From contig JAWKRC010000007.1 in NCBI GenBank assembly GCA_041389825.1, positions 189,093 through 253,092 of the forward strand: 64,000 bases of DNA, read 5' to 3'. Positions 1-64,000 of this stretch are shown here, in pieces; positions within the stretch are counted from its first letter, which is position 1; every line of letters starts with the position of its first letter. The translations under genes were made by a program, and so were the position numbers. The notes beneath the pieces were generated by a model. It had not been told where the DNA came from and made no database searches. It saw only the letters and a list, made by a program, of their open reading frames with translations. Origin of the DNA: Polyangiales bacterium. Lineage in GTDB: Bacteria; Myxococcota_A; Polyangia; Polyangiales; Ga0077539.

Positions 1-286
1 CGCCGCGCAGGAGCTTCACGTCATGGACGTAGAAGCGAAAGTCGAGGGGCCGCCACGTGCGCTGCGTGCTCCCGAGCCCCGCGTAGCTGCCGGTGCACGA
101 GAAGGCCTCGCTCCCCACCTTGCCCGCGAAGCGCAGCTCGACCGCGCCGCCGCCCGCGCCGCCGTCGCCCGTCGCCGCGTCGGCGTTCACGGCCGCGTCG
201 CCCGTCGCGGGCGCCGGGTCGCTCCCGCACCCCGCCGCCGCGAAGCCCGCCGCCAACGCCGCCCCGATGATCCACTTGCTCTCCAC
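1..286 (-). CDS. Lipoprotein, partial; 3' end lies beyond the window edge
   Basis: GTG start near 286 preceded by agaggagga RBS. N-terminus MESKWIIGAALAAGFAAAGCGS is a lipobox. ORF runs off position 1. Confidence 0.45.
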   Translation of the reverse strand, partial: MESKWIIGAALAAGFAAAGCGSDPAPATGDAAVNADAATGDGGAGGGAVELRFAGKVGSEAFSCTGSYAGLGSTQRTWRPLDFRFYVHDVKLLRG

Positions 287-309
287 GTCCGTCCTCCTCT
301 CTCGGTGAC

Positions 310-1200
310 TCAGCGCGCCCACGCGACGCCGAGGCTCGCCCGCACCACGGCCGGGAGCTCGCTCCCCGCGCCGTCGACCAACGGGTCTACATCGACCCGC
401 GCCATCGCCCGCCAGTCAAGGCTCGCCCTCCACTGCGCGCCCACCGACACGGTGGTGCGCCGCAGGAGCGAGCCGTCGACGCCGAGCTCCATCCACTCCC
501 CCGCGCCCGCGGTGAGCGACACCTTCTGCGTCAGCTCGTGCACCACGGTCACGGTCACCGCCGCGCGGTGGCCCGGGGTGTACCCGTCGAGGCCCGCGAA
601 GCGCAGGCCCACCTCGCCGCTCAGCGCGAGCTGCACCCGCGCGCCGAGCGCCCAGCGGAGCTCGCCGCCGACCGAGGCCTCCCACGCGCCGAGCCCCAGC
701 CCCGTCGCCATCGCGAGGCCCGGGTCGCTCAGCGCGCGCGACGCCGTCGGCGCCCGCAGCCCCGCCCACACCGCGCCCGTGGGGACCCACCCCGCGCGCG
801 TCAGCCCGATCTCCTGCCGCGCCCGCGCGTACGAGTCTCCGAGCCCGCCGCCCGTGAGGCTCTGCCCTGGGTTCTCGACCGCGCTGTAGCCCGCCGCCAC
901 GCCCAGGCCGAGCTCCAGCGACGGCGTGGCCCTCCACGCGGCGGCGGCGTCGACGACGAGCCGGTACGCGCTCGCGCCCTCGGGGTTGCCCTGCGCGCCC
1001 GAGCGGCTGTCCCACCGGCCGAGCTCGGCGAGGCCCGAGAGGTTCAGCGCCGCGCCCCACCGGTCGGCCGCGCCGGTGACCGGCGCCGAGGGGCCGACCA
1101 GCGCCCCGCAGGGGCAGGCCGAGGCCGGGGCGGGCGCCAGCGCCGCGAGGCACAGCGCGACCACAGACGCGCGTGTCGCGACACCGACGTCGTGCGTCAC
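310..1200 (-). CDS. Outer-membrane beta-barrel-like secreted protein
   Basis: Signal peptide MTHDVGVATRASVVALCLAALAPAPASA. Gly/Ala-rich alternating amphipathic segments, Trp near C-terminus. Confidence 0.5.
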   Translation of the reverse strand: MTHDVGVATRASVVALCLAALAPAPASACPCGALVGPSAPVTGAADRWGAALNLSGLAELGRWDSRSGAQGNPEGASAYRLVVDAAAAWRATPSLELGLGVAAGYSAVENPGQSLTGGGLGDSYARARQEIGLTRAGWVPTGAVWAGLRAPTASRALSDPGLAMATGLGLGAWEASVGGELRWALGARVQLALSGEVGLRFAGLDGYTPGHRAAVTVTVVHELTQKVSLTAGAGEWMELGVDGSLLRRTTVSVGAQWRASLDWRAMARVDVDPLVDGAGSELPAVVRASLGVAWAR

Positions 1201-1595
1201 GGCACCTCGGCGAAGACCAGGGCCTGGTCGCTCGCGGCGCCGCCCTCGAAGTGCAGGGTGAGCACCCAGCGGCCGCCCATGGGCAGCGAGAGGCCGCGCA
1301 CCGTGTACTCGCCCGTGGAGGGGTCTCCGTCGGCGACGGCGCTCACGGCCTGGTGGGGGTGCGCGGGCATCGAGGCCTCGACGGCGGTGACCCGCGCGGG
1401 CGCCCCGTCGGCGGCGCGCGACTGCACCTCGAAGGCGTTCACCCCGCGGCGCAGCCCCCCGTCGGGGAACTCCACCCGGTACACGTAGCGGCCGCGCTCG
1501 CTCAGCTCGTCGACGCCCGTCGCGCTGTCGTCCGTCGGCGCGCCGCAGCCCGCGCAGAGCGCGAGGGCGGCGAGGGTCACGGCGAGGAGCGAGCG
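1197..1595 (-). CDS. Small lipoprotein; the 350-aa ORF 1197..2249 is an over-extension
   Basis: GTG at 1595 gives VTDRRSLLAVTLAALALCAGC lipobox and about 130 aa of mature protein. The upstream part of that ORF is antisense to the response regulator gene. Confidence 0.5.
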   Translation of the reverse strand, partial: RSLLAVTLAALALCAGCGAPTDDSATGVDELSERGRYVYRVEFPDGGLRRGVNAFEVQSRAADGAPARVTAVEASMPAHPHQAVSAVADGDPSTGEYTVRGLSLPMGGRWVLTLHFEGGAASDQALVFAEVP

Positions 1596-1748
1596 TCGGT
1601 CGGTCACGGCGAGGGGTGATATGCGGCGTGGGCGCCGGGGTTCAAGCGGCTGCGACCATCGGCCGCAGCGCGCCGCGTGCGTCACGATGTCGCAAGGGCG
1701 CACGGGGTCGTTGCCCTCGCGGCGGCTTCGTGTGATCCGCAACGGGCG

Positions 1749-2297
1749 ATGGCCGACGACCCCGCGACGTCTCCGCGAAGGATGCTGCTCGTCGACGACG
1801 ACGCGGCCTTTCGCGCGGCGCTCGCCGCGGCGATGACCCGCCGCGGGTGGAGGGTGACCACCGCGGCCTCGCCCGACGAGGCCCTCGCGGCCACGGCGCG
1901 CGAGGCCCCGACGCACGCCGTCATCGACCTGCGCATGCCGGGGGGCTCGGGGCTCGACCTCCTGCGCGAGCTCGTCGCGCGGGTGCCCGGGGTCGCGGTG
2001 GTGGTGCTGACGGGCTACGGGTCGATCCCGACGGCCATCGACGCGGTGAAGCGCGGCGCGGTGAACTACCTTACCAAGCCCGCCGAGCCGGGCGAGATCG
2101 AGGCGGCCTTCAACGAGCAGGAGAGCGAGAGCATCGCGCCCGAGGTGACCGTGCCGTCGCTCGACCGCGCGCAGTGGGAGCACATCCAGCGGGTGCTCGC
2201 GGAGTGTCAAGGGAACATCTCCGAGGCCGCGCGTCGCATGGGGATGCACCGCCGCACGCTCCAGCGAAAGCTCCAGAAGCTCCCGCCGCAGCGGTGA
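1749..2297 (+). CDS. Two-component response regulator, RegA/PrrA/ActR family (REC plus Fis-type HTH)
   Basis: MLLVDDD...DLRMPGGSGLDLL receiver domain. C-terminal GNISEAARRMGMHRRTLQRKL HTH. Stop overlaps kinase start. Confidence 0.85.
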   Translation: MADDPATSPRRMLLVDDDAAFRAALAAAMTRRGWRVTTAASPDEALAATAREAPTHAVIDLRMPGGSGLDLLRELVARVPGVAVVVLTGYGSIPTAIDAVKRGAVNYLTKPAEPGEIEAAFNEQESESIAPEVTVPSLDRAQWEHIQRVLAECQGNISEAARRMGMHRRTLQRKLQKLPPQR

Positions 2298-3573
2298 TGA
2301 CGCGCTCTCGGCCGCCGTTGCAGCTCGCGTGGCTGGTGCGCCTACGGTGGGCGGCCATCGCGGCGCAGCTCGCCTCGATCGTGGGCGTGCGCTTCGTCCT
2401 GCACGCGCCCTTCCCCTTCGCGCCCCTGGCGATGGTGGTGGGCGCGCTGGTGGTGGCGAACCTGGTGCTCACGCTCCGCCTGCGGCGCGGGGCGCGGCTC
2501 TCCGACGCGGCCATCGCGGGCAACCTCATCCTCGACTCGGTGGGCCTCACCGCGCTGCTCATCTGGACCGGCGGCGCGATGAACCCTTCACCACGCTCTA
2601 CCTCCTGCACGTCGCGCTCGCGAGGATCATGGTGCCGCGGCGCTGGAGCCTCGCGGTGACGGTGTGCGCCGTGGCCCTCTTCGCGGGGCTGCTGATGGCG
2701 CGGCCCGAGGCCATTCACGTCTGGCACACGCCGGGGATGTTCCTCCTTCACGTGCGCGGGATGTGGCTCGCCTTCGCGCTCACCGCGGGGTGCCTCTGGT
2801 ACTTCATCGACCGGGTCACCACCTCGCTGCGCCGCCGCGAGGAGGAGCTCTCGGCCGAGCGGGTGGAGCGAGAGCGCGCCGCCCGGTGGAACGCCCTGGG
2901 CACCCTCGCCGCGGGCACGGCGCACGAGCTCAACACCCCCATGGGGACCGTGGCGATCCTCGCGTCGGAGCTGAGCGAGCTCCTCCCCGAGGGGAGCGAC
3001 GCCCGCGCGCAGGCCGACCTCATCCGCGCGGAGATCAAGCGCTGCAAGCAGATCCTCGGTCGCATGCGCGCCCACGGGCAGGACGCCGACACCGCCGACC
3101 GGGTCGCCCTCGGCCCCTGGCTCAGCTCCACAGTAGACGGCTGGCGCGCCGCGCACCCCGACGCGACGGTCGCCCTCTCCCTCGACCGCGGCCTCGCCGC
3201 TCGCGAGGTGGCCCTCTTCACCGAGCCCTTGCGTCAGGCGCTGGTGAGCCTCCTCGACAACGCGCGCCTCGCGCTGTCGGGCCGCGCCTCGGCTCTGCCC
3301 ATCGAGGTCACGCTCGCGCGCGGAGACGACCGCGACGCCTTCGAGCTCACGGTCATCGACCACGGCGTCGGCGTGCCGAGCGAGCACCTCCACCGCCTGG
3401 GCGAGCCCTTCTTCACCACGCGCGAGCCCGGGATGGGCATGGGGCTCGGGCTCTTCCTCGTGCAGGCGACGGCGTCGATGCACCGCGGCGCGATGCGCGT
3501 GCGCTCGGGCGAGGGCGAGACGCGGGTCACGCTCACGCTGCGCGGCGTGGGCGGGGGCGCAGAAACGCGCTAA
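2297..3573 (+). CDS. Sensor histidine kinase, RegB/PrrB/ActS family; apparent 1-nt deletion in a C-run near 2586
   Basis: N-terminal TM region ends ...GGAMNP in frame A. Frame B continues FTTLYLLHVAL (conserved RegB NPF motif), then H-box GTAHELNTP, HATPase (GMGMGLGL). Restoring one C joins the halves. Confidence 0.75.
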
Positions 3574-3598
3574 TGCTCCCGCGACGAGACCCGCCATC

Positions 3599-4549
3599 GT
3601 GACCGACGCCGAGCTCCGCTGCCGAGACGAGATCAGTCCCCCCGACGACGGGCGCGAGTCGCGCGCGCTGAAGGTCGCGGCGCTCACGCTGGTGACCATG
3701 GTGGCCGAGCTGGTCGCGGGGTACGCCACGCGCTCCCTCGCGCTCACCGCCGACGGGTGGCACATGGCCACGCACGCAGGCGCCCTCGCGCTCACCGCGG
3801 GGGCCTACTGGTTCGCGCGCACCCGCTCGAAGCGCGGCGCCTTCGCCTTCGGCGGAGGGAAGGTCCACGCCCTCGCGGGCTACACCAACGCGCTGGTGCT
3901 CCTCGCGGTGGCCGTCGAGATGGCCGTCGAGGGGGCGCAGCGGCTGCGCCACCCGCAGCCCATCGCGTACACCGAGGCGCTCGTGGTCGCCGTGCTCGGG
4001 TTGCTGGTGAACCTCGTGAGCGTCGTGTGGCTCACGCCCCCGGGCGAGCACCACCACCACGACCACGACCATCACCACCACGACCCTCACCACGGTCACG
4101 ATCACCACGACCATCACCACCACGGGCGCGACCGCGACGACAACCTGCGCGCGGCGTACCTGCACGTGCTGGCCGACGCGTTCACGAGCGTGCTGGCGAT
4201 CGGGGCGCTGCTGGCGGGGCGCTTCCTGGGCTGGGCCTTCCTCGACCCGGTGAGCGCGCTGGTGGGGAGCGTGATGATCCTGCGGTGGGGCGTCGGGCTG
4301 CTCCGTAGCGCGGGGCGAACCCTCGTCGACTCAGCCCCCGACGACGGCACCCTCGGGCTGATCCGCGAGACCCTCGAGGCGAGCGGGGCGACCGTGGTCG
4401 ACCTCCACGTGTGGGACGCGTCGCCCGGTCACCGCGTGTGCATCGTCGCGGTGCGCGCGACGAGCCCCCGCACCCTCGCGGAGTACCGCGCGGCCCTTCA
4501 GGAGAAGGTCGCGCTCCGCCACGTCACCATCGAGGTCGAGCCCGCGTAG
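3599..4549 (+). CDS. Cation diffusion facilitator (CzcD/ZitB-like) metal efflux protein
   Basis: CDF TM core (HMATHAGALALTAG...), His-rich loop HHHHDHDHHHHDPHHGHDHHDHHHH, C-terminal cytoplasmic domain. Confidence 0.85.
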   Translation: MTDAELRCRDEISPPDDGRESRALKVAALTLVTMVAELVAGYATRSLALTADGWHMATHAGALALTAGAYWFARTRSKRGAFAFGGGKVHALAGYTNALVLLAVAVEMAVEGAQRLRHPQPIAYTEALVVAVLGLLVNLVSVVWLTPPGEHHHHDHDHHHHDPHHGHDHHDHHHHGRDRDDNLRAAYLHVLADAFTSVLAIGALLAGRFLGWAFLDPVSALVGSVMILRWGVGLLRSAGRTLVDSAPDDGTLGLIRETLEASGATVVDLHVWDASPGHRVCIVAVRATSPRTLAEYRAALQEKVALRHVTIEVEPA

Positions 4550-4596
4550 CGAGGGAAGTTCTCGGCCACCCCGCGGCGTTTCGTGTACCGTCCCCG

Positions 4597-5556
4597 ATGC
4601 CTGACGGAGCGACCGCCCCCACCGTGGAACCCGACGCCCTCCTCGCACGCATCCGCGCGGCCCTCTCGGGCGTGATCTCGGGCCGCCCCGACGCGATCGA
4701 GCTCCTCCTCACCGGGGTGCTCTCGGGCGGTCACGTGCTCATCGAAGACGTGCCGGGGGTTGGCAAGACCACCCTCGCCCGCGCCCTCGCGAAGTGCTTC
4801 GACGTGTCGTGCACGCGGGTGCAGTTCACGCCCGACCTCCTGCCGAGCGACATCCTCGGCGCGCAGGTGCTCGACCCCCGCGACGGGAGCTTCGCCTTCC
4901 ACCGCGGGCCGATCTTCACGAGCGTGCTCCTCGCCGACGAGATCAACCGCGCGTCGCCCCGCACGCAGAGCGCGCTCCTCGAGGCGATGAACGAGGGCAG
5001 CGCGACCGTCGACGGCGTGACCCACGCGCTCCCGCGCCCCTTCTTCGTGCTCGCGACGCAGAACCCCATCGAGTCGCAGGGGACGTGGCCGCTGCCCGAC
5101 GCGCAGCTCGACCGCTTCGCCCTGCGCGTGTCGGTGGGCTACCCCTCGCCCGACGCCGAGCTCGCGATGCTCTACGCCCGCCAGCGCGCCGACCCCCTCG
5201 ACCGGGTCGAGTCCTTCGCGACGGGCTCCGACCTCGCGGAGCTGCAGGCCGCGGCGCGCGAGGTCGACGTGAGAGAGCCCGTGGCGCGCTACCTCCTGCG
5301 CGTGGTGACCGCGACGCGCGACCACCCCGAGCTCGCCATGGGGGCCTCTCCGCGCGGGGCGCTGTCGTTCTTTCGCAGCGTGCAGGCCCGGGCGCTCTTG
5401 CAGGGTCGCAAATACGTCACGCCCGACGACGTGCAGGCGCTCGCTGCGCCGGTGCTCGCGCACCGCGTGGCGCTGGCGCCGTCGGCGAAGTACAGCGGCG
5501 CGTCGTCCGACGCGATCGTGCGCGCGCTGGTGGCGGGGGTCGAGGTGCCGGTGTGA
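4597..5556 (+). CDS. MoxR-family AAA+ ATPase
   Basis: Walker A GVPGVGKTTLA, LLADEINRASPRTQSALLEAM, QNPIESQGTWPLPDAQLDRF. ATG at 4597 in frame. Confidence 0.9.
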   Translation: MPDGATAPTVEPDALLARIRAALSGVISGRPDAIELLLTGVLSGGHVLIEDVPGVGKTTLARALAKCFDVSCTRVQFTPDLLPSDILGAQVLDPRDGSFAFHRGPIFTSVLLADEINRASPRTQSALLEAMNEGSATVDGVTHALPRPFFVLATQNPIESQGTWPLPDAQLDRFALRVSVGYPSPDAELAMLYARQRADPLDRVESFATGSDLAELQAAAREVDVREPVARYLLRVVTATRDHPELAMGASPRGALSFFRSVQARALLQGRKYVTPDDVQALAAPVLAHRVALAPSAKYSGASSDAIVRALVAGVEVPV

Positions 5557-6887
5557 GCGCCGTCGCGGAGAGGCTCGGGCGTCTCCGCGATCGGCTGCGT
5601 CAGGTCGACTACGACCGGCTGAACCACATCCTCATCCCGTCGACCAACGCCGAGCGGGAGAGGTGGCGAAAGACCCGCCTCGGGCGCGCGGTGCAGCCCT
5701 TGTTCTGGGTCTTCTACGCGCTCACCCCCGCGGGCCGCGGGTACGCGCTGATGCTCTTCCCCGTGGGGATGTTCGGCCTCGAGATCGAGCGCGCGGACGT
5801 CTACGTGCTGTGGAGCCTCTTGATGGCGGCGGCGGTGGTGTCGGTCGCGGCGCGCAGGGCCTTCGCGATGGAGGGCGTGCGCGTCGAGGTGCGGGCGCCG
5901 GCGCGGGCGGCCATCGACGAGCCCGTGAACTTCACCGTGGAGCTCACCCACGACGGAGACCGGCCGCACGCCGACGTGATGGTCGAGGGCCCCTTCCTCC
6001 CCTGGGACGGCCGCTGGGACGGCGCGCACCCTCGCCTCCCGGTGCTCGCTCCCGGCGCGCGCGTGACGCTCACCGTGACGGGGAGGTTCCGCTCTCGGGG
6101 CGAGCACCACCTCGACCCCTTTCACGTCGGGGCGATGGTGCCGCTGGGCCTGACCTACGGCCCGCTCGTGCGCTCGCGCGGCGTGCGCTTCGTGGTGATC
6201 CCTCGCGCGGCGCGGGTGATCGCCGTCTCGATGCCGCTGCGCCCGCGGCACCAGCCCGGCGGCGCGCCGCAGGCCCTCGCGAGCGGAGACTCCTTCGAGC
6301 TGCGGGGCTTGCGCCCCTACCGCTCGGGCGACCCGGTGCGCGACCTGCACGCGAAGAGCTGGGCGCGCACGGGGGTGCCGGTGGTGCGCGAGTACCAGCA
6401 GGAGCACTTTCGTCGGGCGGCGGTGGTGCTCGACCCCGAGGTGAAGGGCCAGCGCGACGCGGCGGTGCTCGACGCGGCGGTGTCGCTCGCGGCGGGGCTG
6501 GTGTCGTTCCTCTCGCGCGAAGACGCGCTGGTCGACCTGGTGCTGATCGGCGCGCGCGTGCACGAGCTCCACGCGCACGGAGGCCGCGCGCAGGAGGTCC
6601 TCGGCGCCGCGCTCGACCTCCTCGCGTGCGTCGAGCCGGGCGATGCCTTCGACGCCGAGCGGGTGTTGAAGGCGCTCGGTCCCTTCGCGCCGAGGTTGTC
6701 TGCGGCGGTGGTGGTGACCTGCGCGCCGCGCGACGACCACGCGACGGTGGCGGGCCGCCTGCGCGCGCTGGGGGTGGAGTGCAAGGTGGTGGCGATCCAC
6801 CGCGAGGGCGCGAAGCCGTCGGCGCCCGCGGGGGTCACGTCGCTGTCGCACCGCGCGGTGCTCGCGGGCGAGCCCGTGAGCGTGTGA
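5553..6887 (+). CDS. DUF58 (vWA-like) protein, canonical MoxR partner
   Basis: GTG overlaps moxR stop (GTGA). Motif FELRGLRPYRSGDPVRDLHAKSWARTG typical of DUF58. Confidence 0.8.
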   Translation: MSAVAERLGRLRDRLRQVDYDRLNHILIPSTNAERERWRKTRLGRAVQPLFWVFYALTPAGRGYALMLFPVGMFGLEIERADVYVLWSLLMAAAVVSVAARRAFAMEGVRVEVRAPARAAIDEPVNFTVELTHDGDRPHADVMVEGPFLPWDGRWDGAHPRLPVLAPGARVTLTVTGRFRSRGEHHLDPFHVGAMVPLGLTYGPLVRSRGVRFVVIPRAARVIAVSMPLRPRHQPGGAPQALASGDSFELRGLRPYRSGDPVRDLHAKSWARTGVPVVREYQQEHFRRAAVVLDPEVKGQRDAAVLDAAVSLAAGLVSFLSREDALVDLVLIGARVHELHAHGGRAQEVLGAALDLLACVEPGDAFDAERVLKALGPFAPRLSAAVVVTCAPRDDHATVAGRLRALGVECKVVAIHREGAKPSAPAGVTSLSHRAVLAGEPVSV

Positions 6888-6896
6888 AGAGGGCGC

Positions 6897-7583
6897 TCAG
6901 CCGAAGTTCACCGTGAGCTCGCTGCGGCCCTGGAAGAGCTCCCAGAAGCGGTCGGCGATGGCGTTGGGGTCGAGCGTCGCGTGGCCGTTGTCGAAGGCCG
7001 TGCCCTTCACCATGCCGAGCACCACGACCTCGCCGACGTACACGCCGTCGGGCGCGAGCTTCTTCGAGAGCAGGCCCACGGCCTTGTGCTGCGCGGCCTT
7101 GCTGATCGCGAGGCCCATGGAGTTCCACTGCGTCGCCATCGCGTCGACGTTGGGGTCGTAGAAGGCGAAGCCGCCGCCCGTGACGAGGAGCGCGCCCTTC
7201 TGCGACTTCAGGTCCTCGTGCGCGGCCTGCACGGCGGCGATGAGGCCGGTGACGGCGACGTCGAACACGCCGCGCAGGTCGCTCGCGGGCGCGGCGAGGA
7301 GGTCGCCCGCGCCGCCCATGTACGCGTTCCAGTGGAGGACGGCGACGGGGCCGAGCGACGCGCGGACCTCGTTCACCATCGAGCGCACCGCGTCGACGTC
7401 CCCGAGGTCGCACGGGAAGGCCTTGGCGGTGATGCCCTCCTTCGAGAGCGCCGCGGCGGCCGCCGTGAGCCGCTCCGCGTTGCGCGCCACGATGGCGACG
7501 GAGTAGCCCTCGCGGCCGAACCTCCGCGCGACCGCGTCGGAGATGCCCGGCCCATGCCCACACACGATGATGGTCTTCGACAT
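6897..7583 (-). CDS. Short-chain dehydrogenase/reductase (SDR)
   Basis: N-terminal IIVCGHGPGISDAVARRF Rossmann motif, clean 228-aa ORF. Confidence 0.8.
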   Translation of the reverse strand: MSKTIIVCGHGPGISDAVARRFGREGYSVAIVARNAERLTAAAAALSKEGITAKAFPCDLGDVDAVRSMVNEVRASLGPVAVLHWNAYMGGAGDLLAAPASDLRGVFDVAVTGLIAAVQAAHEDLKSQKGALLVTGGGFAFYDPNVDAMATQWNSMGLAISKAAQHKAVGLLSKKLAPDGVYVGEVVVLGMVKGTAFDNGHATLDPNAIADRFWELFQGRSELTVNFG

Positions 7584-7635
7584 GGCGACGGGACTACTCC
7601 CGCGCGCGAGCGAGGGTCAATGGGGCGTCAGGGCG

Positions 7636-8280
7636 TCAGCCCTTCCAGTGCGGGGGCCAGGTCTTGTCGTGGTAGGGGAGCGCGCGCATCCGGTCGCGCC
7701 ACGCGAGCACCGCCTCGGGGATCGCGCCCTGCAGGTCGAGCCCCGGGTGCCGCTGGTCGAAGCGCTCGGCGGTGGCGATGAAGGGGTAGAGCGTGAAGTC
7801 CGCCGCGCCGAGCTCGGGGCCGACGAAGCCCTCGGCGACGAGCTTGTCGTAGCGCGCGACCTCGGCGGCCCAGAGGGTCTTCGCCTCGGCGATCTCGTCG
7901 GCGTCGCGCTTCTCGGGCGGCGTGAAGAACACGCTGCGCGCGACGCGGCCGTGGAGCGGCTGGAGGTAGTTGTCGACCTCGGCGATCACGCGGCGCTGGA
8001 GCGCGCGCTGTTCGAGGTCACCGGGGAAGAGCGGGGGGCCGTCGGTGAAGCGCTCGTCGAGGTACTCGACGATGGCCGCGCTCTCGTAGAGCGTGAAGCC
8101 GTTGTCGTCGATGGCGGGGACCTCGGTGACGGGGTTGATCGCGAGGTACTCGGGCTGCCGGTGCTCCCCGTCGGAGAACGACAGCACCCGCTGCTCGTAG
8201 GGGACGCGCTTGTGCTCCAGCGCGAGCCACACGCGCCAGGCGAACTGCGAACCGGAACCGTAGAAGAACCGCAGCGACAT
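7636..8280 (-). CDS. Glutathione S-transferase
   Basis: MSLRFFYGSGSQFAWRVWLALEHKRVPYE ... LYESAAIVEYLDERF thioredoxin-like N-domain plus GST C-domain. ATG at 8280 in frame. Confidence 0.8.
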   Translation of the reverse strand: MSLRFFYGSGSQFAWRVWLALEHKRVPYEQRVLSFSDGEHRQPEYLAINPVTEVPAIDDNGFTLYESAAIVEYLDERFTDGPPLFPGDLEQRALQRRVIAEVDNYLQPLHGRVARSVFFTPPEKRDADEIAEAKTLWAAEVARYDKLVAEGFVGPELGAADFTLYPFIATAERFDQRHPGLDLQGAIPEAVLAWRDRMRALPYHDKTWPPHWKG

Positions 8281-8369
8281 GGCCGCGGAGGGTACACCCG
8301 CCGAAGTCGCGACGGCTCGACCTCGTTCACCGCGACCGAACGCCGCGCGAGCGCCCGCGCCTCCGCGCG

Positions 8370-9436
8370 CTAGTCGGGCGTACACACGCTGCGCTGGTAC
8401 CGCTGCACGAGGCGATCCCCCGACCATTGAAAGCGCGTGGTGTCCTGGCAGTAGGCCCGGTCGCGAAACCGGAAGTGCTGCCCCGTGACGGTGATCCCGT
8501 CGGGGTCGACCCAGGGTCCCTCTCCGTACGAAGGCCCGCTCTGGGTGTCCCGCGTGATGTCGATGGATTCTCCGTGGCGCCACAGCTCGCGCGCGACGGG
8601 CGCCGTCGGAGAACTCTCGAGGAGAGTCCATGACATCCCCTGCCAGCGCGACCAGTGTCGTTCGTGGGTCGCCTGGAGGAGAACTCGCACGCGCGCGGAG
8701 GTCTCCAGGGGCCGCAGCGCGAGGCGGCAGAAGGCCTCCCCCTCGCGCGTCGGCGTCGGCGCCTCGAAGCGGAAGATGGGCACCGCCACGTCGTGCTCCA
8801 CGCGAAAGCCGTACACCGCGGTGTCCTCCACGACGTTCACGCGCAGGCCGACGAGGACCCGCAGACGCGCGGCGGTCTCGGTGTGCCCTTCGAAAGCCTC
8901 GAGTCGCACGAGGCTCCCGTAGCTCCGTCGTCGCCAGCGCCCTCGGTGTCGAACAGCGGGAGCGGTCCGGCGTCGACGCGCTCGAGCGGCCCCCGAAGTC
9001 GATCCGTCACGCCCTCGCTCGTGGCGACGAACTCCCAGCGCGCCGCCTCGCCCATCACGCGCTCGACCCACGCGCGGGTCTGCGCGCGCATCCGCGCGAA
9101 GAGGCGTTGCCGGTCGACGGGGATGTCCCCGTCGCCGGTGTAGTCGAAGTCGCGGAGCGCCACGCGCGTCGCGGCGATCGCAGCGACCTCGGGCGGCGTG
9201 GGCTCTTCGGGCGCGGGAGTCTCCGTCGGAGGTGCTTCCGCGGGCGCGGGTGGAGGCGACGGGGTCGTGACCGTCGCGACGACCGGCGCCGGGCGAGGCG
9301 TGACGCGGCGCGCGTGCGCGCAGCCGAGAGCGAGCGCGGCGACGAGCGCGAGGCGTGGGCGAAGGTCCACGAGGGTGTGTGCGCGGGGCCGCGACGGAGA
9401 GACGCGAAGCGCGGGCGCCGCGAGAGTGGTGCTCAT
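8370..9436 (-). CDS. Lipoprotein with Pro-rich linker; two frames suggest a frameshift near 8930
   Basis: Frame 1 starts with signal LALVAALALGCAHA, a PAPEEPTPPE linker, then a domain. Frame 2 carries a conserved-looking C-terminal domain ending ...QRYQRSVCTPD. Confidence 0.35.
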
Positions 9437-9475
9437 GAGCGAGCGCGCATCGCAGCGCGCGTGCCGATCCCGTCG

Positions 9476-9907
9476 CTAGAGCAGCGCCGAGCACACCCCG
9501 CCGAGCGGCACCGCCGACGGAATCTCGACGGTGACCGTGTGCGTCCCGTCGGTCACCGTGTACCGCCCCGCGGGGAGCGGCGGCGTCTCACACCCCACCT
9601 CGGGCTTTGAGCACACGGGCGGCGGAGTGGTGCGGCAGTACGCGTCGACCACGACCGTGCCGCGAATCGTGAACGCGTCACCTTCCCGCGTGAGCGAACA
9701 CTCCCGCGAGACGAGCGTGTCGCAGGCGGGGCGGCACGACGACGTCATGATGATCCTCACCGGACGGTCGACCTCGAAGCGCGGCGCGTTCACGTCCGCT
9801 TCCACAGGCCTCACGCACACCCGCGTCAGTGGAACCTCCTCGCGCACCGGCCCGCACCCCGCCAGCGCGAACGCCAGCGCCACCCATCCCCTCCGCACGG
9901 AAAGCAT
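9476..9907 (-). CDS. Cysteine-rich small lipoprotein
   Basis: MLSVRRGWVALAFALAGCGP lipobox; 10 Cys in 143 aa. Confidence 0.5.
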   Translation of the reverse strand: MLSVRRGWVALAFALAGCGPVREEVPLTRVCVRPVEADVNAPRFEVDRPVRIIMTSSCRPACDTLVSRECSLTREGDAFTIRGTVVVDAYCRTTPPPVCSKPEVGCETPPLPAGRYTVTDGTHTVTVEIPSAVPLGGVCSALL

Positions 9908-9966
9908 CTCGACACGCTACACCGTCCCCTTGCCCTCGACGCGCGTTCGCGCCTTCACTCGCGCGC

Positions 9967-10693
9967 GTGCGTTCCGCCCTCGTCTTCGTCCTCGCGCTCG
10001 GGTGCGCCCACGCGCACACCGCTGTCGCCCCTTCCACCGGGCCCGTGTCGCTCTCGCCCCTCGTCGAGAACGTCTACGTCCACACCTCGTGGGGCACCGT
10101 GTCGAGCGGGACCTACCCCGCCAACGGACTCCTCGTCTGCGAGCCCGACGCCGGACTCCTCGTCGACACGCCCTGGACCAACGCGCAGACCGATCAGCTC
10201 CTCGCCATCGCGCAGCAGCGCGGGTGCCCCGTGCGCGCGCTGGTTGTCACGCACTTCCACGACGACCGCATGGGCGGGATCGACACCGTGCTGCGCCACG
10301 GCATCGCGACCTGGGCGACGCAGGCCACCGTCGACCTCGCGCATCGCGAGGGGTGGCGACCACGCATCCTCGACTCGCCCGGCGTCGTCCGCATCGGAGG
10401 CAGCGCCGCGGAGGTCTTTTTCCCCGGTGAGGCGCACACCCGCGACAACGTGGTCGTGTGGCTCGACGCGACGCGCGTGCTCTTCGGCGGCTGCATGATC
10501 CGCGCGGCCGCGGGCGACTCGCTCGGCAACACCGCCGACGGGGAACGTCGCCGCCTACGCCGCGAGCGTGCAGGCGGTGATCGACCGCTACCCCTCCGCC
10601 GAACGGGTGGTGCCGGGGCACGGCGACGCGGGCGGACCCACGCTCCTCACGCACACGCTCACCCTCGCCCGTAGCGCGCGACCCGCGGACTGA
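9967..10693 (+). CDS. Subclass B1 metallo-beta-lactamase-like protein; apparent 1-nt insertion in a G-run near 10545
   Basis: Signal/lipobox VFVLALGCAHA. HFHDDRMGG (VIM has HFHDDRVGG). FGGCMIRA (Cys221 region). After GNTADG the conserved tail NVAAYAASVQAVIDRYPSAERVVPGHGDAGGPTLLTHTL sits in the +1 frame. Confidence 0.75.
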
Positions 10694-10806
10694 GCGACGT
10701 CGAAATCGCGACTCCACCGTCGCTCCGCGCGGGTGGGTGCTCTCCCCACCGCGATCACGGGAGCCCCACGGTTTCACGCGTCGCGGCCCGTACTACCATC
10801 GCCGCC

Positions 10807-12587
10807 ATGCGGAGCGTGATCGTCACCTTGATCGCGGCGTACTTCCTCGCGGCGTGCAGCACCGGACGCACCCTCGACGGCGACGCGTTCGACGACGCGT
10901 CGGTGACACCCTCCGACGACCTCGGGAGCGACGAGACCTTCGACTGGGGCGACGACCCGCCACCGCCCGGCGAGGGCGAAGACGACCCCTTCCCCGAGGA
11001 GGACGCGGGGCCCAAGGAGCCTGACCCCGAGTACTGGGCCGAAGACGCCGGCGAGCCGCCCGACCCCGAACCCCCGCCCGAAGACACCGACGCGGGCGCC
11101 TTCCCGGTGACGACTCTGCGGGCACACCCTTCCCCGTCGACGCGTCGACGCCGCTCCCCGCGGACTGTCACACCACCGCGGGCCCGCTGAGCTGGTCGTG
11201 CGACGGGCCCATCGCGGGGCAGCGCTGCGTCAACGTGAGCGAGCCCTCAGACAGCCACGGCTGGAGCGACAACCACGTCTGCTCCACCGTCGACATGGGG
11301 CTGCGCTGGTCGAACAGCGGCCCCATCGCCGGGATGCGCTGCACCGCGATCACCGAGCCCGGCGACCCCGACGGGTGGGGCGACAACTTCCTCTGCCTGC
11401 CGAACGACAGCCAGTTCTCCCTCGGGTGGAGCAACGCGGGCCCCATCCCGGGTCGGCTGTGCTTCCCGTGGGTCGAGCCGCAGGAGTCGTCGGTCTGGCG
11501 CGACAACCAGCTCTGCGTCTGGTGGCGCGCCGTCGACCCCGCGCCCCAACCCTCGCTGCCGCGCTATCGGGCCGTGTTCTCGTCGCGCTCGGGCACCAAC
11601 GCCGCCGACGGCGCGGTCGAAGACGCCATCGTCGACCTCATCGACCGGGCCGTGCCCGCGTCTCGCGTGCGCGTGGCCGTGTACCGCTTCACCCGCGCGC
11701 GGCCCGCGACGGCGCTCATCCAGGCCGCGCAGCGCGGCGTCGACGTGCGGGTCGTCGTCGACGGAGACGCCGAAGACAGCCCGGGCAGCGAGGTGCCACG
11801 GCTGATCTCCGCGCTCGGTCGCTCGCGCGTCACGGTGTGCGGCGCGCCCGGAACGGCCTGCCTCGGCACCGGGATCATGCACCACAAGACCTTCCTCTTC
11901 TCCGAGCTCGACGACGGCTCGCGGAACGTGGTGCTCCAGGCGTCGCACAACCTCACGACGGGGCAGCTCACGCGGCACAACAACGCCGTGATCATCCGCG
12001 GAGACTCGAACCTCTTCGCGGCCTACGAGCGCGCCTTCGCCGACCAGCGCCGCGACACCGTGCACGCGAACTACTACCGCGTCGCGAGCGGGAACTTCCG
12101 CACGCGCGGGTACTTCTACCCGCGGGAGTCGGGCGACACGGTGGCGGGGGTGATCGACAACGTGTCGTGCGCGGGCACGGCGCGCATCCGGGTGGCGATG
12201 GCCTTCTTCACCGACGCGCGCCTTCAGGTGGCGCGGGCCCTCGCGCGGCGGGCGCAGGCCGGGTGCGACGTGCAGGTGGTGATCGGGAACGCGGGCATCC
12301 CCGCGGGGCGGCAGGCGCTCGCGGCGCTGCGCGACGGCGGCGCGCGCGTGACGCTCTACCCGGCGCGCGGAGGCAACTGGGCGCTGCACTCGAAGTACCT
12401 GCTCATCGACGCCCGCTACGCCGGGTCGAGCGCGAACCGCAGGCTGGTGTTCACCGGCTCGCACAACTGGACGGGCGGCGCGCTGCGGCGCAACGACGAG
12501 ACGATGCTGCGGGTGGAGAACGACGACGTCTTCGCGGCCTTCATGGCCGACTGGGCGCACGTCCGCGACTCCGCCGGGAGGCGGTGA
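10807..12587 (+). CDS. Phospholipase D-superfamily (2x HKD) lipoprotein with N-terminal Cys-repeat module; apparent frameshift near 11105
   Basis: Lipobox LAACSTG, acidic disordered linker. The repeat domain continues upstream of the annotated GTG in another frame (LSWSCDGPIAGQRC...). HKD motifs HHKTFLFSELDD and LHSKYLLID. Confidence 0.7.
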
Positions 12588-12667
12588 GAGACGGCCGCGG
12601 CCTGCCGCCCGCGATTCGCCTCCCGACGGGTCGACCCGGCCCCCTCGGCGCGCTACCCCGCGCCGCC

Positions 12668-13684
12668 ATGCCCAGCCCCGCCCACGAGTCCCTCGTCGCG
12701 TTGCTCTCGGAGCGCCCCGAGCTGCTCGACCAGCTCCTTCGCGCGCTCGGTCACCCTGGATTGCCCGCCGGGCTCACGGTGGTCGACGCGGCGGTGCGCG
12801 TGGTCGACCCGCTGGAGGTGCGCCCCGACCTGCTCCTGTTCGCCCGCGGAGAGCGCGGCCCCTGGGTCATCGTCGAGGTGCAGCTCACCCGTGACCCCGA
12901 GAAGATCCGGCGGTGGCTCGCCGTGGTCGGCGCGCTCATCGACGCCCGCGCCGCGATGGGCGACCTCATCATCCTGACGCACGACGCCTCGGTTTCCCGT
13001 TGGGCCGAGGAGGCCATCTCTCTGTGCAGCCCCGCAGGTACGACGCTTCAGTTGAAGCCCATCGTGGTGCGCCTCACGCGCGCCGAGGCCACGCCGCTCC
13101 TCGCGTCGGGTGAGCCGGAGCTCGCAGTGCTCGCGGCGTGGGCGGTGCACGATCAGCGGGGCGCCGACGCTCAGGCCGTGGTGCGCGCGGCGGTCGACGC
13201 GATCGGCGCGGCGCCCGACCCGAGCTTGCAGGTGGGGTTGATGCGCGCGATGGTGTCGATGCTCAACGACGCGCTCGTCGCGGTGGTCCGGGAGACGATC
13301 ATGAAGCCGCAAGTGCGAGAGAACCCCGCGTGGGAACTGATCAAGAGCGACCTCTACGCGGTCGTGAAGGCCGAGGCCGAGGCGAAGGGGCTGGCCACGG
13401 GGCTGGCCAAGGGGCTGGCCACGGGGCTGGCCAAGGGGCTGGCTGAGGGCAAGGCCGAGGGCAAGGCCGAGGGCAAGGCCGAGGGCAAGGCCGAGGGCAA
13501 GGCCGAGGGCAAGGCCGAGGGCAAGGCCGAGGCGCTCCTCACGCTGCTCACCGCTCGCGGGATCGCGGTCCACGACGAAGCCCGCACGAGCATCAGGGGC
13601 TGCACCGACGTCGCCGTCCTCGATCGGTGGATCATCCGCGCCGCCACCGCTACGTCGATCGATCAGGTGCTCGGCGCAGACTGA
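12668..13684 (+). CDS. PD-(D/E)XK-like / DUF4351-like protein (Rpn/YhgA-like family); paralog of 36990..37985
   Basis: N-terminal PDLLLFARGERGPWVIVEVQ nuclease-like core. Internal KGLA/EGKA repeats. C-terminus ALLTLLTARGIAVHDEART...LDRWIIRAATA resembles DUF4351. Confidence 0.6.
   Translation: MPSPAHESLVALLSERPELLDQLLRALGHPGLPAGLTVVDAAVRVVDPLEVRPDLLLFARGERGPWVIVEVQLTRDPEKIRRWLAVVGALIDARAAMGDLIILTHDASVSRWAEEAISLCSPAGTTLQLKPIVVRLTRAEATPLLASGEPELAVLAAWAVHDQRGADAQAVVRAAVDAIGAAPDPSLQVGLMRAMVSMLNDALVAVVRETIMKPQVRENPAWELIKSDLYAVVKAEAEAKGLATGLAKGLATGLAKGLAEGKAEGKAEGKAEGKAEGKAEGKAEGKAEALLTLLTARGIAVHDEARTSIRGCTDVAVLDRWIIRAATATSIDQVLGAD
13381..13535 (+). repeat. 12-nt periodic in-frame tandem repeat (gggctggccacg/aag x5, then ggcaaggccgag x7)
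   Basis: Read directly in sequence; encodes GLATGLAKGLATGLAKGLAEGKAEGKAEGKAEGKAEGKAEGKAE. Confidence 0.85.
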
Positions 13685-13744
13685 GCGCACACCGCTCCTC
13701 GGGACGCGCCTCGCCCCTCGCGGCGTTCTCCGCTCGCTCGCACC

Positions 13745-15646
13745 ATGCGCCCCTCGTCACGACTCCTCCGCGCGCTCTCGATCGCCGCTGTCGCGGTCGC
13801 GCTCGTCGCGCAGGTGCGCTCGCCCACCCACGCCGCGGCCGTCCTCGGCTGGCTCGCCGTGGTGCTCGCGGTGGGCCCGCGCATCAACGCCGGCACCGGC
13901 GCGCAGATCATCCTCATGGGCTTCTCGGCCCTCGCCGCGGTCTTCGTCGCGCAGGCCACCGCCCTCGGAGACGACGACGGCCGCCCCCGGCTCGTCGAGG
14001 GCTTCGCCATGGCCGCGACCGCCCTCTTCGCCGCCGCCTCGGTGCGCCGCGCCGTGAAGGCCACCTTCGGCGACGTGCGCGCCGACTTCGCCTTCGACGC
14101 CTTCGCCCTCGTCGCCTGCGCCCAGATGCGCCTGCACCCCGTCGCGCTCGCCGCCGTCGGCGCGTGGCTCCTCACCTCGCTCCTCGCGCTGCGCACCGAG
14201 GGCGGGGCCTCGCTCCCGCTGCGGCGGCTCCCGCGCCGAAACCTCGTCGCGCTCGCGATGATGGTCGTCGTCAGCGCGGGGCTCGCGGTGGGCGCCGCGC
14301 GCGGCCTGCGCGAGTTCTACGGCTGGGTCTCGGCGCGGATGATCCACGCGCTCGAAGACGACGTCTCCAGCGGCTTCGACGACCGCTTTGACCTCGGCGC
14401 GCTCTCGACGCTGCTGCAGTCCGAGGAGCTCGTCCTGCGCATCCAGGGCCCCGCGCCGGAGCACCTCCGCGGGAGCACCTTCGACCGGTATCAACGCGGT
14501 CGATGGCGGAGCTCTCGGGGATTCGCCCACCGCATCGTGCGCGTCCCCCGGGGGCCCATCGAGGGCGACGGGGTGATCTCCATCGAGCGCGTGGGAGGCG
14601 TCGGCGGGTGGTATTTCCTCCCGCTGGAGACGGGCCGCTTCGCGACGGAAGAGGGCGGCGCGCGCCTCGACCCGCTGGGCACCGTGCGCGCGATCCCCGG
14701 AGACCCCGGCCACCGCTGGTGGGTCACGCTCGGCCCGCGCGACGCGCTCGTGCCCGATCCCCCCACGGCGCGCGACACCGAGGTGCCCGAGGCCCTCGTC
14801 GACCCGCTGCTCTCGACGGCGCGCGCGTGGGCCGAGGGCGCCCGCGGCAACGACGACACCATGGCGCGGCTCACGGACAACCTCCGCGCGCGCTACCGAT
14901 ACTCCCTGCGCTTCTCGCGCGGTCGCACGGACCCGGTGCTGGATTTCCTCTACGTGCACCGCGAGGGGCACTGCGAGTACTTCGCGTCGGCGCTCGCGCT
15001 CCTCGGTCGCACGATGGGCGTTCCCACGCGGGTGGTGGGCGGCTACCGCGTGGCCGAGCGCAACCCCTACACGAACGAGTGGATGGTGCGCGAGATGAAC
15101 GCCCACGCCTGGGTCGAAGCGTGGGGCGACGACCACCGCTGGCACACCTGGGACGCGACGCCCGCCGACGGGCTCCCGCAGAACCAGCGGCACCAGACCG
15201 AGCGCTGGCGCGGGCTGCGCGAGGCGCTCACGTACTTCGCGGCGGCCGTGCAGCGCTGGGTGCTCGCGCGCACCGCGTGGCAGATGCTCGGCGCCGCGGG
15301 CGTGATGCTCGCGGTGTGGCTCGTGTACCGGAGGTTCCAGCCGCCCGAGGGGCCCGCGGTGGTGGGCCTCGACCCGCGCGACCTGCCGACGCCCGCCTGG
15401 ACGGCGCTGGAGACGGCCCTGGGCTCCCGCGGGATCACCCGCGCGAAGGGAGAGACCCTGGAGCGCTTCGCGGCGCGCGTGCGAGAGAGCGCGCTCCTCG
15501 ACGCGGAGTCCCGCGACGGCGCGGGCAGGGCCATCGAGGGCTACGCCGCGTGGCGCTACGGGAACCTCGGCGACGACGCCGCCGTGCGCGCGTCGCTCGA
15601 CGGCGCGAGGACGGCGCTGCGCGCGGCGAAGCCGACCGAGAGCTGA
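13745..15646 (+). CDS. Transglutaminase-like membrane protein (DUF3488/TGase core), usual third component of MoxR-DUF58 modules
   Basis: N-terminal multi-TM region. TGase core FLYVHREGHCEYFASALALLGRTMGVPTRVVGGY...AHAWVEAW. Late TM segment. Confidence 0.85.
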   Translation: MRPSSRLLRALSIAAVAVALVAQVRSPTHAAAVLGWLAVVLAVGPRINAGTGAQIILMGFSALAAVFVAQATALGDDDGRPRLVEGFAMAATALFAAASVRRAVKATFGDVRADFAFDAFALVACAQMRLHPVALAAVGAWLLTSLLALRTEGGASLPLRRLPRRNLVALAMMVVVSAGLAVGAARGLREFYGWVSARMIHALEDDVSSGFDDRFDLGALSTLLQSEELVLRIQGPAPEHLRGSTFDRYQRGRWRSSRGFAHRIVRVPRGPIEGDGVISIERVGGVGGWYFLPLETGRFATEEGGARLDPLGTVRAIPGDPGHRWWVTLGPRDALVPDPPTARDTEVPEALVDPLLSTARAWAEGARGNDDTMARLTDNLRARYRYSLRFSRGRTDPVLDFLYVHREGHCEYFASALALLGRTMGVPTRVVGGYRVAERNPYTNEWMVREMNAHAWVEAWGDDHRWHTWDATPADGLPQNQRHQTERWRGLREALTYFAAAVQRWVLARTAWQMLGAAGVMLAVWLVYRRFQPPEGPAVVGLDPRDLPTPAWTALETALGSRGITRAKGETLERFAARVRESALLDAESRDGAGRAIEGYAAWRYGNLGDDAAVRASLDGARTALRAAKPTES

Positions 15647-15672
15647 ACAGGCGATGAGGCTCCCGAAGCACG

Positions 15673-15716
15673 GGAGGGGGGTGCGCGGAGCCCAGGAGGG
15701 GGGTGCGCGGAGCCCA
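15673..15716. repeat. Perfect 22-nt direct tandem duplication (ggaggggggtgcgcggagccca x2)
   Basis: Seen directly, 27 nt after the transglutaminase stop, between convergent genes. Confidence 0.8.
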
Positions 15717-15823
15717 GGGCAACCCTCATGGGAGCCGGGAGGTGGACTTCATCGAGGACGGGGTCGGGCTTCCAGAAGACGGGAGCGCGGCTCCTCGAAG
15801 CAGGGAGGAGGGTTCCGCGAAGG

Positions 15824-16357
15824 TCAGGTCCCCGCTTCGGAGAGCAGGTCCCTGAGCGCGACGCGGGACGGGGCCGAGCCCTGCTCCCGCGCGTAGAGGG
15901 CTTCGAGCGCGGCGAGCACGGTGGAGAGCGTCTCTTGATCGAGCACGCAGTCAGGGTCGGCCGCCGCGGGACCTCCTTCGGTGAAGTTGAGCTCGCACGC
16001 GCTCACCACGGGCAGCCCCCGCCGGTCGCGCGTCTTCACCGGGACCCCGTGCGACCGACACACCAGCGGCCGCGCCGCGTACACCCCGCAGCGGCCGTCG
16101 TCGCCGAGCGCCGCGCAGCGACCCTCGCGCGCCGCCCTCGCCCGCGCGCGCAGCGCCTCCCGCTCCTCCACGGAGAGCGTCGCGAGGAAGGCCCGCACCG
16201 CCGCGGCCTCCACCCCGGTCACGTCGAGGGAGACGTGGCAGCACGACTCACACCCCTCGGCGCAGCGCATCCGGTCGCCGTGCCTCGACCACACCCGCGC
16301 GAAGAACGCGTCGACCTTCGCCGTGAGCGCGCCGTAGCGCGCGAGCGCCTCGCTCAC
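15824..16357 (-). CDS. YkgJ-family (UPF0153) putative Fe-S/zinc cluster protein
   Basis: CAEGCESCCHV...C...C Cys cluster. GTG start overlaps upstream stop (GTGA). Confidence 0.65.
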   Translation of the reverse strand: MSEALARYGALTAKVDAFFARVWSRHGDRMRCAEGCESCCHVSLDVTGVEAAAVRAFLATLSVEEREALRARARAAREGRCAALGDDGRCGVYAARPLVCRSHGVPVKTRDRRGLPVVSACELNFTEGGPAAADPDCVLDQETLSTVLAALEALYAREQGSAPSRVALRDLLSEAGT

Positions 16358-17694
16358 CCCAGGCCCGCCCGCGCGCGCACCTTCGCGCCCTGCGCCCGCG
16401 CGTCCGAGAGCACGCGCTCCTCGTCCATCGTGGTGAGCTCGCCGAAGCGCACCAGCACGCGGCCGTCGACCAGCACGTGCCGCACGTCGCCCGCGCGCGC
16501 CGCGTAGACCACCCGCGCGTCGGGGCCTCCGCCCGGCTCGCAGTGCAGCCGCGTGAGGTCGACCACCGCGATGTCGGCCCGCTTGCCCACCTCGATCGAC
16601 CCCACCTCGGCGTCGATCCCCAGCGCGCGCGCGCCGCCGATGGTCGCCATGCGCAGCACCGTGCGCGCCGGGAGCGCCGTCGTGTCGCCCATCCGCTTCG
16701 CGAGGAGCGCCGCGTGCCGCATCTCGACGAAGGCGTCGAGGTTGTTGTTGCACGGCGCGCCGTCGGCCCCGAGGCCCACCACCACGCCGCGCTTGAGCAT
16801 CCGCGCGACCTTCGCCACGCCCGAGCCCAGCTTCAGGTTCGCGCTCGGGCAGTGCGCGACGCGCGTGCCGAGCTTCGCCACGCGGCGCCGCTGCTCGGCG
16901 GTGAGCTGCACGCCGTGGGCGAGCACCGTGTCGGGGCCCGCGAAGCCCCACTCCTCGAGCGCGTCGACGTCGTCGCGGCCCAGCGCCGCGCGCACCGCGG
17001 CCTTCTCTCCGGGGTGCTCCGAGGCGTGGGTGTGCAGCCACGCGCCGCGCTTGCGCGCCATCACCGCCGACTGACGGAACAGGGCCTCGGTGCACGAGAG
17101 CACGAAGCGCGGAGAGAACGCGTAGCGGAGCCGTCCCCCCTCGGCGCCGTGCCAGCGGTCACAGAGCGCCTCGCTCTCGGCGAGGCTCTCGTCGGTGGTC
17201 TCTCGCAGCCCCGCGGGGACGTCGTCGCCCGCGTCCATCATCGTCTTGCCCGAGACCGCGCGCAGGCCCGAGGCGGCGAGCACCTCGAAGACCGCGTCGT
17301 GGTGGTGCACCGTGCCCATGTCGAGGATGGCCGTGGTGCCCCCCTTGAGCATCTCGGCCACGCCCAGCGCCGCCGACGCGCGGAGGGACTCGGGGTCGTG
17401 CGCGGCCTCGAGCGGCCAGATGCGCGCCTTCAGCCACTCGAGGAGCGGCAGGTCGTCGGCCATCCCGCGGAAGAGCGCCTGACACAGGTGCACGTGCGCC
17501 TGCACGAAGCCCGGGATCACCGCGCAGCCGCGCGCGTCGAGCACCCGCATCGGAGACGCCGGCCGGTGCGAGAGCCGCCGCGCCTCGTCGCCGACGGCCA
17601 CGACGCGCTCGCCGCGCACGAGCACGTCGCCGTCGAAGATCCGGTGGTGGGGGTCGCAGGTGACCACCGTGCCTCCCCTCAGGAGCAGGTCCAT
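16354..17694 (-). CDS. Amidohydrolase (MtaD/SsnA/guanine-deaminase-like)
   Basis: PGFVQAHVHL metal-binding HxH, HASE, GLGADGAPCNNNLD motifs of the TIM-barrel amidohydrolase family. Confidence 0.85.
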   Translation of the reverse strand: MDLLLRGGTVVTCDPHHRIFDGDVLVRGERVVAVGDEARRLSHRPASPMRVLDARGCAVIPGFVQAHVHLCQALFRGMADDLPLLEWLKARIWPLEAAHDPESLRASAALGVAEMLKGGTTAILDMGTVHHHDAVFEVLAASGLRAVSGKTMMDAGDDVPAGLRETTDESLAESEALCDRWHGAEGGRLRYAFSPRFVLSCTEALFRQSAVMARKRGAWLHTHASEHPGEKAAVRAALGRDDVDALEEWGFAGPDTVLAHGVQLTAEQRRRVAKLGTRVAHCPSANLKLGSGVAKVARMLKRGVVVGLGADGAPCNNNLDAFVEMRHAALLAKRMGDTTALPARTVLRMATIGGARALGIDAEVGSIEVGKRADIAVVDLTRLHCEPGGGPDARVVYAARAGDVRHVLVDGRVLVRFGELTTMDEERVLSDARAQGAKVRARAGLG

Positions 17695-17788
17695 CGCGCC
17701 CCGGATGGTGCCCGCCCCACGCCCGCGGGTCTACCGCGACCTTCACCACATGGACGCACCCCCGCAGTTCCGGTATTGGGCAACTGTC

Positions 17789-19574
17789 ATGAAGCGCGTG
17801 TCCTTGCTTGCGTGCGCGACGCTCTCCCTGGGCCTCGCCGCCTGCTCCGCCGAGCCCGACCGCTGGATCCCCGTCCGCGACAGCGGCACCAGCGGCACCC
17901 TCGACGGCGGCCGCACCTCCTGCGACCCCTCACAGATCTACTGCAACGGCAACGAGACCTACACGTGCGCCGAAGACGGCACCGTGCTCACGCGCCAGAC
18001 CTGCAGCGGCGCGACGCCCATCTGCGCCCCCGGCGTCGGGTGCCGCGTGTGCGTGCCGGGCACCAGCCGCTGCGACCCGTCCTCCCCCAACCGCGCGCAG
18101 ACCTGCGCCCCCGACGGCAGGAGCTACAGCGACGGCATCGCCTGCAACGAGGCCGACGGCGAGATGTGCGTGAGCGGCGCGTGCGTCTCGCGCTGCTCCG
18201 ACAGCGCCCTCGGCCGCTCGTACCTCGGCTGCGACTACTGGCCCACGGTCACCGCCAACGGCGCGCTCGACCCGAACTTCACCTTCGCCGTCGTGCTCTC
18301 GAACCCGCAGACCTACGCCGTGCGCGAGCATCACCGGCGGCGCCCTCACCGCCCCGCTCACGGTGAACCTCTCCCCCGGCGCCATCGAGACCGTCACCCT
18401 GCCCTGGGTGAACGACCTCGTGCAGTTCGACCCGCGCTGCGTGCCCGTCCGCGGCGGCGCCTGCCGCGGCACCGCCCCGCCGCCCACGTCGACCCTGCGC
18501 CGCGGGGGCGCGTACCACGTGCACACCAACGGCCCCATCGCCGCGTACCAGTTCAACCCGCTCACCTACGAGCGCTCGACGGGCTACTTCTCGTACACCA
18601 ATGACGCCTCGCTGCTCCTCCCGCAGGGCGTCTTGCGCCAGCGCTACATCGTCTCGACCTGGCCCAACGCCTACTCCGGCGGAGAGACCTCCGGCGGCTT
18701 CGTCGCCATCACCGCCGTGAGCGGCGAGTCGACGGTCGTCACGGTGCGCCCCACGGTGAACGTCTCAGCGGGCCTGGGCGTGCCCGCCATCGCCCGCGGC
18801 GCCACGCGCGAGTTCTCTCTCCAGCCCGGCGACGTGCTCGAGCTCCTCGGCGACGGCCCCGGGGACCTCACCGGCACCACCATCGAGTCGTCGCTCCCCG
18901 TGGCCGTGTACGTGGGCCACAACTGCACCACCATCCCCTCGACGCGCCCCGCGTGCGACCACTTGGAGGAGCAGCTCTTCCCCAACGAGACGTGGGGCCG
19001 CGACTACTTCGTCTCGGCGCTGCGCGACCGCGGGCCGACGATCCCGTCGATCATCCGCGTGATGTCGCAGGCCGACGGCAACCAGATCACCTTCGACCCG
19101 CCCACCGCGGGCCAGAACCGCACCCTCAACGCGGGAGAGTTCTTCGAGTTCTCCTCGGTGAACCACTTCCGCATCCAGGGCAGCCAGGCCTTCCTCGTGA
19201 CGCAGTTCATGGTGGGCCAGGGCCCCGCCTCCAGCGCGGGCACCGGCGCCGGAGACCCCGCGATGGTCTTCGAGGTGCCCGTGCAGCAGTTCCGCAACAG
19301 CTACGACTTCTACGTCCCCGCGACGTACCCGACGAACTACCTCAACGTCGTCGCCCCCGAGGGCACGCAGCTCACCCTCGACGACGCGCCCTTCACCGGC
19401 ACCCCCGACAGCGTCGCGGGCTTCAGCGTGTACGCCCAGCGCGTCACCGCGGGCCCGCACCGCATCCGCTCCACCAACAACCAGGGCTTCGGCATCAAGG
19501 TCTACGGCATCGCCCCGTACACCTCGTACATGTACCCCGGCGGGCTCGACCTGCAGCTCATCACCCCGGGCTGA
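17789..19574 (+). CDS. Secreted lipoprotein with N-terminal Cys-rich repeats and large C-terminal beta domain; apparent frameshift near 18320
   Basis: ATG 17789, signal LLACATLSLGLAACS. About 20 Cys in the first 150 aa. Frame changes from frame 2 to frame 0 (…NPQTYAVR / CASITGGALTAPL…) with coherent protein on both sides. Confidence 0.55.
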
Positions 19575-19579
19575 CCGCG

Positions 19580-20083
19580 TTGCCCGCTCGCCCCCGCCCC
19601 GCGGCGGAGCCCTCCGCCCGAGAGACCCCGAAGCCCTCGAAGCCCGCCGCGAAGAACAAGCGCGGCAGCCCCGAGGCCGTCGCCAAGCGCCGACTCGCGC
19701 GCAAGCTCAACCGACTCCTCACCGAGGGCAGCGCCACGGCCGCGGGCGACGGGCGCACCGAGCGACGTCGACGTCGTCTGTTGAAGGAGCTCGAGCAGGG
19801 CACGCGCGACCCGGCCACCGGGCTCAAGCCCGTCGAGGTGCTCCAGCGCGTGCACGAGCTCCTGGAGCTCGGCGAGACCCCCGCGGCGCTGCGCAAGGTG
19901 GTGAAGCCCCACCCCCGGCCCGCGGTCGACGTCGACGAGGCCCGCGCGCTGCTCCGAGAGATCCACGCGGCCTACGGCTTCCGCGAGGAGGCCTACGCCT
20001 TCATCGGCCTGCCCGACGAGGCCCTCGACGCGCTCCGCCCCGCGACCGAGCCCACCAAACCCCGCAAGCGCAAGAGCCCCTGA
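19580..20083 (+). CDS. Hypothetical basic helical protein
   Basis: TTG start is tentative. Lys/Arg-rich N-terminus, predicted helices (VEVLQRVHELLELGETPAALRKVV). No recognised family. Confidence 0.25.
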   Translation: MPARPRPAAEPSARETPKPSKPAAKNKRGSPEAVAKRRLARKLNRLLTEGSATAAGDGRTERRRRRLLKELEQGTRDPATGLKPVEVLQRVHELLELGETPAALRKVVKPHPRPAVDVDEARALLREIHAAYGFREEAYAFIGLPDEALDALRPATEPTKPRKRKSP

Positions 20084-20111
20084 CCTCACCCTCACGCCCG
20101 CCCCTCGCCCG

Positions 20112-21902
20112 ATGCCCCCGCAGGAACCCACCGCCCCCGATCGCGACGCCGCCACGGACCCTTCGCCCGCGAGCGACCCTCCCTCCGCCGAGGCCGTCGA
20201 CGACCGCGCCCCCATCGCGGGCCTCGACGCGCCCGCCGCGCGCCCCTCCCGCTTCGGCGCGCTGAGCCACTGGATCGCCCCCGGCGTCGCGCTCGCCGTG
20301 GCCGTCTCGGTGACCGTGCGCGCGCACTGGCACTTCTTCGCGCCGTGGCCCACGCCCGTCAGCAACGACGAGGGCTACATCTCGGCCCTCGCGCTGCGGA
20401 TGATCCACGGCCACTGGCTCCCCTACGTCGACGGGGTCTCGCAGCGCGGCCCGATCCTCTACTGGCTCACCGCGGCGGTGATGAAGGTCTTCGGGCAGTC
20501 GACCTGGGTCCCGATCCGCGGGCTCGCGCTCACGCTCGGGCTCTCGACCCTGGGCCTCGTCTTCGCGCTCACCGCGGAGCTCTCGTCGCTCTTCGGCGCG
20601 GGGCTCGCGGCGCTCTTCGCGACCTACTTCCTCGCGTACGAGCTGAACCCCTGGGACGGCATCGGCCTCAACGGAGAGGTCCTCGCCGCGCAGTTCGTGC
20701 TGATGGCGTGGTACGCGACGGCGCGCGCGCAGCGATCCCCGCAGGGCGAGCGCGGGCCCGTCACGCGCCGGGTGGGGTGGGTCACCGCGGCGGGGGTGCT
20801 GTCGGCCTGCGCGGGGCTGAGCAAGCAGATGTCGCTCGCGCACGCGGGGCCGCTGGTGGCGTGGCTCCTCCTGGGGCGCGCGCACGAAGACGACACGCTC
20901 AAGGATCGCCTGCGCCTCGTCGCCCGCTTCGCGCTGGGCTTCGTCACGCCCTACGCGCTGGTGGTGGGCCTCTACGCGGCGACGGGCCACCTGCGGGAGT
21001 TCGTCTACTACTACCAGCGCTACGGCCGCGACATCTTCATGGCGCCGGTGACCCTCGAGGCCTTCCGCGGAAAGGTCCGAGAGCAGATCGACAAGTACCT
21101 CATCGGCATCACCGCGGTGACCACGTTGGGGCTCGGGGTGACGGCGGCGACGGTGCGGCGCATGGTCGACGAGGAGGGCCCGTGGATCGACCGCCTCCGC
21201 CGCGACGCGCCCGCGCTGGTGACGCTCGCGCAGGTGCTCGCCGCGGCGCTCGGCGCGTGCTTCACGGGGAGGTTCTTCCCTCACTACTTCGTGCAGGTCT
21301 TCCCCATCGCGGCGGTGATGGCGGGGGTGGCCGCGGGTCACCATTTCGACCTGCACGCGAAGCGCTGGAAGGGCGCGCTCGCGGGCGCGATGGTGCTTGT
21401 TCTGGGCGTCTCGGCGCTGTTGGGCGTCGGGGCCTCGGCGCTCGCGCGCAACGTGAAGACGCGCCGCGAGAGCGACCGCTGGTACCAGAACCCGCGCGAA
21501 GACCCGATCGTGCGCTACGTGGTCGAGCGCACGCAGCCGGGCGAGAAGGTCTTCGTGTGGGGCTTCCGCGCCGAGACGCACGTCTCGTCAGGGAGGCTCC
21601 CCGCGTCGCGCTTCGTCTACTCGGTCTACCCCTCGGGCGTGGTGCCGTGGTTCCCCTCGACGCGCGCGGAGGAAGAAGCGCGGCAGGTGCCCGGCGCGCG
21701 GCAGCAGCTCCTCGAAGACCTCGAGCGCGAGCGCCCCGAGCTGGTCATCGACGCGGGCCGCTCGATGAGCGGACGGTACATGTACAACTACCCCGTGCTG
21801 CGAGCGTACCTCGACCGCAACTACTGCTTCATGCGCTACGTCGACGGAGAGCCCGTGTACCGCCGCCGCCGCGGCGACCACTGCCCGCCCGCTGATTATT
21901 GA
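20112..21902 (+). CDS. GT-C fold membrane glycosyltransferase (PMT/ArnT/GT39-83-like)
   Basis: More than 10 TM segments, early loop with DEGY-like motif (NDEGYISALALRM), large C-terminal soluble domain. Confidence 0.7.
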   Translation: MPPQEPTAPDRDAATDPSPASDPPSAEAVDDRAPIAGLDAPAARPSRFGALSHWIAPGVALAVAVSVTVRAHWHFFAPWPTPVSNDEGYISALALRMIHGHWLPYVDGVSQRGPILYWLTAAVMKVFGQSTWVPIRGLALTLGLSTLGLVFALTAELSSLFGAGLAALFATYFLAYELNPWDGIGLNGEVLAAQFVLMAWYATARAQRSPQGERGPVTRRVGWVTAAGVLSACAGLSKQMSLAHAGPLVAWLLLGRAHEDDTLKDRLRLVARFALGFVTPYALVVGLYAATGHLREFVYYYQRYGRDIFMAPVTLEAFRGKVREQIDKYLIGITAVTTLGLGVTAATVRRMVDEEGPWIDRLRRDAPALVTLAQVLAAALGACFTGRFFPHYFVQVFPIAAVMAGVAAGHHFDLHAKRWKGALAGAMVLVLGVSALLGVGASALARNVKTRRESDRWYQNPREDPIVRYVVERTQPGEKVFVWGFRAETHVSSGRLPASRFVYSVYPSGVVPWFPSTRAEEEARQVPGARQQLLEDLERERPELVIDAGRSMSGRYMYNYPVLRAYLDRNYCFMRYVDGEPVYRRRRGDHCPPADY

Positions 21903-22017
21903 AGTCCTTCACTACGGTGACAGGGTACGTCACCCGTGATGTTGACCCTCGAAAAGCCGGTCGCTACGGTGGCAGACGACGGGGGGCCAACACCCTCCTC
22001 GCAAAGGAAGCGGCGTC

Positions 22018-22593
22018 ATGGCTGAAGGACTCAACAAGGCGATGCTCATCGGCAACCTCGGCGCCGACCCCGAGCTGAGGTTCACGCAGAACAACCGTCC
22101 GGTGCTGAAGTTCCGCATCGCGACGACGGAGTCGTACGTCGACCAGAACAAGGCCCGGCAAGAGGTCACCCACTGGCACAACATCGTGGTGTGGGGCCCG
22201 CGCGGCGAGGCGCTGTCGAAGTTCCTGCACAAGGGCAGCAAGGTCTACATCGAGGGTCGCATCGAGACGCGCTCCTACGATGACCAGCAGGGCGTGAAGC
22301 GCGTCGCGACCGACATCGTGGCGAACCAGATCCTCCTCCTCGACGGCCGCCCCGGCGGCGGAGGTGAGGGCGGCGGAGGCGGCGGAGGCTACAGCGGCGG
22401 AGGCGGCGGCCGAAGCGGTGGCGGTGGCGGTGGGGGCTACGGCGGTGGAGGCGGCGGTGGTGGGAACGCGCCCCGCGGTGGAGGCGGCAGCGGCGGTGGG
22501 GGCGGCGGTGGCCGTCCGCAGCACGACGAGCACGACTTCCCGCCCGATGACTTCGGTGGCGGCGGCGGCAGCGACGACGACATCCCGTTCTGA
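22018..22593 (+). CDS. ssb: Single-stranded DNA-binding protein
   Basis: aaggaag RBS. OB-fold MLIGNLGADPELRF...HNIVVWG. Long Gly-rich linker. Acidic tail DDDIPF. Confidence 0.95.
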   Translation: MAEGLNKAMLIGNLGADPELRFTQNNRPVLKFRIATTESYVDQNKARQEVTHWHNIVVWGPRGEALSKFLHKGSKVYIEGRIETRSYDDQQGVKRVATDIVANQILLLDGRPGGGGEGGGGGGGYSGGGGGRSGGGGGGGYGGGGGGGGNAPRGGGGSGGGGGGGRPQHDEHDFPPDDFGGGGGSDDDIPF

Positions 22594-22605
22594 GCCGCGA
22601 CCGCT

Positions 22606-22663
22606 CGACCCTCACCCTCAACCCCTCTCCCGCACGCGGTAGAGGGGCCGGGGGTGAGGGTCG
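22606..22663 (+). terminator. Long imperfect GC hairpin after ssb (cgaccctcaccc ... gggtgagggtcg with a nested cccctct/agagggg stem)
   Basis: Inverted repeat read in sequence; no T-tract, as is usual in high-GC genomes. Confidence 0.3.
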
Positions 22664-22672
22664 CGCTCACGC

Positions 22673-23570
22673 GTGTATTCTCCGCGCGCCGTGCGTCTCC
22701 GCGTCGTCGCGCTCCCGCTCTCTCTCATCACCCTCGCCCTCGCCCCCTTCGCGCTCGCCACCGGCGGGCTCGACGAGGTCGACCACAAGGTCCAGCCCGC
22801 CGCCGGCAACCTCTGGTCTGACCGCTACCGCGGCGGAAGGCTCATCCGCGGAGACGCCCCCACCCGCTGCATCGCGTTCACCTTCGACGACGGGCCCGAC
22901 TGGCAGACCACGCCGCGCCTCGTCGCGGAGCTCGATCCGGCGAAACATCCCCGCGACCTTCTTCGTCACGGGCCACCGCATCGACGGCGACGGTGAGGTC
23001 GCGCGGCGCAACCGCGAGGTGCTGCGCGAGACCTGGGCCCGCGGCTTCCTCGTGGGGAACCACACGTACCACCACGACCTGCTCGACGGGATGCCGCGCG
23101 CCACCCTCGACTTCGAGATCGACCGCACCGGCACCCTCATCCAACAGACCCTCGGGACGCGCGTGTACCTCTTTCGCGCGCCCTTCGGCGCGCTCAACCA
23201 CCCCGACGCGGTGCGCGCGGTCTTCTCCCGCGGCTACACCCCGGTCTTCTGGGCGATGGACTCCAACGACTGGCGCGTGAACACCGCCGACGGAGTGCTC
23301 GCCAACGTGCGCGCCGAGCTCGACCGCGCCCCGCGCGGTGGCGTGCTCCTCATGCACGACACGCTGCCGTGGAGCGTCGAGGCCTTCCCGCGGATCGTGG
23401 AGGAGATCGAGCGACGCAACCGCGAGCTCGTCGCGCGCGGTCAGGCCCCGTACGAGTTCGTCGGGATGGAGCGCTTCTGGCAGCGGTTGGGTCCGTCGCA
23501 GACCCAGCGACGCCCGCGCACCCGCCGGCGCGAGGCCGGGGGAGACGCGGGCGTCACGGGGTCGCGGTAG
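22673..23570 (+). CDS. Polysaccharide deacetylase (CE4/NodB); apparent 1-nt insertion near 22950
   Basis: Signal peptide, TFDDGPD motif 1. After ...VAELD the conserved NIPATFFVTGHRIDG...NHTYHH continues in the next frame. Confidence 0.75.
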
Positions 23571-23582
23571 CGACCGGTCGGG

Positions 23583-24416
23583 TCAGCGCTGCGAGCCGGG
23601 CGCGCCGCCGAAGTACCACACCGCCGAGATCGACCCGGTGATGATGTCGGCGAGGCCGTAGCTCGGGCCGAGCGTCGTGCCCAGCCGGAAGGCCGAGGTC
23701 GACGTGGTCGTGGTGTCGTTGGAGCTCAGCACCACGGTCTTGCCCGACACCGACGTGAAGTCGACGCCGAAGCCGAACTGCGCGATCAGGCCGAGCTGCG
23801 GCACGCCCAGGAAGCCGAACTGGAGCTCCGCCGCCGCGTTGGCGCCGAGGCGGAAGCTGAAGGCCCCGAGGGAGTTGTCGGTGGTGCCCATGCCCGAGCC
23901 CGTGGTGATCGAGCTCGTGCCGTAGATGAGGTCGACGTAGGGCGTGAGGTAGATCGAGACGTGCTTGGCCTCGGCGAGCATGATGGGCAGGCCCGCGTGA
24001 ACGCCGATCCCGAAGAAGTTCGGGTTGTCGTTCGACACGGTGGTGGTCATGCCGCCGGTCTGCGTCGTCTGCGTGTTGCCGCCGCTCGCGAAGCCGAGGG
24101 TCAGGCCGCCCTCGAGGCCGAGCGAGCCGTTGAGCCAGTAGCGGACGCCGACGGTGTGCAGCGACTGCGAGCCGCCCCCGCCCACCATGCCGCCCGTGAA
24201 GCTCAGCGCCGGCACGCTGGTCGTGCCGAAGTAGCGCAGGGCGAGGTGGCCCGTCACCACCGAGTGGTCGGTGATGCCAGAGGTGTCGGTGATCGAGCCG
24301 CCCGACGAGGTCGCCGTCGAGGGCTGAGCCGCCGCGGTGTTCAGGTCCTGCGCGCCCGCGACAGACGAAACCGTCGCGACCGTCGCCGCCAGCACGATGG
24401 AGAGCGCTGCACGCAT
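23583..24416 (-). CDS. Outer-membrane beta-barrel (porin-like) protein
   Basis: gaaggaag RBS. Signal MRAALSIVLAATVATVSSVAGAQD. Gly/Thr/Ser-rich alternating strands, C-terminal aromatic-rich segment. Confidence 0.6.
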   Translation of the reverse strand: MRAALSIVLAATVATVSSVAGAQDLNTAAAQPSTATSSGGSITDTSGITDHSVVTGHLALRYFGTTSVPALSFTGGMVGGGGSQSLHTVGVRYWLNGSLGLEGGLTLGFASGGNTQTTQTGGMTTTVSNDNPNFFGIGVHAGLPIMLAEAKHVSIYLTPYVDLIYGTSSITTGSGMGTTDNSLGAFSFRLGANAAAELQFGFLGVPQLGLIAQFGFGVDFTSVSGKTVVLSSNDTTTTSTSAFRLGTTLGPSYGLADIITGSISAVWYFGGAPGSQR

Positions 24417-24558
24417 CAGTTCTTCCTTCAACTTTCTAGGGCCCTGAAACCCCTTGTTCCGGGCCTCGGCGCGCCGTGTTTCTCCCATCAAACCCCCACT
24501 GTCAAGCTATCGCCCGGGGCTCCCGAGACCCCGAGAGACATTCACCGTCACGTGCGCC

Positions 24559-26206
24559 TCAGGGGGTGCGCGCGCGGCCCTCGCTGGCCGCGAGCCGACG
24601 TCGCAGGCGATCGTCCCACTGCGAGCCGGGGTCGCGCAGCGCGGCCTCCGCGAGGAGCGCCTCGGCCGCCGCCGGGTCGGCCTCCCGAGACGCCCTCGCC
24701 CGCAGCGTCACCGGCGCCGCGGGCACCACCTCCGCCGCGCGCGTCAACGCCCGCTCGCCCTCGCCCTCGGCGCACGCCGCCCCGTCGGCCCTGCACGCGA
24801 GCGCCACCCACGCGTCGGCGAGCGCGTCCTCCACCGGGTCACCGCTCCGGGCGCGCAGGTCCTCCAGCGCGCGCGCGGGCTCGGCGCTCGCGAGCAGCGC
24901 GCCGCGCCGGTGCCTGCCCCACGCGGTCTCGGCCGACGCCATCGCCGCGATCGCCTCGGCCCGCGCGCCCGCGCGCTCCTGCGCCCGCGACCAGGCCGCG
25001 CGCAGCACGTCGCGCGCGCCCGCCATGTGCGCGCCCGAGAGCACCGTGAGCGACGCGCGGTAGAGCCTCTCGGCGAGCTCGGCCCGACCGCGCGCGAGCA
25101 TCATCGACGCGGCCATCCCCGCGCCGCCGCGAAGCCCGCGCCGCGACCGTCACCGCCCAGCCCCGGAGGGGCAGCTCCCCCACGGGCAGGCCCGACCAAT
25201 GCCCGAGCACCGTCTCGCCCGCGTCGTCGTCGCCCGCGTCGAGGGGCACCCGCGCCAGCATCGCGAGCGCCTCTCCGTCGCGGCCCATCGCCGCGAGCGC
25301 CTGCGCGCCCACCCGAAGCGCGAGCGCGTCGTCGGGCCTCGCCGCGAGCGCCTGCTCGGCCTCGTCGAGCGCGCGGCCCGCCCTGCCGCACAGCCACCAC
25401 AGCCGCGCCCGGCGCGCGTGAGACACGCGGTCTCCTCGCAGCGCGAGCCCCGCCACCATCGCGACCGCGGCGTCGGCGTGGCCGCCCCGCGCGCGCGCTT
25501 CGATCAGCGCCTCGCGGTCGACCACGTCGTCGGGCCGCGCGCGCACCAGCGGCGCGAGGATCGCCTCGGCCTCGGACCACGCGCCCCGGTCGAGCGCCTC
25601 TCGCGCGCGGCGCCGTCGCGACTCGCGCGCGGCGAGCACGCGCGCCCCCGCGGTGCCCAGCAGCCTCGCGGCGAGCACGCGGTCGGCCGCGCGCGCGTCG
25701 GGCGCGGTGCGCATCGCGTCGGCCACCTGCGCGTCGGTGCCCCCCGCGAGCCGCGCGGCGAGCCCGCGGAGCTCGGGGTCGTCGGGGTCGCTCGCGAGCG
25801 CGCGGGTCACCGCGCGGAGCGCGCCCTCGCGGTCGCCCCTGCGCTCCTGCGTGGCCGAGAGCGCGACCCACGCCGTCGCCGCGTCGGGGAACGCGCGGGT
25901 GAGGCGCTCGGCGAGCGCGGCGGCGTCGTCGACGCGGCCGTCGTCGAGGAGCACCAGCACGCGCCGCGCGGGGAGCTCCGGGTCGCTCGGGTCGGCGAGC
26001 TCGGCGAGCTCGAGCTGTCGGAGCGCGGTCTCGCGGTCGCCCGCGGCGCGGGCCATCTCGGCGCGCAGGAGGGCCTCGTACGCGGTCGGCGAGGCGAAGG
26101 CCCGGCGCACCCTCGCGCCGCCCACGCGCTCGGCCATCGGCGGGCGCGCGCTCGCGCACCCGAGGAGCGACGCGAGGACCACGGCGACGGTGCTCAGTCT
26201 GCGCAC
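24559..26206 (-). CDS. TPR-repeat lipoprotein; apparent frameshift near 25150 joins two ORFs
   Basis: Lipobox VVLASLLGCASA. Ala/Leu/Arg-rich TPR-like helices in both ORFs (24839..26308 frame and 24559..25116 frame), contiguous on the same strand. Confidence 0.5.
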
Positions 26207-26258
26207 GGCGAGGAGCCCACGGTCTAACACGTCGGCGCCGGTGCTAGCGTGTCGCGTC

Positions 26259-26867
26259 GTGCGCCGCGCACACCTCGTCGTCGCCCTGGCCCTGTGCGCC
26301 GCGCCCACGGCCGTGTGGGGTCAGCCCCGAGACGCGAACGCCATCGCGCGCGAGGTCGCCGCGCGACACCTCGACGAGGCCGACCGCGCCCTCCGCGCGA
26401 GCCGACCGCTCGACGCCGAGGAGCACTTTCGCAGGGCCCTCGAGGCCGACCCCGGGCTCCTGCCCGCGGCGCTCGGGTGGGCGACGGCCCTCGATCACCG
26501 CGGGCACCGCGACGAGGCCGTGCAGGTGTTGCGCTCGCTCCCGCCGCGCGCCGTGACGGAGCCCGACGACGCCGTGGCGCTCGCGACGGGCTATCGATCC
26601 CTGCGTCGCCCCGACCTCGCGCTCGACCTCCTGCACGGCCGCGAGGCGGAGCCCGAGGCCCTGCGCGCGATCGTCGAGGTGGCCTCGGAGGCGGGGCGCT
26701 TCCCCGAGGCGCTGGCGGCCGCGCGGCGGCTCTTTTCGTCGGGGGTGGGCGACCCGCGCCGCGCGCGGACCCTGGTGCGCGCGCTGGAGAGACTCGTGGC
26801 CGAGGCCGACGCGGTCACGAGCCCGGTCGCGCCGTCGTCCCTGCGTCGCGCGCTGCGGGAGCGCTGA
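26259..26867 (+). CDS. Small secreted TPR-like protein
   Basis: GTG start, signal HLVVALALCAAPTAVWG, helical repeats (EHFRRALEADPGLLPAALGWATAL). Confidence 0.4.
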   Translation: MRRAHLVVALALCAAPTAVWGQPRDANAIAREVAARHLDEADRALRASRPLDAEEHFRRALEADPGLLPAALGWATALDHRGHRDEAVQVLRSLPPRAVTEPDDAVALATGYRSLRRPDLALDLLHGREAEPEALRAIVEVASEAGRFPEALAAARRLFSSGVGDPRRARTLVRALERLVAEADAVTSPVAPSSLRRALRER

Positions 26868-27717
26868 GGTCCCAGTCCCAGCCGCCCTCACCCGCGGCGG
26901 GGGACCAGGTCGCGCGGTTGGGGTGCACCGTGAGCGCGCCCCATCCGCCGCCCGCGGAGAGCGAGCGCCGCGCGTCGCCGCCGTCCACGCGGCGCGACAC
27001 GACGTCGACGTCGTGCATCACCCACGGCCCCTCGCCGCCGAAGGAGAGCGTCCCGTAGCGGGCCACCTGCCCTCGCGTGATGAGCGGCGTCGACGCGAGG
27101 AGCGCCGCGGCCCGGTCGAGCGCCGCGCGCGGCGGCAACCCTTCGCTCCAAGGGACCACCAGCGCGTCGGGGCGGGCGCGCGCGATGTCGCCCGACGACG
27201 CGACCCAACCGACGGCGTCGGTCGCGACGGCGAGCACGACGGGGACGGCGAGCGACGGCGCGGTGGTGAAGCTCGCGGGGTTCGAGCGCGAGGCCGCGCC
27301 CCCCACGGTGTAGACGTAGCGCGTGGCGGGGGAGAGCCCGCACACGACGACCTCGTGCCATCGCAGGTCGCGTCGCTGCGGGTCGAGCGTCGACCAGCCG
27401 CGCTCCACGCGCTCGGCGCCGCCGGCCTGCGGCTGGAGGCGGAGCTCCGAGGCCATCACGCCGGGCTCCGTCGACCACCGCGCGATGAGCGAGCGGCCGT
27501 CGTCGCGCAGCGCGAGGTGCACGTCGCGCGGTCGTCGCGAGGCCACGCCCGCCTCCGCGTGCGGAGACGCGGCGCCGCCCACCACAGGGCCGTTCACGTC
27601 GAAGGCGCAGGCCTGCCCGCGGTACGGGAACATCTCCGGGCGCAGCGGGGCGGGGCGCGGCGGGTCGCGGCGGCACGCGCAGAGCGCGGCGACGATCGCG
27701 AGCGGCGCGCGGCGCAT
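26815..27717 (-). CDS. Secreted protein with fibronectin-III-like N-domain
   Basis: Signal MRRAPLAIVAALCAC. RWSTEP...ELRLQP...GLSPATRYVYTV resembles the FN3 N-domains of purple acid phosphatases. 3' end overlaps the convergent gene. Confidence 0.4.
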   Translation of the reverse strand: MRRAPLAIVAALCACRRDPPRPAPLRPEMFPYRGQACAFDVNGPVVGGAASPHAEAGVASRRPRDVHLALRDDGRSLIARWSTEPGVMASELRLQPQAGGAERVERGWSTLDPQRRDLRWHEVVVCGLSPATRYVYTVGGAASRSNPASFTTAPSLAVPVVLAVATDAVGWVASSGDIARARPDALVVPWSEGLPPRAALDRAAALLASTPLITRGQVARYGTLSFGGEGPWVMHDVDVVSRRVDGGDARRSLSAGGGWGALTVHPNRATWSPAAGEGGWDWDLSAPAARDAGTTARPGS

Positions 27718-27722
27718 CGCCG

Positions 27723-29207
27723 TCACACGAACTTGAGCTTGCGAGCGGCCACGGCGGACATCTGCAGGAGCATCCACCCGTGGCGGAAGCGCGAGATGTT
27801 CGTGGTGCCGTAGGTGCGGTCGCGGTAGCGGATCGGGATCTCGAGGATCTTCAGGTTGAGCTTCGACGCGCCGAAGATGAGGTCGAAGTCGCCGAAGGGG
27901 TCGAAGTCGCCGAAGTACGCGCGGTTCGCCGCGAGGCGCTCGTAGTCGTCGGTCCACAGCACCTTGGTGCCGCAGAGCGTGTCCTTGAGTGGCTGGTTCA
28001 GCATGAAGCTGAAGAGCTTGCTGAAGCCGATGTTCCCCAGCTTGTTGAGGAAGCGCATCGCCTCGCTCTCCATGGGGTAGACCAGCCGCGTGCCCTGCAC
28101 GTAGTCGGTCATCCCGTTGACCATCACGTCGTAGAACTTCGGCAGCTCCTCGGGGGGCACCGTGAGGTCGGCGTCGAGGATCATGAGCAGGTCCCCCGTC
28201 GCGTTGGCGAAGCCCACGCGCACCGCGTCGCCCTTGCCCTTGCCGGTCTGCTTGTACGACTTGATCTCCAGCGGGCCGTCGTAGCTGGCCATCGCGCGCT
28301 CGATGGCGCCCGCGGTGTCGTCGGTGCTGCCGCCCTCGACGAACACCAGCTCGGTGCCCGCGCCCATCACCGGCGTGCGCGCGATGATGTTGGGGACGTT
28401 GCCCTCCTCGTTGCGGGCGGGCACCACCACGGTGACCTTCGGCGGGGGACGCGAGGCCGCGCGGTCGTTGCGGCGGCGCAGCGCGTAGAGCCGGTACATC
28501 GAGAAGCGGTCGACCACCGGGAGCTTCGAGACGTAGCGGTTGAGCAGGGTCGAAACGACCGGCACCGGGGCCGGGAAGATCATCCGGTCCTCGAACTTCA
28601 CCACCTCGAGGCCCGCGAGCTCGAAGAGGTTCTTCAGGTCCGACTCCGAGAGCCAGTTGCCCGCGGGCGTGGGGAGCTTGAAGCCCGCGCGCTCGCCGAG
28701 CTTGATCGCCACCTCCCAGAGGTAGTTGTAACAGGTGAGGAAGATCCTCCCGCCCTCGTCGAGCTGCGCCGCGAGGTTCTCGAGCAGGAGCTGGATGTCA
28801 GGCACCGTGTGCACGAGCCGGTCGCACACGATGGCGTCGAAGCGCTCGCCGCTCTGCCAGGTGAGCGCGTCGCCCTCGGTCACGTCGAGGCCCGGGTGGC
28901 GCTCGCGCGCGGCGCGCACCGCCTCGGGCGTGAGGTCGAGGCCGCGCTTGAGGGTGTTGGGCAGGCCCGCGAGGGTGTCTCCGCGGCCGCAGCCGACCTC
29001 GAGCACCTTGGCGTCGGCGGGGATCACCCGGCGCATCGCCGCGGCGACGTCTTCGCGCAGGTAGCGCTGGCCGACGGTGAAGCGCGGCTGCTCGCGGGCG
29101 GCGCGCTCGAAGTAGGCGCGCCACGCGGCGTCTTCTCGGGTGGCGGTGGGCGCGGGGCGAGAGGCCCTCGGCGCCGCGGGTGCGGGCACGTCACTCATGG
29201 CAACCAT
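27723..29207 (-). CDS. Fused class I SAM-dependent methyltransferase / family 2 glycosyltransferase
   Basis: VLEVGCGRGDTL methyltransferase motif I. GT2 region VVVPARNEEGNV...ILDADL...CGTKVLW. The 1290-aa ORF 27723..31595 is two genes joined through out-of-frame filler. Confidence 0.8.
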   Translation of the reverse strand: MVAMSDVPAPAAPRASRPAPTATREDAAWRAYFERAAREQPRFTVGQRYLREDVAAAMRRVIPADAKVLEVGCGRGDTLAGLPNTLKRGLDLTPEAVRAARERHPGLDVTEGDALTWQSGERFDAIVCDRLVHTVPDIQLLLENLAAQLDEGGRIFLTCYNYLWEVAIKLGERAGFKLPTPAGNWLSESDLKNLFELAGLEVVKFEDRMIFPAPVPVVSTLLNRYVSKLPVVDRFSMYRLYALRRRNDRAASRPPPKVTVVVPARNEEGNVPNIIARTPVMGAGTELVFVEGGSTDDTAGAIERAMASYDGPLEIKSYKQTGKGKGDAVRVGFANATGDLLMILDADLTVPPEELPKFYDVMVNGMTDYVQGTRLVYPMESEAMRFLNKLGNIGFSKLFSFMLNQPLKDTLCGTKVLWTDDYERLAANRAYFGDFDPFGDFDLIFGASKLNLKILEIPIRYRDRTYGTTNISRFRHGWMLLQMSAVAARKLKFV

Positions 29208-29271
29208 CGGTCGGCGTCGCTCCTCGAAGGACGGTGAAGGGCCGCGAAGCTCACACGCGGGGAGCGACGGA

Positions 29272-31235
29272 TCAAGGGCCGGGGTCGCGCCGCACCAGCC
29301 TCCACACGCGGGGGCAGCCCTCGCGCTCCTCCATCCCCCAGCCCCGCCACCGGAACTGCCAGTGGTCCACGTGGGGCTCCTCCTGGACGATGTACGCCGG
29401 TCGATCGGGCGACTCGAAGCGATCGAGCAGCGCGCACCCCGCGGCCGTCGCGGGGGCCTGCCCGCGTTGACGAAGAGCACGTCCCTCGCGTCGCGGATCA
29501 CCAGCGCGTCGTCGAGCGCGTAGCCGCCCACCAGGATCACCCGCGGGCTCGACCCGATGCAGCGCTCCACCTCGCGCACCCGCGCGTCCTGACGTCCGCG
29601 GTAGTCCCTCGCCGCGACGCGGTCGACGCCGATCACCTCGGCGCCCGACATCCCCACGCCCACGGCGAGCGAGAGCGCGGCCACCGCGCCCGCGACGCGC
29701 CTCCACGGCCCGGTGCGCGCGAGGGCCAGCGACGCGAACAGCGCCGTCGCCGCGTAGAGCGGCCAGCGCAGCGTCACCGCGTGCTTGTAGGGATCGGTCT
29801 CTCCGAGCTCCGAGAGCCGCGCGCCGAAGTACGCCGCCCACGCCACGGCCACCCCCGCGTGCCACGCGCGCAAGGGGAGCGACGCCACGCCCGCCGCCGC
29901 GAGCGCGGTCACCGCGGGCAGCGCCGGCACGAGGTACCGCGGGTTGAGGAAGGGCCAGCCCCACACGTACGCGCCGCCCTCGTGCGCGCGCAGTCCGCAC
30001 GCGGCGAGCACCCCGAGGGCGACCGCAGACAGCATCGCGAGGGTCGCGTGGTCGGCCTCGTCGCGGGAGCGGCCCTGACGCCGCGCGGCGAAGACCGCGG
30101 CGACGACCCAGGGAGAGCACTGCAGGAGCGAGCGCACCGCCCACCCCGCGCCGTAGGCCGCGCCCTCGTCGACCACCCGAGGGAAGTTCGACTGGAGCGC
30201 GCCGAAGTCGACGACGAAGCCCCAGAGGGCCCGCGGGTAGCGCGAGAGCACGTCGCGCGCGGGCGTGTCGGGCACCGTGGCCGCGGCGACGCCGACGCCC
30301 GCCACCAGCGCGAGCGCGCGGGGAGAGCGGCGCGCGCACCAGAGCGAGGCGAGCCACGCGAGCACCCACCAGCGGTAGGGCTCGATGGGTTCGAGGAACC
30401 CGTGCACCGTCTGCGTGTTCTCGACGCCGGTGCACGTGTGCGCGTTGCAGGGCCCGTAGGAGATCGGGTTCCACGCGCCGAAGCGGTGGTGGTTCACCCA
30501 GGACATCAGCCCGAGCGAGGGGAGGCTCGCGAGGCCGTAGCTCGCCGCGCGCACGACGCGCCGACGGGCCGAGCCGTAGCCCAGGGTGAGGAGCCCGAGG
30601 AGCCCCCAGGGGATCGCGAGGAGGAGGTGGCACCCGAGCGCAGCGCTCGCCGCGAGGCCCATGAGCGAAGCCCAGATCGCGACGTCGGTGTCGTGCGTGG
30701 CGGAGACCGACCGCCGCCCCGCGGCGACGGCGAGCACCGCGAGGCAGCCCGCGGGCACGAAGGGCGCGACCATCGTGGCCCAGAAGCCCGAGGCGGTGCC
30801 GACGACCAGGGCCCACGCGCTCGCCGCGGCGAGGTACGGCCTGCGCGTGAGCGCGTGGACGATCGACGCGGTGGCCCAGGCCGAGAGCGCGAGCAGGAGC
30901 CACAGCGCGCGGATCACCCCGCGGTAGCCTCCGAGCTTCGCGGCGGGCGCGAGGAGGTACGACTCGGTGGCCGGGAGGATCCCCCACGCGAGCCCGTCGC
31001 GCGCGACGAACCATCGCGGGCGGAGCTCGGGGAAGTCGTCCACGGGGCCGTTGGCGAAGCCGATGGAGCCGTGGTCGGCGACGGAGCGCGCCTGCTCGAA
31101 GTGGGTCATCGAGTCGACGTCGAAGTTCGAGCGCCAGGGCGCGAGCGCGACGACGACGAGGAGCAGGGCCGCCAGCGGCGCGAGCGCGATGAGGGCGCCG
31201 CGGTGGCGATGGAGCGGGCCGTCGAAGGTCTCCAC
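29272..31235 (-). CDS. Large polytopic membrane protein, GT-C-like putative glycosyltransferase; apparent frameshift near 29465
   Basis: More than 12 hydrophobic segments. The coherent C-terminus ...GCALLDRFESPDRPAYIVQEEPHVDHWQFRWRGWGMEE ends at the 29272 stop in a second frame. Confidence 0.6.
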
Positions 31236-31258
31236 GGCCCGTGTGTCTACACCAAGCC

Positions 31259-33037
31259 TCAGCCGGCGCGGCCGAAGTCCTCGACCATGCGGGTCACGAC
31301 GTCGAGGCCGCGGGCCCAGAACTCCGGGTCGGTGATGTCGACGCCGAGGCGCGAGAGCATCGCCGCGGGCGCGTCGCTCCCGCCCCCCGCGAGGAGCTCT
31401 CGGTACTTCGGCACGAAGGCCGCCGCGTCGCGCTCCCAGAGGGCGTAGAGCGCGAACACCAGGAGCTGACCGAAGGCGTAGGAGTAGCAGTAGAAGCGGT
31501 AGTGGATGAGGTGCGGGATGGCCGACCAGCCCCAGCGGTCGGCCTCGAAGCGCTCCACGGCGTCGCCGTAGAGGCGGTCCATCTCGCGGGTCCACATCGC
31601 GCAGAGCTCGTCGGCGGGCACGGTGCCCTTGGCGCGCCGCGCGTGCGCCTCTCGCTCCCAGCGGGTGAAGGCCACCTGCCGATGGATCGTGCCGAGGGCC
31701 TCCTCGATGCGCTGCGCGAGGAGCGCGCGGCGGAGCGTGGGGTCGGTCTCTCCGTCGAGGAGGCTCCGCGCGAGCACCATCTCTCCGAACACGCTCGCGG
31801 TCTCGGCCATGGGGCTCGTAGGCCAGTAGTTGAGCGGCGACTGCCGCTCGCCCGCGAGCGCGAAGTGCACGCCGTGGCCGAGCTCGTGCGCGAGGGTGAA
31901 CACGTCGCGCAGACGTCCGTGGTGGTTGGTGAGCACGCGGGGGCCGATCCCCGGGAGCATCCCCGAGCAGAAGGCCCCGTCGCGCTTGCCCGCGCGGGGC
32001 GCCGCGTCGATGCGCCGCTCGTCGAAGAAGGCCCTCGCGCGGTCGGCGATGTCGGGCGCGAGCGCGCCGAAGGCGTCGAGCACCATCGCGCGCGAGGTGG
32101 GCCAGTCGCAGTCGCGCTCGGGCGCGGGCCAGGGGGCCAGGAGGTCGTAGCTCGCGAGGCGGTCGAGCCCCAGGGCCTTACCCTTCATGCGCAGGTACTC
32201 CTGCGCGACGGGGTAGTGAGACTCCACCGCCGACATCAGCGCGTCGAGGGTGGCGAGCGGCAGCTCGTCGTCGAGCATCGTGGGCGACTCGGGCGCCGCG
32301 TAGCCGCGCAGGTCGGTCTCGAGGCGGTGGTCCTGGTAGACGGTGTTGGTGATGTACGCGAGGAGCTCGCCGTCGGCCGCGAGCTTCTCGGTGAGCGCGC
32401 CCCACGCGGCGCGGCGCACGTCGCGGTCGGTGTCTTCGCGCAGCCCGCGCACCTCGGGGAGCGTGAGGACCTTCTTCTCTCCCTTCACGGTCACGTCGAA
32501 GCGCCAGCCCGTGGTGCGCTGGTCGTAGAGCTCGGTCCACGCGCGGCGGCCCGTGAGGTCCTTGGTCGAAAGCGCTGACTCGACCTCGCCGTCGAGGGTG
32601 TGCGGCGCCTGCGCCCGCGCGCGGGAGACGTGGTGCGCGTAGCCCGCGAGGTCGGGTGACGTCGCCCACGCCTGGGCGACGGCGTCGCTGGCCTTGCCGA
32701 GCTCGGTGTCGATGAAGCGCAGTCGGTTGGCGACGGCGGTGCCGCGCTCGCTGCACCGCGAGGCCGACGCGCGCACGGCCTCGTCGTCGCCCTCGGTGGA
32801 TTGCAGGAGCCGCGCGTACATCTGCGGTCGGTACATCGCCGCGAGGGCGTCTTCGTAGCGCGTGAGGAGCGCCGCGAGGCCCGCGCCGTCGAGGTCGGCC
32901 ACGCGGCCCTGGTGCGCGGACTCGAGCTCCGTCGCGAGGGCCTCGGCGCGGTCGAGGTCGGCCCCGAGGCCCGGGTCGTCGGGGCCCGCGTAGAGGTCGG
33001 TGAGGTCCCAGGTCGGCGTGGTGTCGGAATCGTTCAC
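31259..33037 (-). CDS. pepF: Oligoendopeptidase F (M3B)
   Basis: gagggag RBS then GTG. HELGHGVH zinc motif. Full-length M3B similarity pattern. Confidence 0.9.
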   Translation of the reverse strand: MNDSDTTPTWDLTDLYAGPDDPGLGADLDRAEALATELESAHQGRVADLDGAGLAALLTRYEDALAAMYRPQMYARLLQSTEGDDEAVRASASRCSERGTAVANRLRFIDTELGKASDAVAQAWATSPDLAGYAHHVSRARAQAPHTLDGEVESALSTKDLTGRRAWTELYDQRTTGWRFDVTVKGEKKVLTLPEVRGLREDTDRDVRRAAWGALTEKLAADGELLAYITNTVYQDHRLETDLRGYAAPESPTMLDDELPLATLDALMSAVESHYPVAQEYLRMKGKALGLDRLASYDLLAPWPAPERDCDWPTSRAMVLDAFGALAPDIADRARAFFDERRIDAAPRAGKRDGAFCSGMLPGIGPRVLTNHHGRLRDVFTLAHELGHGVHFALAGERQSPLNYWPTSPMAETASVFGEMVLARSLLDGETDPTLRRALLAQRIEEALGTIHRQVAFTRWEREAHARRAKGTVPADELCAMWTREMDRLYGDAVERFEADRWGWSAIPHLIHYRFYCYSYAFGQLLVFALYALWERDAAAFVPKYRELLAGGGSDAPAAMLSRLGVDITDPEFWARGLDVVTRMVEDFGRAG

Positions 33038-33089
33038 GGCGGCGCTCCCTCTCCCGCGGTACGATCGCGCCCGCGGAACCCGAGCATCG

Positions 33090-33650
33090 ATGACACGGAT
33101 GAGCGACGAGTGGGAGCGCAAGGAGCAGGAGCAGCGCTCCAAGGCGTGGTACGCGATCCTCGGGATGGGCGCGCTGGTGGGGGGGGCCTTCGTGATCCTC
33201 GCGTGGATCCCCGACAACCCCTTCAACGTGCCCTCGGAGCTGCCGGGGATGTCGCGGTTGAACTCCACCACGCTGAACGGCAACGCGGCGCCGGTGTTGC
33301 CCACCACCCAGTCGGCGACGCAGGGCATCGGCGCGGCGTGCAGGGTGAGCGACATCGCGCGGGTGCAATCGTGGCGCGAGCCCCTTCGCACGTACAACAC
33401 CGCCGACGCGATCACGGCCCACGCCGACCGCGCGCGGGGCTTCGAGGTCGTCGGGTGGAACGCGCTCTCCCCGGACGAGGACGCGGGCGCGGGCGCGGGC
33501 TGCGTGGTGACCTTCACGTACCGTGAGTCAGGGCGGCAGCGCGTCGCGCGGTGGGTGGTGTCCGAAGACCGTCAGACCGTCACCGCCGACGATGACCTCG
33601 CGCGCTCGCTCTCGGTGATGCCGTCGCGCGGGCGGGGGCGGCGGCGGTAG
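33090..33650 (+). CDS. Hypothetical membrane-anchored protein
   Basis: ATG 33090. Single TM (AWYAILGMGALVGGAFVILAW) then periplasmic domain. No family recognised. 3' end overlaps the convergent gene. Confidence 0.4.
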   Translation: MTRMSDEWERKEQEQRSKAWYAILGMGALVGGAFVILAWIPDNPFNVPSELPGMSRLNSTTLNGNAAPVLPTTQSATQGIGAACRVSDIARVQSWREPLRTYNTADAITAHADRARGFEVVGWNALSPDEDAGAGAGCVVTFTYRESGRQRVARWVVSEDRQTVTADDDLARSLSVMPSRGRGRRR

Positions 33651-35141
33651 TCGACCGCGGCGCCCGGCGCACCGCCGCGTGCGGAGAGCGCGGCAGTAGC
33701 CCGCGGGGCGGAGAGGCCATCCAGTACGCGCAGGGCAGCGACACGACGCACGCGGCGGCGAGCGCGGCGCGCGCGACGACGCTGAGGTCCTTGCGCGAGG
33801 GCCGCCGTCGCGGTGGAGGCGCGTAGCCCTTGAGCGCGGCGGGGCGCTCCTCGTCTCGGCCACCACCGCGAAGACCGCGAGCCCTTCGCCGCGCTGCCGC
33901 GCGACGTGATCGACCAGCTCGGCGACGTGGGCGCCCTCACGCTTCGCGTCGCAGAGCACCAACGCGACGGGGCCGAGGTCGAGGTCGGCGTAGGCCCTCA
34001 CCTGCTGCGCCGCGCGGTCGCAGTCTCCGCGCGAGTAGCGCGCCTTCACCTCGACGAGGAGCGCGTCGCCGTAGCCCTCCATCACCAGGTCGACCCGGCG
34101 CGCGCCGCCGTACGCGTCGCGGAACCTCCGCTCGCTCGACACGCGGATCGTCGCGTGGCGCCGCCGCAGGAGGTGGAACAGCCGCTCGTGGTACGCGCGC
34201 TCGCTGCGCAGCGCGCTCGGCCTCCACTCCGAGAGCGTCGCGAGGAGCGCGTCGACCAGCGGGTGCTTCGTCGCCTCGAGGCCGCCCGCGGCTGAGAGCG
34301 AGGTCGGCATCCGCGACACCACCGCGCTGGCGGGATCCTGCGCGCGCGGAGAACTCCCCTGCCCCCGCTCGATCCACGCGCCCGCGGCCCACGCGATCAC
34401 GCCGAGGAGCGCGGCCCACACGCCCGCGACCACCCACGCGGCCTTCGGATGACCGACGCCGTAGCGCGCCATCAGGATCTCGGTCTCGGCGACGACGAGC
34501 CCGACGAGGGTCATCGCGCGACCGACGTGCTGCGCGCGGATCGACCACGGCGCCTCGACGAGGTCGGCGAGCACCTCGGGCCACGCGCTCACCGCGGCGC
34601 GCGCGCGGTCGAGGGCGACGCGCGGAGAGAAGCGGCCCGTCTCGTCGTCGCGGCAGCGCGACACGCCCGCGAGGGTCGAGGCCGTGAGGACGCCCACGAA
34701 CACCACCGCCGCGACGGAGCTCACCACCCCGCCCGCGCCCACCACCTGCGCGGCGACACCGACCGCCGCGGCGGCGCCGATGAGCGCGGTGCGATGGCCC
34801 TGGAGGGTCGCGTCGACGCGGTCGGCGACGGCGAGGAGCCAGCCCGTCGAGCGGGTCGCGGCGCGGTATCCGGCCTCGGCGGCGACCACCCCTGCCGAGA
34901 GGACGGCCTCGGGCGCGGAGCGCTGCGCGGGCGTCTCGGGGGGAGGCGTGAAGGCGACGAAGGGCGCGGGCTCTGCGGCGGGGCTCGGGGCGATGGCCTC
35001 GTCGCGGTCGACGAGGTCACGCGCGCGGAGGAAGGCCGCGCAGCGCGGGCAGGTGAAGCCCGCGTCGAGGTCGGCGGCGGGGACCGTGAGGGACTGTCCG
35101 CAGCGGGGGCAGGGCTTCGTCGCGGCCGGGGGCGCGCTCAT
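33528..35141 (-). CDS. Zn-ribbon / multi-TM / PD-(D/E)XK nuclease-like membrane protein (3' end uncertain)
   Basis: N-terminal CPRCG...CPRC. Four or more TM helices. C-domain ERAYHERLFHLL...RRVDLVMEG...ALLVEVKAR fits E...D...ExK. The last ~80 codons of the ORF look like out-of-frame filler. Confidence 0.5.
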   Translation of the reverse strand: MSAPPAATKPCPRCGQSLTVPAADLDAGFTCPRCAAFLRARDLVDRDEAIAPSPAAEPAPFVAFTPPPETPAQRSAPEAVLSAGVVAAEAGYRAATRSTGWLLAVADRVDATLQGHRTALIGAAAAVGVAAQVVGAGGVVSSVAAVVFVGVLTASTLAGVSRCRDDETGRFSPRVALDRARAAVSAWPEVLADLVEAPWSIRAQHVGRAMTLVGLVVAETEILMARYGVGHPKAAWVVAGVWAALLGVIAWAAGAWIERGQGSSPRAQDPASAVVSRMPTSLSAAGGLEATKHPLVDALLATLSEWRPSALRSERAYHERLFHLLRRRHATIRVSSERRFRDAYGGARRVDLVMEGYGDALLVEVKARYSRGDCDRAAQQVRAYADLDLGPVALVLCDAKREGAHVAELVDHVARQRGEGLAVFAVVAETRSAPPRSRATRLHRDGGPRARTSASSRAPRSPPRASCRCPARTGWPLRPAGYCRALRTRRCAGRRGRLPPPPPPARRHHRERAREVIVGGDGLTVFGHHPPRDALPP

Positions 35142-35167
35142 GGGGGGCGGGAGTGTAGCTTGCGGCG

Positions 35168-35644
35168 ATGCGGTTTCGACGCGTCGCCCTCTCTGCGCTG
35201 CTCGCGTCGTGCGCGTCGTCCTCCCCGCGGAGCGCTGGGCCTCCCGCCGCGCCAACGGTCCGCGCGGAGGTGGGCCTCCCCGACGCGACCCCCGCGCGCT
35301 TCGTGAACGTCTCGATCCAGCAGGACTCGACGCCGTGGACCATGGACGGCTGCGTCTCGAACCTCTCGGGCGCGTGCTTCGCCACCCAGCGCGTACCGCT
35401 CACGGCTGACGACGAGCGCGCGCTGCGGAGCCACCTCGACGCCGTGGCGCGGATGCCCTTGTGTGAGCCCGAGGCCTTCGCGCCCGGCGACCCCGCGTAC
35501 ACCGTCTCGATCCCGAGCCGCGAGCTCGCGGGTCACCTCCCGGTGAACGCGGCGGAGATCGAAGCACGCACCGCGGGCCCCTGCGGCGCGCCCGCGCGCC
35601 TCGCGTGGTGGATCGCGCGGCGCTTCACCGCGGGCACGCGCTGA
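35168..35644 (+). CDS. Secreted lipoprotein
   Basis: MRFRRVALSALLASCASS lipobox; 158 aa. Confidence 0.5.
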   Translation: MRFRRVALSALLASCASSSPRSAGPPAAPTVRAEVGLPDATPARFVNVSIQQDSTPWTMDGCVSNLSGACFATQRVPLTADDERALRSHLDAVARMPLCEPEAFAPGDPAYTVSIPSRELAGHLPVNAAEIEARTAGPCGAPARLAWWIARRFTAGTR

Positions 35645-35750
35645 GCGACAGGCGGAAGCGCACCCGACCGCAGTGACACCCGCCCTCGACGGTCATGGGG
35701 AAGCTCACGACCGCGATGGGAGCCCCGCCGCCCCGCGGGTGTCTACCCGG

Positions 35751-36080
35751 TCACGCCTCGGGCGCGGGCGCGCGACCGACGCCCGGGACGGCGCGGTAGA
35801 CGAAGTACCCGAGCATCCCGATGGAGCCGAGGAGCGCCGTCGCGACGAGCCACGGCCACGCGCGCAAGCCCCGACGGCGGGCGTCGCGCACCACCACCGT
35901 CGACGCCACGACGAGCGCGATCACGAGGTCGAGAAAGATCTGTGTCTCCCAACCTCCCTGGATAGCCGTGTCGATGAAGCCCAGCCACCCGTGGTGGAGC
36001 GACACCCAAACGCTGAAGGTGAAGAAGGGCACGAGCACCGCGAGGGCGAGGAGCGAGCGAGAGCGGGAGCGGTCTTCCAT
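35751..36080 (-). CDS. Small integral membrane protein
   Basis: MEDRSRS... three TM helices (FFTFSVWVSLHHGWLGFIDTAIQGGWETQIFLDLVIALV). Confidence 0.5.
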   Translation of the reverse strand: MEDRSRSRSLLALAVLVPFFTFSVWVSLHHGWLGFIDTAIQGGWETQIFLDLVIALVVASTVVVRDARRRGLRAWPWLVATALLGSIGMLGYFVYRAVPGVGRAPAPEA

Positions 36081-36187
36081 GGCGATGAGTCCTCCGATGG
36101 GCCGCAACGATGCGCCGTCCGCGACGGGGGACCATGACCTCCGAGGTCATGGTCGGCGCGACCCGCGACGGTAGAGTCGCCGCCACG

Positions 36188-36982
36188 ATGAGCGCCCACC
36201 ACCTCACCTTCGGCCCGCTCCTTCGTGACCACCGCGTCGCGCGGAGGCTCTCTCAAGAGGCCATCGCGACGCTCGCCGAGGTCTCGACGCGCCACCTGAG
36301 CTACCTCGAGAACGGGCGCGCGGCGCCGAGCCGCGAGATGGTGCTCGTGCTCGGCAGCGCCCTCGACCTCCCGCTGCGCGACCGCAACACGCTCCTCGCC
36401 GCGGCGGGCTACGCGCCGGTGTACGCGTCGGCCCCGCTCGACAGCGACGCGCTCGCGCCGGTGAAGCGCGCCCTCGACCACCTGCTCGCGGCGCACGAGC
36501 CCTTCGGCGCCGTGGTGGTCGACCGCGACTGGAACCTCCTCCAGATGAACGACGGCGCGCGGCGCCTGCTCGCGTGGGCGCTCGACGGCCTCCACCCCTC
36601 GCCCGCGGTGATGGGCAACGTGCTCGACGCGACGCTCACGCCGGGCGCGCTGCGCGACCGGATCGTGAACTTCCCCGAGGTGGCGGCGACGGTCTTCGAC
36701 CGCTCGCAGCGAGAGCTCGCCGTGGAGCGCGACCCCGCGCGCCGCGACCGCCTCACGCGATGGATCGCGCGAACGCTGGTGGCCGCGAAGGAGGGCGGCG
36801 CCGCGTCGGGCGGCCCCTTCGTACCGCTGCACCTGCGCAGGGGGGACCGAGACGTGCGGCTCTTCACGACGCTCACATCACTGGGGACGCCCATCGACGT
36901 CACCGCGCAGGAGGTGCACATCGAGTCGTACTTCCCCGCCGACGACGCGACGGAGGCGTTCCTGCGCGCGCTCGCGGAGTGA
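36188..36982 (+). CDS. XRE-family HTH regulator with MmyB-like C-terminal domain
   Basis: LSQEAIATLAEVSTRHLSYLENGRAAPS HTH. MmyB-like region (DWNLLQMNDGARRLL). Confidence 0.75.
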   Translation: MSAHHLTFGPLLRDHRVARRLSQEAIATLAEVSTRHLSYLENGRAAPSREMVLVLGSALDLPLRDRNTLLAAAGYAPVYASAPLDSDALAPVKRALDHLLAAHEPFGAVVVDRDWNLLQMNDGARRLLAWALDGLHPSPAVMGNVLDATLTPGALRDRIVNFPEVAATVFDRSQRELAVERDPARRDRLTRWIARTLVAAKEGGAASGGPFVPLHLRRGDRDVRLFTTLTSLGTPIDVTAQEVHIESYFPADDATEAFLRALAE

Positions 36983-36989
36983 GCAGTGG

Positions 36990-37985
36990 CTACGCGGCGA
37001 AGATCGCGTCTCCGTCGCTCGCGGTCGCCGCGGCCGTGAGCCAGCGCGTGAGTCGGGCGACGTCTCCCTCGGCGACGACGGCGGCGTGCTGATCGGGCGA
37101 GAGCGCGACGCCACGCGCCTCGCAGAGCGTGAGGATCGCGGCGCTCATCGCGACCTGCGCCGCGTGGAGTTGGCCGCGAACGTCGTCGCGCTCGCGGCGC
37201 GCGTCGTCGCGCTCGCGAGCCGCCTCATCGAGTTGTGATTGCTGCTGGTCGGCCATCGCCTGGAGCCGCGCGACGATCTCCGACGCGTCGGGGACGAGCG
37301 CCTGGTTCGCGTAGAAGCGCAGGCGCGTTCCGACGGCGGCGAGCTCCAACCCGAGGACGGCGGAGCGGAGGTAGCCACCCTGCGGGACGCTGGGCTGGTA
37401 GGTGAGGGCGTCGAGCTCCGCGAGCCTCCACCCGCGGAGCTGGCCGTCGCGGCAATTGAAGCTGAAATACTCGGGGATGCGCCGCCGCGCGTAGTCCCGG
37501 ACGTTCTCGACGAGGTCCTTGTGCTTCTTGCCGAGGTTGCGCACCTCGACGACGACGTCGACGCCTCTGCCCTGCTCGGACACGACCCAGGTCTCGGGTT
37601 CGATGTCGGGGTCGCAGTCCATCACCGCGAGCACGTCGGGGACGATCGCCGGCTCGCCGGGGTAGAGCACGGCGAGCTCGCTCGCGATGAAGACCGCGCG
37701 ACCCGCGCGGCGGAAGTGCCCATCGAGCTCCGCGGCGATCCCGGTCTTGCGCCGCTGGTGGCGCACGCCCTCAGACATCGCCTCGCGGTACTCGTCGAGC
37801 GTGTCGAGGATCCGGTCGATCACCCGCTGCCGCTCGGCGGGGTCGAGCCGCGCCCAGGTCTCCTCATCGGGAAACACCAGCCGAGGGTCATCCCAGAAGC
37901 CGCCAGGGCGCGCGGGCTGAGAGGGTCGCACCGTCGCTCGCGGAGCCAGTACCACCGCGGGAGGTGAAGGTGCGGGCGATGTCAT
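36990..37985 (-). CDS. Uma2-family (DUF820) PD-(D/E)XK endonuclease-like protein with coiled-coil and DUF4351-like C-terminus
   Basis: PDVLAV...GVDVVVEVRN...KHKD...IPEYFSF. C-terminus AILTLCEARGVALSPDQ...LTRWLTAAATA parallels the 12668..13684 C-terminus. Confidence 0.75.
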   Translation of the reverse strand: MTSPAPSPPAVVLAPRATVRPSQPARPGGFWDDPRLVFPDEETWARLDPAERQRVIDRILDTLDEYREAMSEGVRHQRRKTGIAAELDGHFRRAGRAVFIASELAVLYPGEPAIVPDVLAVMDCDPDIEPETWVVSEQGRGVDVVVEVRNLGKKHKDLVENVRDYARRRIPEYFSFNCRDGQLRGWRLAELDALTYQPSVPQGGYLRSAVLGLELAAVGTRLRFYANQALVPDASEIVARLQAMADQQQSQLDEAARERDDARRERDDVRGQLHAAQVAMSAAILTLCEARGVALSPDQHAAVVAEGDVARLTRWLTAAATASDGDAIFAA

Positions 37986-37999
37986 GCGTCCCCCCCGCG

Positions 38000-39039
38000 C
38001 GGCGCTCACCCCCTCGCGAACCTCACGAAGGCTCGTCGCGCGACGCAGGCGACGGAGCATCCCAACGAGGGTCAGGCCCCACGCGGCGAGGCGACGTAGA
38101 CCGACGCGCGCGGAACGCGGCGATGAGGTACGGCGCTTCCAAACCGCTTGCAGTGACAACCTCGCGGTGCAGGCCGTGTACATCCCCAAGCGGGAAGACG
38201 GCGCCCCAGTAAAGCGGGTCGTAGCGGGCGGGGCAACTTGGGCATGCGCCAGACCCCCAGCACGAAGGAGCATCCCGGGATCCGCGGTCGCCGTCGCCCA
38301 CCAGAGCAGGGTGAGCCCCCGCACGAAGGGCAGGACCTGGCCGAGCACCGGAGACGCGGGCGCGGCGGCGACGAGCATCGTGCGGCGAGGGTGGAGATGG
38401 CCGCCGCGCCCATGTTGATCCAGTAGGGGGCGCGAGGTCTGACGGGCTGAGGTGAAGAAGGTGTAGCGGTAGAAGATCAGGCTGATGATCCAGGAGGTAG
38501 GCATTCCCCGCCGAGCCACATGGGCTGAGAGGAGGAGCGGCGGCTGCCACGGAGAAGGTGCGGCGCGAGCGCGCGAGGGTCGCGACGGACTGCGCGGCGA
38601 CTACCGCGACGAGCCATCCGCCGTTGATGCCCTCGGCGAGCGTGGGCTTGGCGTCCTTGACCGTGAGCAGCGCGAGGACTGTGTAGATCGAAGCAGCCCA
38701 CGACGCGCGATCGAGTCAGAGGGCGAGCGCGACGCACGAGTCCGCCGATCACGGGCACTGTGAGCCGAGCACGCAGGTGGCCGCGACGATCGTGAAGAAG
38801 CCGACCGATCGCGCGTGGCTCAACAGGTCGGACACGACCTCGCCGCGGTGTCGCGCGACCCTCACGATCAGGCAGGCCCAGAGGACGACATAGAAGGGGA
38901 CGTTCAGCGCGAAGAGCCCGCGAGCGAGCCCGTGGAGCCCCACGAGGTGACACGCGATCGAGACGATCCCGGTCGCCATCACCAGCGCAAAGTACGCTGG
39001 GTGCATCTTCGCCAGGCCAGAGGGCGCTCTCGCGGTCAT
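38000..39039 (-). pseudogene. TehA/TDT-family (tellurite-resistance/C4-dicarboxylate transporter-like) gene broken by 4 or more frameshifts
   Basis: Fragments MHPAYFALVMATGIVSIACHLVGL, DAKPTLAEGINGGWLVAVVAAQSVA, IISLIFYRYTFF, LPFVRGLTLLWW and DPLYWGAVFPLGMYT lie in three different frames. Confidence 0.55.
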
Positions 39040-39046
39040 CGACGGG

Positions 39047-39277
39047 TCAGAGGTACCGCAACAAGCCCAGGTTGAGCAGCAGGCAGGCCGCGCTCGCGCC
39101 GAGGGCGGGGAAGACCACCGACGCGTCGCCGCCGAGCCAGGCGTTCATCGTCGCGGTGAGGAGCCAGAGCTGGAGCACCACGAGGATCAGCGCGAAGCAC
39201 AGGACGCCATAGACGACAGTGATGCGCCTGACGAGGATCGGTTGCTTGTGCCCCATGGCTACACCGTACCGGGTCAC
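39047..39277 (-). CDS. Small two-TM membrane protein
   Basis: 76-aa ORF, two hydrophobic helices, immediately upstream of the TehA-like pseudogene. Confidence 0.3.
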   Translation of the reverse strand: MTRYGVAMGHKQPILVRRITVVYGVLCFALILVVLQLWLLTATMNAWLGGDASVVFPALGASAACLLLNLGLLRYL

Positions 39278-39356
39278 CTACGCCGACGGCGTGAGCCCGC
39301 TCGCCGTCGACCTCGGGTGATCTTCGGGAGCAGGCGCGGCGGAGGCCGTAGCCACG

Positions 39357-39910
39357 TTGCGCCCCGTGCGAAGGTCCGCTCGCCCTCGTGGCAGGGGCAG
39401 TGCAGCACCCCCTGATCAGCCGCGGGACGACGGCGCACGACAGGTGGGTGCACGCCTGGCTGCGGTACGGCTCATCCTCGGAGAGGCCGGACCACTAGGC
39501 AGGGTCGTGCTCGGTGGGGTACCGAACATCCGGTCGCGCCGACGGGGAGCTCGGAGAGCGACGCGATCGGTGCGCGGGGGCGACGCGCGGCGGCGGCGCA
39601 CGAGCTCCTGCGCCGCGATCCAGCCCTGCCCCGCGACGAAGGCCCCGCTCGTCAGCACGAGGAAGCGCGCGAAGTCGCGCCGCGCGACGAACTGATCCTG
39701 CGCCCAGTCGATGGGGAAGTCCTTGCGCCACCGGGGCTGCTGCGCCCGCGGTCGCCCGTCGGGAGCGACGCTCAGCTCGTCGGGGTCGCGCGCCGACGCG
39801 TAGGGCCCGAACGACGCCGTCGACTCGTCGCTGTCGTACCCGTTGCCGAGCTCTGCGCCCGCGTCGACGGCGGGGTCTCCCTCTCCCAAGCGTCGCGAAT
39901 CAACCGCCAT
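39357..39910 (-). pseudogene. Rieske [2Fe-2S] protein gene with Tat-like anchor, fragmented by 4 or more frame changes and one in-frame TAG
   Basis: [20 protein letters not shown] in frame [35 protein letters not shown] and GVLHCPCHEGERTF sit in alternating frames. Both Rieske boxes (CTHLSC, CPCHEG) are present. Confidence 0.5.
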
Positions 39911-39913
39911 AGC

Positions 39914-40594
39914 TCACACCTCTACCTCGGCGAAGGGGTCGCTCTCCGCCGCCTGCGCCGGGGGGCTGCCCGTCGGCACCACGCGGAGCCGCACCGTGCG
40001 GGGCACGGCGCGCGCCTCCATCGACGCCGTCACGTCGACGTACGCTGGCGGGGCCTCGACCCGCGGCACCATCACGCTCACCTTCGTCTCGATGGTCTGC
40101 TGGCCGAAGCGGAACCGGTTGGTCGGCGTCGACTGCGGACGCAGGTCACGGATCTGCTCTCGCGTGCCGAAGAACAGCGCCTGGCTCGGGCAGACCGTCG
40201 CGCACATCGGCCGCTTGCCCACCGACGTGCGGTCGTAGCACATGTCGCATTTCATCATGAGCTGCTGCGGGGCGTAGAGCTCCGGCACGCCGAAGGGGCA
40301 CGCCATCACGCAGTTGCCGCACGCGATGCACCGCGGCTTGCGCGCGCTCTGCACCACGCCGTCGGGCGTGCGCTTGATCGCGTCGGCCGGGCAGACCTCG
40401 GCGCAGGTCGGCTGCGCGCAGTGCATGCACACCACCGGCACGGTCTGAACGCTGTGGGCGCGGTCGACGTACTCCAGGTGGATCATCGACTCGCCGCGGT
40501 GCGTGTCGCACTCGCTGCACGCCTGCACGCACGACTGACAGCCGATGCAGCGGGTCGGGTCGACGAAGAACTCCATGTGCGCGGGCACGGGCAT
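39914..40594 (-). CDS. 4x[4Fe-4S] ferredoxin-type electron-transfer subunit of a molybdoenzyme
   Basis: Four Cys clusters ([47 protein letters not shown]...CATVCP). No signal peptide. Confidence 0.85.
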
Positions 40595-40613
40595 GGCGGG
40601 CGAGCTCCCTTCG

Positions 40614-42881
40614 TCACTGCTGGGGTTCGAGGCGGGCGGCGTACGCGGGCGGGCCGTCGGCCTTGCGGACACGGCACGCGCAGACCTTGTACTGTGGGAT
40701 CTTGCTGATCGGGTCCTGAGCGGCGACGGTGAGCCGGTTCGCGCTCTTGGGCCCGGCCCAGTGGTAAGGGATGAACACGGTGTCAGGTCGGATGGTGGTG
40801 ACGACCTGCGCCCGGAGGGTGATGTCGCCGCGGAGCGTCTCGCAGACGGTCCAGTCGCCGTCAGAGACGCCGAGCTTCTCGGCGAGGCGCGGGTGGAGTT
40901 CCAAGAGTGGCTCGGGGTACTGCTTCACCAGCGGGCCGATGCGGCGCGTCTGCGTGCCCGACAGGAACTGGCTCACCACGCGCCCCGTCGTGAGGAAGAT
41001 CGGGAACTCTTCGGAGACGTCGTCGACGGGGGCGCGGTACTCTGCGACGTTGAAGCGGGCCTTGCCGTCGGGGAAATAGAACCTCCCCGCGCCCTTCGCG
41101 ACGGGGTTGTAGCTCCCCGGCTCGAAGAGCCGCGGCGTACCCGGGTGATCGGGCGTCGGCGCGCCGGTCCGAGGATCTTCGGCGTAGCAGGGCCAGAACA
41201 CCCCCATCTGCCGCTCGATCTTCTCGTACGTGATGCCGGAGTAGTCCGCGACGCCGCCCTTGCTCGCGACGCGGAGCTCCTCGAAGATCTCGCGGGGGCT
41301 CTCGAAGGTGAACCCGTGGGGTCGGCCGAGGGCGCGCGCGAGGTCTTGCAGGATCACCCAATCGCGGCGCGCCTCGCCGGGGCAGTCGACGGCCTTGTTG
41401 ATCTTGATGACCCTGCCCTCGACCTGCGCGACGACGCCTTCGTCCTCCTCCTGGAGGCTCCCCGGGAGGACGAGGTCGGCGTGGCGCGCGGTGTCGTTGA
41501 GGAAGAAATCGATCGCCGTGTAGAACTCGAGCTTGTCGAGCGCTCGGGTCACGAACTCGTTGTCGGGCAGCGAGACCTTCGGGTTGAAGCAGATGCTGAT
41601 CAGCGCCTTGATCTCGCCGGCGTCGATCTTGCGAAAGAGCTCGTACGCGTCGACGCCCGGGCCCGGGATCTCACTCTCCTCGACGCCCCAGACCTCGGCG
41701 ATGTACCGTCGGTGCTCGGGGTTGGAGATGTCGCGCAGCCCCGGGAGCTGGTCGCACTTCTGCCCGTGCTCGCGCCCGCCCTGGCCGTTGGCCTGCCCCA
41801 CGATGGTGCCGTAGCCGCTGTGGGGCCTCCCGATGCGCCCCGAGGCCAGCACCAGGTTGATCGCGCCGAGCGCGTTCTGCACGCCGTTGGAGTGATGCTC
41901 GATCCCCCGCGCATGGAGGATGAAGCTGGACCTCGCGCCGCCCCAGAGCTCCGCGGCGCGGCGGATCGATCGCTCGGGCACGCCCGTCACCTCGGCGGTG
42001 CGAGCGGGCGACCACGCGCGGCAGTACTCCTCGACCGCGTCGAAGCCCACGGTGTGGTCGTCGATGAACTCTCGGTCGATCGCGCCCTGCTCGATCATCA
42101 GGTGCAGCACGCCCGCGAAGAGGGCGGCGTCGCGGCCGGGGCGCACCGGTAGGTAGAGGTCGCAGGTGCGCGCGATCGGCGTGATCCGCGGGTCTTGCAC
42201 GATCACCTTCGCGCCGCGCTCCCGGGCCTGCCAGACGTAGTTCGTGGTGATCGGGGAGCACTCGGCGACGTTCGAGCCGGCGATCCAGAGGACCTCGGTG
42301 CCGATCATGTCGGCCCACGGGCTGGTCACGCGGTCGATGCCGAAGGCCTTCTTGTTCGCGGCCCCGGCGCTCACCATACAGAGCCGACCGTTGTAGTCGA
42401 TGAAGGGGGTCTTCAAGCAGACCCGCGCGAACTTGCCGAGGAGGTAGGTCTTCTCGGTGGTGAGACTCGCCCCACCGAGCACGGCCACCGAGGCGGGACC
42501 GTGAGCATCCTGCACGCGGCGGATCTCACTCGCCGCGTACGCGATCGCGCCGTCGTAGGCCATCGGGCTGAAGCCTGACTGCGCCGACGGGTCTCGTCGG
42601 ATCGCGGTGAGAAGCCGGTCGGGGTGCGACCCCTGGAGGTAACGCTTGACCCCCTTCGGGCAGAGCATCCCGCGGTTGAAGGGGAACTCCTCCCAAGGCT
42701 CGAAGCCGATGACCTCGTTGTCGCGCACCTTGAGCTGGATGCCGCACTGCTGCCCGCAGAAGCAGCAGTGGGTCTTCACCAGCTTGTCGGGCTCGTCTCC
42801 GGCCCGCCCGCGGACGGAGGGCGACAGGTGAGGGCCGTACCTTCTCGTGATCTCTAGGTCATCGACGGGGATCGTCGCCAT
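40614..42881 (-). CDS. bis-MGD molybdopterin oxidoreductase catalytic subunit, NarB/NasA-like (assimilatory-type nitrate reductase family). No Tat signal
   Basis: N-terminal 4Fe-4S motif [10 protein letters not shown]...LCPKG. MopB core and C-terminal molybdopterin dinucleotide-binding domain. ATG overlaps upstream stop. Confidence 0.9.
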
Positions 42882-42885
42882 CGCC

Positions 42886-43971
42886 TCACTCCGCCTCGGC
42901 GCCGCGCGCCGCGTCTGTGTCGTTGCCGCGCGGCGCGCGCCAGAGAGCGCCCTGCGCGAGGCCGAAGAGCGCCCGGCGGCAGCGCGGGCACACCGACTGG
43001 TAGTGCGCCTCGCCCGCGGGGTCGAGCTCGTAGCGGAACCCGAGGTCGCGCTCGACGCTCGCGAGGTCGCGCACCATCGCCGCCGAGGCGAAGGGCGCGC
43101 CGCAGCGGCGGCACTCGGCCTGCGCGCCAAGCGCGCCAGCGTCCTTGTAGAACGCGACGCCGAGCTGCGCCGGGCGCTGGAAGATATGAAAGAACTTCCC
43201 GAAGGGGAGCCAGAGCAGGGTTACGATGACCGTCACGGCGTGGAGGATCGCCAGGAAGGGGTACGCGTAGCCCTTCATCCACGTGTAGCTGACGGTGAGC
43301 ATCAAGCCCGTGACGGAGATCGCCAGGAGCAGCACGAGGGGCAGGACGTCTTCACCGAACTGCTGCGTCGCGGCGGCGCCCCGGTCGATGAGCCGACGGC
43401 GGAACGCGAGCATCACGCCCGCGACCACGAGGAACGACGCCCAGACGAGGCCGTGAAAGACGATGAAGGCGAGGAGAGAGCTCACCTCGAACTCGCCCGC
43501 GGCGAAGCCGAAGACGTAGGCGCGGTAGGTCTCGATCGCACCGGGCGCGGTCTCGAAATGCACCCACCCCCACACGAGCGGGAAGGTGATCGCCGCGGCG
43601 AGGATGCAGCCCCACATGATGGCCCAGTGCGCCGCGCCGCGGAGCGCGCCGCGGCGGAAGATGAACCGGTTGGCCGCGACCTCGACGACCGCGCGCCGAG
43701 CGAGCTGCCCGAGGTTGGCCGCGAGGCGGCCCGGGGCGAAGAAGGCCCGCCACCCGCGGCGCCAATACATCCGCGTCGGGGGGCGGGCGAGCCACACGGT
43801 GTAGCGGTAGGTGATGCCGAAGGCGGCGAAGAGCGTCGCGAAGGTGTATCCGACGAGCGCCGCGTCGAAGTGCGCGAGGTTGCGCGAACCGACGACGATC
43901 GCGGCCACGAGCGCGGCGGTGACGACGCTCGCCCATGCGACCGCGCGAGCGCGGGGGGACGGTCGATCCAT
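42886..43971 (-). CDS. NarI-like dihaem cytochrome b membrane subunit with C-terminal Cys4 zinc-ribbon extension
   Basis: Five TM helices. RY..W...P motif ([14 protein letters not shown]) like NarI. Tail CRRCGAPF...CPRCRR. The N-terminal 226 residues of the 587-aa ORF are antisense filler. Confidence 0.55.
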
Positions 43972-44061
43972 GACCGCCTGACCATAGACACGGCGCGGAC
44001 TTATCGCGAGAGGAGAACGAGAGGGGTCGACGCGAACGCGGCGCGTGTACACTCCCGCGGG

Positions 44062-44541
44062 ATGTACAAGCGCTTCGCGTTCGAGGGGGATGTCCATGCG
44101 TCGTTGGAGTGCGTGCCGCTCACGGTGCGTCGAAAGCTGGACCTGGCGGGCTTGAAGATCTCGCTCGTCGGGTGGCAGACACTGACCCGCGCCGAGCGCC
44201 TCGCGCTCTGCCACCTCCCGGTCGACGAGGACGACGAGGTCGAGGTCTACCGGGAGGTGTATCGGTCCTTCGCGGACCGGGCGGGCGTGCCGTTGAAGCC
44301 CCTGCCCGACGCGGGGATGTCGACGCGGCCCTGGCTCGCGGCCGCGCCGCCCGAGGCGGTGCGAGCGCGGGTCGCGCTGCTCGGGTGCGAGGTCGACCTC
44401 GACCGCTGGCCCGCCCTCGACGAGGAGTCCCGCTACGCGCTCCTCAAGCTCTCTGACCCGAAGAAGGACGTCTGGAAGCTCCGCGCGGCGCTCGGTGAGC
44501 TCGGGATGCTCCCGGGCGACGGCGTGCGCGCCGATGCGTGA
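44062..44541 (+). CDS. Nitrate-reductase-associated protein (NarM-like, inferred)
   Basis: [41 protein letters not shown] pattern and position (divergent from the reductase, overlapping mobA start). Confidence 0.5.
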
Positions 44542-45164
44542 CGGGGTGGGCCCGCGCCGCGGCGAGGCCCTGCTGCTCGGGGTCTTCGTCGGCGGAGCGT
44601 CGCGGCGGATGGGCGGGCTCCCGAAGGGCTTGCTCGCCGCGCCCGACACGGGCGAGCCGCTGGTGAGCCGACTGCTGCGCGTGGGCCGAGAGGCGGGCTG
44701 CGAGCCGGTGATCGTCGGTCGCCGCGCGGAGTACGCCGCGGTGGCCGCTGGGGTCCCGGTGCTCGACGACGACCCGGCAGAGGTCGGCCCTCTCGGCGGC
44801 CTCCGCGCGCTCCTCGGGTACGCCGGCGACAGGCTGGCCGTCGCCGTCGCGTGCGATATGCCCTTCGTCTCGGCGGGGGCATTGCGGAGGCTGGCGTCGA
44901 CGCCCTCGTGCGCGGCCGTCGTCGCGCCGCGCAGGGGCCCCGGGGCGCCCTACGAGCCCTTCTTCGCGCGCTACGACCCGCCGCGGGTCCTGCCCGCGCT
45001 CGACGCCGTGCTCCGCGGGGGGGGGGCGCTCGCTCCAGGGGCTGCTCTCGCGCTGCGAGGTCGAGGCGCTCTCGCTCGACCTCGAGTCCTCCGCCGCGCT
45101 GACCGACTGGGACACGCCCGACGACGCGCGCGCCGAGGCGGCGGCGCTCACGCCTCGCGGGTGA
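44534..45164 (+). CDS. mobA: Molybdenum cofactor guanylyltransferase MobA; frameshift inside a G9 homopolymer near 45018-45026
   Basis: [34 protein letters not shown]. After the G-run the conserved C-terminus [18 protein letters not shown]...DWDTPDD is in the other frame. Confidence 0.8.
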
Positions 45165-45729
45165 AGCTCGACGCCGGGCGCCGCGCGCTCATCTCGTCGA
45201 CCACCCGCGCGAGCTCCTCGGGCGCCACCCAGCGGCGCAGCGCGGGGAACACCACCTCCTCTTCGAGCGTGAGGTGTACGCCCCAGATCAGGTCGAGCGT
45301 CGCGACGTCGTCAGCCATCCGAGGCGCCAACGCGGGGAGGCGCGTCGGGTCGAAGCTCAGCGATCTCCAGTCTGCGGCGAGCGCCTCGATCAGCCGGTCG
45401 ATAGCCTCGTGCTGCTCGGCGATGGTCGCGACGGCGTCGCGCACCTCGAGCGGCGCCGACGACGCCCTCAACCGCGGACCCACCGAGCTGTCTTCGTCCG
45501 CTGCGTGCAGGGGCATCGCCACGGTGAAATACCGCCGCAGCGCGGTCGCCGCGGACGCCACGTCGGCGGGGGGCGCGTCGAGGGCGCGGGCCAGGCGCGC
45601 CGCCGTCGCCGTGAACGCGCGGATCCGCGCGTGGCAGTCCATCAACAGGTCGACCGCGTCGCGCGCGGGCGCGGCGGTGGTCGGGCGGGCTCTGAGCGTG
45701 TGCAGCATCGACGTCGTGCCTCCGGTCAT
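45148..45729 (-). CDS. Hemerythrin-like (HHE cation-binding) protein
   Basis: DLLMDCHARIR...H...EDSS...EQHEAI...HLTLEEEVVFP His/Glu pattern. Confidence 0.7.
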   Translation of the reverse strand: MTGGTTSMLHTLRARPTTAAPARDAVDLLMDCHARIRAFTATAARLARALDAPPADVASAATALRRYFTVAMPLHAADEDSSVGPRLRASSAPLEVRDAVATIAEQHEAIDRLIEALAADWRSLSFDPTRLPALAPRMADDVATLDLIWGVHLTLEEEVVFPALRRWVAPEELARVVDEMSARRPASSFTREA

Positions 45730-45859
45730 GTTGACCGGTGGGATAGGGCCGACGCGCTGAGGCCGCCTTGAGATTTGTCATGGCCGCCGCCCCGCGCCGC
45801 CCCACGCTCCGGGGAGAGGCCCCTACGCCATGGAACAGCCCCCACACGCGACCGCGCCC

Positions 45860-46570
45860 TCACTCGCCGCGGGTGACCTCCCGCAGTCGGTCGGGGTGGC
45901 GGAGCTCGAAGCCGTCCGCGGTGGTGTCGACCACGCCCTCCCGCCTCCATCGGCTCATCGCCCGGCTGGTGGTCTCGGTGGTGGCTCCGACGAGGCGAGC
46001 GAGTTCATGGCGCGACAGGCGCACGGGCACCACCGCGGAGCCGTCGTCGCGCTCGTCGCCGAAGCGCTCGGTCAGAACGAGGAGCAGCGTCGCGAGGCGC
46101 TGCTCGACCGACCCGGCGCTCATCACCGCGATCTTCTCCTGGAGCGCGCGGGTGTGGTCGAGCAACGCGCGGTTCATCGCCGCCGCGGTGCGCGGGCGGC
46201 GGGGCATCGCTCGGAGCACAGGCGAAGCGTCGACGTAGAGGGCCACGACCACGTCGCTCGCCGCGACGGCGTCGGCGGGGTACGGCGAGGCGCCGAGCAC
46301 GGCGGCGGCGCCGACGCTCTCGCGAGGGCCGAAGAGGCCGACGATGGCCTCTCCGCCGTCGGGCGTGTGTCGCACGACCTTCACCAGCCCCGACCGGATC
46401 AGGGTGAAGCGCGAGGCGACCTCGCCCGCGCGCCAGAGTGGCTCGCCGACTCGCAGCTCGCGGGCGTGCGCGCTCGCCGCGAGCTCGATCACCACATCGT
46501 CATCGACGTCGGAGAAGAGCCGCGAGGCCCGGAGCAGACGCTCGACGCGGGTCTGGGACGACGGCCTCAC
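45860..46570 (-). CDS. Crp/Fnr-family transcriptional regulator
   Basis: cNMP-binding fold (LFSDVDDDVVIELAASA...RSGLVKVV). C-terminal HTH RLSRHELARLVGATTETTSRAMSRWRREGV. GTG start at 46570 chosen. Confidence 0.75.
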   Translation of the reverse strand: MRPSSQTRVERLLRASRLFSDVDDDVVIELAASAHARELRVGEPLWRAGEVASRFTLIRSGLVKVVRHTPDGGEAIVGLFGPRESVGAAAVLGASPYPADAVAASDVVVALYVDASPVLRAMPRRPRTAAAMNRALLDHTRALQEKIAVMSAGSVEQRLATLLLVLTERFGDERDDGSAVVPVRLSRHELARLVGATTETTSRAMSRWRREGVVDTTADGFELRHPDRLREVTRGE

Positions 46571-46650
46571 GGGCGGGGGGTCATAGCGTGACCGGGCGCG
46601 GGTATCCAGCGCCGCAGCGTGGCGTGAAGCCACAGGAGAGGAGCGAAGAC

Positions 46651-46989
46651 ATGACGCGAGAGGCAGAGGAAGCAGCGGTTCCGTCAAAGGCAGCGTTCGG
46701 CAAGAGCGTCGTCGCCGAGCGAGAGGGGCTGAAGGTCGTGAGGTTGACGGTGAGCGTCGGCGGCGCGGTGCCCGAGCACCACGCCAACGTCGACGTCGTG
46801 GCCGTGGTCACCCGCGGCCGGGGGTTCTTCACCGTCGAGGGCGTCGAGCGGGCGATCTCGGCGGGCTCGGTGGTCGAGATGCGGCCGCGGGTTCGCCACT
46901 CGCTCCGCGCTGACGGCGAGGAGCTCGAGCTGGTGGTCGTGCACGCGAGGCTCGCGTCCGACGGCGCCTCGACGCAGTGCGGAGCGTGA
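46651..46989 (+). CDS. Cupin-domain protein
   Basis: ggagaggag RBS. Cupin_2-like GAVPEHHANVDVVAVVTRGRGFFTVEG. Confidence 0.6.
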   Translation: MTREAEEAAVPSKAAFGKSVVAEREGLKVVRLTVSVGGAVPEHHANVDVVAVVTRGRGFFTVEGVERAISAGSVVEMRPRVRHSLRADGEELELVVVHARLASDGASTQCGA

Positions 46990-47055
46990 CCGTGCGGCCG
47001 CGAGGTGAAGAGCCGCCCGGGGGCCCGCCGACGCGTGGGCGTGATCGAGCGGTTC

Positions 47056-47498
47056 ATGACGGCCGACCACGTCAGGCTCGATCGGCTCCTCGATAGCGCC
47101 TGCGCCTCGGCGGGCGCGGTCGATCCGCGCTCTTCGCGGAGTTTCGTGAGGGGCTGCTGCGCCCGCATCGCGATGGAGGAGAAGGTGCTCCTGCCCTACG
47201 CGCGGGAGCGCCGCGGGGCGAACCGTCCCCTGGCGCGCGCGATGCGCCGCGACCACGGCGAGATCGCGGCCCTGCTGGTGCCGTCACCGACGCCCGCGGG
47301 GTGCGACCGGCTGCGCGAGGCGCTCGCGCGGCACAACCCCTCGAAGAAGGTCCCGAGGGCCTCTACGCGACCTGCGATGACCTCGCGGGCGCCGAGGGTG
47401 AGTCGCTCGTCGAGCGCCTGCGGTCACAGCCGCGGGTGCCCGTCGCGCCGCACTACGACGGTCCGCTCCTGCGACCGCGCGGAGCGGGCGGGGCGTAG
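47056..47498 (+). CDS. Second hemerythrin-like protein; apparent frameshift near 47345
   Basis: MTADHVRLDRLLD...IAMEEKVLLPYAR...RRDHGEIAALL. Tail LEEGPEGLYATCDDLAGAEGESLVERL lies in the next frame. Confidence 0.4.
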
Positions 47499-47578
47499 CG
47501 CTCCCTCCGACTTGTTCTCGCCGGGCGCCTTCTCCGCGGCGGGCGGAGCGTTCGTCGGGCCTCGTCGCGGGGGCGCCC

Positions 47579-48097
47579 CTACCGCCGCCGCTCGCGGTCG
47601 GGCGCGACGCCCACGATGCACTCGCCGTTCACCACCGTCGCCGCCTCGTACTTGCTCGGGCACTTCGCGACGATCTCGTCGGCGGCCATCACCCCGTTCG
47701 CCCCCAGCACCCCGCGCACGGTCACCCCCGCGCAATCACGGAACGTGTCCGGCACCACGCCCGAGTAGGTCACCGGAAGCTCTGCCCGGTTGCGGTACAC
47801 CCTGAAGCGGAAGTTGCGCGTCCCCGGCTGGTGCTCGATGGACCCGGGCCGCACCAGGCCCTCGACCCGCAGCACCCGGCCCACCCAGCGCGGCTGCTCC
47901 GTCGGGGTCATCAGCTCGTCGACGTACTTCGAGTACACGAAGGCCGACCCGCGCACCGTGCTCGCGATCACCGCGATCAGCCCCAGCAACATCGCCAGGG
48001 CCACCCAGCGGGCGTAGCCCCGCTTGCGCGGAGGGCGCGCCGCGGGCTCTCGGTACGGGTGCGTCGCGGCTTCGTCAGGGCTCTCTGCGGTCGACAT
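47579..48097 (-). CDS. ccmE: Cytochrome c maturation haem chaperone CcmE, CxxxY variant
   Basis: N-terminal TM anchor, OB-fold (LRVEGLVRPGS...VTYSGVVPDTF). Haem-binding region VAKCPSKYE has Cys where His is usual. Confidence 0.85.
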   Translation of the reverse strand: MSTAESPDEAATHPYREPAARPPRKRGYARWVALAMLLGLIAVIASTVRGSAFVYSKYVDELMTPTEQPRWVGRVLRVEGLVRPGSIEHQPGTRNFRFRVYRNRAELPVTYSGVVPDTFRDCAGVTVRGVLGANGVMAADEIVAKCPSKYEAATVVNGECIVGVAPDRERRR

Positions 48098-48173
48098 CGC
48101 GGACGGCGCGGACACTAGTGCGGGCCCCCGTGGGTGTCCACCGCGGCGGCGGTCTGGCACCATCCCCGCTCCC

Positions 48174-51010
48174 ATGCCCCACTCCCCGAACGCCCTCGCC
48201 TCGCGCGCCCTCGTCGCCCTCGCCCTCGCCGGGTGCAGCAGCAGCGACAACACCCCGCCCCCCGCCGACGCGACGGTGAGCGACATCGCCGCCGACCTCC
48301 CCGACGCCGCCGCGAAGGACGACATCCAAGACGCGACTCCGACGTCGGACTTCCAGCTCCCGCCCTACGACGACCCCTACGCCTGCGAGCCCGCCGCGCA
48401 GGCTCCCCCGCTCGACGAGGGCCTCGACGCGGCGCAGGCCCGCGCCGGGGTCATCACCCGCGAGTCCGAGCTCATCGGCGGAGAGGGCGCCTCGGGCCGC
48501 GTGGGCCACCTCAAGCTCTACAACGACCGCGTGCGCTTCGTGATCCAGGGCCGCACCGGCGACGCGGGGAACGCCAGGGCCACGGGCTACGACCTCTACG
48601 GCGGGAACATCATCGACGCCGACCGCGTCCGCCCCACGGGCGAGCCCGGACAGGACCTCTTCCGCGAGACCTTCCCCGTGGTGGCCTTCCGCGTGTCGAA
48701 CGCCGCCGAGGTGAGGGTCGTGTGCGACGGCTCCAACGGCCGCCCCGCCGCGGTGCGGGTCATCGGCCGCGACGCCTCCACGCGCATCCTGGGCATCCTC
48801 GACAACGTCGCCCGCGAGCGCGACGTGCGGATCATCACCCACTACATCCTCCGCCCCGGCACCGAGGTGCTGGAGGTGCGCACCGAGGTCCAGTCGAACT
48901 TCGGCGGCGCGGTGCCCTCCTCCGTCGCGGGAGACTTCCTCGGCTTCGGCAACGCGCTCACCCTCTTCACCGACGACACGGGCTTCGGCAACGCCTCGCG
49001 CGCGAGCGCGCCGCAGGCCTGGCTCGCGGGCGTGAGCGACCCCGGCGAGGGCGACCGCCGCGTCTCCTACGCCGTCGCCCCCGCGAGCGGCACCATGACC
49101 GTGCCCATCGTCGACGCCTCGGGCACCGTCGGCCTCTACGCCCCCGCCGTCGCCCCCATGGGAGAGGCCACGTCGTTCTCGCGCTATTTCTCCGTGGGCA
49201 CGGGCGACGTCACCTCGGCCGTCGAGCCCCTCTACCGACTGCGCCGCGACCCCTTCGGCGTGGTCACCGGCACCACCACCCCCGGCGCGCTCGTCTACGC
49301 CTACGCTGGAGGCTACGCGGGCGGAGACACCGTAGTCGCTCGGTCGCGCGCCGCGAGCGACGGCCGCTTCGCCTCGCGCTCTCGCCCGGGATGTCTCTGG
49401 TCGCCGTCGACGACGGCCGCGTCGCGGCGCGCCGTCACCGTCGCCGTCACCAACGGAGGCGAGGCCACCGCTAACCCCACTGCGGGCGCCACGGGCACGC
49501 TCGTGCTCGACCTCGCCATCGCGGGAGATGGCGCGCCTGCGCTCGCCCATCAAGGTCAGCCTCGGGGAACGGGCGCCGAAGGCCCCCGACAGCGCGATGG
49601 GGGAGCTCGAGGGAGAGCGCGAGCGCTTCGGTCTTCAGCGCGTGATCTACAGCGTGACGGGGCAGGAGCGCGTGCGCGTGAAGCCGGGTCGGTACCGCGC
49701 GGCGGTGTCGCGCGGCGCGGAGTTCGAGGTCGAGACCGTCGACGTGGAGGTGCCCGCCGACGGAGAGGCCACGCTCACCGCCACCCTCACCCGCTCGGTC
49801 GACACCACGGGCTACGTCGCCGCGGACTTTCACCAGCACACGGTGGGCAGCATCGACTCGCCGCGGAGCCTCTGCGGCCGCGTGGTCGAAGACATCGCCG
49901 AGGGCCTGGAGTGGGCCTCGACCACCGACCACGACAACGTCACCGACTTCATGCCCTGCGTGCGCGAGCTGTCGCTGGAGCGCTGGTTCAACGCCACGCA
50001 AGGCAACGAGATCAGCGTCGTGGGCACGGGGCACTTCAACGCCTACCCGATGCCGGTCGGCGGGGCCGACCCCTTCCGCGCGGTCGGCGCGCAGTACTGG
50101 GCCGACCTCTCGGCGCAGGCGCTCTTCGACCGCATCCGCGCCGAGCCGACGGACCCGATCCTCCACATCTCGCACCCGCGCTCGACGGGGCTGAAGGGCT
50201 ACTTCACCTCGATCGCGCTCGACCCCTTCTCGCTCACCGGGCGGCAGCCCCTCGCGACGGGCTTCGAGGCCATCGAGGTGAACACCGAGGTCGGCGACCC
50301 CGCGGACTACCTCGCCTCGAACGACGCCGCGGCGCGCATGGCCGCGATGCGCGACCCGTCGAGCGTGCCCACCTTGCGCGACTGGTTCTCGATGCTGAAC
50401 CGCGGCGACCACACCTGCGCGCTCGGCAACAGCGACACGCACGGCCGCAACGACGGCTCGGGCTGGCCGCACAACCTCGTGCGCGTGGGCGAGGACCGCC
50501 CCGACCGCGTCGACATCGCCGCGATCCGCACGGCGATCCGCGCGCAGCGGGTGGTGGTGGCGAGCGGCCTCACGGTACGCGTGCGGGTGAACGGCCAGGA
50601 GCGCATGGGCCACACCGAGGTGGTCACGCCCACCGCGGGCGCGGTGGAGCTCGACGTCGAGGTGCAGGCGCCCTCGTGGGTCGACGCGCGCACGCTGGTG
50701 CTCTTCGAGAACGGGCGTCCGCTCGCGCTCACCGACGCGGGCGGCGGGGTCTTCGACGCGCGCGTCGCGACGGAGCGCACGGACCCCTTCACGCTCGCCC
50801 TCGGGATGGACTCGCCGGGACGCGCGGGCGCCGTGCGCTTCAGGGCGCGGGTGCGGGTGCGCCCGACGCGCGACAGCCACTACGTGGCGCTGGCGCGCGG
50901 CGGGCCGCTCTCCCCCGTCGGGAGCGGAGACGCGATCTCGTACACCAACCCCGTCTACGTCGACGTCGACGGCGGCGGGGTGGAGGCTGACGCCCTGAGC
51001 GGAGGCTGGC
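48174..51010 (+). CDS. Large secreted lipoprotein with C-terminal PHP-domain (CehA/McbA-like) metallohydrolase; 3 frame changes clustered at 49385-49550. 3' end approximate
   Basis: ATG 48174, lipobox LALAGCSSS. PHP motifs ADFHQHTVGS, TDHDN, ISHPRS, EVNTE, GNSDTHG. Confidence 0.55.
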
Positions 51011-51092
51011 CGCGCGCGCGAATGCGGGTATACGGCCGAGGACGCCGGAGCTGGAGGACGAGCGTAGCGAGGCCGCCGCCTGCGTTGGGACC

Positions 51093-52642
51093 GTGCTCGC
51101 GGGCAAGTTCCAGATCGTCAGTCTCCTCGGCGTCGGGGGGATGGGGGCGGTCTACGAGGCGACGAACGGATGGACCGGCCGCCGCGTCGCCATCAAGGTG
51201 CTGCACCCCGAGTTCGTGAAGCGCCCTGAGGTGACGCAGCGCTTCATGCAGGAGGCGAGGGCGGTCACGCAGATCGGGCACCCGAACATCGTCGACGTGC
51301 TCGACATGGGCGCGAGGATCCACTGGGAGCGCTCTTCATCGTGCAGGAGTTGCTTCTGGTGAGGACCTCCGCCGACGCATCGACACGGCGGCTCGATGCA
51401 CCCCGCTGAGGCGGTGCAGACGCTCGCGCCGATCATGGGAGCGCTCGTCGCGGCCCATCGCCGGGGCGTCATCCACCGCGACCTGAAGCCCGAGAACATC
51501 TTCCTCGCGAGGACCTCGGTGAGTCGATCCCGAAGCTGATCGACTTCGGCGTGTCGTCTGTCGACGCCGACGCCCGCGGGATGAGCCGTGACGCAGACGG
51601 GGCTCGCGATCGGAACGCCGCAGTACATGTCGCCGGAGCAGGCCTGCGGCGACACCGACCTTCGACGCGAGGACGGTCGTGTGGTCGATGGGGCCGTCCT
51701 CTACGAGACGCTTCCGGAAGGGCCCTGTTCGAGGCCCCGAACTACAACCTCTTGATGGTGAGGGTCATCACGGAGGCCCCGCCTCGTCTGGAGCTGGTCG
51801 CTCCGCACCTCCCCGCGCGGATCATTGACGTCGTCGCGCGGGCGCTCTCACCGTCGAAGGATCACCGATACCAGTCGATGCAGGAGTTCCTCGGCGAGCT
51901 CCTCGAAGCGCAGCCGTCCGACGCGTCGGCGACGCCCAGCGCCGCTCCACCCGCGGAGCCGATCTCAACGGTGAACGAGGACGAGGTCACCAGAGTCGCG
52001 CCGCCGCCCTTCAGGATCGCGCGAGGCACCTCTCAGCCCCGCACTCCCGATGGCGGTCAGGGCTGGCCGACGCCTGAGGCCTGGGCTTCGCCCGTCCCCG
52101 CGAGCGCGCAATCTGAGCCGTCCCGATCTCCTACCTCATCGCTCCGCCTCGCTGTCGCCGCTGGGGTGATGGTCGTCCTCCTCGGTTCGATCACCTTCGT
52201 CGTCGTCCAGCGGACTTCACGTCCTGCCACAGCGATCACCGCGGCGGTCCCTCGCGTCGTCTCGGCGCCTATCACTCCCGCTCCGACGACGCCCGTTCCG
52301 ACCGGACCTCCGCCCATCGCCGCGCCGGAACCCGTGGTGGTCGTTCCGCCGTCGCCGATCGAGGCTCCCCCCGCACCCGCGACGAACGCTCGTCTCCCCG
52401 CTGCGTCTCCGCCTCCTGCGAGCGCCGCGCCCCGGTCACGGCCGTCTCTACCGTCCCGTACCGCCGCGCCGACCGTCCCGTCCGCGCCTGCGCGACGATC
52501 CATGCCGACGCGAAGGGTCGCTGCCCCAGTGACGCCGCGGCCACCGTCTCCGCTCCGTCCGCTCCCGCCGCTCCTCCCGCTGGAATCGCCGACCGCACGT
52601 CCTGCGCGCGCACCGCGAAACGGTGCCCCGATCCTGGATTGA
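51093..52642 (+). pseudogene. Ser/Thr protein kinase with TM/Pro-rich C-terminal region; catalytic domain broken by 6 or more frameshifts
   Basis: [39 protein letters not shown] and GTPQYMSPEQ are all recognisable but in different frames between 51300 and 51760. Confidence 0.6.
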
Positions 52643-52655
52643 CTCGATCCGAACC

Positions 52656-53609
52656 ATGCACCGACCCATCAGCATCGCGGCGCGAGTTGCACTTGGGATC
52701 GCTCTGGCCTCTTGGTGCTCGCCGGTCCTCGCGCAGCCGCGGCAAGGGTTTGAGGAGCTCCTCCGCGAAGGCGTCGAGCTGCGTCGCGCAGGTAACGACG
52801 GACTCGCGCTCCAACGCTTCGAGGCTGCCCTCGCGATCCAACGCGACCCTCGCGCGCTCGCGCAGGTCGGGCTCGCGCACCAGGCGCTCGGTCACTGGAT
52901 CGAGGCCGAGCGCTTCGTCGGTGAGGCCCTCTCGGCGCGGGGACACGAATGGATCCGGCGCAACCAAGCCCAACTAGCCTCGGCACTGGCGGTGATTCGC
53001 GAGCACCTCGGCTCGATCTTCGTGACCGGTGGGCCCGTCGGCGCCGAGCTCATCGTGAGCGGGCAACGCATCGCGCAGCTCCCGATGCGCGAGCCGACCC
53101 GGATCATCGCAGAGCGCATGACGATCGAGTTCCGCGTCGATGGACGTTGGACGGGCTCCTGCCGCCTTCAGATCGAGCCGGGACGGTTGCTCCGACGCGG
53201 GTACGACGAGTTGCTCGCGTGTGCGACGCCGACAACTGCGGCTCGGCTGCCCGCACGTACGCACGACGCAGAACAAGCGCTTCAGGTGAGACGTGACGCG
53301 CCTGGACCTCCGGCTCAAAGCGAGTATCAGCGTTTCGCTGTGGACTTCGGGGCCGGGCTCGGCGCCGCCTTCCTGACTGGGCGACCGTCGTACGCAGAGG
53401 AGCGCGAGGTGGTCGACTCCGTCACGAGGCAGGTGGTCAACTACCACTACTGCGGCGGCGACTATTACGATTGCCCGACCGCGACCCCTGAATCTAAAAC
53501 CACGTTCTATATTCAGTTCCACGCGCGCTACGTCTTCACACGACACTTCGCCCTCGGCGTCGGCGCTCGAATCCAGTTCAACGCCGCGGATTGGGAGATT
53601 CCCGAGTGA
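52656..53609 (+). CDS. Secreted TPR-like protein with C-terminal beta-rich domain
   Basis: Signal AARVALGIALASWCSPVLAQP. Intact 318-aa ORF. Confidence 0.5.
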   Translation: MHRPISIAARVALGIALASWCSPVLAQPRQGFEELLREGVELRRAGNDGLALQRFEAALAIQRDPRALAQVGLAHQALGHWIEAERFVGEALSARGHEWIRRNQAQLASALAVIREHLGSIFVTGGPVGAELIVSGQRIAQLPMREPTRIIAERMTIEFRVDGRWTGSCRLQIEPGRLLRRGYDELLACATPTTAARLPARTHDAEQALQVRRDAPGPPAQSEYQRFAVDFGAGLGAAFLTGRPSYAEEREVVDSVTRQVVNYHYCGGDYYDCPTATPESKTTFYIQFHARYVFTRHFALGVGARIQFNAADWEIPE

Positions 53610-54186
53610 AACGTCTCCGGAGTTTACGAAGCGCAACCCCGCAACAATCTCGCAAACCTACTCTTCACGCTTCGCGGCTACTTCGCAGTCACGTCGAAGC
53701 GGATGGTCTCGCACGGCACTGATTGTCGCGCCTTTTGCCGGTGTCGGCGTCGGGCAGATCGAGCTGTTGTACACCTACAGACAAACTCAGTTACATCCGT
53801 TCTGGCCTCGGCAACGCGCACGTGGGCCTTCGCGTCGAGCGTCCAGTCGGGAGCGTCTTTCACGTCGTGCTTACGAGGTCGCGCTCCAGTTCATGTTCCC
53901 CACCTTTCCTTCGACATCGACACGCTGTTGGTAGGGTCCACTTCTGACGGGATGGAACCAACCGCCGCCTGCCGCGCGTCGACGCCTCGTCGGCGTTCAC
54001 GGGTTGGCGTCCCCCTGCGCAGGACTCGCGCCCAAGCGTCTCCTCGCGGGAGATCCTGCATGCCAATGAGCCCTAACCAGGGATCCGCAGTCGCCGCGTT
54101 CGACCCTGAAATCCCCGGGTTGGATACCGTCACGGTCGGGGTCGCGTAGCCCCGGAGCCTATGGCGGTGAAGGTCGCTTTTACGAC

Positions 54187-55144
54187 ATGTCCTCCGCCGA
54201 CTCTCCGGTGTTCGACTGGAACAGCTCGACGAGCGACCCCCACCGCGCCGCGATCCTCGAGGCGTACTTCGCGCTCTTCCGCGAGCGAGACCCCGACGAC
54301 CATCGGCTCGGCGAGACGCGCTGGTTCCGCGAGCGAGGTCACAACGCGCTCCTCGAGTCGCTCATCCGCACGGTGTCGCCGCGGCAGGAGTGCCTCGCCG
54401 CGGCGAAGGACGCCCCTCCAACGAGAGCCGCTTCGGCCGCCACCGACTCCCCCCTTGTCTCCCGTGCGCGCGCAACATCCCTGCTCGCAAGTCGCCGCGC
54501 AGGTAGCCTCCGTGGTGTTGCCCGCGCCGGTCGAGCGCGAGTTGTACCAGATCGCTCGGGAGCATCACCGCGATGACCCTGAGGGCGTGTCGGTCCCGCT
54601 CATCGTCGACTGGATGGGGCGTCATCCCGCGCGTGATGTTCCCCAGCAGCCTCGGCGGCCGCTATGGCAAGACAGGCGGGCGCCGGAGCTGCTGTACAGG
54701 GCGCCTGCGCTCACGCCGAGAGCACGATGCGCATGGCCGCCCTGCGCCTCGACACCGAGGGCGCGGGTCCACGTGGCCCGCGCGGTGTGGAGGCAGGTCA
54801 CCGACGCGGTCGACAAGGTCGACGACGAGGTGATCGCGTACACGGACATGTTCGATCAGCCCTACTACACGAAGAAGTACGCGCACGCGGCCCCCATCGG
54901 GCGGCTGGGCAACCGCCTGCTGGCGGGCACCTACTTCGGGCTGACCACGGTGGCGCTGCCCGGCGGACCGACGCTCGAGGCGCACCTCTCCTGGCACAAG
55001 CCCGCGGCGCCCCTTCGCGACGCGCTCGAAGACCTGTTGATGGACGACGACGACCGCATGGCGTGGTGGCACGCGCACGTGCGGCTCCACATCCTGGACC
55101 GAGGCGCCAACGGCGACGCGGTGCTGCGTTGGCTGTGGAGTTGA
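54187..55144 (+). pseudogene. Hypothetical conserved-looking protein split over 3 or more frames
   Basis: Coherent segments MSSADSPVFDWNSS...RWFRERGHNALLESL, ELYQIAREHHRDDPEGVSVPLIVDWMGRHPARDV and VIAYTDMFDQPYYTKKYAHAAPIGRLGNRLLAGTYFGL lie in different frames. Confidence 0.3.
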
Positions 55145-56592
55145 GGTGCCGCGCATCGACCATCGGTCGAGGCGACGCCGAGCTGTGGCGCCTGGGCTCC
55201 GACCGCGCGCAACGCGCAGGCTGCTCCTGATCGTGCGCCCCGACACGCGCCTCGACGGCGACGCCGACGACGGCCCCTGGGAGGTGATCGTCCTCGCCGA
55301 CCCCGACGACGCGGGATCGACGCGGGGGATCCGGTTCCGCAGCGCGGTCCTGATCGAGGGCGACGCGCTCGCGTCGCTCAACGCGCAGTACAAGTCGCGC
55401 TGGCCGTCGATGGAACAGATCAAGGCGCTCGTGTCGCGCGGCTTCGGGCGCAACCGCACGCGTCGCCGGAGCTCACCACGAGTCGCGGCACCGACGTCAG
55501 GTCCTGCGTCTGACCGAACGCGAACAGGTCTCCGTGAAGCGCTCGCGGCGCTCGACGCCGAGCCCCCGTCGGGCGAGGGCCTTGAAGATCATCGCCACGG
55601 CGAAGAAGGTCCGCCGGCGCGCGCGCGCGGGAGCACGTCGAGCAGACCGCGCCGCGAAAGCACGCGCGTGTAGAGGGCGGCACCGAGCGGCTCGGCAAGT
55701 GGCTGCATCTGCTCGTTCACAACGCCCCGGCCCTGGGCCTGGCGACGAGCGAGGACGCGGCGGTGCGCGCGATGGAGCCCACCACTGTCTTCGAGCTGCT
55801 GCTGGGAAGGTCGGCACTCACCTGGGTCGAGACAGCCGCCTCACGATGCGGGTCGACGCGCTCGATGGCGCGGACGATCGTCGACGACAGACCGCACTCA
55901 TCGAGGTCTTCAACAAGCTCGGGCTGGCGGTGCTGCGGCCGAGACGTGGTGATCCGGACGCACGAACGGGCTCAGGCACATGCCGCGTGACGGTATTCGG
56001 GCGAGATGCGGATCCCCTGCTAACTCACGAGCAGTACACGCGCTCGGTTCGGACGTGCGCCGGACCGGGCCCTCCGAGCGTCCGACGCGCGAACGGCCCG
56101 CAGACCGTTCCCCCGCCGCGCTGGGGTGTTCCCCATCACGTTCGAGCGCCTCCTCCGACCCACTCGGAGTGCTCCGCCAGGGTCCGCGGACCCCAGGTTG
56201 GGCACTTTCTGCCGCTGCGACGGTCCACAGACCCCCGCGAGGGCACCCAAAGACACCCACCACAGAGTCCGAGGAGCCTCCGCCTGCACCGAGGTGCCCC
56301 CGACCTCCCCGCACCCCAGCCGAGGCACCCTCACTGCGTTGCCAGGGTGCGGCCACCCCCGTGCGAGCACCTCGCTGCAAGGACGTGAGCGGCCGAGCGA
56401 CGCCCGCACATCACGGAGGGCGGCGCGCGAGCGCGCCTGCTCGTCACGAAGCGTCATATCCCGCTCGGCGTGCTGCTTCGGGTTGTTTCGCCGCGGGCGT
56501 CGGCGCTCTAGTGCGTGGCCCGCACCGCGTCGACGCTCGCGACGGCCGATAGCGGCGGGTGGCGCCCGACGCCCTGAGGCGTCAGCGCCCGG

Positions 56593-56988
56593 TCACTTCA
56601 GCCGCGTGGTGAAGACCTCGGCGAGCACGGCGCACGCGTCGACGGAGGTGAAGACCCCGACGACGTGGTCGTTCTGCGTGACGATCACCGCGCCGTACTT
56701 GTGCTCGGCCATCTCGGCCGCGACCTGGTCGATCGGGGTGTCCGGCGAGGTGGTGTAGCATCGTCATCGCCTCCTCGACGGTGACCACCGGGTCGATCGT
56801 CCTTGGAGGGTCTCGATGAGGGCGACGTCGCGGGTCGAGGATGCCTACGAGCTTGCCCCCATGGAGCACCGGTGACGGATGCGGTGTTCGTGCATCACCC
56901 GCGACGCGGCCGCGATGAATTGCCTGTCGCCGATGGTCACCGGCGAGGTCGTCATGTACTTGCTGGATCGGGGGATGGGCTTGCTCAT
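56593..56988 (-). pseudogene. CBS-domain pair protein, 4 or more frameshifts
   Basis: gggagaggac RBS. MSKPIPRSSKYMTTSPVTIGDRQFIAAASRVMHEHRIRH, GKLVGIL / STRDVALIETLQ, IDPVVTVEEAMTMLHH and IDQVAAEMAEHKYGAVIVTQNDHVVGVFTSVDACAVL are in different frames. Confidence 0.55.
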
Positions 56989-57049
56989 GTGGGGTCCTCT
57001 CCCAGCGCGGCGCCGGTGCGCGGCGTTCGCGGAGAGACCCAGTGCGCAG

Positions 57050-57658
57050 AAAGCGTGCCTGGCGGATTCTGGCCGGGTAAAGCGCCGAAGAGAGCCTGCC
57101 GCGCGTGGAGCAGCGCTTCGCGCACGACGCACGCGGTTCGCGCGCTCAGTACGGGCGCGTGTGCGCCAGAACTGGCCGGCAAGTTCCTGCAGGGTCGCAG
57201 CTCGGCGGCGTTGTTGCGCGGGCCGCCGTTCACCACGTCGAGGCACACGCGCGGGCCGCGGAACTGCGTCGGGAGGCGGACGAAGCCGCGCGGCCCCGGC
57301 GTCATGCGCCAGAGCTGGCCCGAGCGGTCTTCGCAGGGGCGGAGCTCGACGGCGTTGTTGCGCGGGCCGCCGTTCACCACGTCGAGGCACATCCCTGCAC
57401 CGCGGAACTCCGTGGTCAGCCGCACGAAGCCGCCCGCCGCGGGCCGAACCGTCCACGCCTGACCCGTCACGCCCTCGCAGGGCCGCAGCTCGGCCGCGTT
57501 GTTCGTGGGCCCGCCGTTCACCACGTCGAGGCACATCCCCGGCCCGCGGAAGTCCGTCGAGAACCGCAGCGCCCCTCGCGCTCGCGCCGCGGCCCAGCCG
57601 CTCACCGACGCCACCGCCACGAACGCGCCGAGCGCGGCCCACTCGCTGATCGCTTCAT
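57050..57658 (-). pseudogene. Secreted ricin-B (beta-trefoil) lectin, three QxW repeats, frameshifted at both ends
   Basis: Repeat FRGPGMCLDVVNGGPxNNAAELRPC...GQxW three times. Third QxW (GQFWR) and signal peptide start (MKR / ISEWAALGAFVAVAS) are out of frame. Confidence 0.5.
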
Positions 57659-57770
57659 GACCGAGCGCTCTACCCGAACGCCTCGCGTGAGGTCCACCCT
57701 CTCCCCTTGCGGGGTCGTCGCTTCGTCACCACTCTCCGGCCCTCTCGTTCACCGGAGGCGGTTTCACCCC

Positions 57771-58289
57771 ATGTCGATCTACGAAGACAAGTCGTCCCCC
57801 CGGATGACCCAGGCGCTCACCAACCTCGAGGGCTGGCTCGACCTCGCCGTCGAGTACGCCGAGGCGCGCAGCCCGGACTCCCGCGGTGCTCCTCACCGCG
57901 CGGCTCTACCCCGACCAGTACGCGCTGGTGCGGCAGGTCCAGGCCGCGTGCGACCAGGCCAAGGGCGCCGCCGCGCGCCTCGCGGGCCAGGAGCCGCCGA
58001 AGCACCCCGACACCGAGACCACCCTCGACGAGCTCCGCGCCCGCATCGCGACCGTGAAGACCTTCCTCGCGGGCTTCACGCCTACTCGACTTCGAGACCG
58101 CGGCGACGCGGGTGATCCCGCTGCCCTTCCTCCAGGGCCAGGGATGCTCGCGACCGACTACGTCCGCCAGGATGGCCCTGCCGAACTTCTATTTCCACCT
58201 TCGTGCACGCCTACGCGATCCTGCGCCACAACGGCGTGCCGCTCGGCAAGGTGCCCTTCATCGGCGCGCCCAACCTCCGCCCGCTCTGA
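57771..58289 (+). pseudogene. DUF1993-family protein, 4 or more frameshifts
   Basis: MSIYEDKSSPRMTQALTNLEGWLD, VLLTARLYPDQYALVRQVQAACDQAKGAAARLAG, MLATDYVRQ, MALPNFYFHL and VHAYAILRHNGVPLGKVPFIGAPNLRPL are in alternating frames. Confidence 0.55.
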
Positions 58290-58290
58290 C

Positions 58291-58931
58291 TCAGCGGGCA
58301 GCGCGCCGAGCGCTCCCGCTCCGCCACGAAGCGCCGCATCGCGCTCGTCCACCGGATCGTTCATCGCCGCCTCGCTGAGCTGGTACACCGCGGTCAGCCG
58401 AGGCGCTCCTGCGTCGCCCGCCGCGAACCTGAAGCGGTAGCTCGGCGCGTACTCCATCCCCGCGATCACGCACTCCGTCCCTCGCAGGCGTGGCCCTCCA
58501 TCGCGCGGCTCTGCTGCGCGCGGCCACGAGCACCGCGACGAGCTCCTGGTCATCGCCCGCAGCCGCACCGCACACGCGCTGCCCGCTGCGACGGATGCCC
58601 GTGCGCCCGTCGGGGGTCGCCTCGAGGTAGCGCACGAGGAGCACGCCCCCCTCGCGGTCGATCAGCTCTCCCACGCTCGACGCCGCGAGGATCGCGCGCA
58701 TCGCGGCCTCCACCGGGCTCGCCGCGGGGACGTCCGTCGCCGACCCCGCGTCGGTCACGCCCGTCGCCGCGTCGACGCGCTCGCCGAGCTGCGCGGGGCC
58801 TCGTCGGGCCAGGCGCCGCGCGCCCTGCGTCGATGCTCGCGGGCGCGGTGGGCCCCGGGGCTTCGCGGGCGCGGGCGGAGCCTCGCGGCGGTGACACGCG
58901 GAGACGAGGAGCGCGATGGGGGCGAGTCGCA
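58291..58931 (-). CDS. Lipoprotein (ends uncertain, probably frameshifted)
   Basis: MRLAPIALLVSAC lipobox immediately after the KptA stop. Confidence 0.3.
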
Positions 58932-58946
58932 TGACGCCTCGGATGC

Positions 58947-59593
58947 TCACGCCGGCTCCCTGAACGCGTAGAGGGCGCGCAGCTCGGCCTCGGCCGCCTG
59001 CCCCGCGCGCGTGCACACGCTCAGCCCGACGATGGCCGCGCGCGGCACCTCCTCGCGAGGAGCACCCTGCCAGCGCGCGGAAGAGCGCGAGACCTGCGTC
59101 GCGCAGCGCCTTCGGAGAGACCTCCAGCAGCACGTCGACCCTCGCGCGCTTGCCCACCGTCGCGTCGACCGCGGGCGCGAGGTGGACGTGCGTGCGCTCT
59201 CCCCGATGGATGCCCTCGGCGGCGATGGCGCGTGCCGCGTCGACGCTCGTCCTGTGGAAGACCGGCGCGTCGTCGGTGACGACGGCCCACGTCGCTTCGA
59301 GGCCCTCCTGCGTCACGGGCGTGCCCGCGAGCGAGTGGCCCTGGACAAGCCCGCACCCGGCCGTCGTCGGTGAGCTCGTAGCGCGACTTGTTGTTCTCCG
59401 CGACCACGGCCTCCAGCTCGTCGTGGGTCATGCGGAGCCGCGCGCGAGGACATCGTCGACCTCGCGAAGCCGCATGGGCGTCCATCGCGAGGCCCGAGCC
59501 GCGCGCCGCGTGGCGGAGCAGCTTCGAGAGCCGGGTGGCTCTGCGCGTGAGGTCGTCTCCATGGTGGCCGCGGACTCTACGCGCCGCGCCCAT
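58947..59593 (-). pseudogene. RNA 2'-phosphotransferase KptA/Tpt1, 3 or more frameshifts
   Basis: RLSKLLRHAARGSGLAMDAHA, THDELEAVVAENNKSRYELTDDGRVRA, ERTHVHLAPAVDATVGKRARVDVLLEVSPKALRDAGLALFRA and tail EEVPRAAIVGLSV are in different frames. Confidence 0.5.
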
Positions 59594-59614
59594 ACGGGTG
59601 TAGACCCGTCGGCC

Positions 59615-60221
59615 ATGACCGCCCCGCTCGACCCCGCCGCCGCCGAGGTGCTCGTCGCCTGGTTCGGCACCACCGCGCTCGAAGGCCCCATCGACCCCGA
59701 GGTGACCAGGCGCTGGTTCGCCACCGACCCCGCCTTCGACGAGAGCCTCCGCGCGCGCTTCGAGCCGCTTCGTCGCGCAGGCCGCGAGGGGCGACAGCGC
59801 GTGAGGACTCCCCGCGGGCGCCCTCGCCGTGGTGATCCTCCTCGACCAGTTCACGCGCAACCTCTACCGCGACGACCCCCGCGCCTTCGACGCCGACCCC
59901 GTCGCGAGGGGCGTCGCGACCCGCGCCATCGACCGCGGCTTCGACAAGGCCGTCTCGCTGCAGCCGCGCTCGTTCTTCTACCTCCCCTACGAGCACGCCG
60001 AAGACCGCGACCTTGCAGGCGCGCGCGGTGGCGCTCTTTCAGGCGATGGTCGACGGCGCGGCGCCCGACGAAGCCCAATGGCCGAGTACCTGCTCTCGTA
60101 CGCGGTGCGGCACCAGGTGGTGGTCGACCGCTTCGGGCGCTTCCCGCACCGCAACAAGGTGCTCGGCCGCGAGAGCACTCCCGCCGAGCGGGAGCACCTC
60201 GACGCGGGCAAGACCTTCTGA
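59615..60221 (+). pseudogene. DUF924-family protein, 4 or more frameshifts and one in-frame TGA
   Basis: WFGTTALEGPIDPEVTRRWFATDPAFDESLRARFEPL, ILLDQFTRNLYRDDPRAFDAD, PYEHAEDRDL, QARAVALFQAMVDGAAP and YLLSYAVRHQVVVDRFGRFPHRNKVLGRESTPAE. Confidence 0.55.
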
Positions 60222-61817
60222 TGCGCGCGCGCTCCCTCCTTCGCAGCGCTGCTCCTCGGCTGCCCATCGTCGGCGACGCGCTCTCCGACCGCGCCGGTCG
60301 CGCGCACCGCGACGCCCGAGCTCGACGCGATGGAGCGCGAGTTCGAGGCGTTGATGTCCGAGCACTCCCTCGCGGAGTGGCACGAGTACACGGGCGAAGG
60401 GACTCCTGCCCGAGGGCGGCATCGCGGGCCTTGCAGACCCGCGAGCGGGCGCTCTTCCAGCGGGCGAGCGAGACCGTGGCCGAGCTCCTCCGACGCGACG
60501 GTGTCGACCCCGAGACGCGCCGCCGCGCGCACCTCTGGCGCCGCGGGATCGAGGGCCTCGCGCTCCTCGGCGACCCCGAGTGCACCGCGCTGGTGGAGCG
60601 CTACGAGCACGCGCTCAACGCGCACACCTTCACGCGCGACGGCCGCGCCCTCAACCGCTCGGACCTGCAGCGGATGTCGCGCTCGGCCGACCCCGCCGAG
60701 CGCCGCGCCGCGTGGGACCTCACCGCGCTCCACCGCGACGTGGCCCCGATCGCGCGAGACCTCCTGCGCCGCCGCGCGGCCGTGGCGCGCGCGATGGGGA
60801 GCACCTCGTGGGGCGACCGGATGCTCTCGCTCCGCGGGATCGAGCCCGCGCAGTGGAGCGCCCTCGCGCGCGACCTCGCGACGCGCACCGACGAGGCCTG
60901 GCACACGGTGCTCACCGAGGGCGCCCAGGCGCGACGCCTCGACCGCGTGCGCCCGTGGGACCTCGACTTCGCGCTCCAGCGCGAGGGCGCCGTGGCCGAC
61001 GCGCGCCTCCCCGCCGACACCGCGGTGGACCGCGCGCGGCGCATCCTCACGGGCTGGGGCTTCGACCTCGACCACCCGCCGGTGCGCGTCGTGGTGAGGG
61101 AGTTCTCCTTCGGCGGGCAGACGCTCTCGATCCGCGTGCTCACCGACGTGCGCACGGTGGTGCGGCCGAAGGCGGGCGCGGAGTTCCTCCGCACGCTGAT
61201 GCACGAGCTCGGGCACGCGCTGCAGGCGACGCGCACGGCGACGCCGTACCCCATCGCGCGCGGCTACGAGTGGGTGCCGGGGCTCACGGCGCTGGCCGAC
61301 GAGGTATGGCCGAGGTGTCGGCGCTGCTGGTCGACGACGACGCGGTGCTCGCGCGCTACACCGACTCACGCCCGACGAGCGCCGCTCGGTGCTCGACGAG
61401 GCCCGGCGGCATCGAGCTGGCCTCGCTGCGGTCGCTGCTCGCGCAGGTGGCCTTCGAGCGCGCGGCCCTCGACGACCCCGAGCAGGACCTCGACGCGCTC
61501 CAGCGACGCATCGACCACGAGCCGCGCGGCGTGGAGTTCCCCGACGACGCGCCGCCGACGGTGGGCGGCGACGCCCTTCCTCGCGACTCACTCCTGTCTA
61601 CAGGCAGAGCTACGTGATCGCGGCGGCCGTCGCGGCGCAGGTGCACGCGGCGCTGCGCGAGCGCTTCGGCGAGCGGTGGCTGTCGCCCGAGGCGGGTCGC
61701 TTCCTCACCGAGACGCTCTACGCGCCGGGCGAGATGGTCCCGTGGACGGAGAGGCTGTCGCGCGCGACGGGTCGCCCGCTCGACACCGACGCCCTCGTGG
61801 CGCGGCTGGTGCGGTAG
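60221..61817 (+). pseudogene. Zinc metallopeptidase (HEXXH, M3/M2-like) lipoprotein, 5 or more frameshifts
   Basis: MRARSLLRSAA-LLGC lipobox, MEREFEALMSEHSLAEWHEYTGEG, FLRTLMHELGHALQ, and C-terminal segments in two further frames. Confidence 0.5.
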
Positions 61818-61845
61818 CGGCCGCTAGGGGTGTTCGCGTCGCGCG

Positions 61846-63700
61846 ATGACCGAGCCCGGAACGTCGGCCCCTCACCCACTGATCGCGGTCCACGGCAGCG
61901 CCGTCCGCGCGCTGGACCCCACCACGGGGAACATCCTCTGGGAGTACCGGGCCAGCGTCGTCATCGCCCGCTTCGCGCTCGCCCACGACCGCGTCTACGC
62001 CGTCGACGACCTGAGCAACCTCCACTGCCTCGTCGCCACCACCGGCGCCCACGTCGGTACGGTGCAGATCGATCGCCTCGCGAGAACTTCGCGCGCGCGA
62101 TGTCGCCGACGGCGACTGGCTGATGCCGACCAACTACTGTGCCGTCGCACGATACCGGTGATTCGGCGACGTGATACGGAGGTTGCACACCGCGTGCGCA
62201 TTTGGGCTCGCACCTGTCGCGCAAGCTCGACTTTTATGGACCTGGAGCCTTTGCCGCCGGCCGCCTTCTGCCGTCGGTTTTCGGCAAACCTTCTCGCGAC
62301 TCGGGCGTCTGAGCCCGCAGCCGTCATGCGCAACGCCCTCCCGTGGCGGGCGCGCTGGCGCCTTCGCCCTCGGCGCCTGCGGCCGTCACGCGGCGGAGAC
62401 GCACCGCCGCGCCCTGCGTCCGCAACCCGAGCTCACCGCCGAGGCCCTGCTGCCGCCGCGCGAGGCCGCATCACCCGTCGCGGGCGCGCTGCCGCCGGTC
62501 GCGCACCCCAACGCCGACGCGCGCGACGAGGCCTCGGCCAGCGCGTGAGCGCGCGACCCTTGCCCATCCCGCGGCTCGGGCTCGGCCGCTCGGCCACCTT
62601 CACCTTCGACGGCGGACGTCTCCGTGCCGGGCCCTTCAGCTCCGAGCAGCAGCTCATCACCCCGCCTACGCGCACGGCAAGGTCTTCGTCGGCGCGGGCT
62701 TCGCGAGCACCACGGTGTACGCCCTCGACGCCCACACCGGCGCGCTGAAATGGCAGGCCGGACACGCCCGACGGAGGCCCCACCGGCGCCATCGTCGAGG
62801 ACGGCGAGGTGCTCTTCAACACCGAGAGCGTACCTCTTCGCCTTCGACGTCCGCACGGACGCCAGCGCTGGTCGCGCTACCGGCGACCCGCTGATGTCCG
62901 CGCCTGCCGCCGCGAACGGGCACGCCTTCATCGCGTGCCCGACGGGGACTCCCCACGGGCTTCTCCTTCGCGCGCTCCGGATGCGCGACGGCGTGGTCGC
63001 CTGGCACCAATCTCCTGGTGCCCGCTTCTATGATGACCGCGCCCGTGATCGCTTCTGGCGACGCCGTCTACCTCACGTCGATGAACGGCGTCGTGCAGCG
63101 ATGGAACGCACGAAACGGATTGTCGTGTGGTCGCGCGACCTCGGCCACCAGCGCGCCCGCCGTCGACGGTGAGCGCGTCTACGTCGCCCAGCGCGCGCCT
63201 GGGGCCGCGAGCGGCAGGCCGCCCTCGACGCGGGTACCCGGCGCCACCGTCTCGCGCGGAGCGCTTCCACGCGCGGCCTACACGCGGCAGCGGCCCGACA
63301 CGGGCGGCACCGAGGCGGGGTGGGCCTGGGAGGGCTCGCGCCCGGCCTTCGCCGACGGCAGGGTCTACACCGCGATGGGCGACGCCGTGGTGGCGCGCGA
63401 CGCGGCCACGGGCGCCGAGGTGTGGCGCAAGCGCAACCCGCTCGGGGGGAGCGTGCGCGGCGTGACCTCCCCCGCGGTGGTGGGCTCGCAGCTCGTGGTG
63501 GGCACGCGCGGCGGAGACGTCTTCGGCCTCGACATCGACACCGGCGAGACCACCTGGGCGTGGCGCGTGGGAGAGCCGATCCTGTTCCAGCCCGCGGTGG
63601 CCGAGGGGTGGGTCTACGTCGCGACCCAGCGCGGCAAGGTCGTCGGCTTCGAGGTCGGCGACGCCTCCGTCGACGGCTGGCACATGTGGGGCGGCAACGC
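61846..63700 (+). pseudogene. PQQ-repeat (BamB-like) beta-propeller protein, multiple frameshifts; may continue into the VIT domain
   Basis: Repeated DPTTGNILWEY..., YAVDDLSNLHCLVATTGAHV, GDPLMSAPAAANGHAFIACPTG, RDAATGAEVWRK and IDTGETTWAW blades spread over all three frames. Confidence 0.45.
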
Positions 63701-63794
63701 GCAGCACGCGGGGCTCTCGCCCTCGACGCCGTCGGCCGTCGACGCGCCTCCGCGGTCGGGCGTCTTGCGGTCGACGGGCCGCGACGGCGCGCCC

Positions 63795-64000
63795 ATGCCG
63801 CTCCTGCACGCCGACGTGAGCGTCTCGGTGGAGGGCCCCGTCGCGCGCGTCGTCGTGGAGCAGACCTTCACCAACCCGCACCCGCGGGCCGTCGACGCGG
63901 AGTACCTCCTGCCGCTCCCCGAGAGCGCCGGCGTCGACGCGATGGAGCTTCGCGTGGGCGACCGCGTGATCCGCGCCGACATCCAGCGCCGCGACGACGC
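63795..64000 (+). CDS. VIT (vault inter-alpha-trypsin) domain start, partial; in frame with the last PQQ blade and possibly the same protein
   Basis: VSVSVEGPVARVVVEQTFTNPHPRAVDAEYLLPLPESAGVDAMELRVGDRVIRADIQ matches VIT N-terminal pattern. ORF open to window end. Confidence 0.4.
   Translation, partial: MPLLHADVSVSVEGPVARVVVEQTFTNPHPRAVDAEYLLPLPESAGVDAMELRVGDRVIRADIQRRDD

Follow-up and report, generated by a model that had tools for sequence, protein, structure and literature searches.

The window, a stretch of DNA analysed at its full length of 64 kb, carries many frameshifts of one or two bases, which interrupt conserved genes of the deposited sequence (Table 1). We put at about 90% the probability that these frameshifts are consensus errors of the deposited assembly, the organism itself being free of the mutations. 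The existence of the indels, the intactness of the orthologues, the indel-only character of the damage and its strongly heterogeneous density, with one sharp edge, are observed directly; the error origin we infer from assembled sequences. A sequence-only reading of this DNA had described conserved genes riddled with frameshifts, a description with which orthologue alignments, Pfam rejoining and a codon-usage Viterbi analysis all agree.

Source record and relatives

The deposited protein MEZ4405988.1, a 313-aa stub of a RegB-type histidine kinase, is 100% identical to the window and lies on a 307,118-bp contig of the MAG 'Polyangiales bacterium'. This contig also encodes five more proteins of the window (MEZ4405992.1 to MEZ4406008.1), together with a 182-aa call of the RegA-like regulator (MEZ4405986.1). 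Relatives used for comparison were ~95%-identical contigs from SRR11928969, a set of Illumina NovaSeq data (PMC9723585), and a relative of 85–90% identity; GCA_023428035.1/ERZ28594556 was also used. Among scanned genome contigs there was a single close relative; the others were distant, with matching gene order over only 16–22 kb. Logan DRR438469 contains the same species, at 98.4% identity over 919 nt, on a contig that ends before any indel site.

Table 1. Frameshifted genes and dense belts in the window (positions count from the first base of the window).
Feature	Position	Strand	Lesion	Basis or remark
RegB-type histidine kinase	2584–2587	+	1-base deletion, ~codon 97 of 425	blastn gaps against L001 and L002
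Metallo-beta-lactamase-fold (MBL) gene	10540–10543	+	1-base insertion	G4, against G3 in the 95% relative
PLD-like gene	11100–11101	+	1-base deletion	outside a homopolymer
Cys-rich/IgGFc_binding gene	18325–18326	+	2-base deletion	GC lost from a (GC)n run
Polysaccharide deacetylase	22935–22940	+	apparent 1-base insertion (CC)	three-frame reading; a single C restores ...ELDRRNIPATFF...
TPR protein	25120–25150	-	probable single frameshift (~25140)	codon-usage Viterbi, three-frame view
GT-C-like membrane protein	29455–29465	-	probable loss of one base close to the 3' end (~29462)	codon-usage and stop-codon logic
MobA	45017–45026	+	G10 tract	frame kept with G9
Hemerythrin-like gene (extra site)	47340–47355	+	probable 1-base deletion	three-frame view
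Large protein without Pfam family, 48077–51041 (extra site)	49518–49528	+	probable frameshift	
Dense belt 1	37960–39920	-		SLAC1/TDT transporter and Rieske-type protein
Dense belt 2	49400–63300		40 intrinsic frame-change candidates (2.9/kb)	
Ser/Thr kinase domain (belt 2)	51312–51726	+	8 indels within 415 nt, of which 6 are deletions and 2 insertions	
CBS-domain protein (belt 2)	56440–56860	-	alternates between two frames with at least 4 shifts	three-frame translations read by eye
Ricin-type lectin (belt 2)	57100–57650	-	three repeats in one frame, shifts at either end	Pfam, three-frame reading
DUF1993 protein (belt 2)	57771–58287	+	5 shifts, comprising 4 apparent insertions and 1 deletion	
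KptA/Tpt1 RNA 2'-phosphotransferase (belt 2)	58950–59562	-	5–6 shifts	
DUF924-like protein (belt 2)	59617–60220	+	at least 3 frame pieces	read by eye
M3-like HEXXH peptidase (belt 2)	60330–61800	+	at least 4 frame pieces	Pfam, Viterbi, three-frame reading
PQQ-like beta-propeller protein (belt 2)	61846–64000	+	several frame pieces to ~62950, then clean	

Isolated frameshifts in conserved genes

Eight isolated sites had been listed in the sequence-only reading. Four of these are confirmed base by base against intact orthologues, two are supported by Pfam matches, and the remaining two, in the TPR and GT-C-like genes, are probable frameshifts by codon-usage and stop-codon logic. At the RegB site the window has three Cs, against four in both covering relatives (~94% and ~88% identical), and the RegB orthologues (P0001, P0002) are intact proteins of 425 aa. 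The MBL orthologue (L027) is likewise intact at 241 aa, and joining the two frames in the window extended the MBL Pfam match from positions 4–161 to 4–196 of 196. Orthologues of the PLD-like protein (587 and 594 aa) and of the Cys-rich/IgGFc_binding protein (623–636 aa; 623 aa in L028) are also intact, and tblastn matches of the latter (L003, L009) ran through contiguous query coordinates across two frames. All four genes are present in a single frame and intact in the independent short-read assemblies SRR11928969 and GCA_023428035.1/ERZ28594556, and every core gene that is broken in the window and covered by the SRR11928969 contigs is intact there. This comparison of orthologues covers four isolated core-gene sites outside the dense belts.

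For the deacetylase, with its shift at ~22937, joining the frames raised the Pfam score from 59.7 bits (profile positions 31–110) to 90 bits (2–110 of 124), and for MobA it extended the profile coverage from 3–147 to 3–153 of 160. The upstream frame of the TPR gene remains open for 297 nt beyond the junction, and the shifted frame of the GT-C-like gene runs into a stop just before the following methyltransferase-GT2 gene begins. Three further probable frameshifts were absent from the earlier list. In the hemerythrin-like gene (~47345), the first frame matches the 127-position Pfam Hemerythrin profile only as far as position 85; in the large protein at 48077–51041, the upstream frame stays open for another 1464 nt past ~49523; and the third site lies at ~8926.

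Two belts of dense frameshifts

The two dense belts proposed at 38.0–39.9 and 49.4–63.3 kb were recovered (Table 1). At a looser setting of the codon-usage Viterbi analysis their densities of frame-change candidates are 4.4 and 2.9 per kb, whereas the remaining window has 0.63 per kb.

In belt 1, the SLAC1/TDT transporter (from ~39040 to 38000) and the Rieske-type protein (from ~39915 to 39330) each fall into five or more frame pieces, and a single frame of the transporter matches only positions 2–154 of the 331-position SLAC1 profile in Pfam. The 70-aa gene between the two is intact. The edge of this belt at ~39.92 kb is sharp, the shredded Rieske gene adjoining a clean 4Fe-4S gene (39917–40628) of the same cluster.

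The candidate total for belt 2 is an undercount, the kinase domain by itself having eight indels. A frameshift-aware dynamic-programming alignment of this domain against four homologues (P0122, P0123, P0124 and P0126) placed the shifts at 51312, 51356, 51388, 51516, 51590, 51663, 51694 and 51708/51726 and gave a rejoined protein with all catalytic motifs intact and no stops. Its Pfam Pkinase match rose from fragments of 37 and 34 bits to 138 bits on rejoining (positions 2–249 of 263). The shredded stretch is 68–69% identical to its best homologues, and its frameshift-free flanks are 60–75% and 51–54% identical; GC3 in the stretch is 0.88. Rejoining also raised the DUF1993 match from 70.6 bits (31–108) to 156.8 bits (4–160 of 161), and joined two KptA fragments in different frames (9–80 and 78–169) into one match of 100.8 bits (8–168 of 177). 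The CBS, ricin lectin, DUF924, HEXXH peptidase and PQQ proteins are each legible across two or three frames. Shifted-frame fragments without homology had been named as an outcome that would speak against the sequence-only reading; the fragments do match homologues or Pfam families. A Pfam search of all three forward frames of 52–56 kb gave no match.

Indels, substitutions and selection

Over ~18.9 kb aligned with the 95% relative, the window differs by four frame-breaking indels in gene interiors and ~990 substitutions, the comparison with a close relative that the sequence-only reading had suggested. In the control, two short-read relatives aligned with each other over 18.7 kb, no frame-breaking gene-interior indel was found. 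A strict setting of the Viterbi analysis gave 31 candidates in the 64-kb window and 1 in ~111 kb of loci from ten relatives, eight of these ten control loci having short-read-style contig names. Two candidates were rejected as false positives: that at 22354 falls within the Gly-rich SSB tail, in which relatives differ by 3n indels only, and that at 35154 is a gene start.

The damage had been described as indel-only, with no substitution decay, and the aligned genes bear this out. No in-frame stop was found in them, except for one alignment-dependent stop in the final codons of the MBL gene. The dN/dS values downstream of the shifts (0.18–0.30) were similar to those of the upstream parts and of intact neighbours (0.03–0.29), in pairwise comparisons at 5–15% divergence that are insensitive to frameshifts of very recent origin. 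The aligned genes and rejoined domains were thus examined for the marks of relaxed selection, namely higher dN/dS, nonsense mutations and loss of conserved motifs, and these were absent.

Uneven consensus quality as the probable cause

Neutral decay cannot yield the observed pattern of indel-only damage, unchanged constraint, undiminished similarity of the shredded kinase stretch and a sharp belt edge, and the local density of indels lies far beyond what it could produce in the absence of substitutions. Uneven consensus quality of an error-prone assembly can yield it. The homologous fragments, intact orthologues, dN/dS values and indel density support the earlier preference for sequencing or assembly error over ancient pseudogenes. 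Watson and Warr (2019) reportedly described indel errors of this kind in long-read assemblies, and the window resembles such assemblies in having one- and two-base indels that split conserved genes, enriched in homopolymers both short and long, and truncated calls (RegB with 313 aa, against 425 aa). Frameshift errors in the consensus are well described for nanopore MAGs, and are worse at low coverage (PMC9262707; PMC8103633). Error-prone long reads are the most likely technology behind the assembly, to judge from the 307-kb contig and the error pattern.

Homopolymers had been named as one possible source of the errors, and this holds in part: several sites are short G/C runs and one is G10, but the deletion at 11101, the GC dinucleotide repeat at 18326 and an inserted A at ~58084 do not fit. 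Natural indels also prefer short runs and repeats, so the sequence context has no power to discriminate between errors and mutations.

A uniform error model would give a weaker contrast than that between ~0.2 indels/kb in the aligned stretches and 10–20/kb in the belts. The two belts require a local cause, which we infer to be coverage or polishing. The contigs of the MAG would most likely have been assembled from error-prone long reads, with a good yet imperfect consensus over most of the window (about one 1–2-base indel per 5 kb, as judged in stretches alignable to relatives). At 37.96–39.92 kb and ~49.4–63.3 kb, the consensus would apparently derive from very few reads or be unpolished, with an indel rate of up to about one per 50–100 bases, and the genes underlying the shredded calls would remain intact.

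A batch effect was not established in the assembly GCA_041389885.1, whose protein accessions precede those of the source by ~13,500, its candidates including gene-start false positives and an IS5-family programmed frameshift.

Alternative explanations

In a mixed case, most indels would be errors and a few of the isolated ones real, with the mobA G10 tract possibly slippage-prone and phase-variable. Slipped-strand mutation is known to occur at long G tracts, no homopolymer in the window is longer than G10, and loss of one G would restore the mobA frame; mobA thus resembles phase-variable contingency loci in having a coding-sequence tract whose length sets the frame. Unlike such loci, it is a housekeeping cofactor gene with one tract only, and MobA lies outside the typical phase-variable gene classes. 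Long homopolymers are, moreover, classic sites of length errors in long reads (PMC9262707), and we consider the mixed case unlikely. Exact look-ups of window proteins found no second sequence spanning the tract.

A second alternative is that the indels are real and chromosomal, left in very recent pseudogenes when selection was suddenly relaxed, such as in a newly host-restricted lineage or in decaying accessory islands. Broken copies in the window beside intact orthologues are also what real pseudogenes look like. Belt 2 could be accessory DNA, as the collections searched held no close orthologue of its kinase (best 63%) or its HEXXH gene (25%), and two insertions in the window have no counterpart in relatives. 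In JGI metagenomes the HEXXH gene has relatives at ~25% identity only, none of them close. However, none of the ~60 or more disruptions is a nonsense mutation, and dN/dS is not raised downstream of the shifts. Neutral decay yields several substitutions per indel, yet the kinase has accumulated its eight indels without loss of similarity or catalytic motifs. In belt 1, the shredded Rieske gene lies directly beside genes of its own redox cluster that are clean. Furthermore, breaks occur in 4 of the ~17 core genes that were aligned with relatives, in a bacterium of a free-living type with a large genome.

Genomes in reductive evolution, such as those of Mycobacterium leprae, Sodalis glossinidius and Shigella, are alike in having many conserved genes interrupted relative to intact orthologues. 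In those genomes frameshifts are accompanied by nonsense mutations, IS insertions, larger deletions and higher dN/dS, and a gene usually bears only one lesion or a few; the window, in contrast, has indel-only damage, unchanged dN/dS and up to eight lesions in 415 nt. We regard recent pseudogenes as very improbable. There is a similarly slim chance that at least part of the damage is real and marks an uncultured Polyangiales lineage in very early, indel-driven gene inactivation, or a slippage-prone mutator. If so, regulatory and cofactor genes (RegB, MobA G10) would carry real frameshifts and the two belts would be freshly inactivated.

Programmed recoding, by ribosomal frameshifting or transcriptional slippage, could restore frames in vivo, and programmed frameshifts do occur in nature, as in the IS5-family transposase of a related MAG (locus L016). 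It is effectively refuted, however, by orthologues in which one frame suffices for the same proteins, and the shifts go in both directions, lack a common slippery motif and reach eight per domain, far above any known recoding.

Consequences for annotation

With consensus error as the preferred reading, the meaning of these frameshifts is a practical one, an annotation warning for the record, with no new biology. The ORF track had been said to under-report intact genes, and the gene track of this record does so for about a dozen isolated genes and nearly all genes of the two belts (~16 kb in total). Affected genes are split, truncated (as in RegB, called a 'HAMP domain' stub of 313 aa) or, probably, marked as pseudogenes. 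Until the frames are corrected, pseudogene counts, completeness estimates, pathway reconstructions and protein families derived from this MAG will be distorted.

Source of the window and relatives used for comparison

The RegB-type kinase, after its frames were rejoined across the frameshift, matched with 100% identity a 313-aa NCBI protein (MEZ4405988.1, 'MAG: HAMP domain-containing sensor histidine kinase [Polyangiales bacterium]') encoded on a 307,118-bp contig. This contig also carries five more proteins of the window (MEZ4405992.1 to MEZ4406008.1, one with the locus tag R3A52_05980) and the RegA-like regulator (a 182-aa call, MEZ4405986.1). The window thus comes from a metagenome-assembled genome (MAG). 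In the NCBI annotation of RegB, the gene caller retained only the part downstream of the frameshift. The MAG is absent from the GTDB species representatives, where the nearest genome is only ~88-90% identical, and this absence would fit the MAG having failed quality filters. The representatives do include a genome from the same accession batch.

The G+C content of the window is 73%, and long ORFs crowd all six frames; coding frames were therefore placed by third-position GC and a codon-usage Viterbi, and then tested by homology. The window contained no tRNA genes and no Rfam match at the gathering score.

Orthologous DNA came from three contig sets. The SRR11928969 Logan contigs (L001, L027 and L028; Illumina NovaSeq PE150, urine-fed bioreactor, PMC9723585) are 93.6-95% identical to the window at the nucleotide level and span 1113-8301, 9929-12588 and 13696-22638. 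Contigs of GCA_023428035.1 and ERZ28594556 (L002, L003, L014 and L015), with MEGAHIT-style names, are 85-90% identical. Of the fuller relatives, the closest is the one from the urine-fed bioreactor, a nitrifying one. A 919-nt Logan contig from DRR438469 (L029) is 98.4% identical to the window without gaps, ending short of all indel sites, and is therefore assigned to the same species, which is thus present in an independent public run. A protein on a Logan contig from SRR29765722 (L030) shares a 90%-identity cluster with the RegA-like regulator, and a close relative is therefore present in that run.

Isolated frameshifts

Comparison of the window with its relatives revealed exactly four frame-breaking indels within genes, in RegB and in the MBL-fold, PLD-like and Cys-rich/IgGFc_binding genes, all of which are intact in the relatives. 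By tblastn, the relatives' ORFs jumped frame at 2584 and 18324 with uninterrupted query coordinates. The remaining intragenic gaps were multiples of three, or ±1 pairs cancelling within a few bases. A comparison between the two short-read relatives served as a control: across 18.7 kb, frame-breaking indels occurred at extreme gene ends only, with none in gene interiors.

These four are among the eight isolated frameshifts proposed by the sequence-only reading. Of the other four, those in the deacetylase and MobA are supported by three-frame reading and Pfam coverage, and those in TPR and GT-C are probable from codon usage and stop positions. The observation that frameshifts affect conserved genes is confirmed and in parts understated, as one domain has eight shifts and three extra probable sites were located.

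Frameshifts located in the window, with their basis or the Pfam match before and after rejoining of frames
Gene or domain	Position	Change	Basis or match
RegB	2584-2587	C3 in window vs C4	425 aa encoded by both relatives spanning the site
Additional probable shift	~8926		
MBL-fold gene	10543	G4 in window vs G3	241 aa in L027
PLD-like gene	11101	one base absent	587-594 aa in relatives
Cys-rich/IgGFc_binding gene	18326	'GC' lost from GC repeat	623-636 aa in relatives
Deacetylase	~22937		three-frame reading; longer Pfam coverage after joining frames
TPR	~25140		codon usage; stop-codon placement
GT-C-like	~29462		codon usage; stop-codon placement
MobA	45017-45026	G10	three-frame reading; longer Pfam coverage after joining frames
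Hemerythrin, additional probable shift	~47345		
Additional probable shift	~49523		
Ser/Thr kinase (Pkinase)	51312-51726	six deletions, two insertions	two fragments, 37 and 34 bits; rejoined, 138 bits, profile 2-249 of 263
DUF1993		5 shifts	71 bits, profile 31-108; rejoined, 157 bits, profile 4-160 of 161
KptA		5-6 shifts	two frames, 40 and 27 bits; rejoined, 101 bits, profile 8-168 of 177

The G10 tract in MobA is the longest homopolymer of the window, and with G9 the gene would be back in frame; either the tract length was miscalled or the tract may be genuine and prone to slippage.

Dense belts

Frameshifts are concentrated in two belts. In belt 1 (37.96-39.92 kb), the SLAC1/TDT transporter and the Rieske protein are each in at least five pieces, and the 4Fe-4S gene adjoining the Rieske gene at 39917 and the molybdopterin oxidoreductase genes farther on are clean. 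In belt 2 (~49.4-63.3 kb), frameshift-aware alignment of the kinase with four homologues gave the same eight events with each. For the kinase, DUF1993 and KptA, in which multiple frame switches had been read, rejoining improved the Pfam matches, and three-frame translations of the CBS, ricin lectin, DUF924, M3-like HEXXH peptidase and PQQ genes, also named by the sequence-only reading, were readable over two or three frames. An intrinsic frame-change caller at a loose setting, which makes too few calls in the belts and too many elsewhere, gave 4.4 candidates per kb in belt 1, 2.9 in belt 2 and 0.63 in the rest of the window. For the kinase and HEXXH gene of belt 2, the collections searched yielded no close orthologue, so this belt may be strain-variable DNA with lower metagenome coverage, which would fit an origin of the shifts in error.

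Origin of the frameshifts

Genuine pseudogenes would be expected to show decay beyond the indels themselves. The dN/dS downstream of each shift (window vs relatives) was 0.18-0.30, compared with 0.03-0.29 for intact neighbours, and was indistinguishable from that of the upstream parts and those neighbours, a test with power to exclude old frameshifts only. Aligned codons contained no in-frame stops, except for one within an alignment-dependent stretch at the extreme end of the MBL gene.

Neutral decay leaves several substitutions per indel. In the kinase, where eight indels fall within 415 nt, tens of substitutions and stop codons would therefore be expected. These were not seen: the shredded stretch is 68-69% identical to its best homologues (clean N-terminal flank, 60-75%; C-terminal flank, 51-54%) and has a GC3 of 0.88 in the corrected frame, and the kinase retains the G-loop, VAIK, HRD, DFG and GTPQYMSPE (APE-type) motifs. 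From one gene to its neighbour within a single redox cluster, the number of frameshifts rises abruptly from 0 to >5. Such a step is difficult to attribute to selection and readily attributed to altered consensus quality.

In nanopore MAGs, indel-dominated consensus errors split genes, and do so more severely at low coverage (PMC9262707; PMC8103633). The contexts of the indels are mixed (several in short G/C runs or G10, a GC repeat at 18326, no repeat at 11101, an inserted A at ~58084) and not diagnostic. The unchanged dN/dS, near-absence of stops, preserved kinase similarity and motifs, and sharp belt edge support the earlier interpretation, and we put the probability at about nine in ten that the frameshifts stem from errors in sequencing or assembly and do not mark pseudogenes. 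The frameshift pattern is most probably not a biological feature; in practice it yields a set of positions that need correction, and caution on the annotation of this MAG.

A related MAG shows that intrinsic frame-change callers also flag genuine recoding sites. In GCA_041389885.1 (L016, 1745-2517, minus strand), an IS5-family transposase lies in two frames with a junction at GGGGGGAAAAGGGGGG, and looks like a natural programmed frameshift.

Other loci in the window

Two segments, 8303-9929 and 12588-13695, are missing from all three relatives compared (L002, L014 and L027), in which GST is directly followed by MBL, and PLD by TgpA. Both are coding-like by codon usage, the first with the probable frameshift listed in the table, and no Pfam family was found for either.

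A gene of ~600 aa at 54100-55950 (+) is spread over three frames (MSSADSPVFDW..., ...YYTKKYAHAAPIGRLGN..., ...HILDRGANGD...) and gave no Pfam match in any of them; it possibly encodes a mobile-element protein. G+C falls to 0.675 at 52-54 kb. The ricin-type lectin (57162-57568) contains three tandem repeats with 78-86% DNA identity, the sole internal repeats in the window.

The cluster at 39917-45150 is largely intact and encodes a 4Fe-4S protein, a molybdopterin oxidoreductase, an unknown gene, a nitrate-reductase-associated protein (PF09655) and MobA, with the Rieske protein downstream. The window and its relatives differ, through 3n indels, in the length of a His/Asp-rich loop at 4050-4140 (HHHHDHDHHHHDPHHGHDHHDHHHH) in the gene following RegB, a natural in-frame length polymorphism.

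Follow-up and report, generated by a model that had tools for sequence, protein, structure and literature searches.

The 64,000-nt window analyzed here, a stretch of Polyangiales DNA with a G+C content of about 73% all along its length, contains two nuclease genes, gene 1 and gene 2, that share a C-terminal tail. We propose, with moderate confidence, that gene 1 encodes a divergent Rpn-type nuclease with a self-encoded antidote and a length code that would be set by slippage in a repeat, and that the related tail of gene 2 acts in cis. By sequence comparison, gene 1 is distantly related to the Rpn toxin nucleases, carries no annotation and lies outside the curated Rpn models, and it probably encodes its own antidote as a separately translated tail. 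The published intragenic toxin-antitoxin mechanism of Rpn (PMC10400941) matches, by analogy, the pattern that we see in gene 1, a connection that was absent from the initial annotation of this DNA.

Both genes are intact open reading frames (ORFs).

12668 to 13684, forward strand: gene 1, long form, 338 amino acids, an Rpn-like PD-(D/E)XK nuclease with a repeat-bearing tail
36990 to 37985, reverse strand: gene 2, 331 amino acids, a Uma2-family endonuclease with a gene 1-type tail

The initial annotation described the two genes as dispersed paralogs. When the two proteins were compared by BLASTP, the last 49 residues alone aligned (41% identity, E = 4e-7), so that the description stands for the C-terminal tail and fails for the full-length proteins. 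The nuclease domains belong to different PD-(D/E)XK families, and homology is confined to the tail. A profile of the tail module (57 columns, built from both window genes and their relatives) found the module twice in the window (E = 4.9e-25 and 2.6e-21), and a profile of the gene 1 N-terminal domain found that domain once; no further copy of either was found in the window.

The following features were assigned to gene 1 and its upstream region.

12631 to 12659, forward strand: promoter-like element (putative function), TCGACC, 17 nt and TACCCC, ending 8 nt before the ATG
12668 to 13072, forward strand: PD-(D/E)XK nuclease domain, residues 1 to 135, with H6-E7, D54 (12827 to 12829), E70-x-Q72 (12875 to 12883) and R82
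13079 to 13300, forward strand: all-helical middle domain, residues 138 to 211, from the AlphaFold2 model (pLDDT above 90 there)
13290 to 13294, forward strand: GGGAG, Shine-Dalgarno-like, 6 nt before the internal ATG
13301 to 13684, forward strand: predicted internal ORF with a conserved in-frame ATG, M212 to D338, 127 amino acids, a candidate RpnS-like short form
13388 to 13531, forward strand: twelve 12-nt units encoding Gxxx tetrads inside the long first tail helix, residues 241 to 288
13532 to 13681, forward strand: three-helix module (ALLTLLTARG...C.D...LDRW..RAATA), from BLASTP and profile, model pLDDT 94

At 90% identity, the gene 1 family falls into more than 2000 clusters (E <= 1e-3), nearly all of them unnamed or labeled 'hypothetical protein'. 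The named sources are mostly metagenome-assembled genomes of Polyangiales and other Myxococcota, with some actinobacteria, and the nearest relative of gene 1 has 54% identity. The AlphaFold2 model of gene 1 (pLDDT 88.8) is laid out as a mixed alpha/beta domain (residues 1 to 135), a helical domain (138 to 211), a very long helix (220 to 296) and two to three short helices. Family alignments likewise have an alpha/beta N-terminal domain, in which H6-E7, D54, (E/D)70-x-Q72, K79, R82 and W83 are conserved; E7, D54, E70, Q72 and R82 are invariant or nearly so, D being permitted at E70. The N-terminus of gene 1 has the PD-(D/E)XK fold, and these five residues pair in register with D11, D63, E82, Q84 and R94 of RpnA, mutations of which abolish or alter activity (PMC5350276). 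A profile of 83 family N-termini was aligned by hhalign with a profile of nine genuine PF04754 N-termini, including that of E. coli RpnA, at E = 6.4e-5 and a probability of 64%. Among 48 distant family members, six matched TIGR01784, all below the cut-off (26.9 vs 52.1 bits), and two matched PF04754, the better at 26.3 bits against a cut-off of 21. These contacts and the profile alignment bear out the resemblance to Rpn/YhgA nucleases that had been noticed initially, and they point weakly to a remote homology between the N-terminal domain and Rpn. The gene 1 protein of the window matched no Pfam, NCBIfam or PADLOC family besides FliH and TolA models; those matches were confined to the repeat and were rejected as compositional. 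Neither the whole family nor the tail gave any match when its sequence profile was run against the PDB.

In profile comparisons the tail gives a stronger link to Rpn than the N-terminal domain does. We searched 1.84 billion representative proteins (50% identity clusters) with the module profile and obtained 8698 matches at E <= 1e-3, of which 3585 also passed E <= 1e-10. Against true PF04754 and PF12784 nucleases, the profile scored about 1e-18 in the tail. One such protein, P0358, combines PF04754 (E = 1.3e-37) with a GKAE repeat and the module, its C-terminal end reading '...GKAEGEAKGKAESILDVLDARG...C.D..L.RW', and the gene 1 family profile aligned with this tail at E = 5.7e-18 (hhalign). 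Another, P0377, combines PF12784 (E = 7e-46) with the module, and three other module proteins also carry PF12784. Judged by these matches, bona fide PF04754 and PF12784 nucleases have the same cassette of repeat and three-helix tail as gene 1.

Many of the module matches were standalone proteins of 63 to 135 amino acids that consist of a short leader, Gxxx repeats and the module, and others had two to four tandem modules in one protein. The standalone short ORFs come from metagenome gene calls and are possibly fragments. Such ORFs resemble the standalone RpnS genes that are annotated as DUF4351 in some species (PMC10400941). The tails of the window genes had been called DUF4351-like, and this holds transitively but not directly. 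DUF4351 (PF14261) matched 5 of the 50 module-bearing proteins scanned, but neither the two window tails nor the family tails (0 of 27 family tails, even at E = 10), suggesting that the Pfam model covers the module family partly. The RpnA-S crystal structure 7TH0 was not among the matches of a fold search with the tail.

Rpn proteins are toxic PD-(D/E)XK endonucleases (Zhong et al., PMC10400941). Their variable C-terminal domain is also translated alone from an internal start, as RpnS, which binds to the long form and blocks it. This short product folds into a three-helix bundle with four-residue repeats on its long first helix; the repeat number varies widely among strains, and inhibition of a long form needs a short form with an equal repeat number. 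A plasmid-borne Rpn copy protects against phage (all PMC10400941). Gene 1 resembles the E. coli Rpn proteins (RpnA-E and RpnP2; PMC10400941, PMC5350276) in the motif order H-(D/E) ... D ... E-x-Q ... R, in the same register, and in a tail made of a long four-residue-repeat helix (Gly, charged, one hydrophobic) and a small helical module. It also resembles them in a repeat number that varies among close relatives, in several copies per genome, in standalone copies of the tail, and in a conserved candidate internal start with its own predicted ribosome-binding site. Unlike Rpn, gene 1 has an N-terminal domain outside the PF04754 and TIGR01784 thresholds, a tail of the 'R.G...C.D..L..W' type and not the 'TGLS..EE' type of E. 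coli RpnA, and an internal Met 29 residues before the first Gxxx unit (published range, 8 to 20). It further differs in its 73% G+C Polyangiales host, a seemingly leaderless long form and a context that is not a defence island, in a comparison made at the level of sequence only.

The initial annotation had pointed to an expandable 12-nt coding repeat in gene 1, and we found twelve in-frame units, seven of them identical. The tract reads GLAT GLAK GLAT GLAK GLAE, then seven GKAE, and the seven GKAE units are encoded by one identical DNA unit, GGCAAGGCCGAG. Tandem Repeats Finder called a 12-nt period at 13381 to 13443 (5.2 copies, 90% matches) and at 13441 to 13532 (7.7 copies, 98% matches), and it also called the entire tract with a 24-nt period (13369 to 13536). 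Of the roughly 150 relatives that we examined, nearly all have a Gxxx tract at this position, and unit numbers range from 0 to 12, so that the expected variability in repeat number is real among relatives; the twelve units of gene 1 are the joint longest tract among them. Glycine occurs at every fourth position in the relatives' tracts without exception, and a helix is predicted.

Pairs of close relatives differ by whole units. At 91% amino-acid identity, locus L010 carries 5 units against 3 in L013, and L007 carries 2 against 3 in L012; neither alignment contains any other gap. Loci L027 and L029 (92% identity) have 5 and 6 units, together with one single-residue gap near the C-terminus. DNA-perfect arrays were present in three separate loci, L006, L021 and the window. 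Paralogs within one genome mostly have unequal unit numbers; in three genomes these were 3, 4, 5 and 6; 2, 3 and 5; and 2, 4, 5, 6 and 6. To judge from the DNA of these tracts, the repeat in the gene 1 tail is slippage-prone.

The tract might instead be a neutral low-complexity linker whose length in the window is partly an assembly artefact. The window apparently comes from a metagenome-assembled genome (the database entry identical to gene 2, P0121, is labeled MAG), and its exact unit number is therefore possibly mis-assembled. The array, at about 150 nt, is near short-read length, the exact gene 1 protein was absent from the protein collection searched, and AlphaFold2 confidence is low at residues 264 to 274, inside the repeat. 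An artefact may change the unit count, however, but cannot create the repeat feature itself, which recurs at the same site in nearly all of the relatives with its four-residue glycine period and predicted helix. Perfect arrays also arise independently in other assemblies, and a second family, that of gene 2, has a linker quantized in heptads. We consider the neutral-linker explanation improbable.

The two predicted starts of gene 1 differ in their signals. In 24 of 32 family loci a TA is found at -15 to -11, within a hexamer whose end is 5 to 9 nt from the start codon (background 5%), and 11 of these loci also have a TTG 17 to 18 nt upstream of it (background 2.3%). No promoter or terminator was picked up by a simple sigma-70 and terminator scan. 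Shine-Dalgarno matches are missing at the main start codons, where the mean duplex energy is -3.9 and 2 of 25 reach -7 or below. With 8 nt between the promoter-like element of gene 1 and the ATG, the long form would be read from an mRNA whose leader is very short or absent, and we infer a transcription start at or beside the ATG.

The in-frame internal ATG is kept in all 26 scorable loci (one more locus was N-masked there), and GGAG lies 6 nt ahead of it in 21 of the 26. The mean duplex energy at the internal start is -7.3, compared with the -3.9 of the main start codons. All eight distant members that were compared, one of them from an actinobacterium, have the internal Met 19 to 29 residues ahead of the repeat, and seven of the eight have a GGAG-like motif 6 to 9 nt before the internal ATG. 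The first G's of GGAG come from an Arg codon, for which CGG or AGG is used 16 times out of 18 in that column and 17 times out of 17 where the dipeptide is Arg-Glu. Elsewhere in the same genes these two codons are used at 8 of 52 other Arg-Glu sites and make up 24% of all Arg codons, and their share is 50% or less at each of 22 other conserved Arg columns. About 13 independent lineages were left in this analysis once near-identical loci had been collapsed. The codon usage indicates that GGAG is held before the internal ATG by synonymous codon choice. Several of the standalone small ORFs have their first residue no more than two positions from the internal-Met column (one reads 'MKLDEIPESP...'); their start positions are only partly informative because many of these ORFs are fragments.

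A simpler reading of the same gene is that only the full-length protein is made, with the repeat helix as a variable dimerisation stalk of a housekeeping nuclease for repair or recombination that has no antidote. Variable glycine repeats of this kind are known from FliH and YscL, in the form AxxxG(xxxG)m xxxA (PMC2674601), where a helix with Gly at every fourth position likewise varies in length between species, and NCBIfam FliH models do match the repeat. These matches cover residues 227 to 289 of gene 1 only, at 17 to 36 bits against cut-offs of 180 to 293, and unlike FliH proteins, gene 1 has neither a FliH domain nor a flagellar or secretion context. The stalk reading would also agree with neighbors that are mostly housekeeping genes and are not conserved, with the lack of any PADLOC defence-model match for gene 1, and with the gene 2 family, which has the same tail and no conserved internal Met. 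It is at odds with the synonymous-site maintenance of GGAG 6 nt ahead of a conserved ATG in genes whose main start has no Shine-Dalgarno sequence, with the numerous standalone repeat-plus-module ORFs, and with the occurrence of the cassette on genuine Rpn proteins, for which separate translation was shown experimentally (PMC10400941). On balance we think it rather unlikely that the full-length protein is the sole product. As related in PMC10400941, one four-residue 'TAEL' repeat more or less in a helical spacer of HsdS resets the specificity of EcoR124I and EcoR124II; that spacer, in the same account, sets the distance between two DNA-recognition domains and not the pairing of proteins.

Gene 1 is flanked by a PLD-domain gene (11235 to 12587) and a TgpA-like transglutaminase gene (13745 to 15646), both of them intact, and the composition around it is flat. 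The initial annotation placed each copy of the tail beside a disrupted region, which is unsupported for gene 1 and weakly supported for gene 2, a gene that is convergent with one for an MmyB-type regulator and lies near an N-terminal fragment of TehA/SLAC1 (38749 to 39039). Neither the PLD nor the TgpA neighbor was found beside any of 29 relatives, and an operon link was rejected because this arrangement is not conserved. The 89 neighbors of the 29 family loci were mostly housekeeping genes, with no enrichment of defence genes, and no family copies were found on plasmids or phages, so that a defence role is unsupported by gene neighborhood.

A deliberately narrow pattern scan found two to five copies of the family in each Polyangiales genome, in agreement with the expectation of further copies; the scan used a narrower alignment, the 23-member family alignment being too diverse. 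Copy number, like the module profile and the repeat number, was checked on relatives of the source genome, and metagenome scans found no near-identical strains or genomes of the same species. By profile, the C-terminal similarity that had been claimed for the two window genes is significant (E = 5e-25 and 3e-21).

The multiple copies per genome and their variable contexts would also suit a mobile-element transposase, as in the old label 'YhgA-like putative transposase'. We found no terminal inverted repeats above the background of this GC-rich DNA, which gave thirty weak pairs in 4.5 kb; just one inverted pair, of 15 nt, encloses the gene, and one of its arms falls within the neighboring gene. 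No integrase or transposase was present among the 25 most frequent of 92 neighbor families. PD-(D/E)XK proteins are not known as autonomous transposases, and the idea was rejected for Rpn itself (PMC10400941, PMC10400984). We consider a transposase a very improbable identity for gene 1.

Gene 2 has the following parts.

36993 to 37142, reverse strand: three-helix module, homologous to the gene 1 module by BLASTP and profile
37143 to 37268, reverse strand: helical linker with two heptad units (ARERDD-A / RRERDD-V at 37182 to 37223), from the core-to-module spacing
37344 to 37775, reverse strand: Uma2 (PF05685) PD-(D/E)XK domain, residues 71 to 214, E = 7.7e-16, 58.5 bits against a cut-off of 27

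The PF05685 match confirms the earlier assignment of gene 2 to Uma2/DUF820. PF05685 is present in all 120 gene 2 homologues listed, and those inspected end in the module, save truncated or frameshifted ones. Gene 2 is 100% identical to P0121, 'MAG: Uma2 family endonuclease', from Polyangiales, which starts at a GTG at 37877. The longer start at 37985 is better supported because homologues conserve WDDPRL(V/I)FPDE upstream of 37877. Gene 2 is like other Uma2/DUF820 proteins in its domain and differs from them by the added heptad-quantized helical linker and the Rpn-type module. Of 113 family members, 109 have their Uma2 core and module spaced 76, 83, 90, 97, 104 or 111 residues apart; in gene 2 the spacing is 90. 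These steps of exactly seven are due to one to six copies of units such as AERQRxD; P0124 and P0127, for example, are one heptad apart.

We looked for a conserved internal Met before the linker in the gene 2 family and did not find one, which makes it probable that the gene 2 tail acts in cis, serving for pairing or oligomerisation. In another genome (L018, L019 and L024), a gene 1-type gene is followed directly by a gene of a second Uma2 lineage, which has KEGR tetrads in place of heptads, and the module, which means that the two families meet physically outside the window. The literature searched yielded no paper linking Uma2 with an Rpn-type tail. The heptad-stepped linker of the Uma2 family and the layout of a leaderless start plus an internal start both look new, being undescribed in the papers searched. 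Across the proteins examined, the tail is grafted on at least four PD-(D/E)XK lineages (PF04754, PF12784, the gene 1 family and two Uma2 lineages); it also occurs as free small proteins and in tandem arrays of two to four, and its length registers are tetrads and heptads.

The explanation that we favor for gene 1 would work as follows. The long form would be an Rpn-type PD-(D/E)XK DNA endonuclease with the Gxxx helix and the three-helix module as its tail. A short form of 127 residues would start at the ATG at 13301, behind the conserved GGAG. By analogy with E. coli Rpn, it would bind the long form through the common repeat helix and module and keep the nuclease silent. A long form that is leaderless and lacks a Shine-Dalgarno sequence, combined with a short form that has a good one, would favor an excess of antidote. 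Slippage would change the number of 12-nt units; because both forms are read from the same DNA, their repeat numbers would stay matched, and cross-inhibition would not reach paralogs whose unit numbers differ. Gene 1 would then be a one-gene toxin-antitoxin or defence unit, and gene 2, a Uma2 nuclease, would have acquired a gene 1-type module behind a heptad-quantized linker. Translation of the short form, its inhibition of the long form, toxicity and phage defence are what we infer for gene 1 from this likeness.

A wider reading, which we offer tentatively and hold to be doubtful, is that the variable ruler helix and module form a portable, addressable regulatory cassette that is not peculiar to Rpn, and that pairing by helix length wires a genome-wide network of nucleases in trans. 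If so, short forms from one locus would license or silence particular nucleases in trans, and genes 1 and 2 could both belong to such a network.

If the self-encoded antidote of gene 1 is real, the genes-within-genes principle of the Rpn toxin-antitoxin systems would extend to a large family of hypothetical proteins, with more than 2000 clusters, in GC-rich Myxococcota and Actinobacteria that current Pfam, NCBIfam and PADLOC models miss. An internal ATG with a synonymously kept ribosome-binding site, set against a bare main start, would serve as a computational signature of a hidden antidote gene. The presence of the tail on Uma2 nucleases, behind a linker quantized in heptads, suggests that length-coded pairing may be a general way of controlling many paralogous nucleases individually.

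We examined the start region of gene 1, the Rpn-like nuclease gene that carries Gxxx tetrad repeats ahead of its C-terminal module, together with those of its relatives at the loci L002-L038. A promoter-like layout, in which a TTG(C/G)NN or similar hexamer is followed after 17-18 nt by TA(C/G)NNN, was conserved between 12631-12667 of the window and the 45-nt segments preceding the start codons at L002-L038. The TA(C/G)NNN hexamer ends 5-9 nt upstream of the start codon of these genes, and the start codons are not preceded by a Shine-Dalgarno sequence. The layout and the start codons lacking such a sequence suggest that genes of this family are transcribed as leaderless mRNAs.

Gene 1 and gene 2, the Uma2 endonuclease gene that shares the module, have the following neighbours in the window:

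11235-12587, + strand, PLD-domain protein gene (PLDc_2, E = 5.6e-32)
36110-36982, + strand, MmyB-like HTH regulator gene (HTH_31 plus MLTR_LBD)
38749-39039, - strand, TehA/SLAC1 channel fragment (covers the profile up to about position 84 of 331)

The PLD-domain gene, which shares the strand of gene 1 and precedes it by 80 nt, was not conserved beside the gene 1 relatives. Its product gave weak DrmC-like matches in PADLOC and carries a threefold 'GW.DN.(L/V)C' motif at the N-terminus. Beside gene 2, the MmyB-like regulator ORF is convergent with it, a gap of 7 nt separating the two gene ends. Because the TehA/SLAC1 profile is covered only to that position and the ~700 nt downstream of the fragment (38000-38750) contain no recognisable domain, the fragment looks like the remnant of a truncated gene.

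Tandem Repeats Finder (TRF) reported further repeats in the window. A perfect 22-nt tandem duplication (GGAGGGGGGTGCGCGGAGCCCA x2.1) occupies 15673-15718, directly 3' of the TgpA-like gene's stop codon. At 57189-57568, a 144-nt tandem repeat (2.6 copies, 79% identity) reached a TRF score of 453, the top value for the window. A tract of ~75 nt at 4049-4124 is rich in CAC/CACCAC and could be a His-rich coding repeat, frame permitting.

The exact gene 1 protein (12668-13684) was not found in a collection of 5.8 billion proteins; the gene 2 protein is matched at 100% identity by a database record from a metagenome-assembled genome of the Polyangiales. In public annotation, gene 1 may have been missed by gene calling or marked as a pseudogene, perhaps as a result of its repeat.

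The repeat-plus-module unit also occurs in series. Seven database proteins (P0241, P0244, P0251, P0254, P0319, P0335 and P0339) are made up of 2-4 tandem copies of it, with a Met ahead of several copies, and at some loci two module genes stand in tandem (L016:5001-6131; L028:4663-6469). In the Myxococcota genome CAYUSB01, a Uma2-like gene (~300 aa) lies immediately 3' of an Rpn-like gene at three paralogous loci:

L018:5870-6766, Uma2-like gene
L019:~1100-2004, Uma2-like gene
L024:5881-6813, Uma2-like gene

This Uma2-like gene carries about 3-6 units of KEGR tetrad repeats and the gene 1-type C-terminal module and, adjoining the Rpn-like gene as it does, therefore forms a two-gene cassette with it in CAYUSB01.

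What the first reader, a model, noticed from the sequence alone, without database searches (positions are those of the whole stretch)
39357..45164. Unusual molybdoenzyme locus: NarB/NasA-like reductase wired to a NarI-like cytochrome b (with Zn-ribbon tail), a polyferredoxin and a Rieske protein
The gene order on the minus strand is NarI-like dihaem b subunit, then bis-MGD catalytic subunit of the assimilatory NarB/NasA type (N-terminal CxxCxxxC...CP, no Tat signal), then a 4x[4Fe-4S] subunit (also no signal), then a Tat/anchor-type Rieske gene. Divergently there is a NarM-like nitrate-reductase-associated protein and mobA, the guanylyltransferase that makes the MGD cofactor. Known systems pair NarB-type enzymes with soluble ferredoxin or NADH donors. 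They pair NarI with the much larger NarG/NarH. A cytoplasm-facing, quinol-linked NarB-like reductase with an extra Rieske centre and a Cys4 ribbon fused to the cytochrome b would be a new electron-transfer architecture. The substrate need not be nitrate.
Basis: partly seen in the sequence, partly recalled or inferred. Interest (0 to 1): 0.75.

Follow-up and report, generated by a model that had tools for sequence, protein, structure and literature searches.

The report
Membrane-wired NasC-type nitrate reductase module
The locus encodes a conserved but uncharacterised enzyme complex, found in hundreds of soil bacterial species, that joins an "assimilatory-type" nitrate reductase to a membrane cytochrome b, a four-cluster iron-sulfur protein and an exported Rieske protein, so it is probably an undescribed way of linking nitrate reduction to the respiratory membrane.

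Summary
The minus strand carries a NarI-fold membrane protein with a C-terminal Cys4 domain (42886-43971), a 755-aa NasC-like Mo-bisMGD subunit (40614-42881), a 4x[4Fe-4S] protein (39914-40594) and a Tat-type Rieske gene. The operon continues beyond the finding with DUF6755 (39047-39277) and a SLAC1/TehA-type anion transporter (~37960-39039).

In this window the Rieske, transporter and mobA genes are broken by small indels. These are probably assembly errors, because the frame-corrected protein sequence is still conserved.

The order membrane-Mo-FeS-Rieske-DUF6755 recurs in essentially all 80 loci examined, out of 322 species genomes in at least six phyla. These include cultured Sorangium, Deinococcus and Brevibacillus. 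The module always sits next to either a NarK or a SLAC1-type transporter, and some membrane subunits are fused to NarK.

The catalytic subunit forms its own clade next to Gram-positive-type NasC, not Fdh. It has the Cys-Met Mo-ligand motif.

I found no paper describing the module.

Most likely it is a cytoplasm-facing, membrane-coupled nitrate reductase. The role of the Rieske protein and the number of haems are unresolved.

The parts
42886..43971 (-). Membrane subunit: a six-helix NarI-fold protein, presumed to be a cytochrome b, with a cytoplasmic C-terminal Cys4 domain (C287xxC290...C328PxC331) that resembles a rubredoxin or zinc ribbon.
40614..42881 (-). Catalytic Mo-bisMGD subunit of NasC/NarB type. 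FS0 is C39/C42/C46/C74, the Mo ligand is Cys168 followed by Met169, and Arg370 lies in GGRE. It has a 37-aa N-terminal extension and no Tat signal.
   Evidence: It is 79-88% identical to copies in Sorangium, Gemmatimonadales and Vicinamibacterales.
39914..40594 (-). Four-cluster iron-sulfur subunit, 4x[4Fe-4S], with Cys groups at 16/19/22/26, 56/59/64/68, 89/92/95/99 and 116/119/131/135. It has no signal peptide.
   Evidence: PF13247 scores E = 2e-19. It also resembles DmsB, HybA and FdnH.
39278..39910 (-). Rieske [2Fe-2S] subunit gene. It encodes a charged N-terminal extension, an RRDF Tat-like motif, a weakly hydrophobic segment, and a Rieske domain with CTHLSC and CPCHEG. In this window it is disrupted by about 9 frameshifting indels and one stop.
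   Evidence: Intact 218-aa orthologues are present in L001, L003 and L005. The cluster-binding and disulfide Cys motifs are present in 66 of 68 relatives. The best solved match is the Thermus bc-complex Rieske protein, and AioB aligns from its Tat region onward.
39047..39277 (-). DUF6755 small membrane protein with two predicted helices. It is intact and is probably a subunit of the complex.
   Evidence: PF20540 scores E = 4e-27. It sits directly downstream of the Rieske gene in 63 of 80 loci and in Deinococcus.
37960..39039 (-). Anion transporter gene of the SLAC1/TehA (TDT) family. In this window it is heavily frameshifted.
   Evidence: tblastn against the Gemmatimonadales orthologue splits over two frames. 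The orthologue hits TIGR00816. The gene is present downstream in 41 of 80 loci, and in this set it does not co-occur with a NarK-type MFS gene, which lies next to the module (upstream in all but L079) in 30 of 80 loci.
44062..44541 (+). NarM-like nitrate-reductase-associated protein, divergently transcribed.
   Evidence: PF09655 scores E = 2e-32, and TIGR02664 scores 107.6 bits against a cut-off of 110. It is adjacent also in L005 but not in the other loci.
44534..45164 (+). MobA-like molybdenum cofactor guanylyltransferase. It has one frameshift near 45030.
   Evidence: PF12804 scores E = 6e-24. The C-terminal DWDTPDD...stop is in the +1 frame and ends at 45164.
45148..45729 (-). Hemerythrin-domain protein. 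It may be associated with the module through an NO or O2 response.
   Evidence: PF01814 scores E = 2e-13. Hemerythrin or ScdA genes lie near the module in many other loci.
45860..46687 (-). Crp/Fnr-family transcription regulator, a candidate regulator of the module.
   Evidence: It hits PF00027 and PF13545. Crp/Fnr genes also lie next to the module in L038, L049, L062, L063 and Brevibacillus. The Brevibacillus copy has a C-terminal Cys cluster of the Bacillus Fnr type.

Best explanation
The locus encodes a five-subunit membrane-bound nitrate reductase plus a dedicated anion transporter.

**Proposed architecture**
- A cytoplasmic Mo-bisMGD subunit of NasC/NarB type (Cys ligand) reduces nitrate to nitrite.
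- It is fed through its FS0 cluster by a cytoplasmic four-cluster iron-sulfur subunit.
- That subunit docks on the cytoplasmic face of a six-helix NarI-fold haem-b protein, probably at its conserved Cys4 domain.
- A Rieske [2Fe-2S] domain, exported by Tat and held or delivered by its signal segment, sits on the outer face of the same membrane protein, together with the small DUF6755 protein.

**Proposed electron flow**
Electrons enter from the quinol pool at the outer face, at a site formed by the NarI-like subunit and possibly the Rieske head. They cross the membrane through the haem(s) and reach nitrate in the cytoplasm. As in NarGHI, nitrate reduction would then be electrogenic through a redox loop. 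Nitrate is imported and nitrite exported by the adjacent SLAC1/TehA-type or NarK-type transporter.

**Shown versus inferred**
- Shown: gene content, folds, motifs, conservation, synteny and gene fusions.
- Inferred: cofactor occupancy, topology, quinol as the donor, the direction of electron flow, and the physiological role. I lean towards a dissimilatory or redox-balancing role rather than the standard assimilatory one.
For: **Nitrate as substrate**
- NasC is the best-scoring NCBIfam model.
- The motif NGR[LF]CM...FGIDR is shared only with nirB-linked NasC of the Gram-positive/Deinococcus type. The catalytic His and Arg of Fdh are absent.
- NarM and MobA are adjacent.
- Every locus has either a NarK or a SLAC1/TDT transporter.
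- Some relatives carry NarK fused to the membrane subunit.

**Membrane coupling**
- The membrane subunit has the NarI fold.
- H115, H244 and H262 are conserved, with NarI-like 18-residue spacing between H244 and H262.
- The order membrane-Mo-FeS-Rieske-DUF6755 is kept in essentially all 80 loci examined, out of 322 species genomes.

**Cytoplasmic Mo and FeS subunits**
- Neither has a signal sequence or a predicted membrane helix.
- The NarK fusion fixes the topology as N-in and C-in, which places the conserved Cys4 domain in the cytoplasm.
- A nitrate transporter would not be needed for a periplasmic enzyme.

**Periplasmic Rieske domain**
- The RR[DE]F motif is followed by a weakly hydrophobic segment.
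- The Brevibacillus copy has a canonical Tat signal, DRRGFMKT.
- The disulfide Cys of high-potential Rieske proteins are present in 66 of 68 copies.
- The closest solved relatives are the Thermus bc-complex Rieske, b6f Rieske and AioB.

**Not the standard assimilatory enzyme**
- No nirA or nirBD gene lies within 7 kb in any of the 80 loci.
- The D. wulumuqiensis plasmid pDrdI carries both this module and a canonical nirDB-nasA-MFS-cobA cluster.
- Neighbouring genes include a globin, ScdA, a NorR-like activator, YwiC and NosZ.
- In Brevibacillus the module sits beside narK and an fnr-type gene.
Against: - No experiment exists. No subunit interaction or cofactor has been demonstrated.
- The fourth haem ligand expected from NarI is not conserved across the family. 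H138 and H173 are conserved only in the close clade. EtfD shows that a NarI-like domain can bind a single haem near the cytoplasm. That would leave no obvious wire to an outer Rieske centre.
- A periplasmic Rieske centre has no obvious role in a simple quinol-to-nitrate chain.
- Sorangium is known to grow with nitrate as nitrogen source (my own knowledge). An assimilatory role is therefore not excluded.
- Deep branches of the NJ tree are unsupported, with 3% bootstrap for the grouping with Gram-positive NasC.
- The NasC model score (750) is below its equivalog cut-off (1100).
- In this window three genes of the locus are frameshifted.
Confidence: 0.6

Rival explanations
1. The machine is the same, but its role is assimilatory. 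A quinol-fed nitrate reductase supplies nitrite for ammonium assimilation, replacing the ferredoxin-, flavodoxin- or NADH-dependent Nas enzymes.
For: - The catalytic subunit is nearest to NasC.
- NarM, known from cyanobacterial NarB systems, is adjacent.
- Public pipelines label the protein as the assimilatory nitrate reductase catalytic subunit.
- Many hosts are aerobic soil heterotrophs.
Against: - No nirA, nirBD or siroheme genes lie next to the module in 80 loci.
- It coexists with a complete canonical nas-nir cluster on one Deinococcus plasmid.
- Its neighbours are NO-stress, NosZ and Fnr-type genes.
Confidence: 0.2
2. The enzyme is periplasmic. The Mo and FeS subunits, which lack signals, are exported by riding on the Tat signal of the Rieske subunit, as AioA does with AioB. 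This would make a Nap-like enzyme anchored to the NarI-like protein.
For: - The Rieske protein has a Tat-type motif and aligns with AioB from the signal region onward.
- The genes are tightly linked.
Against: - Nitrate/nitrite transporters are always adjacent and are even fused to the membrane subunit.
- The conserved Cys4 domain of the membrane subunit is cytoplasmic.
- As far as I know, no example exists of a Rieske signal carrying both an alpha and a four-cluster beta subunit.
Confidence: 0.08
3. The substrate is different. The Mo enzyme acts on another oxyanion or on formate (for example chlorate, selenate or tellurite), or it runs in reverse as a nitrite oxidase.
For: - The NasC model score is below the equivalog cut-off.
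- The best solved sequence matches are formate dehydrogenases, because no Nas structure is in the PDB copy searched.
- TDT-family transporters include tellurite and sulfite exporters (family name; the rest is my own knowledge).
Against: - It has the Cys-Met motif, the GGRE Arg and the GIDR motif shared with NasC. It lacks the Fdh His and Arg.
- NarK-family transporters and NarK fusions accompany it.
- NarM is adjacent.
- Moving electrons outward for nitrite oxidation would work against the membrane potential.
Confidence: 0.1
4. In this particular genome the module is decaying. The Rieske, transporter and mobA genes are true pseudogenes, and the complex is not functional here.
For: - About 9 frameshifting indels fall in 265 bp of the Rieske gene, about 20 in the transporter gene and one in mobA. 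None falls in the roughly 4 kb of the membrane, Mo and FeS genes.
- I found no evidence of frameshifts elsewhere in the window. The overlapping ORFs at 1620-5556 turned out to be separate genes.
Against: - DNA identity to L005 is no lower in the broken parts (77% and 76%) than in the intact Rieske N-terminal half or DUF6755 (75% and 73%).
- After frame correction all functional motifs and long identical peptide runs remain.
- Thirty independent indels without extra substitutions is not how pseudogenes decay.
- The indels are mostly 1-2 nt deletions and occur in patches, as in imperfectly polished assemblies.
Confidence: 0.2

Closest known systems
NarGHI respiratory nitrate reductase (E. coli; PDB 1Q16)
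   Same: Both have three tiers: a cytoplasmic Mo subunit, a four-cluster iron-sulfur subunit and a NarI-fold membrane subunit. Both have a NarK partner. Both are expected to form a redox loop with nitrate reduced in the cytoplasm.
   Different: The catalytic subunit here is 755 aa, of Nas/Nap/Fdh type, with a Cys ligand and an all-Cys FS0. NarG is about 1240 aa with an Asp ligand and a His-Cys3 FS0. The narG model scores 50 bits against a cut-off of 1084, and narH scores 34 against 524. The membrane subunit here has six helices, an outer beta-sheet insert and a C-terminal Cys4 domain. Only three of the four haem His are conserved. The module has extra Rieske and DUF6755 subunits and no NarJ.
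Assimilatory nitrate reductases NasC/NasA/NarB
   Same: They share the catalytic-subunit type: FS0 motif CxxCxxxC...C, the Cys-Met Mo-ligand motif and the GGRE Arg. NasC is the nearest model and the nearest clade. NarM and MobA accompany the gene, as in cyanobacteria. In Paracoccus, NasC also receives electrons from a Rieske-type protein, NasG.
   Different: Known Nas enzymes are soluble and are fed by ferredoxin, flavodoxin or NAD(P)H modules. They are linked to nirA or nirBD. Here the partners are a four-cluster protein, a NarI-fold membrane protein and a Tat-type Rieske protein of the bc-complex/AioB kind, not the NirD kind. There is no nir linkage. The score is below the NasC equivalog cut-off.
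Haloarchaeal pNarGH with NarB (Rieske) and NarC (dihaem cytochrome b), and the Caldithrix Nap locus with Rieske/cytochrome b genes
   Same: In each case a nitrate reductase locus carries a Rieske protein and a b-type cytochrome in place of the usual quinol dehydrogenase.
   Different: In those systems the Mo subunit faces outward (Tat signal on NarG or NapA). Their cytochrome b is homologous to the bc1 type and is explicitly not a NarI homologue. Here the Mo subunit lacks a signal and the cytochrome has the NarI fold.
NarI-like domains joined to cytoplasmic iron-sulfur modules: EtfD, HdrED, DsrMK, TcuB and QmoC
   Different: Those proteins use CCG or ferredoxin domains and serve thiol, ETF or organic-acid chemistry. 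EtfD binds one haem and reduces menaquinone. None of them is partnered with a Mo enzyme or a Rieske protein.
Arsenite oxidase AioAB
   Same: It pairs a Mo-bisPGD enzyme with a Tat-signal Rieske subunit. The Rieske sequence here aligns with AioB, including the signal region.
   Different: AioA has a [3Fe-4S] cluster and no protein ligand to Mo. The whole enzyme is periplasmic, and it has no four-cluster or membrane subunit. The arsenite_ox_L model scores only 107 bits against a cut-off of 359.

Membership tests
NarGHI (type II DMSO-reductase-family respiratory nitrate reductase) | A NarG-type alpha subunit of about 1200 aa, with an Asp Mo ligand and FS0 bound by HxxxCxxxC...C. | tested here: not met
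   The subunit is 755 aa. TIGR01580 narG scores 50 bits against a cut-off of 1084. FS0 is CxxCxxxC...C, and the Mo ligand motif is RLC168M.
NarGHI (type II DMSO-reductase-family respiratory nitrate reductase) | A NarI gamma subunit with five helices and four His binding two b haems (H56, H66, H187 and H205 in E. coli). | tested here: inconclusive
NarGHI (type II DMSO-reductase-family respiratory nitrate reductase) | A NarJ chaperone gene in the operon. | tested here: not met
   No NarJ-like gene is present in the window locus or among the conserved neighbours in 80 loci.
Assimilatory nitrate reductase NasC/NasA/NarB | A Mo-bisMGD subunit with N-terminal CxxCxxxC...C, a Cys Mo ligand followed by Met, and no export signal. 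| tested here: met
   The residues are C39/C42/C46/C74, C168-M169 and R370 in GGRE. There is no hydrophobic N-terminal segment.
Assimilatory nitrate reductase NasC/NasA/NarB | A score above the curated equivalog cut-off of a Nas model. | tested here: not met
   NF047855 NasC scores 750 bits against a cut-off of 1100. Haloarchaeal NasA scores 336 against 1000.
Assimilatory nitrate reductase NasC/NasA/NarB | A soluble enzyme with a ferredoxin, flavodoxin or NAD(P)H donor, linked genomically to an assimilatory nitrite reductase. | tested here: not met
   The partners are FeS, Rieske and NarI-like subunits in all loci. No nirA or nirBD gene lies within 7 kb. A separate canonical nas-nir cluster lies on the same Deinococcus plasmid.
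Periplasmic nitrate reductase Nap | A twin-arginine signal on NapA, with NapB, NapC or NapGH partners and NapD. | tested here: not met
   The Mo subunit has no signal. The NapA models score 230-236 bits against cut-offs above 900. No nap accessory genes are present.
Formate dehydrogenase (FdhF/FdhA type) | Sec or Cys followed by His at the Mo site, and the catalytic Arg in RGQNN. | tested here: not met
   The protein has Met after Cys168, and Val replaces the Arg (alignment with 7QV7 FdhF; motif table). FdhF forms a separate clade with 97% support. Fdh-alpha scores 529 bits against a cut-off of 666.
Rieske/cytochrome b complexes (bc1, b6f, haloarchaeal NarBC) | A Tat-targeted Rieske subunit with CxHxxC...CxCH cluster and disulfide motifs. 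| tested here: met
   CTHLxC and CPCH are present in 66 of 68 orthologues, and the RR[DE]F motif lies before the hydrophobic segment. Brevibacillus has a canonical Tat signal. The best solved match is the Thermus bc-complex Rieske protein. In the window itself the gene is frameshifted.
Rieske/cytochrome b complexes (bc1, b6f, haloarchaeal NarBC) | A cytochrome b of the bc1/b6 family. | tested here: not met
   The membrane subunit has the NarI fold and matches no cytochrome b family model.
Arsenite oxidase AioAB | An AioA-type large subunit with [3Fe-4S] and no Cys or Ser Mo ligand, forming a periplasmic heterodimer with the Rieske subunit. | tested here: not met
   arsenite_ox_L scores 107 bits against a cut-off of 359. 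A Cys ligand motif is present, and the module has extra FeS and membrane subunits.

The most novel reading that the evidence does not exclude
The complex may be a hybrid of a Rieske/cytochrome-b quinol oxidase and a nitrate reductase. Quinol would be oxidised at an outer-face site between the NarI-fold protein and the Rieske head, in a bifurcated reaction like that of the bc1 Qo site. One electron would go through the Rieske centre to periplasmic acceptors (cytochrome c or cupredoxin, and on to Nir, Nor, Nos or an oxidase). The other would cross the membrane through haem b and the iron-sulfur chain to cytoplasmic nitrate. A variant is that the Rieske centre is the entry point for periplasmic donors, making a cytochrome c:nitrate transmembrane wire. 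Either version would be a new class of energy-conserving respiratory complex, widespread in soil Myxococcota, Acidobacteriota, Gemmatimonadota, Deinococcota and Bacillota.
Probability: 0.15. Interest if true: 0.9.

Novelty: new variant of a known kind. Interest (0 to 1): 0.72.

Why it matters
**Gene surveys.** Nitrate reduction is usually attributed to three enzyme systems: Nar, Nap and Nas. This module would be a fourth arrangement, a Nas-type catalytic subunit plugged into a Nar-like membrane chain with an added exported Rieske centre. It is not rare. More than 6,700 membrane-subunit homologues were found in metagenome data. It occurs in 322 species-level genomes, many from dominant soil phyla.

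**Annotation.** Pipelines currently label its parts "assimilatory nitrate reductase", "nitrite reductase", "MFS transporter" or "hypothetical". Soil nitrogen-cycle gene surveys therefore probably book it as assimilation. If it is respiratory or energy-conserving, those budgets and the list of nitrate-respiring taxa need revision.

**Testability.** It is directly testable, because cultured strains carry it: Brevibacillus laterosporus, several Deinococcus species and Sorangium cellulosum.

**Bioenergetics.** A NarI-fold protein working with a Rieske protein is not a known combination.

Tried and rejected
1. **PDB sequence search with the membrane subunit.** The profile search found nothing relevant.
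2. **First structure model.** The first AF2 model, built from 20 close homologues, was poor (pLDDT 63), and its fold search was meaningless. A model from 44 diverse homologues solved this.
3. **Window-wide assembly errors.** I first took overlapping same-strand ORFs and GC3 phase switches as signs of frameshifts across the whole window. Pfam showed that the four ORFs at 1620-5556 are separate genes: a response regulator, a histidine kinase, a cation efflux protein and a MoxR ATPase. That argument is withdrawn. The case for assembly error rests only on the substitution and conservation pattern.
4. **Locus search with the diverse alignment.** A2 was used instead, so the 80 loci sample only the close clade (over 69% identity). 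More distant members came from the plasmid collection.
5. **Regulatory signals.** The 43972-44061 intergenic region has no FNR-box match. There are no Rfam hits such as a Moco riboswitch and no promoter-like sites.
6. **AlphaFold database fold library.** The afdb50 library was unavailable.
7. **Literature.** Eight full-text searches found no description of the module: DUF6755; NasC/Rieske/quinol; NarB/NarI-like; Deinococcus; soil phyla; and others. The library lacks most subscription journals, so absence is not proof.
8. **The Cys4 domain as a degenerate ferredoxin.** One NarK-fused relative gave a weak HycF-like model hit, and one Foldseek hit was to HycF. The sequences show the same CxxC...CPxC pattern and not ferredoxin motifs, so the metal remains unknown.

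Full report
**What is in the window**

The window is about 73% G+C. It is identical to a contig of a Polyangiales MAG, since P0001 and P0121 match at 100%.

On the minus strand, tightly packed or overlapping, lie the following genes.
- A 361-aa membrane protein (42886-43971).
- A 755-aa molybdopterin oxidoreductase (40614-42881).
- A 226-aa protein with four ferredoxin-type Cys groups (39914-40594).
- A Rieske gene (about 39278-39910).
- A DUF6755 gene (39047-39277).
- A SLAC1/TehA-family transporter gene (about 37960-39039).

Divergently transcribed are a NarM-like gene (44062-44541) and mobA (44534-45164). Beyond them lie a hemerythrin gene and a Crp/Fnr regulator gene.

**Integrity in this window**

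Relative to the closest relative (L005), the membrane, Mo, FeS and DUF6755 genes have no frameshifting indel. The C-terminal half of the Rieske gene has about nine, the transporter gene about twenty and mobA one. The Rieske cluster motifs CTHLSC and CPCHEG consequently lie in different frames.

DNA identity is no lower in the broken stretches. After frame correction all functional motifs and long identical peptide runs are retained. I therefore think these are assembly or polishing errors rather than decay (about 80:20).

An earlier impression that frameshifts are common across the window was tested and withdrawn.

**Conservation**

The Mo subunit has thousands of homologues. The 120 best are 82-100% identical and come from Sorangium, Polyangiaceae, Kofleriaceae and Gemmatimonadales.

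The membrane subunit has more than 6,700 homologues and 1,263 clusters at 50% identity. It has no Pfam family and is named "hypothetical" or, wrongly, "MFS transporter".

A scan of one genome per species found 322 loci. In the 80 fetched, membrane-Mo-FeS-Rieske-DUF6755 is present in that order wherever the contig is long enough. The loci come from Myxococcota, Acidobacteriota (Vicinamibacterales), Planctomycetota and Actinomycetota, with some MAG labels doubtful. A Gemmatimonadales copy came from the separate look-up.

A SLAC1/TDT transporter follows the module in 41 loci. A NarK-type MFS lies next to it (upstream in all but L079) in 30 other loci, with no overlap between the two sets.

More distant copies occur in cultured strains.
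- Deinococcus wulumuqiensis pDrdI and three other Deinococcus plasmids carry copies 57% identical, followed by an annotated nitrate/nitrite transporter.
- Brevibacillus laterosporus carries a copy 45% identical, next to narK and an fnr-type regulator with a C-terminal Cys cluster.

Chance juxtaposition is excluded.

**The catalytic subunit**

The best curated model is NasC, at 750 bits against a cut-off of 1100. Fdh-alpha scores 529, NapA 236 and NarG 50.

No Nas structure is in the PDB copy, so the best solved sequence matches are formate dehydrogenases, followed by Desulfovibrio NapA.

- The alignment shows Cys168-Met169 where Fdh has Cys/Sec-His.
- It shows Val where Fdh has the catalytic Arg.
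- It shows the GGRE Arg typical of Nap and Nas.

A neighbour-joining tree with annotated references gives the following picture.
- The family forms a clade with 100% support, whose sister is the Brevibacillus copy (99%).
- It lies nearest the nirB-linked NasC of Paenibacillus, Mycobacterium and Deinococcus grandis, with which it uniquely shares NGR[LF]CM...FGIDR.
- FdhF (97%) and proteobacterial NasA/NasC (100%) are separate clades.
- The deep nodes are unresolved.

**The membrane subunit**

The protein has six helices. NarK-fused relatives and the charge distribution both place the N- and C-termini in the cytoplasm.

- H244 and H262 are 18 residues apart within LPFGKFFH. This matches NarI H187/H205 (NarI numbering from my own knowledge).
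- H115 sits at the cytoplasmic end of helix 3.
- These three His and the four Cys of the C-terminal domain (CxxC...CPxC) are conserved in at least 90% of diverse members.
- H138 and H173, on the outer side, are conserved only in the close clade.

One bis-His haem near the cytoplasm is therefore well supported. A second, outer haem is plausible, because H244 is invariant, but it is not proven. EtfD's NarI-like domain binds only one haem.

**The Rieske subunit**

Orthologues are 172-218 aa.
- They carry a charged N-terminal extension with a conserved W[KR]xDFxxDW motif, then RR[DE]F and a weakly hydrophobic segment.
- The Rieske domain has both cluster-binding and disulfide Cys in 66 of 68 copies.
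- Brevibacillus has a textbook Tat signal.
- The closest solved relatives are the Thermus bc-complex Rieske, b6f Rieske and AioB.

The N-terminal tail is too charged to be translocated. The domain is therefore most likely exported by Tat to the outer face.

**How it most likely works**

The Mo and FeS subunits have no signals. The Cys4 domain is cytoplasmic, and a nitrate/nitrite transporter is always attached. I therefore place nitrate reduction in the cytoplasm. The inferred chain is: membrane donor, then haem(s) b, then the Cys4 domain and four [4Fe-4S] clusters, then FS0, then Mo.

With quinol oxidised at the outer face, this is a Nar-like redox loop built from a Nas-type enzyme.

What the outer Rieske centre does is the main open question. 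It could be co-oxidant of quinol, an exit to periplasmic acceptors, or an entry from them.

Several observations argue that this is not the standard assimilatory enzyme, though assimilation is not excluded.
- No nirA or nirBD gene lies nearby.
- It coexists with a canonical nirDB-nasA-cobA cluster on one Deinococcus plasmid.
- Neighbouring genes include a globin, ScdA, a NorR-like activator, YwiC and NosZ.
- The Brevibacillus copy lies in a narK-fnr setting.

**Comparison with known systems**

The system works like NarGHI but fails the Nar membership tests for the alpha and beta subunits. Its catalytic subunit is Nas-like but falls below the curated cut-off and has different partners. It is neither Nap nor Fdh.

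Rieske plus cytochrome b genes in nitrate reductase loci are known for haloarchaeal pNar (NarB/NarC) and Caldithrix Nap. There, however, the Mo subunit faces outward and the cytochrome b is of bc1 type. Paracoccus NasC uses a soluble NirD-type Rieske protein, NasG.

No paper describing this module was found in eight full-text searches.

**Verdict**

The finding is real and conserved. It is best described as a new variant of membrane-bound nitrate reductase. Function and mechanism are inferred, not shown.

Noticed in passing
window 37960-39600 and about 45030: Small indels, mostly 1-2 nt deletions, cluster in the Rieske C-terminal half, the SLAC1-like gene and mobA. The adjacent membrane, Mo, FeS and DUF6755 genes have none. 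The frame-corrected protein sequence remains conserved, which suggests patchy assembly or polishing error.
   Followed up: yes
L005-L084 (genome contigs); P0001-P0120: The Mo subunit is 79-88% identical, and the membrane subunit 71-85% identical, between Myxococcota, Acidobacteriota, Gemmatimonadota and Planctomycetota. That is unusually high for different phyla. It points to recent horizontal spread of the whole module, very strong constraint, or some mis-binned MAG contigs (for example loci labelled Sphingobium or Bifidobacteriaceae).
   Followed up: partly
P0140, P0163, P0166, P0172 and L085 5889-7001; P0002, P0030: Public annotation calls the NarI-fold subunit an "MFS transporter", probably by transfer from NarK-fused relatives. 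It calls the Sorangium catalytic subunit "nitrite reductase". JGI labels it "assimilatory nitrate reductase catalytic subunit".
   Followed up: partly
L037 187-2184 (also L033, L035, L044): A NosZ-like nitrous oxide reductase gene (CuA-type C-terminus) and a cytochrome c gene lie about 5 kb upstream of the module in several Myxococcales loci, together with ScdA-like and YwiC-like genes.
   Followed up: no
L098 3642-5719: In Brevibacillus laterosporus the module is preceded by narK and a divergent Crp/Fnr gene ending in CCDDCPNEIC. This resembles the C-terminal [4Fe-4S] site of Bacillus Fnr and mirrors the narK-fnr neighbourhood of narGHJI in B. subtilis (the latter from my own knowledge).
   Followed up: partly
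window 45148-48325: Beside the locus lies a run of small genes that could sense oxygen or NO: a hemerythrin (45148-45729, -), a Crp/Fnr regulator (45860-46687, -), a cupin (46681-46989, +) and a second hemerythrin-domain ORF (47005-47400, +). A CcmE cytochrome c maturation gene follows (47579-48325, -).
   Followed up: partly
window 36990-38519 (-): This 509-aa ORF is an artefact. Its C-terminal part is a Uma2-family putative restriction endonuclease (36990-37901). Its N-terminal part reads through frameshifted remains of the SLAC1-like gene.
   Followed up: partly
window 42886-43971, residues 130-162 of the protein: The most conserved motif of the membrane subunit, ITFPL[VF][WF]GW at the outer end of helix 3, is followed by a three-stranded beta-sheet on the outer face (residues 137-162 in the model). 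It is a candidate quinol site or Rieske docking site.
   Followed up: no
L001 10288-10968; L003 10271-10921; window 39914-40594: The FeS subunit ends in a conserved DPFAEVE[VI] peptide, and the Mo subunit begins with a conserved MA(T/K)(I/L)PVDDLxITRxFGPxLS extension. These may be docking or chaperone-binding motifs. Both are absent or different in Brevibacillus.
   Followed up: no
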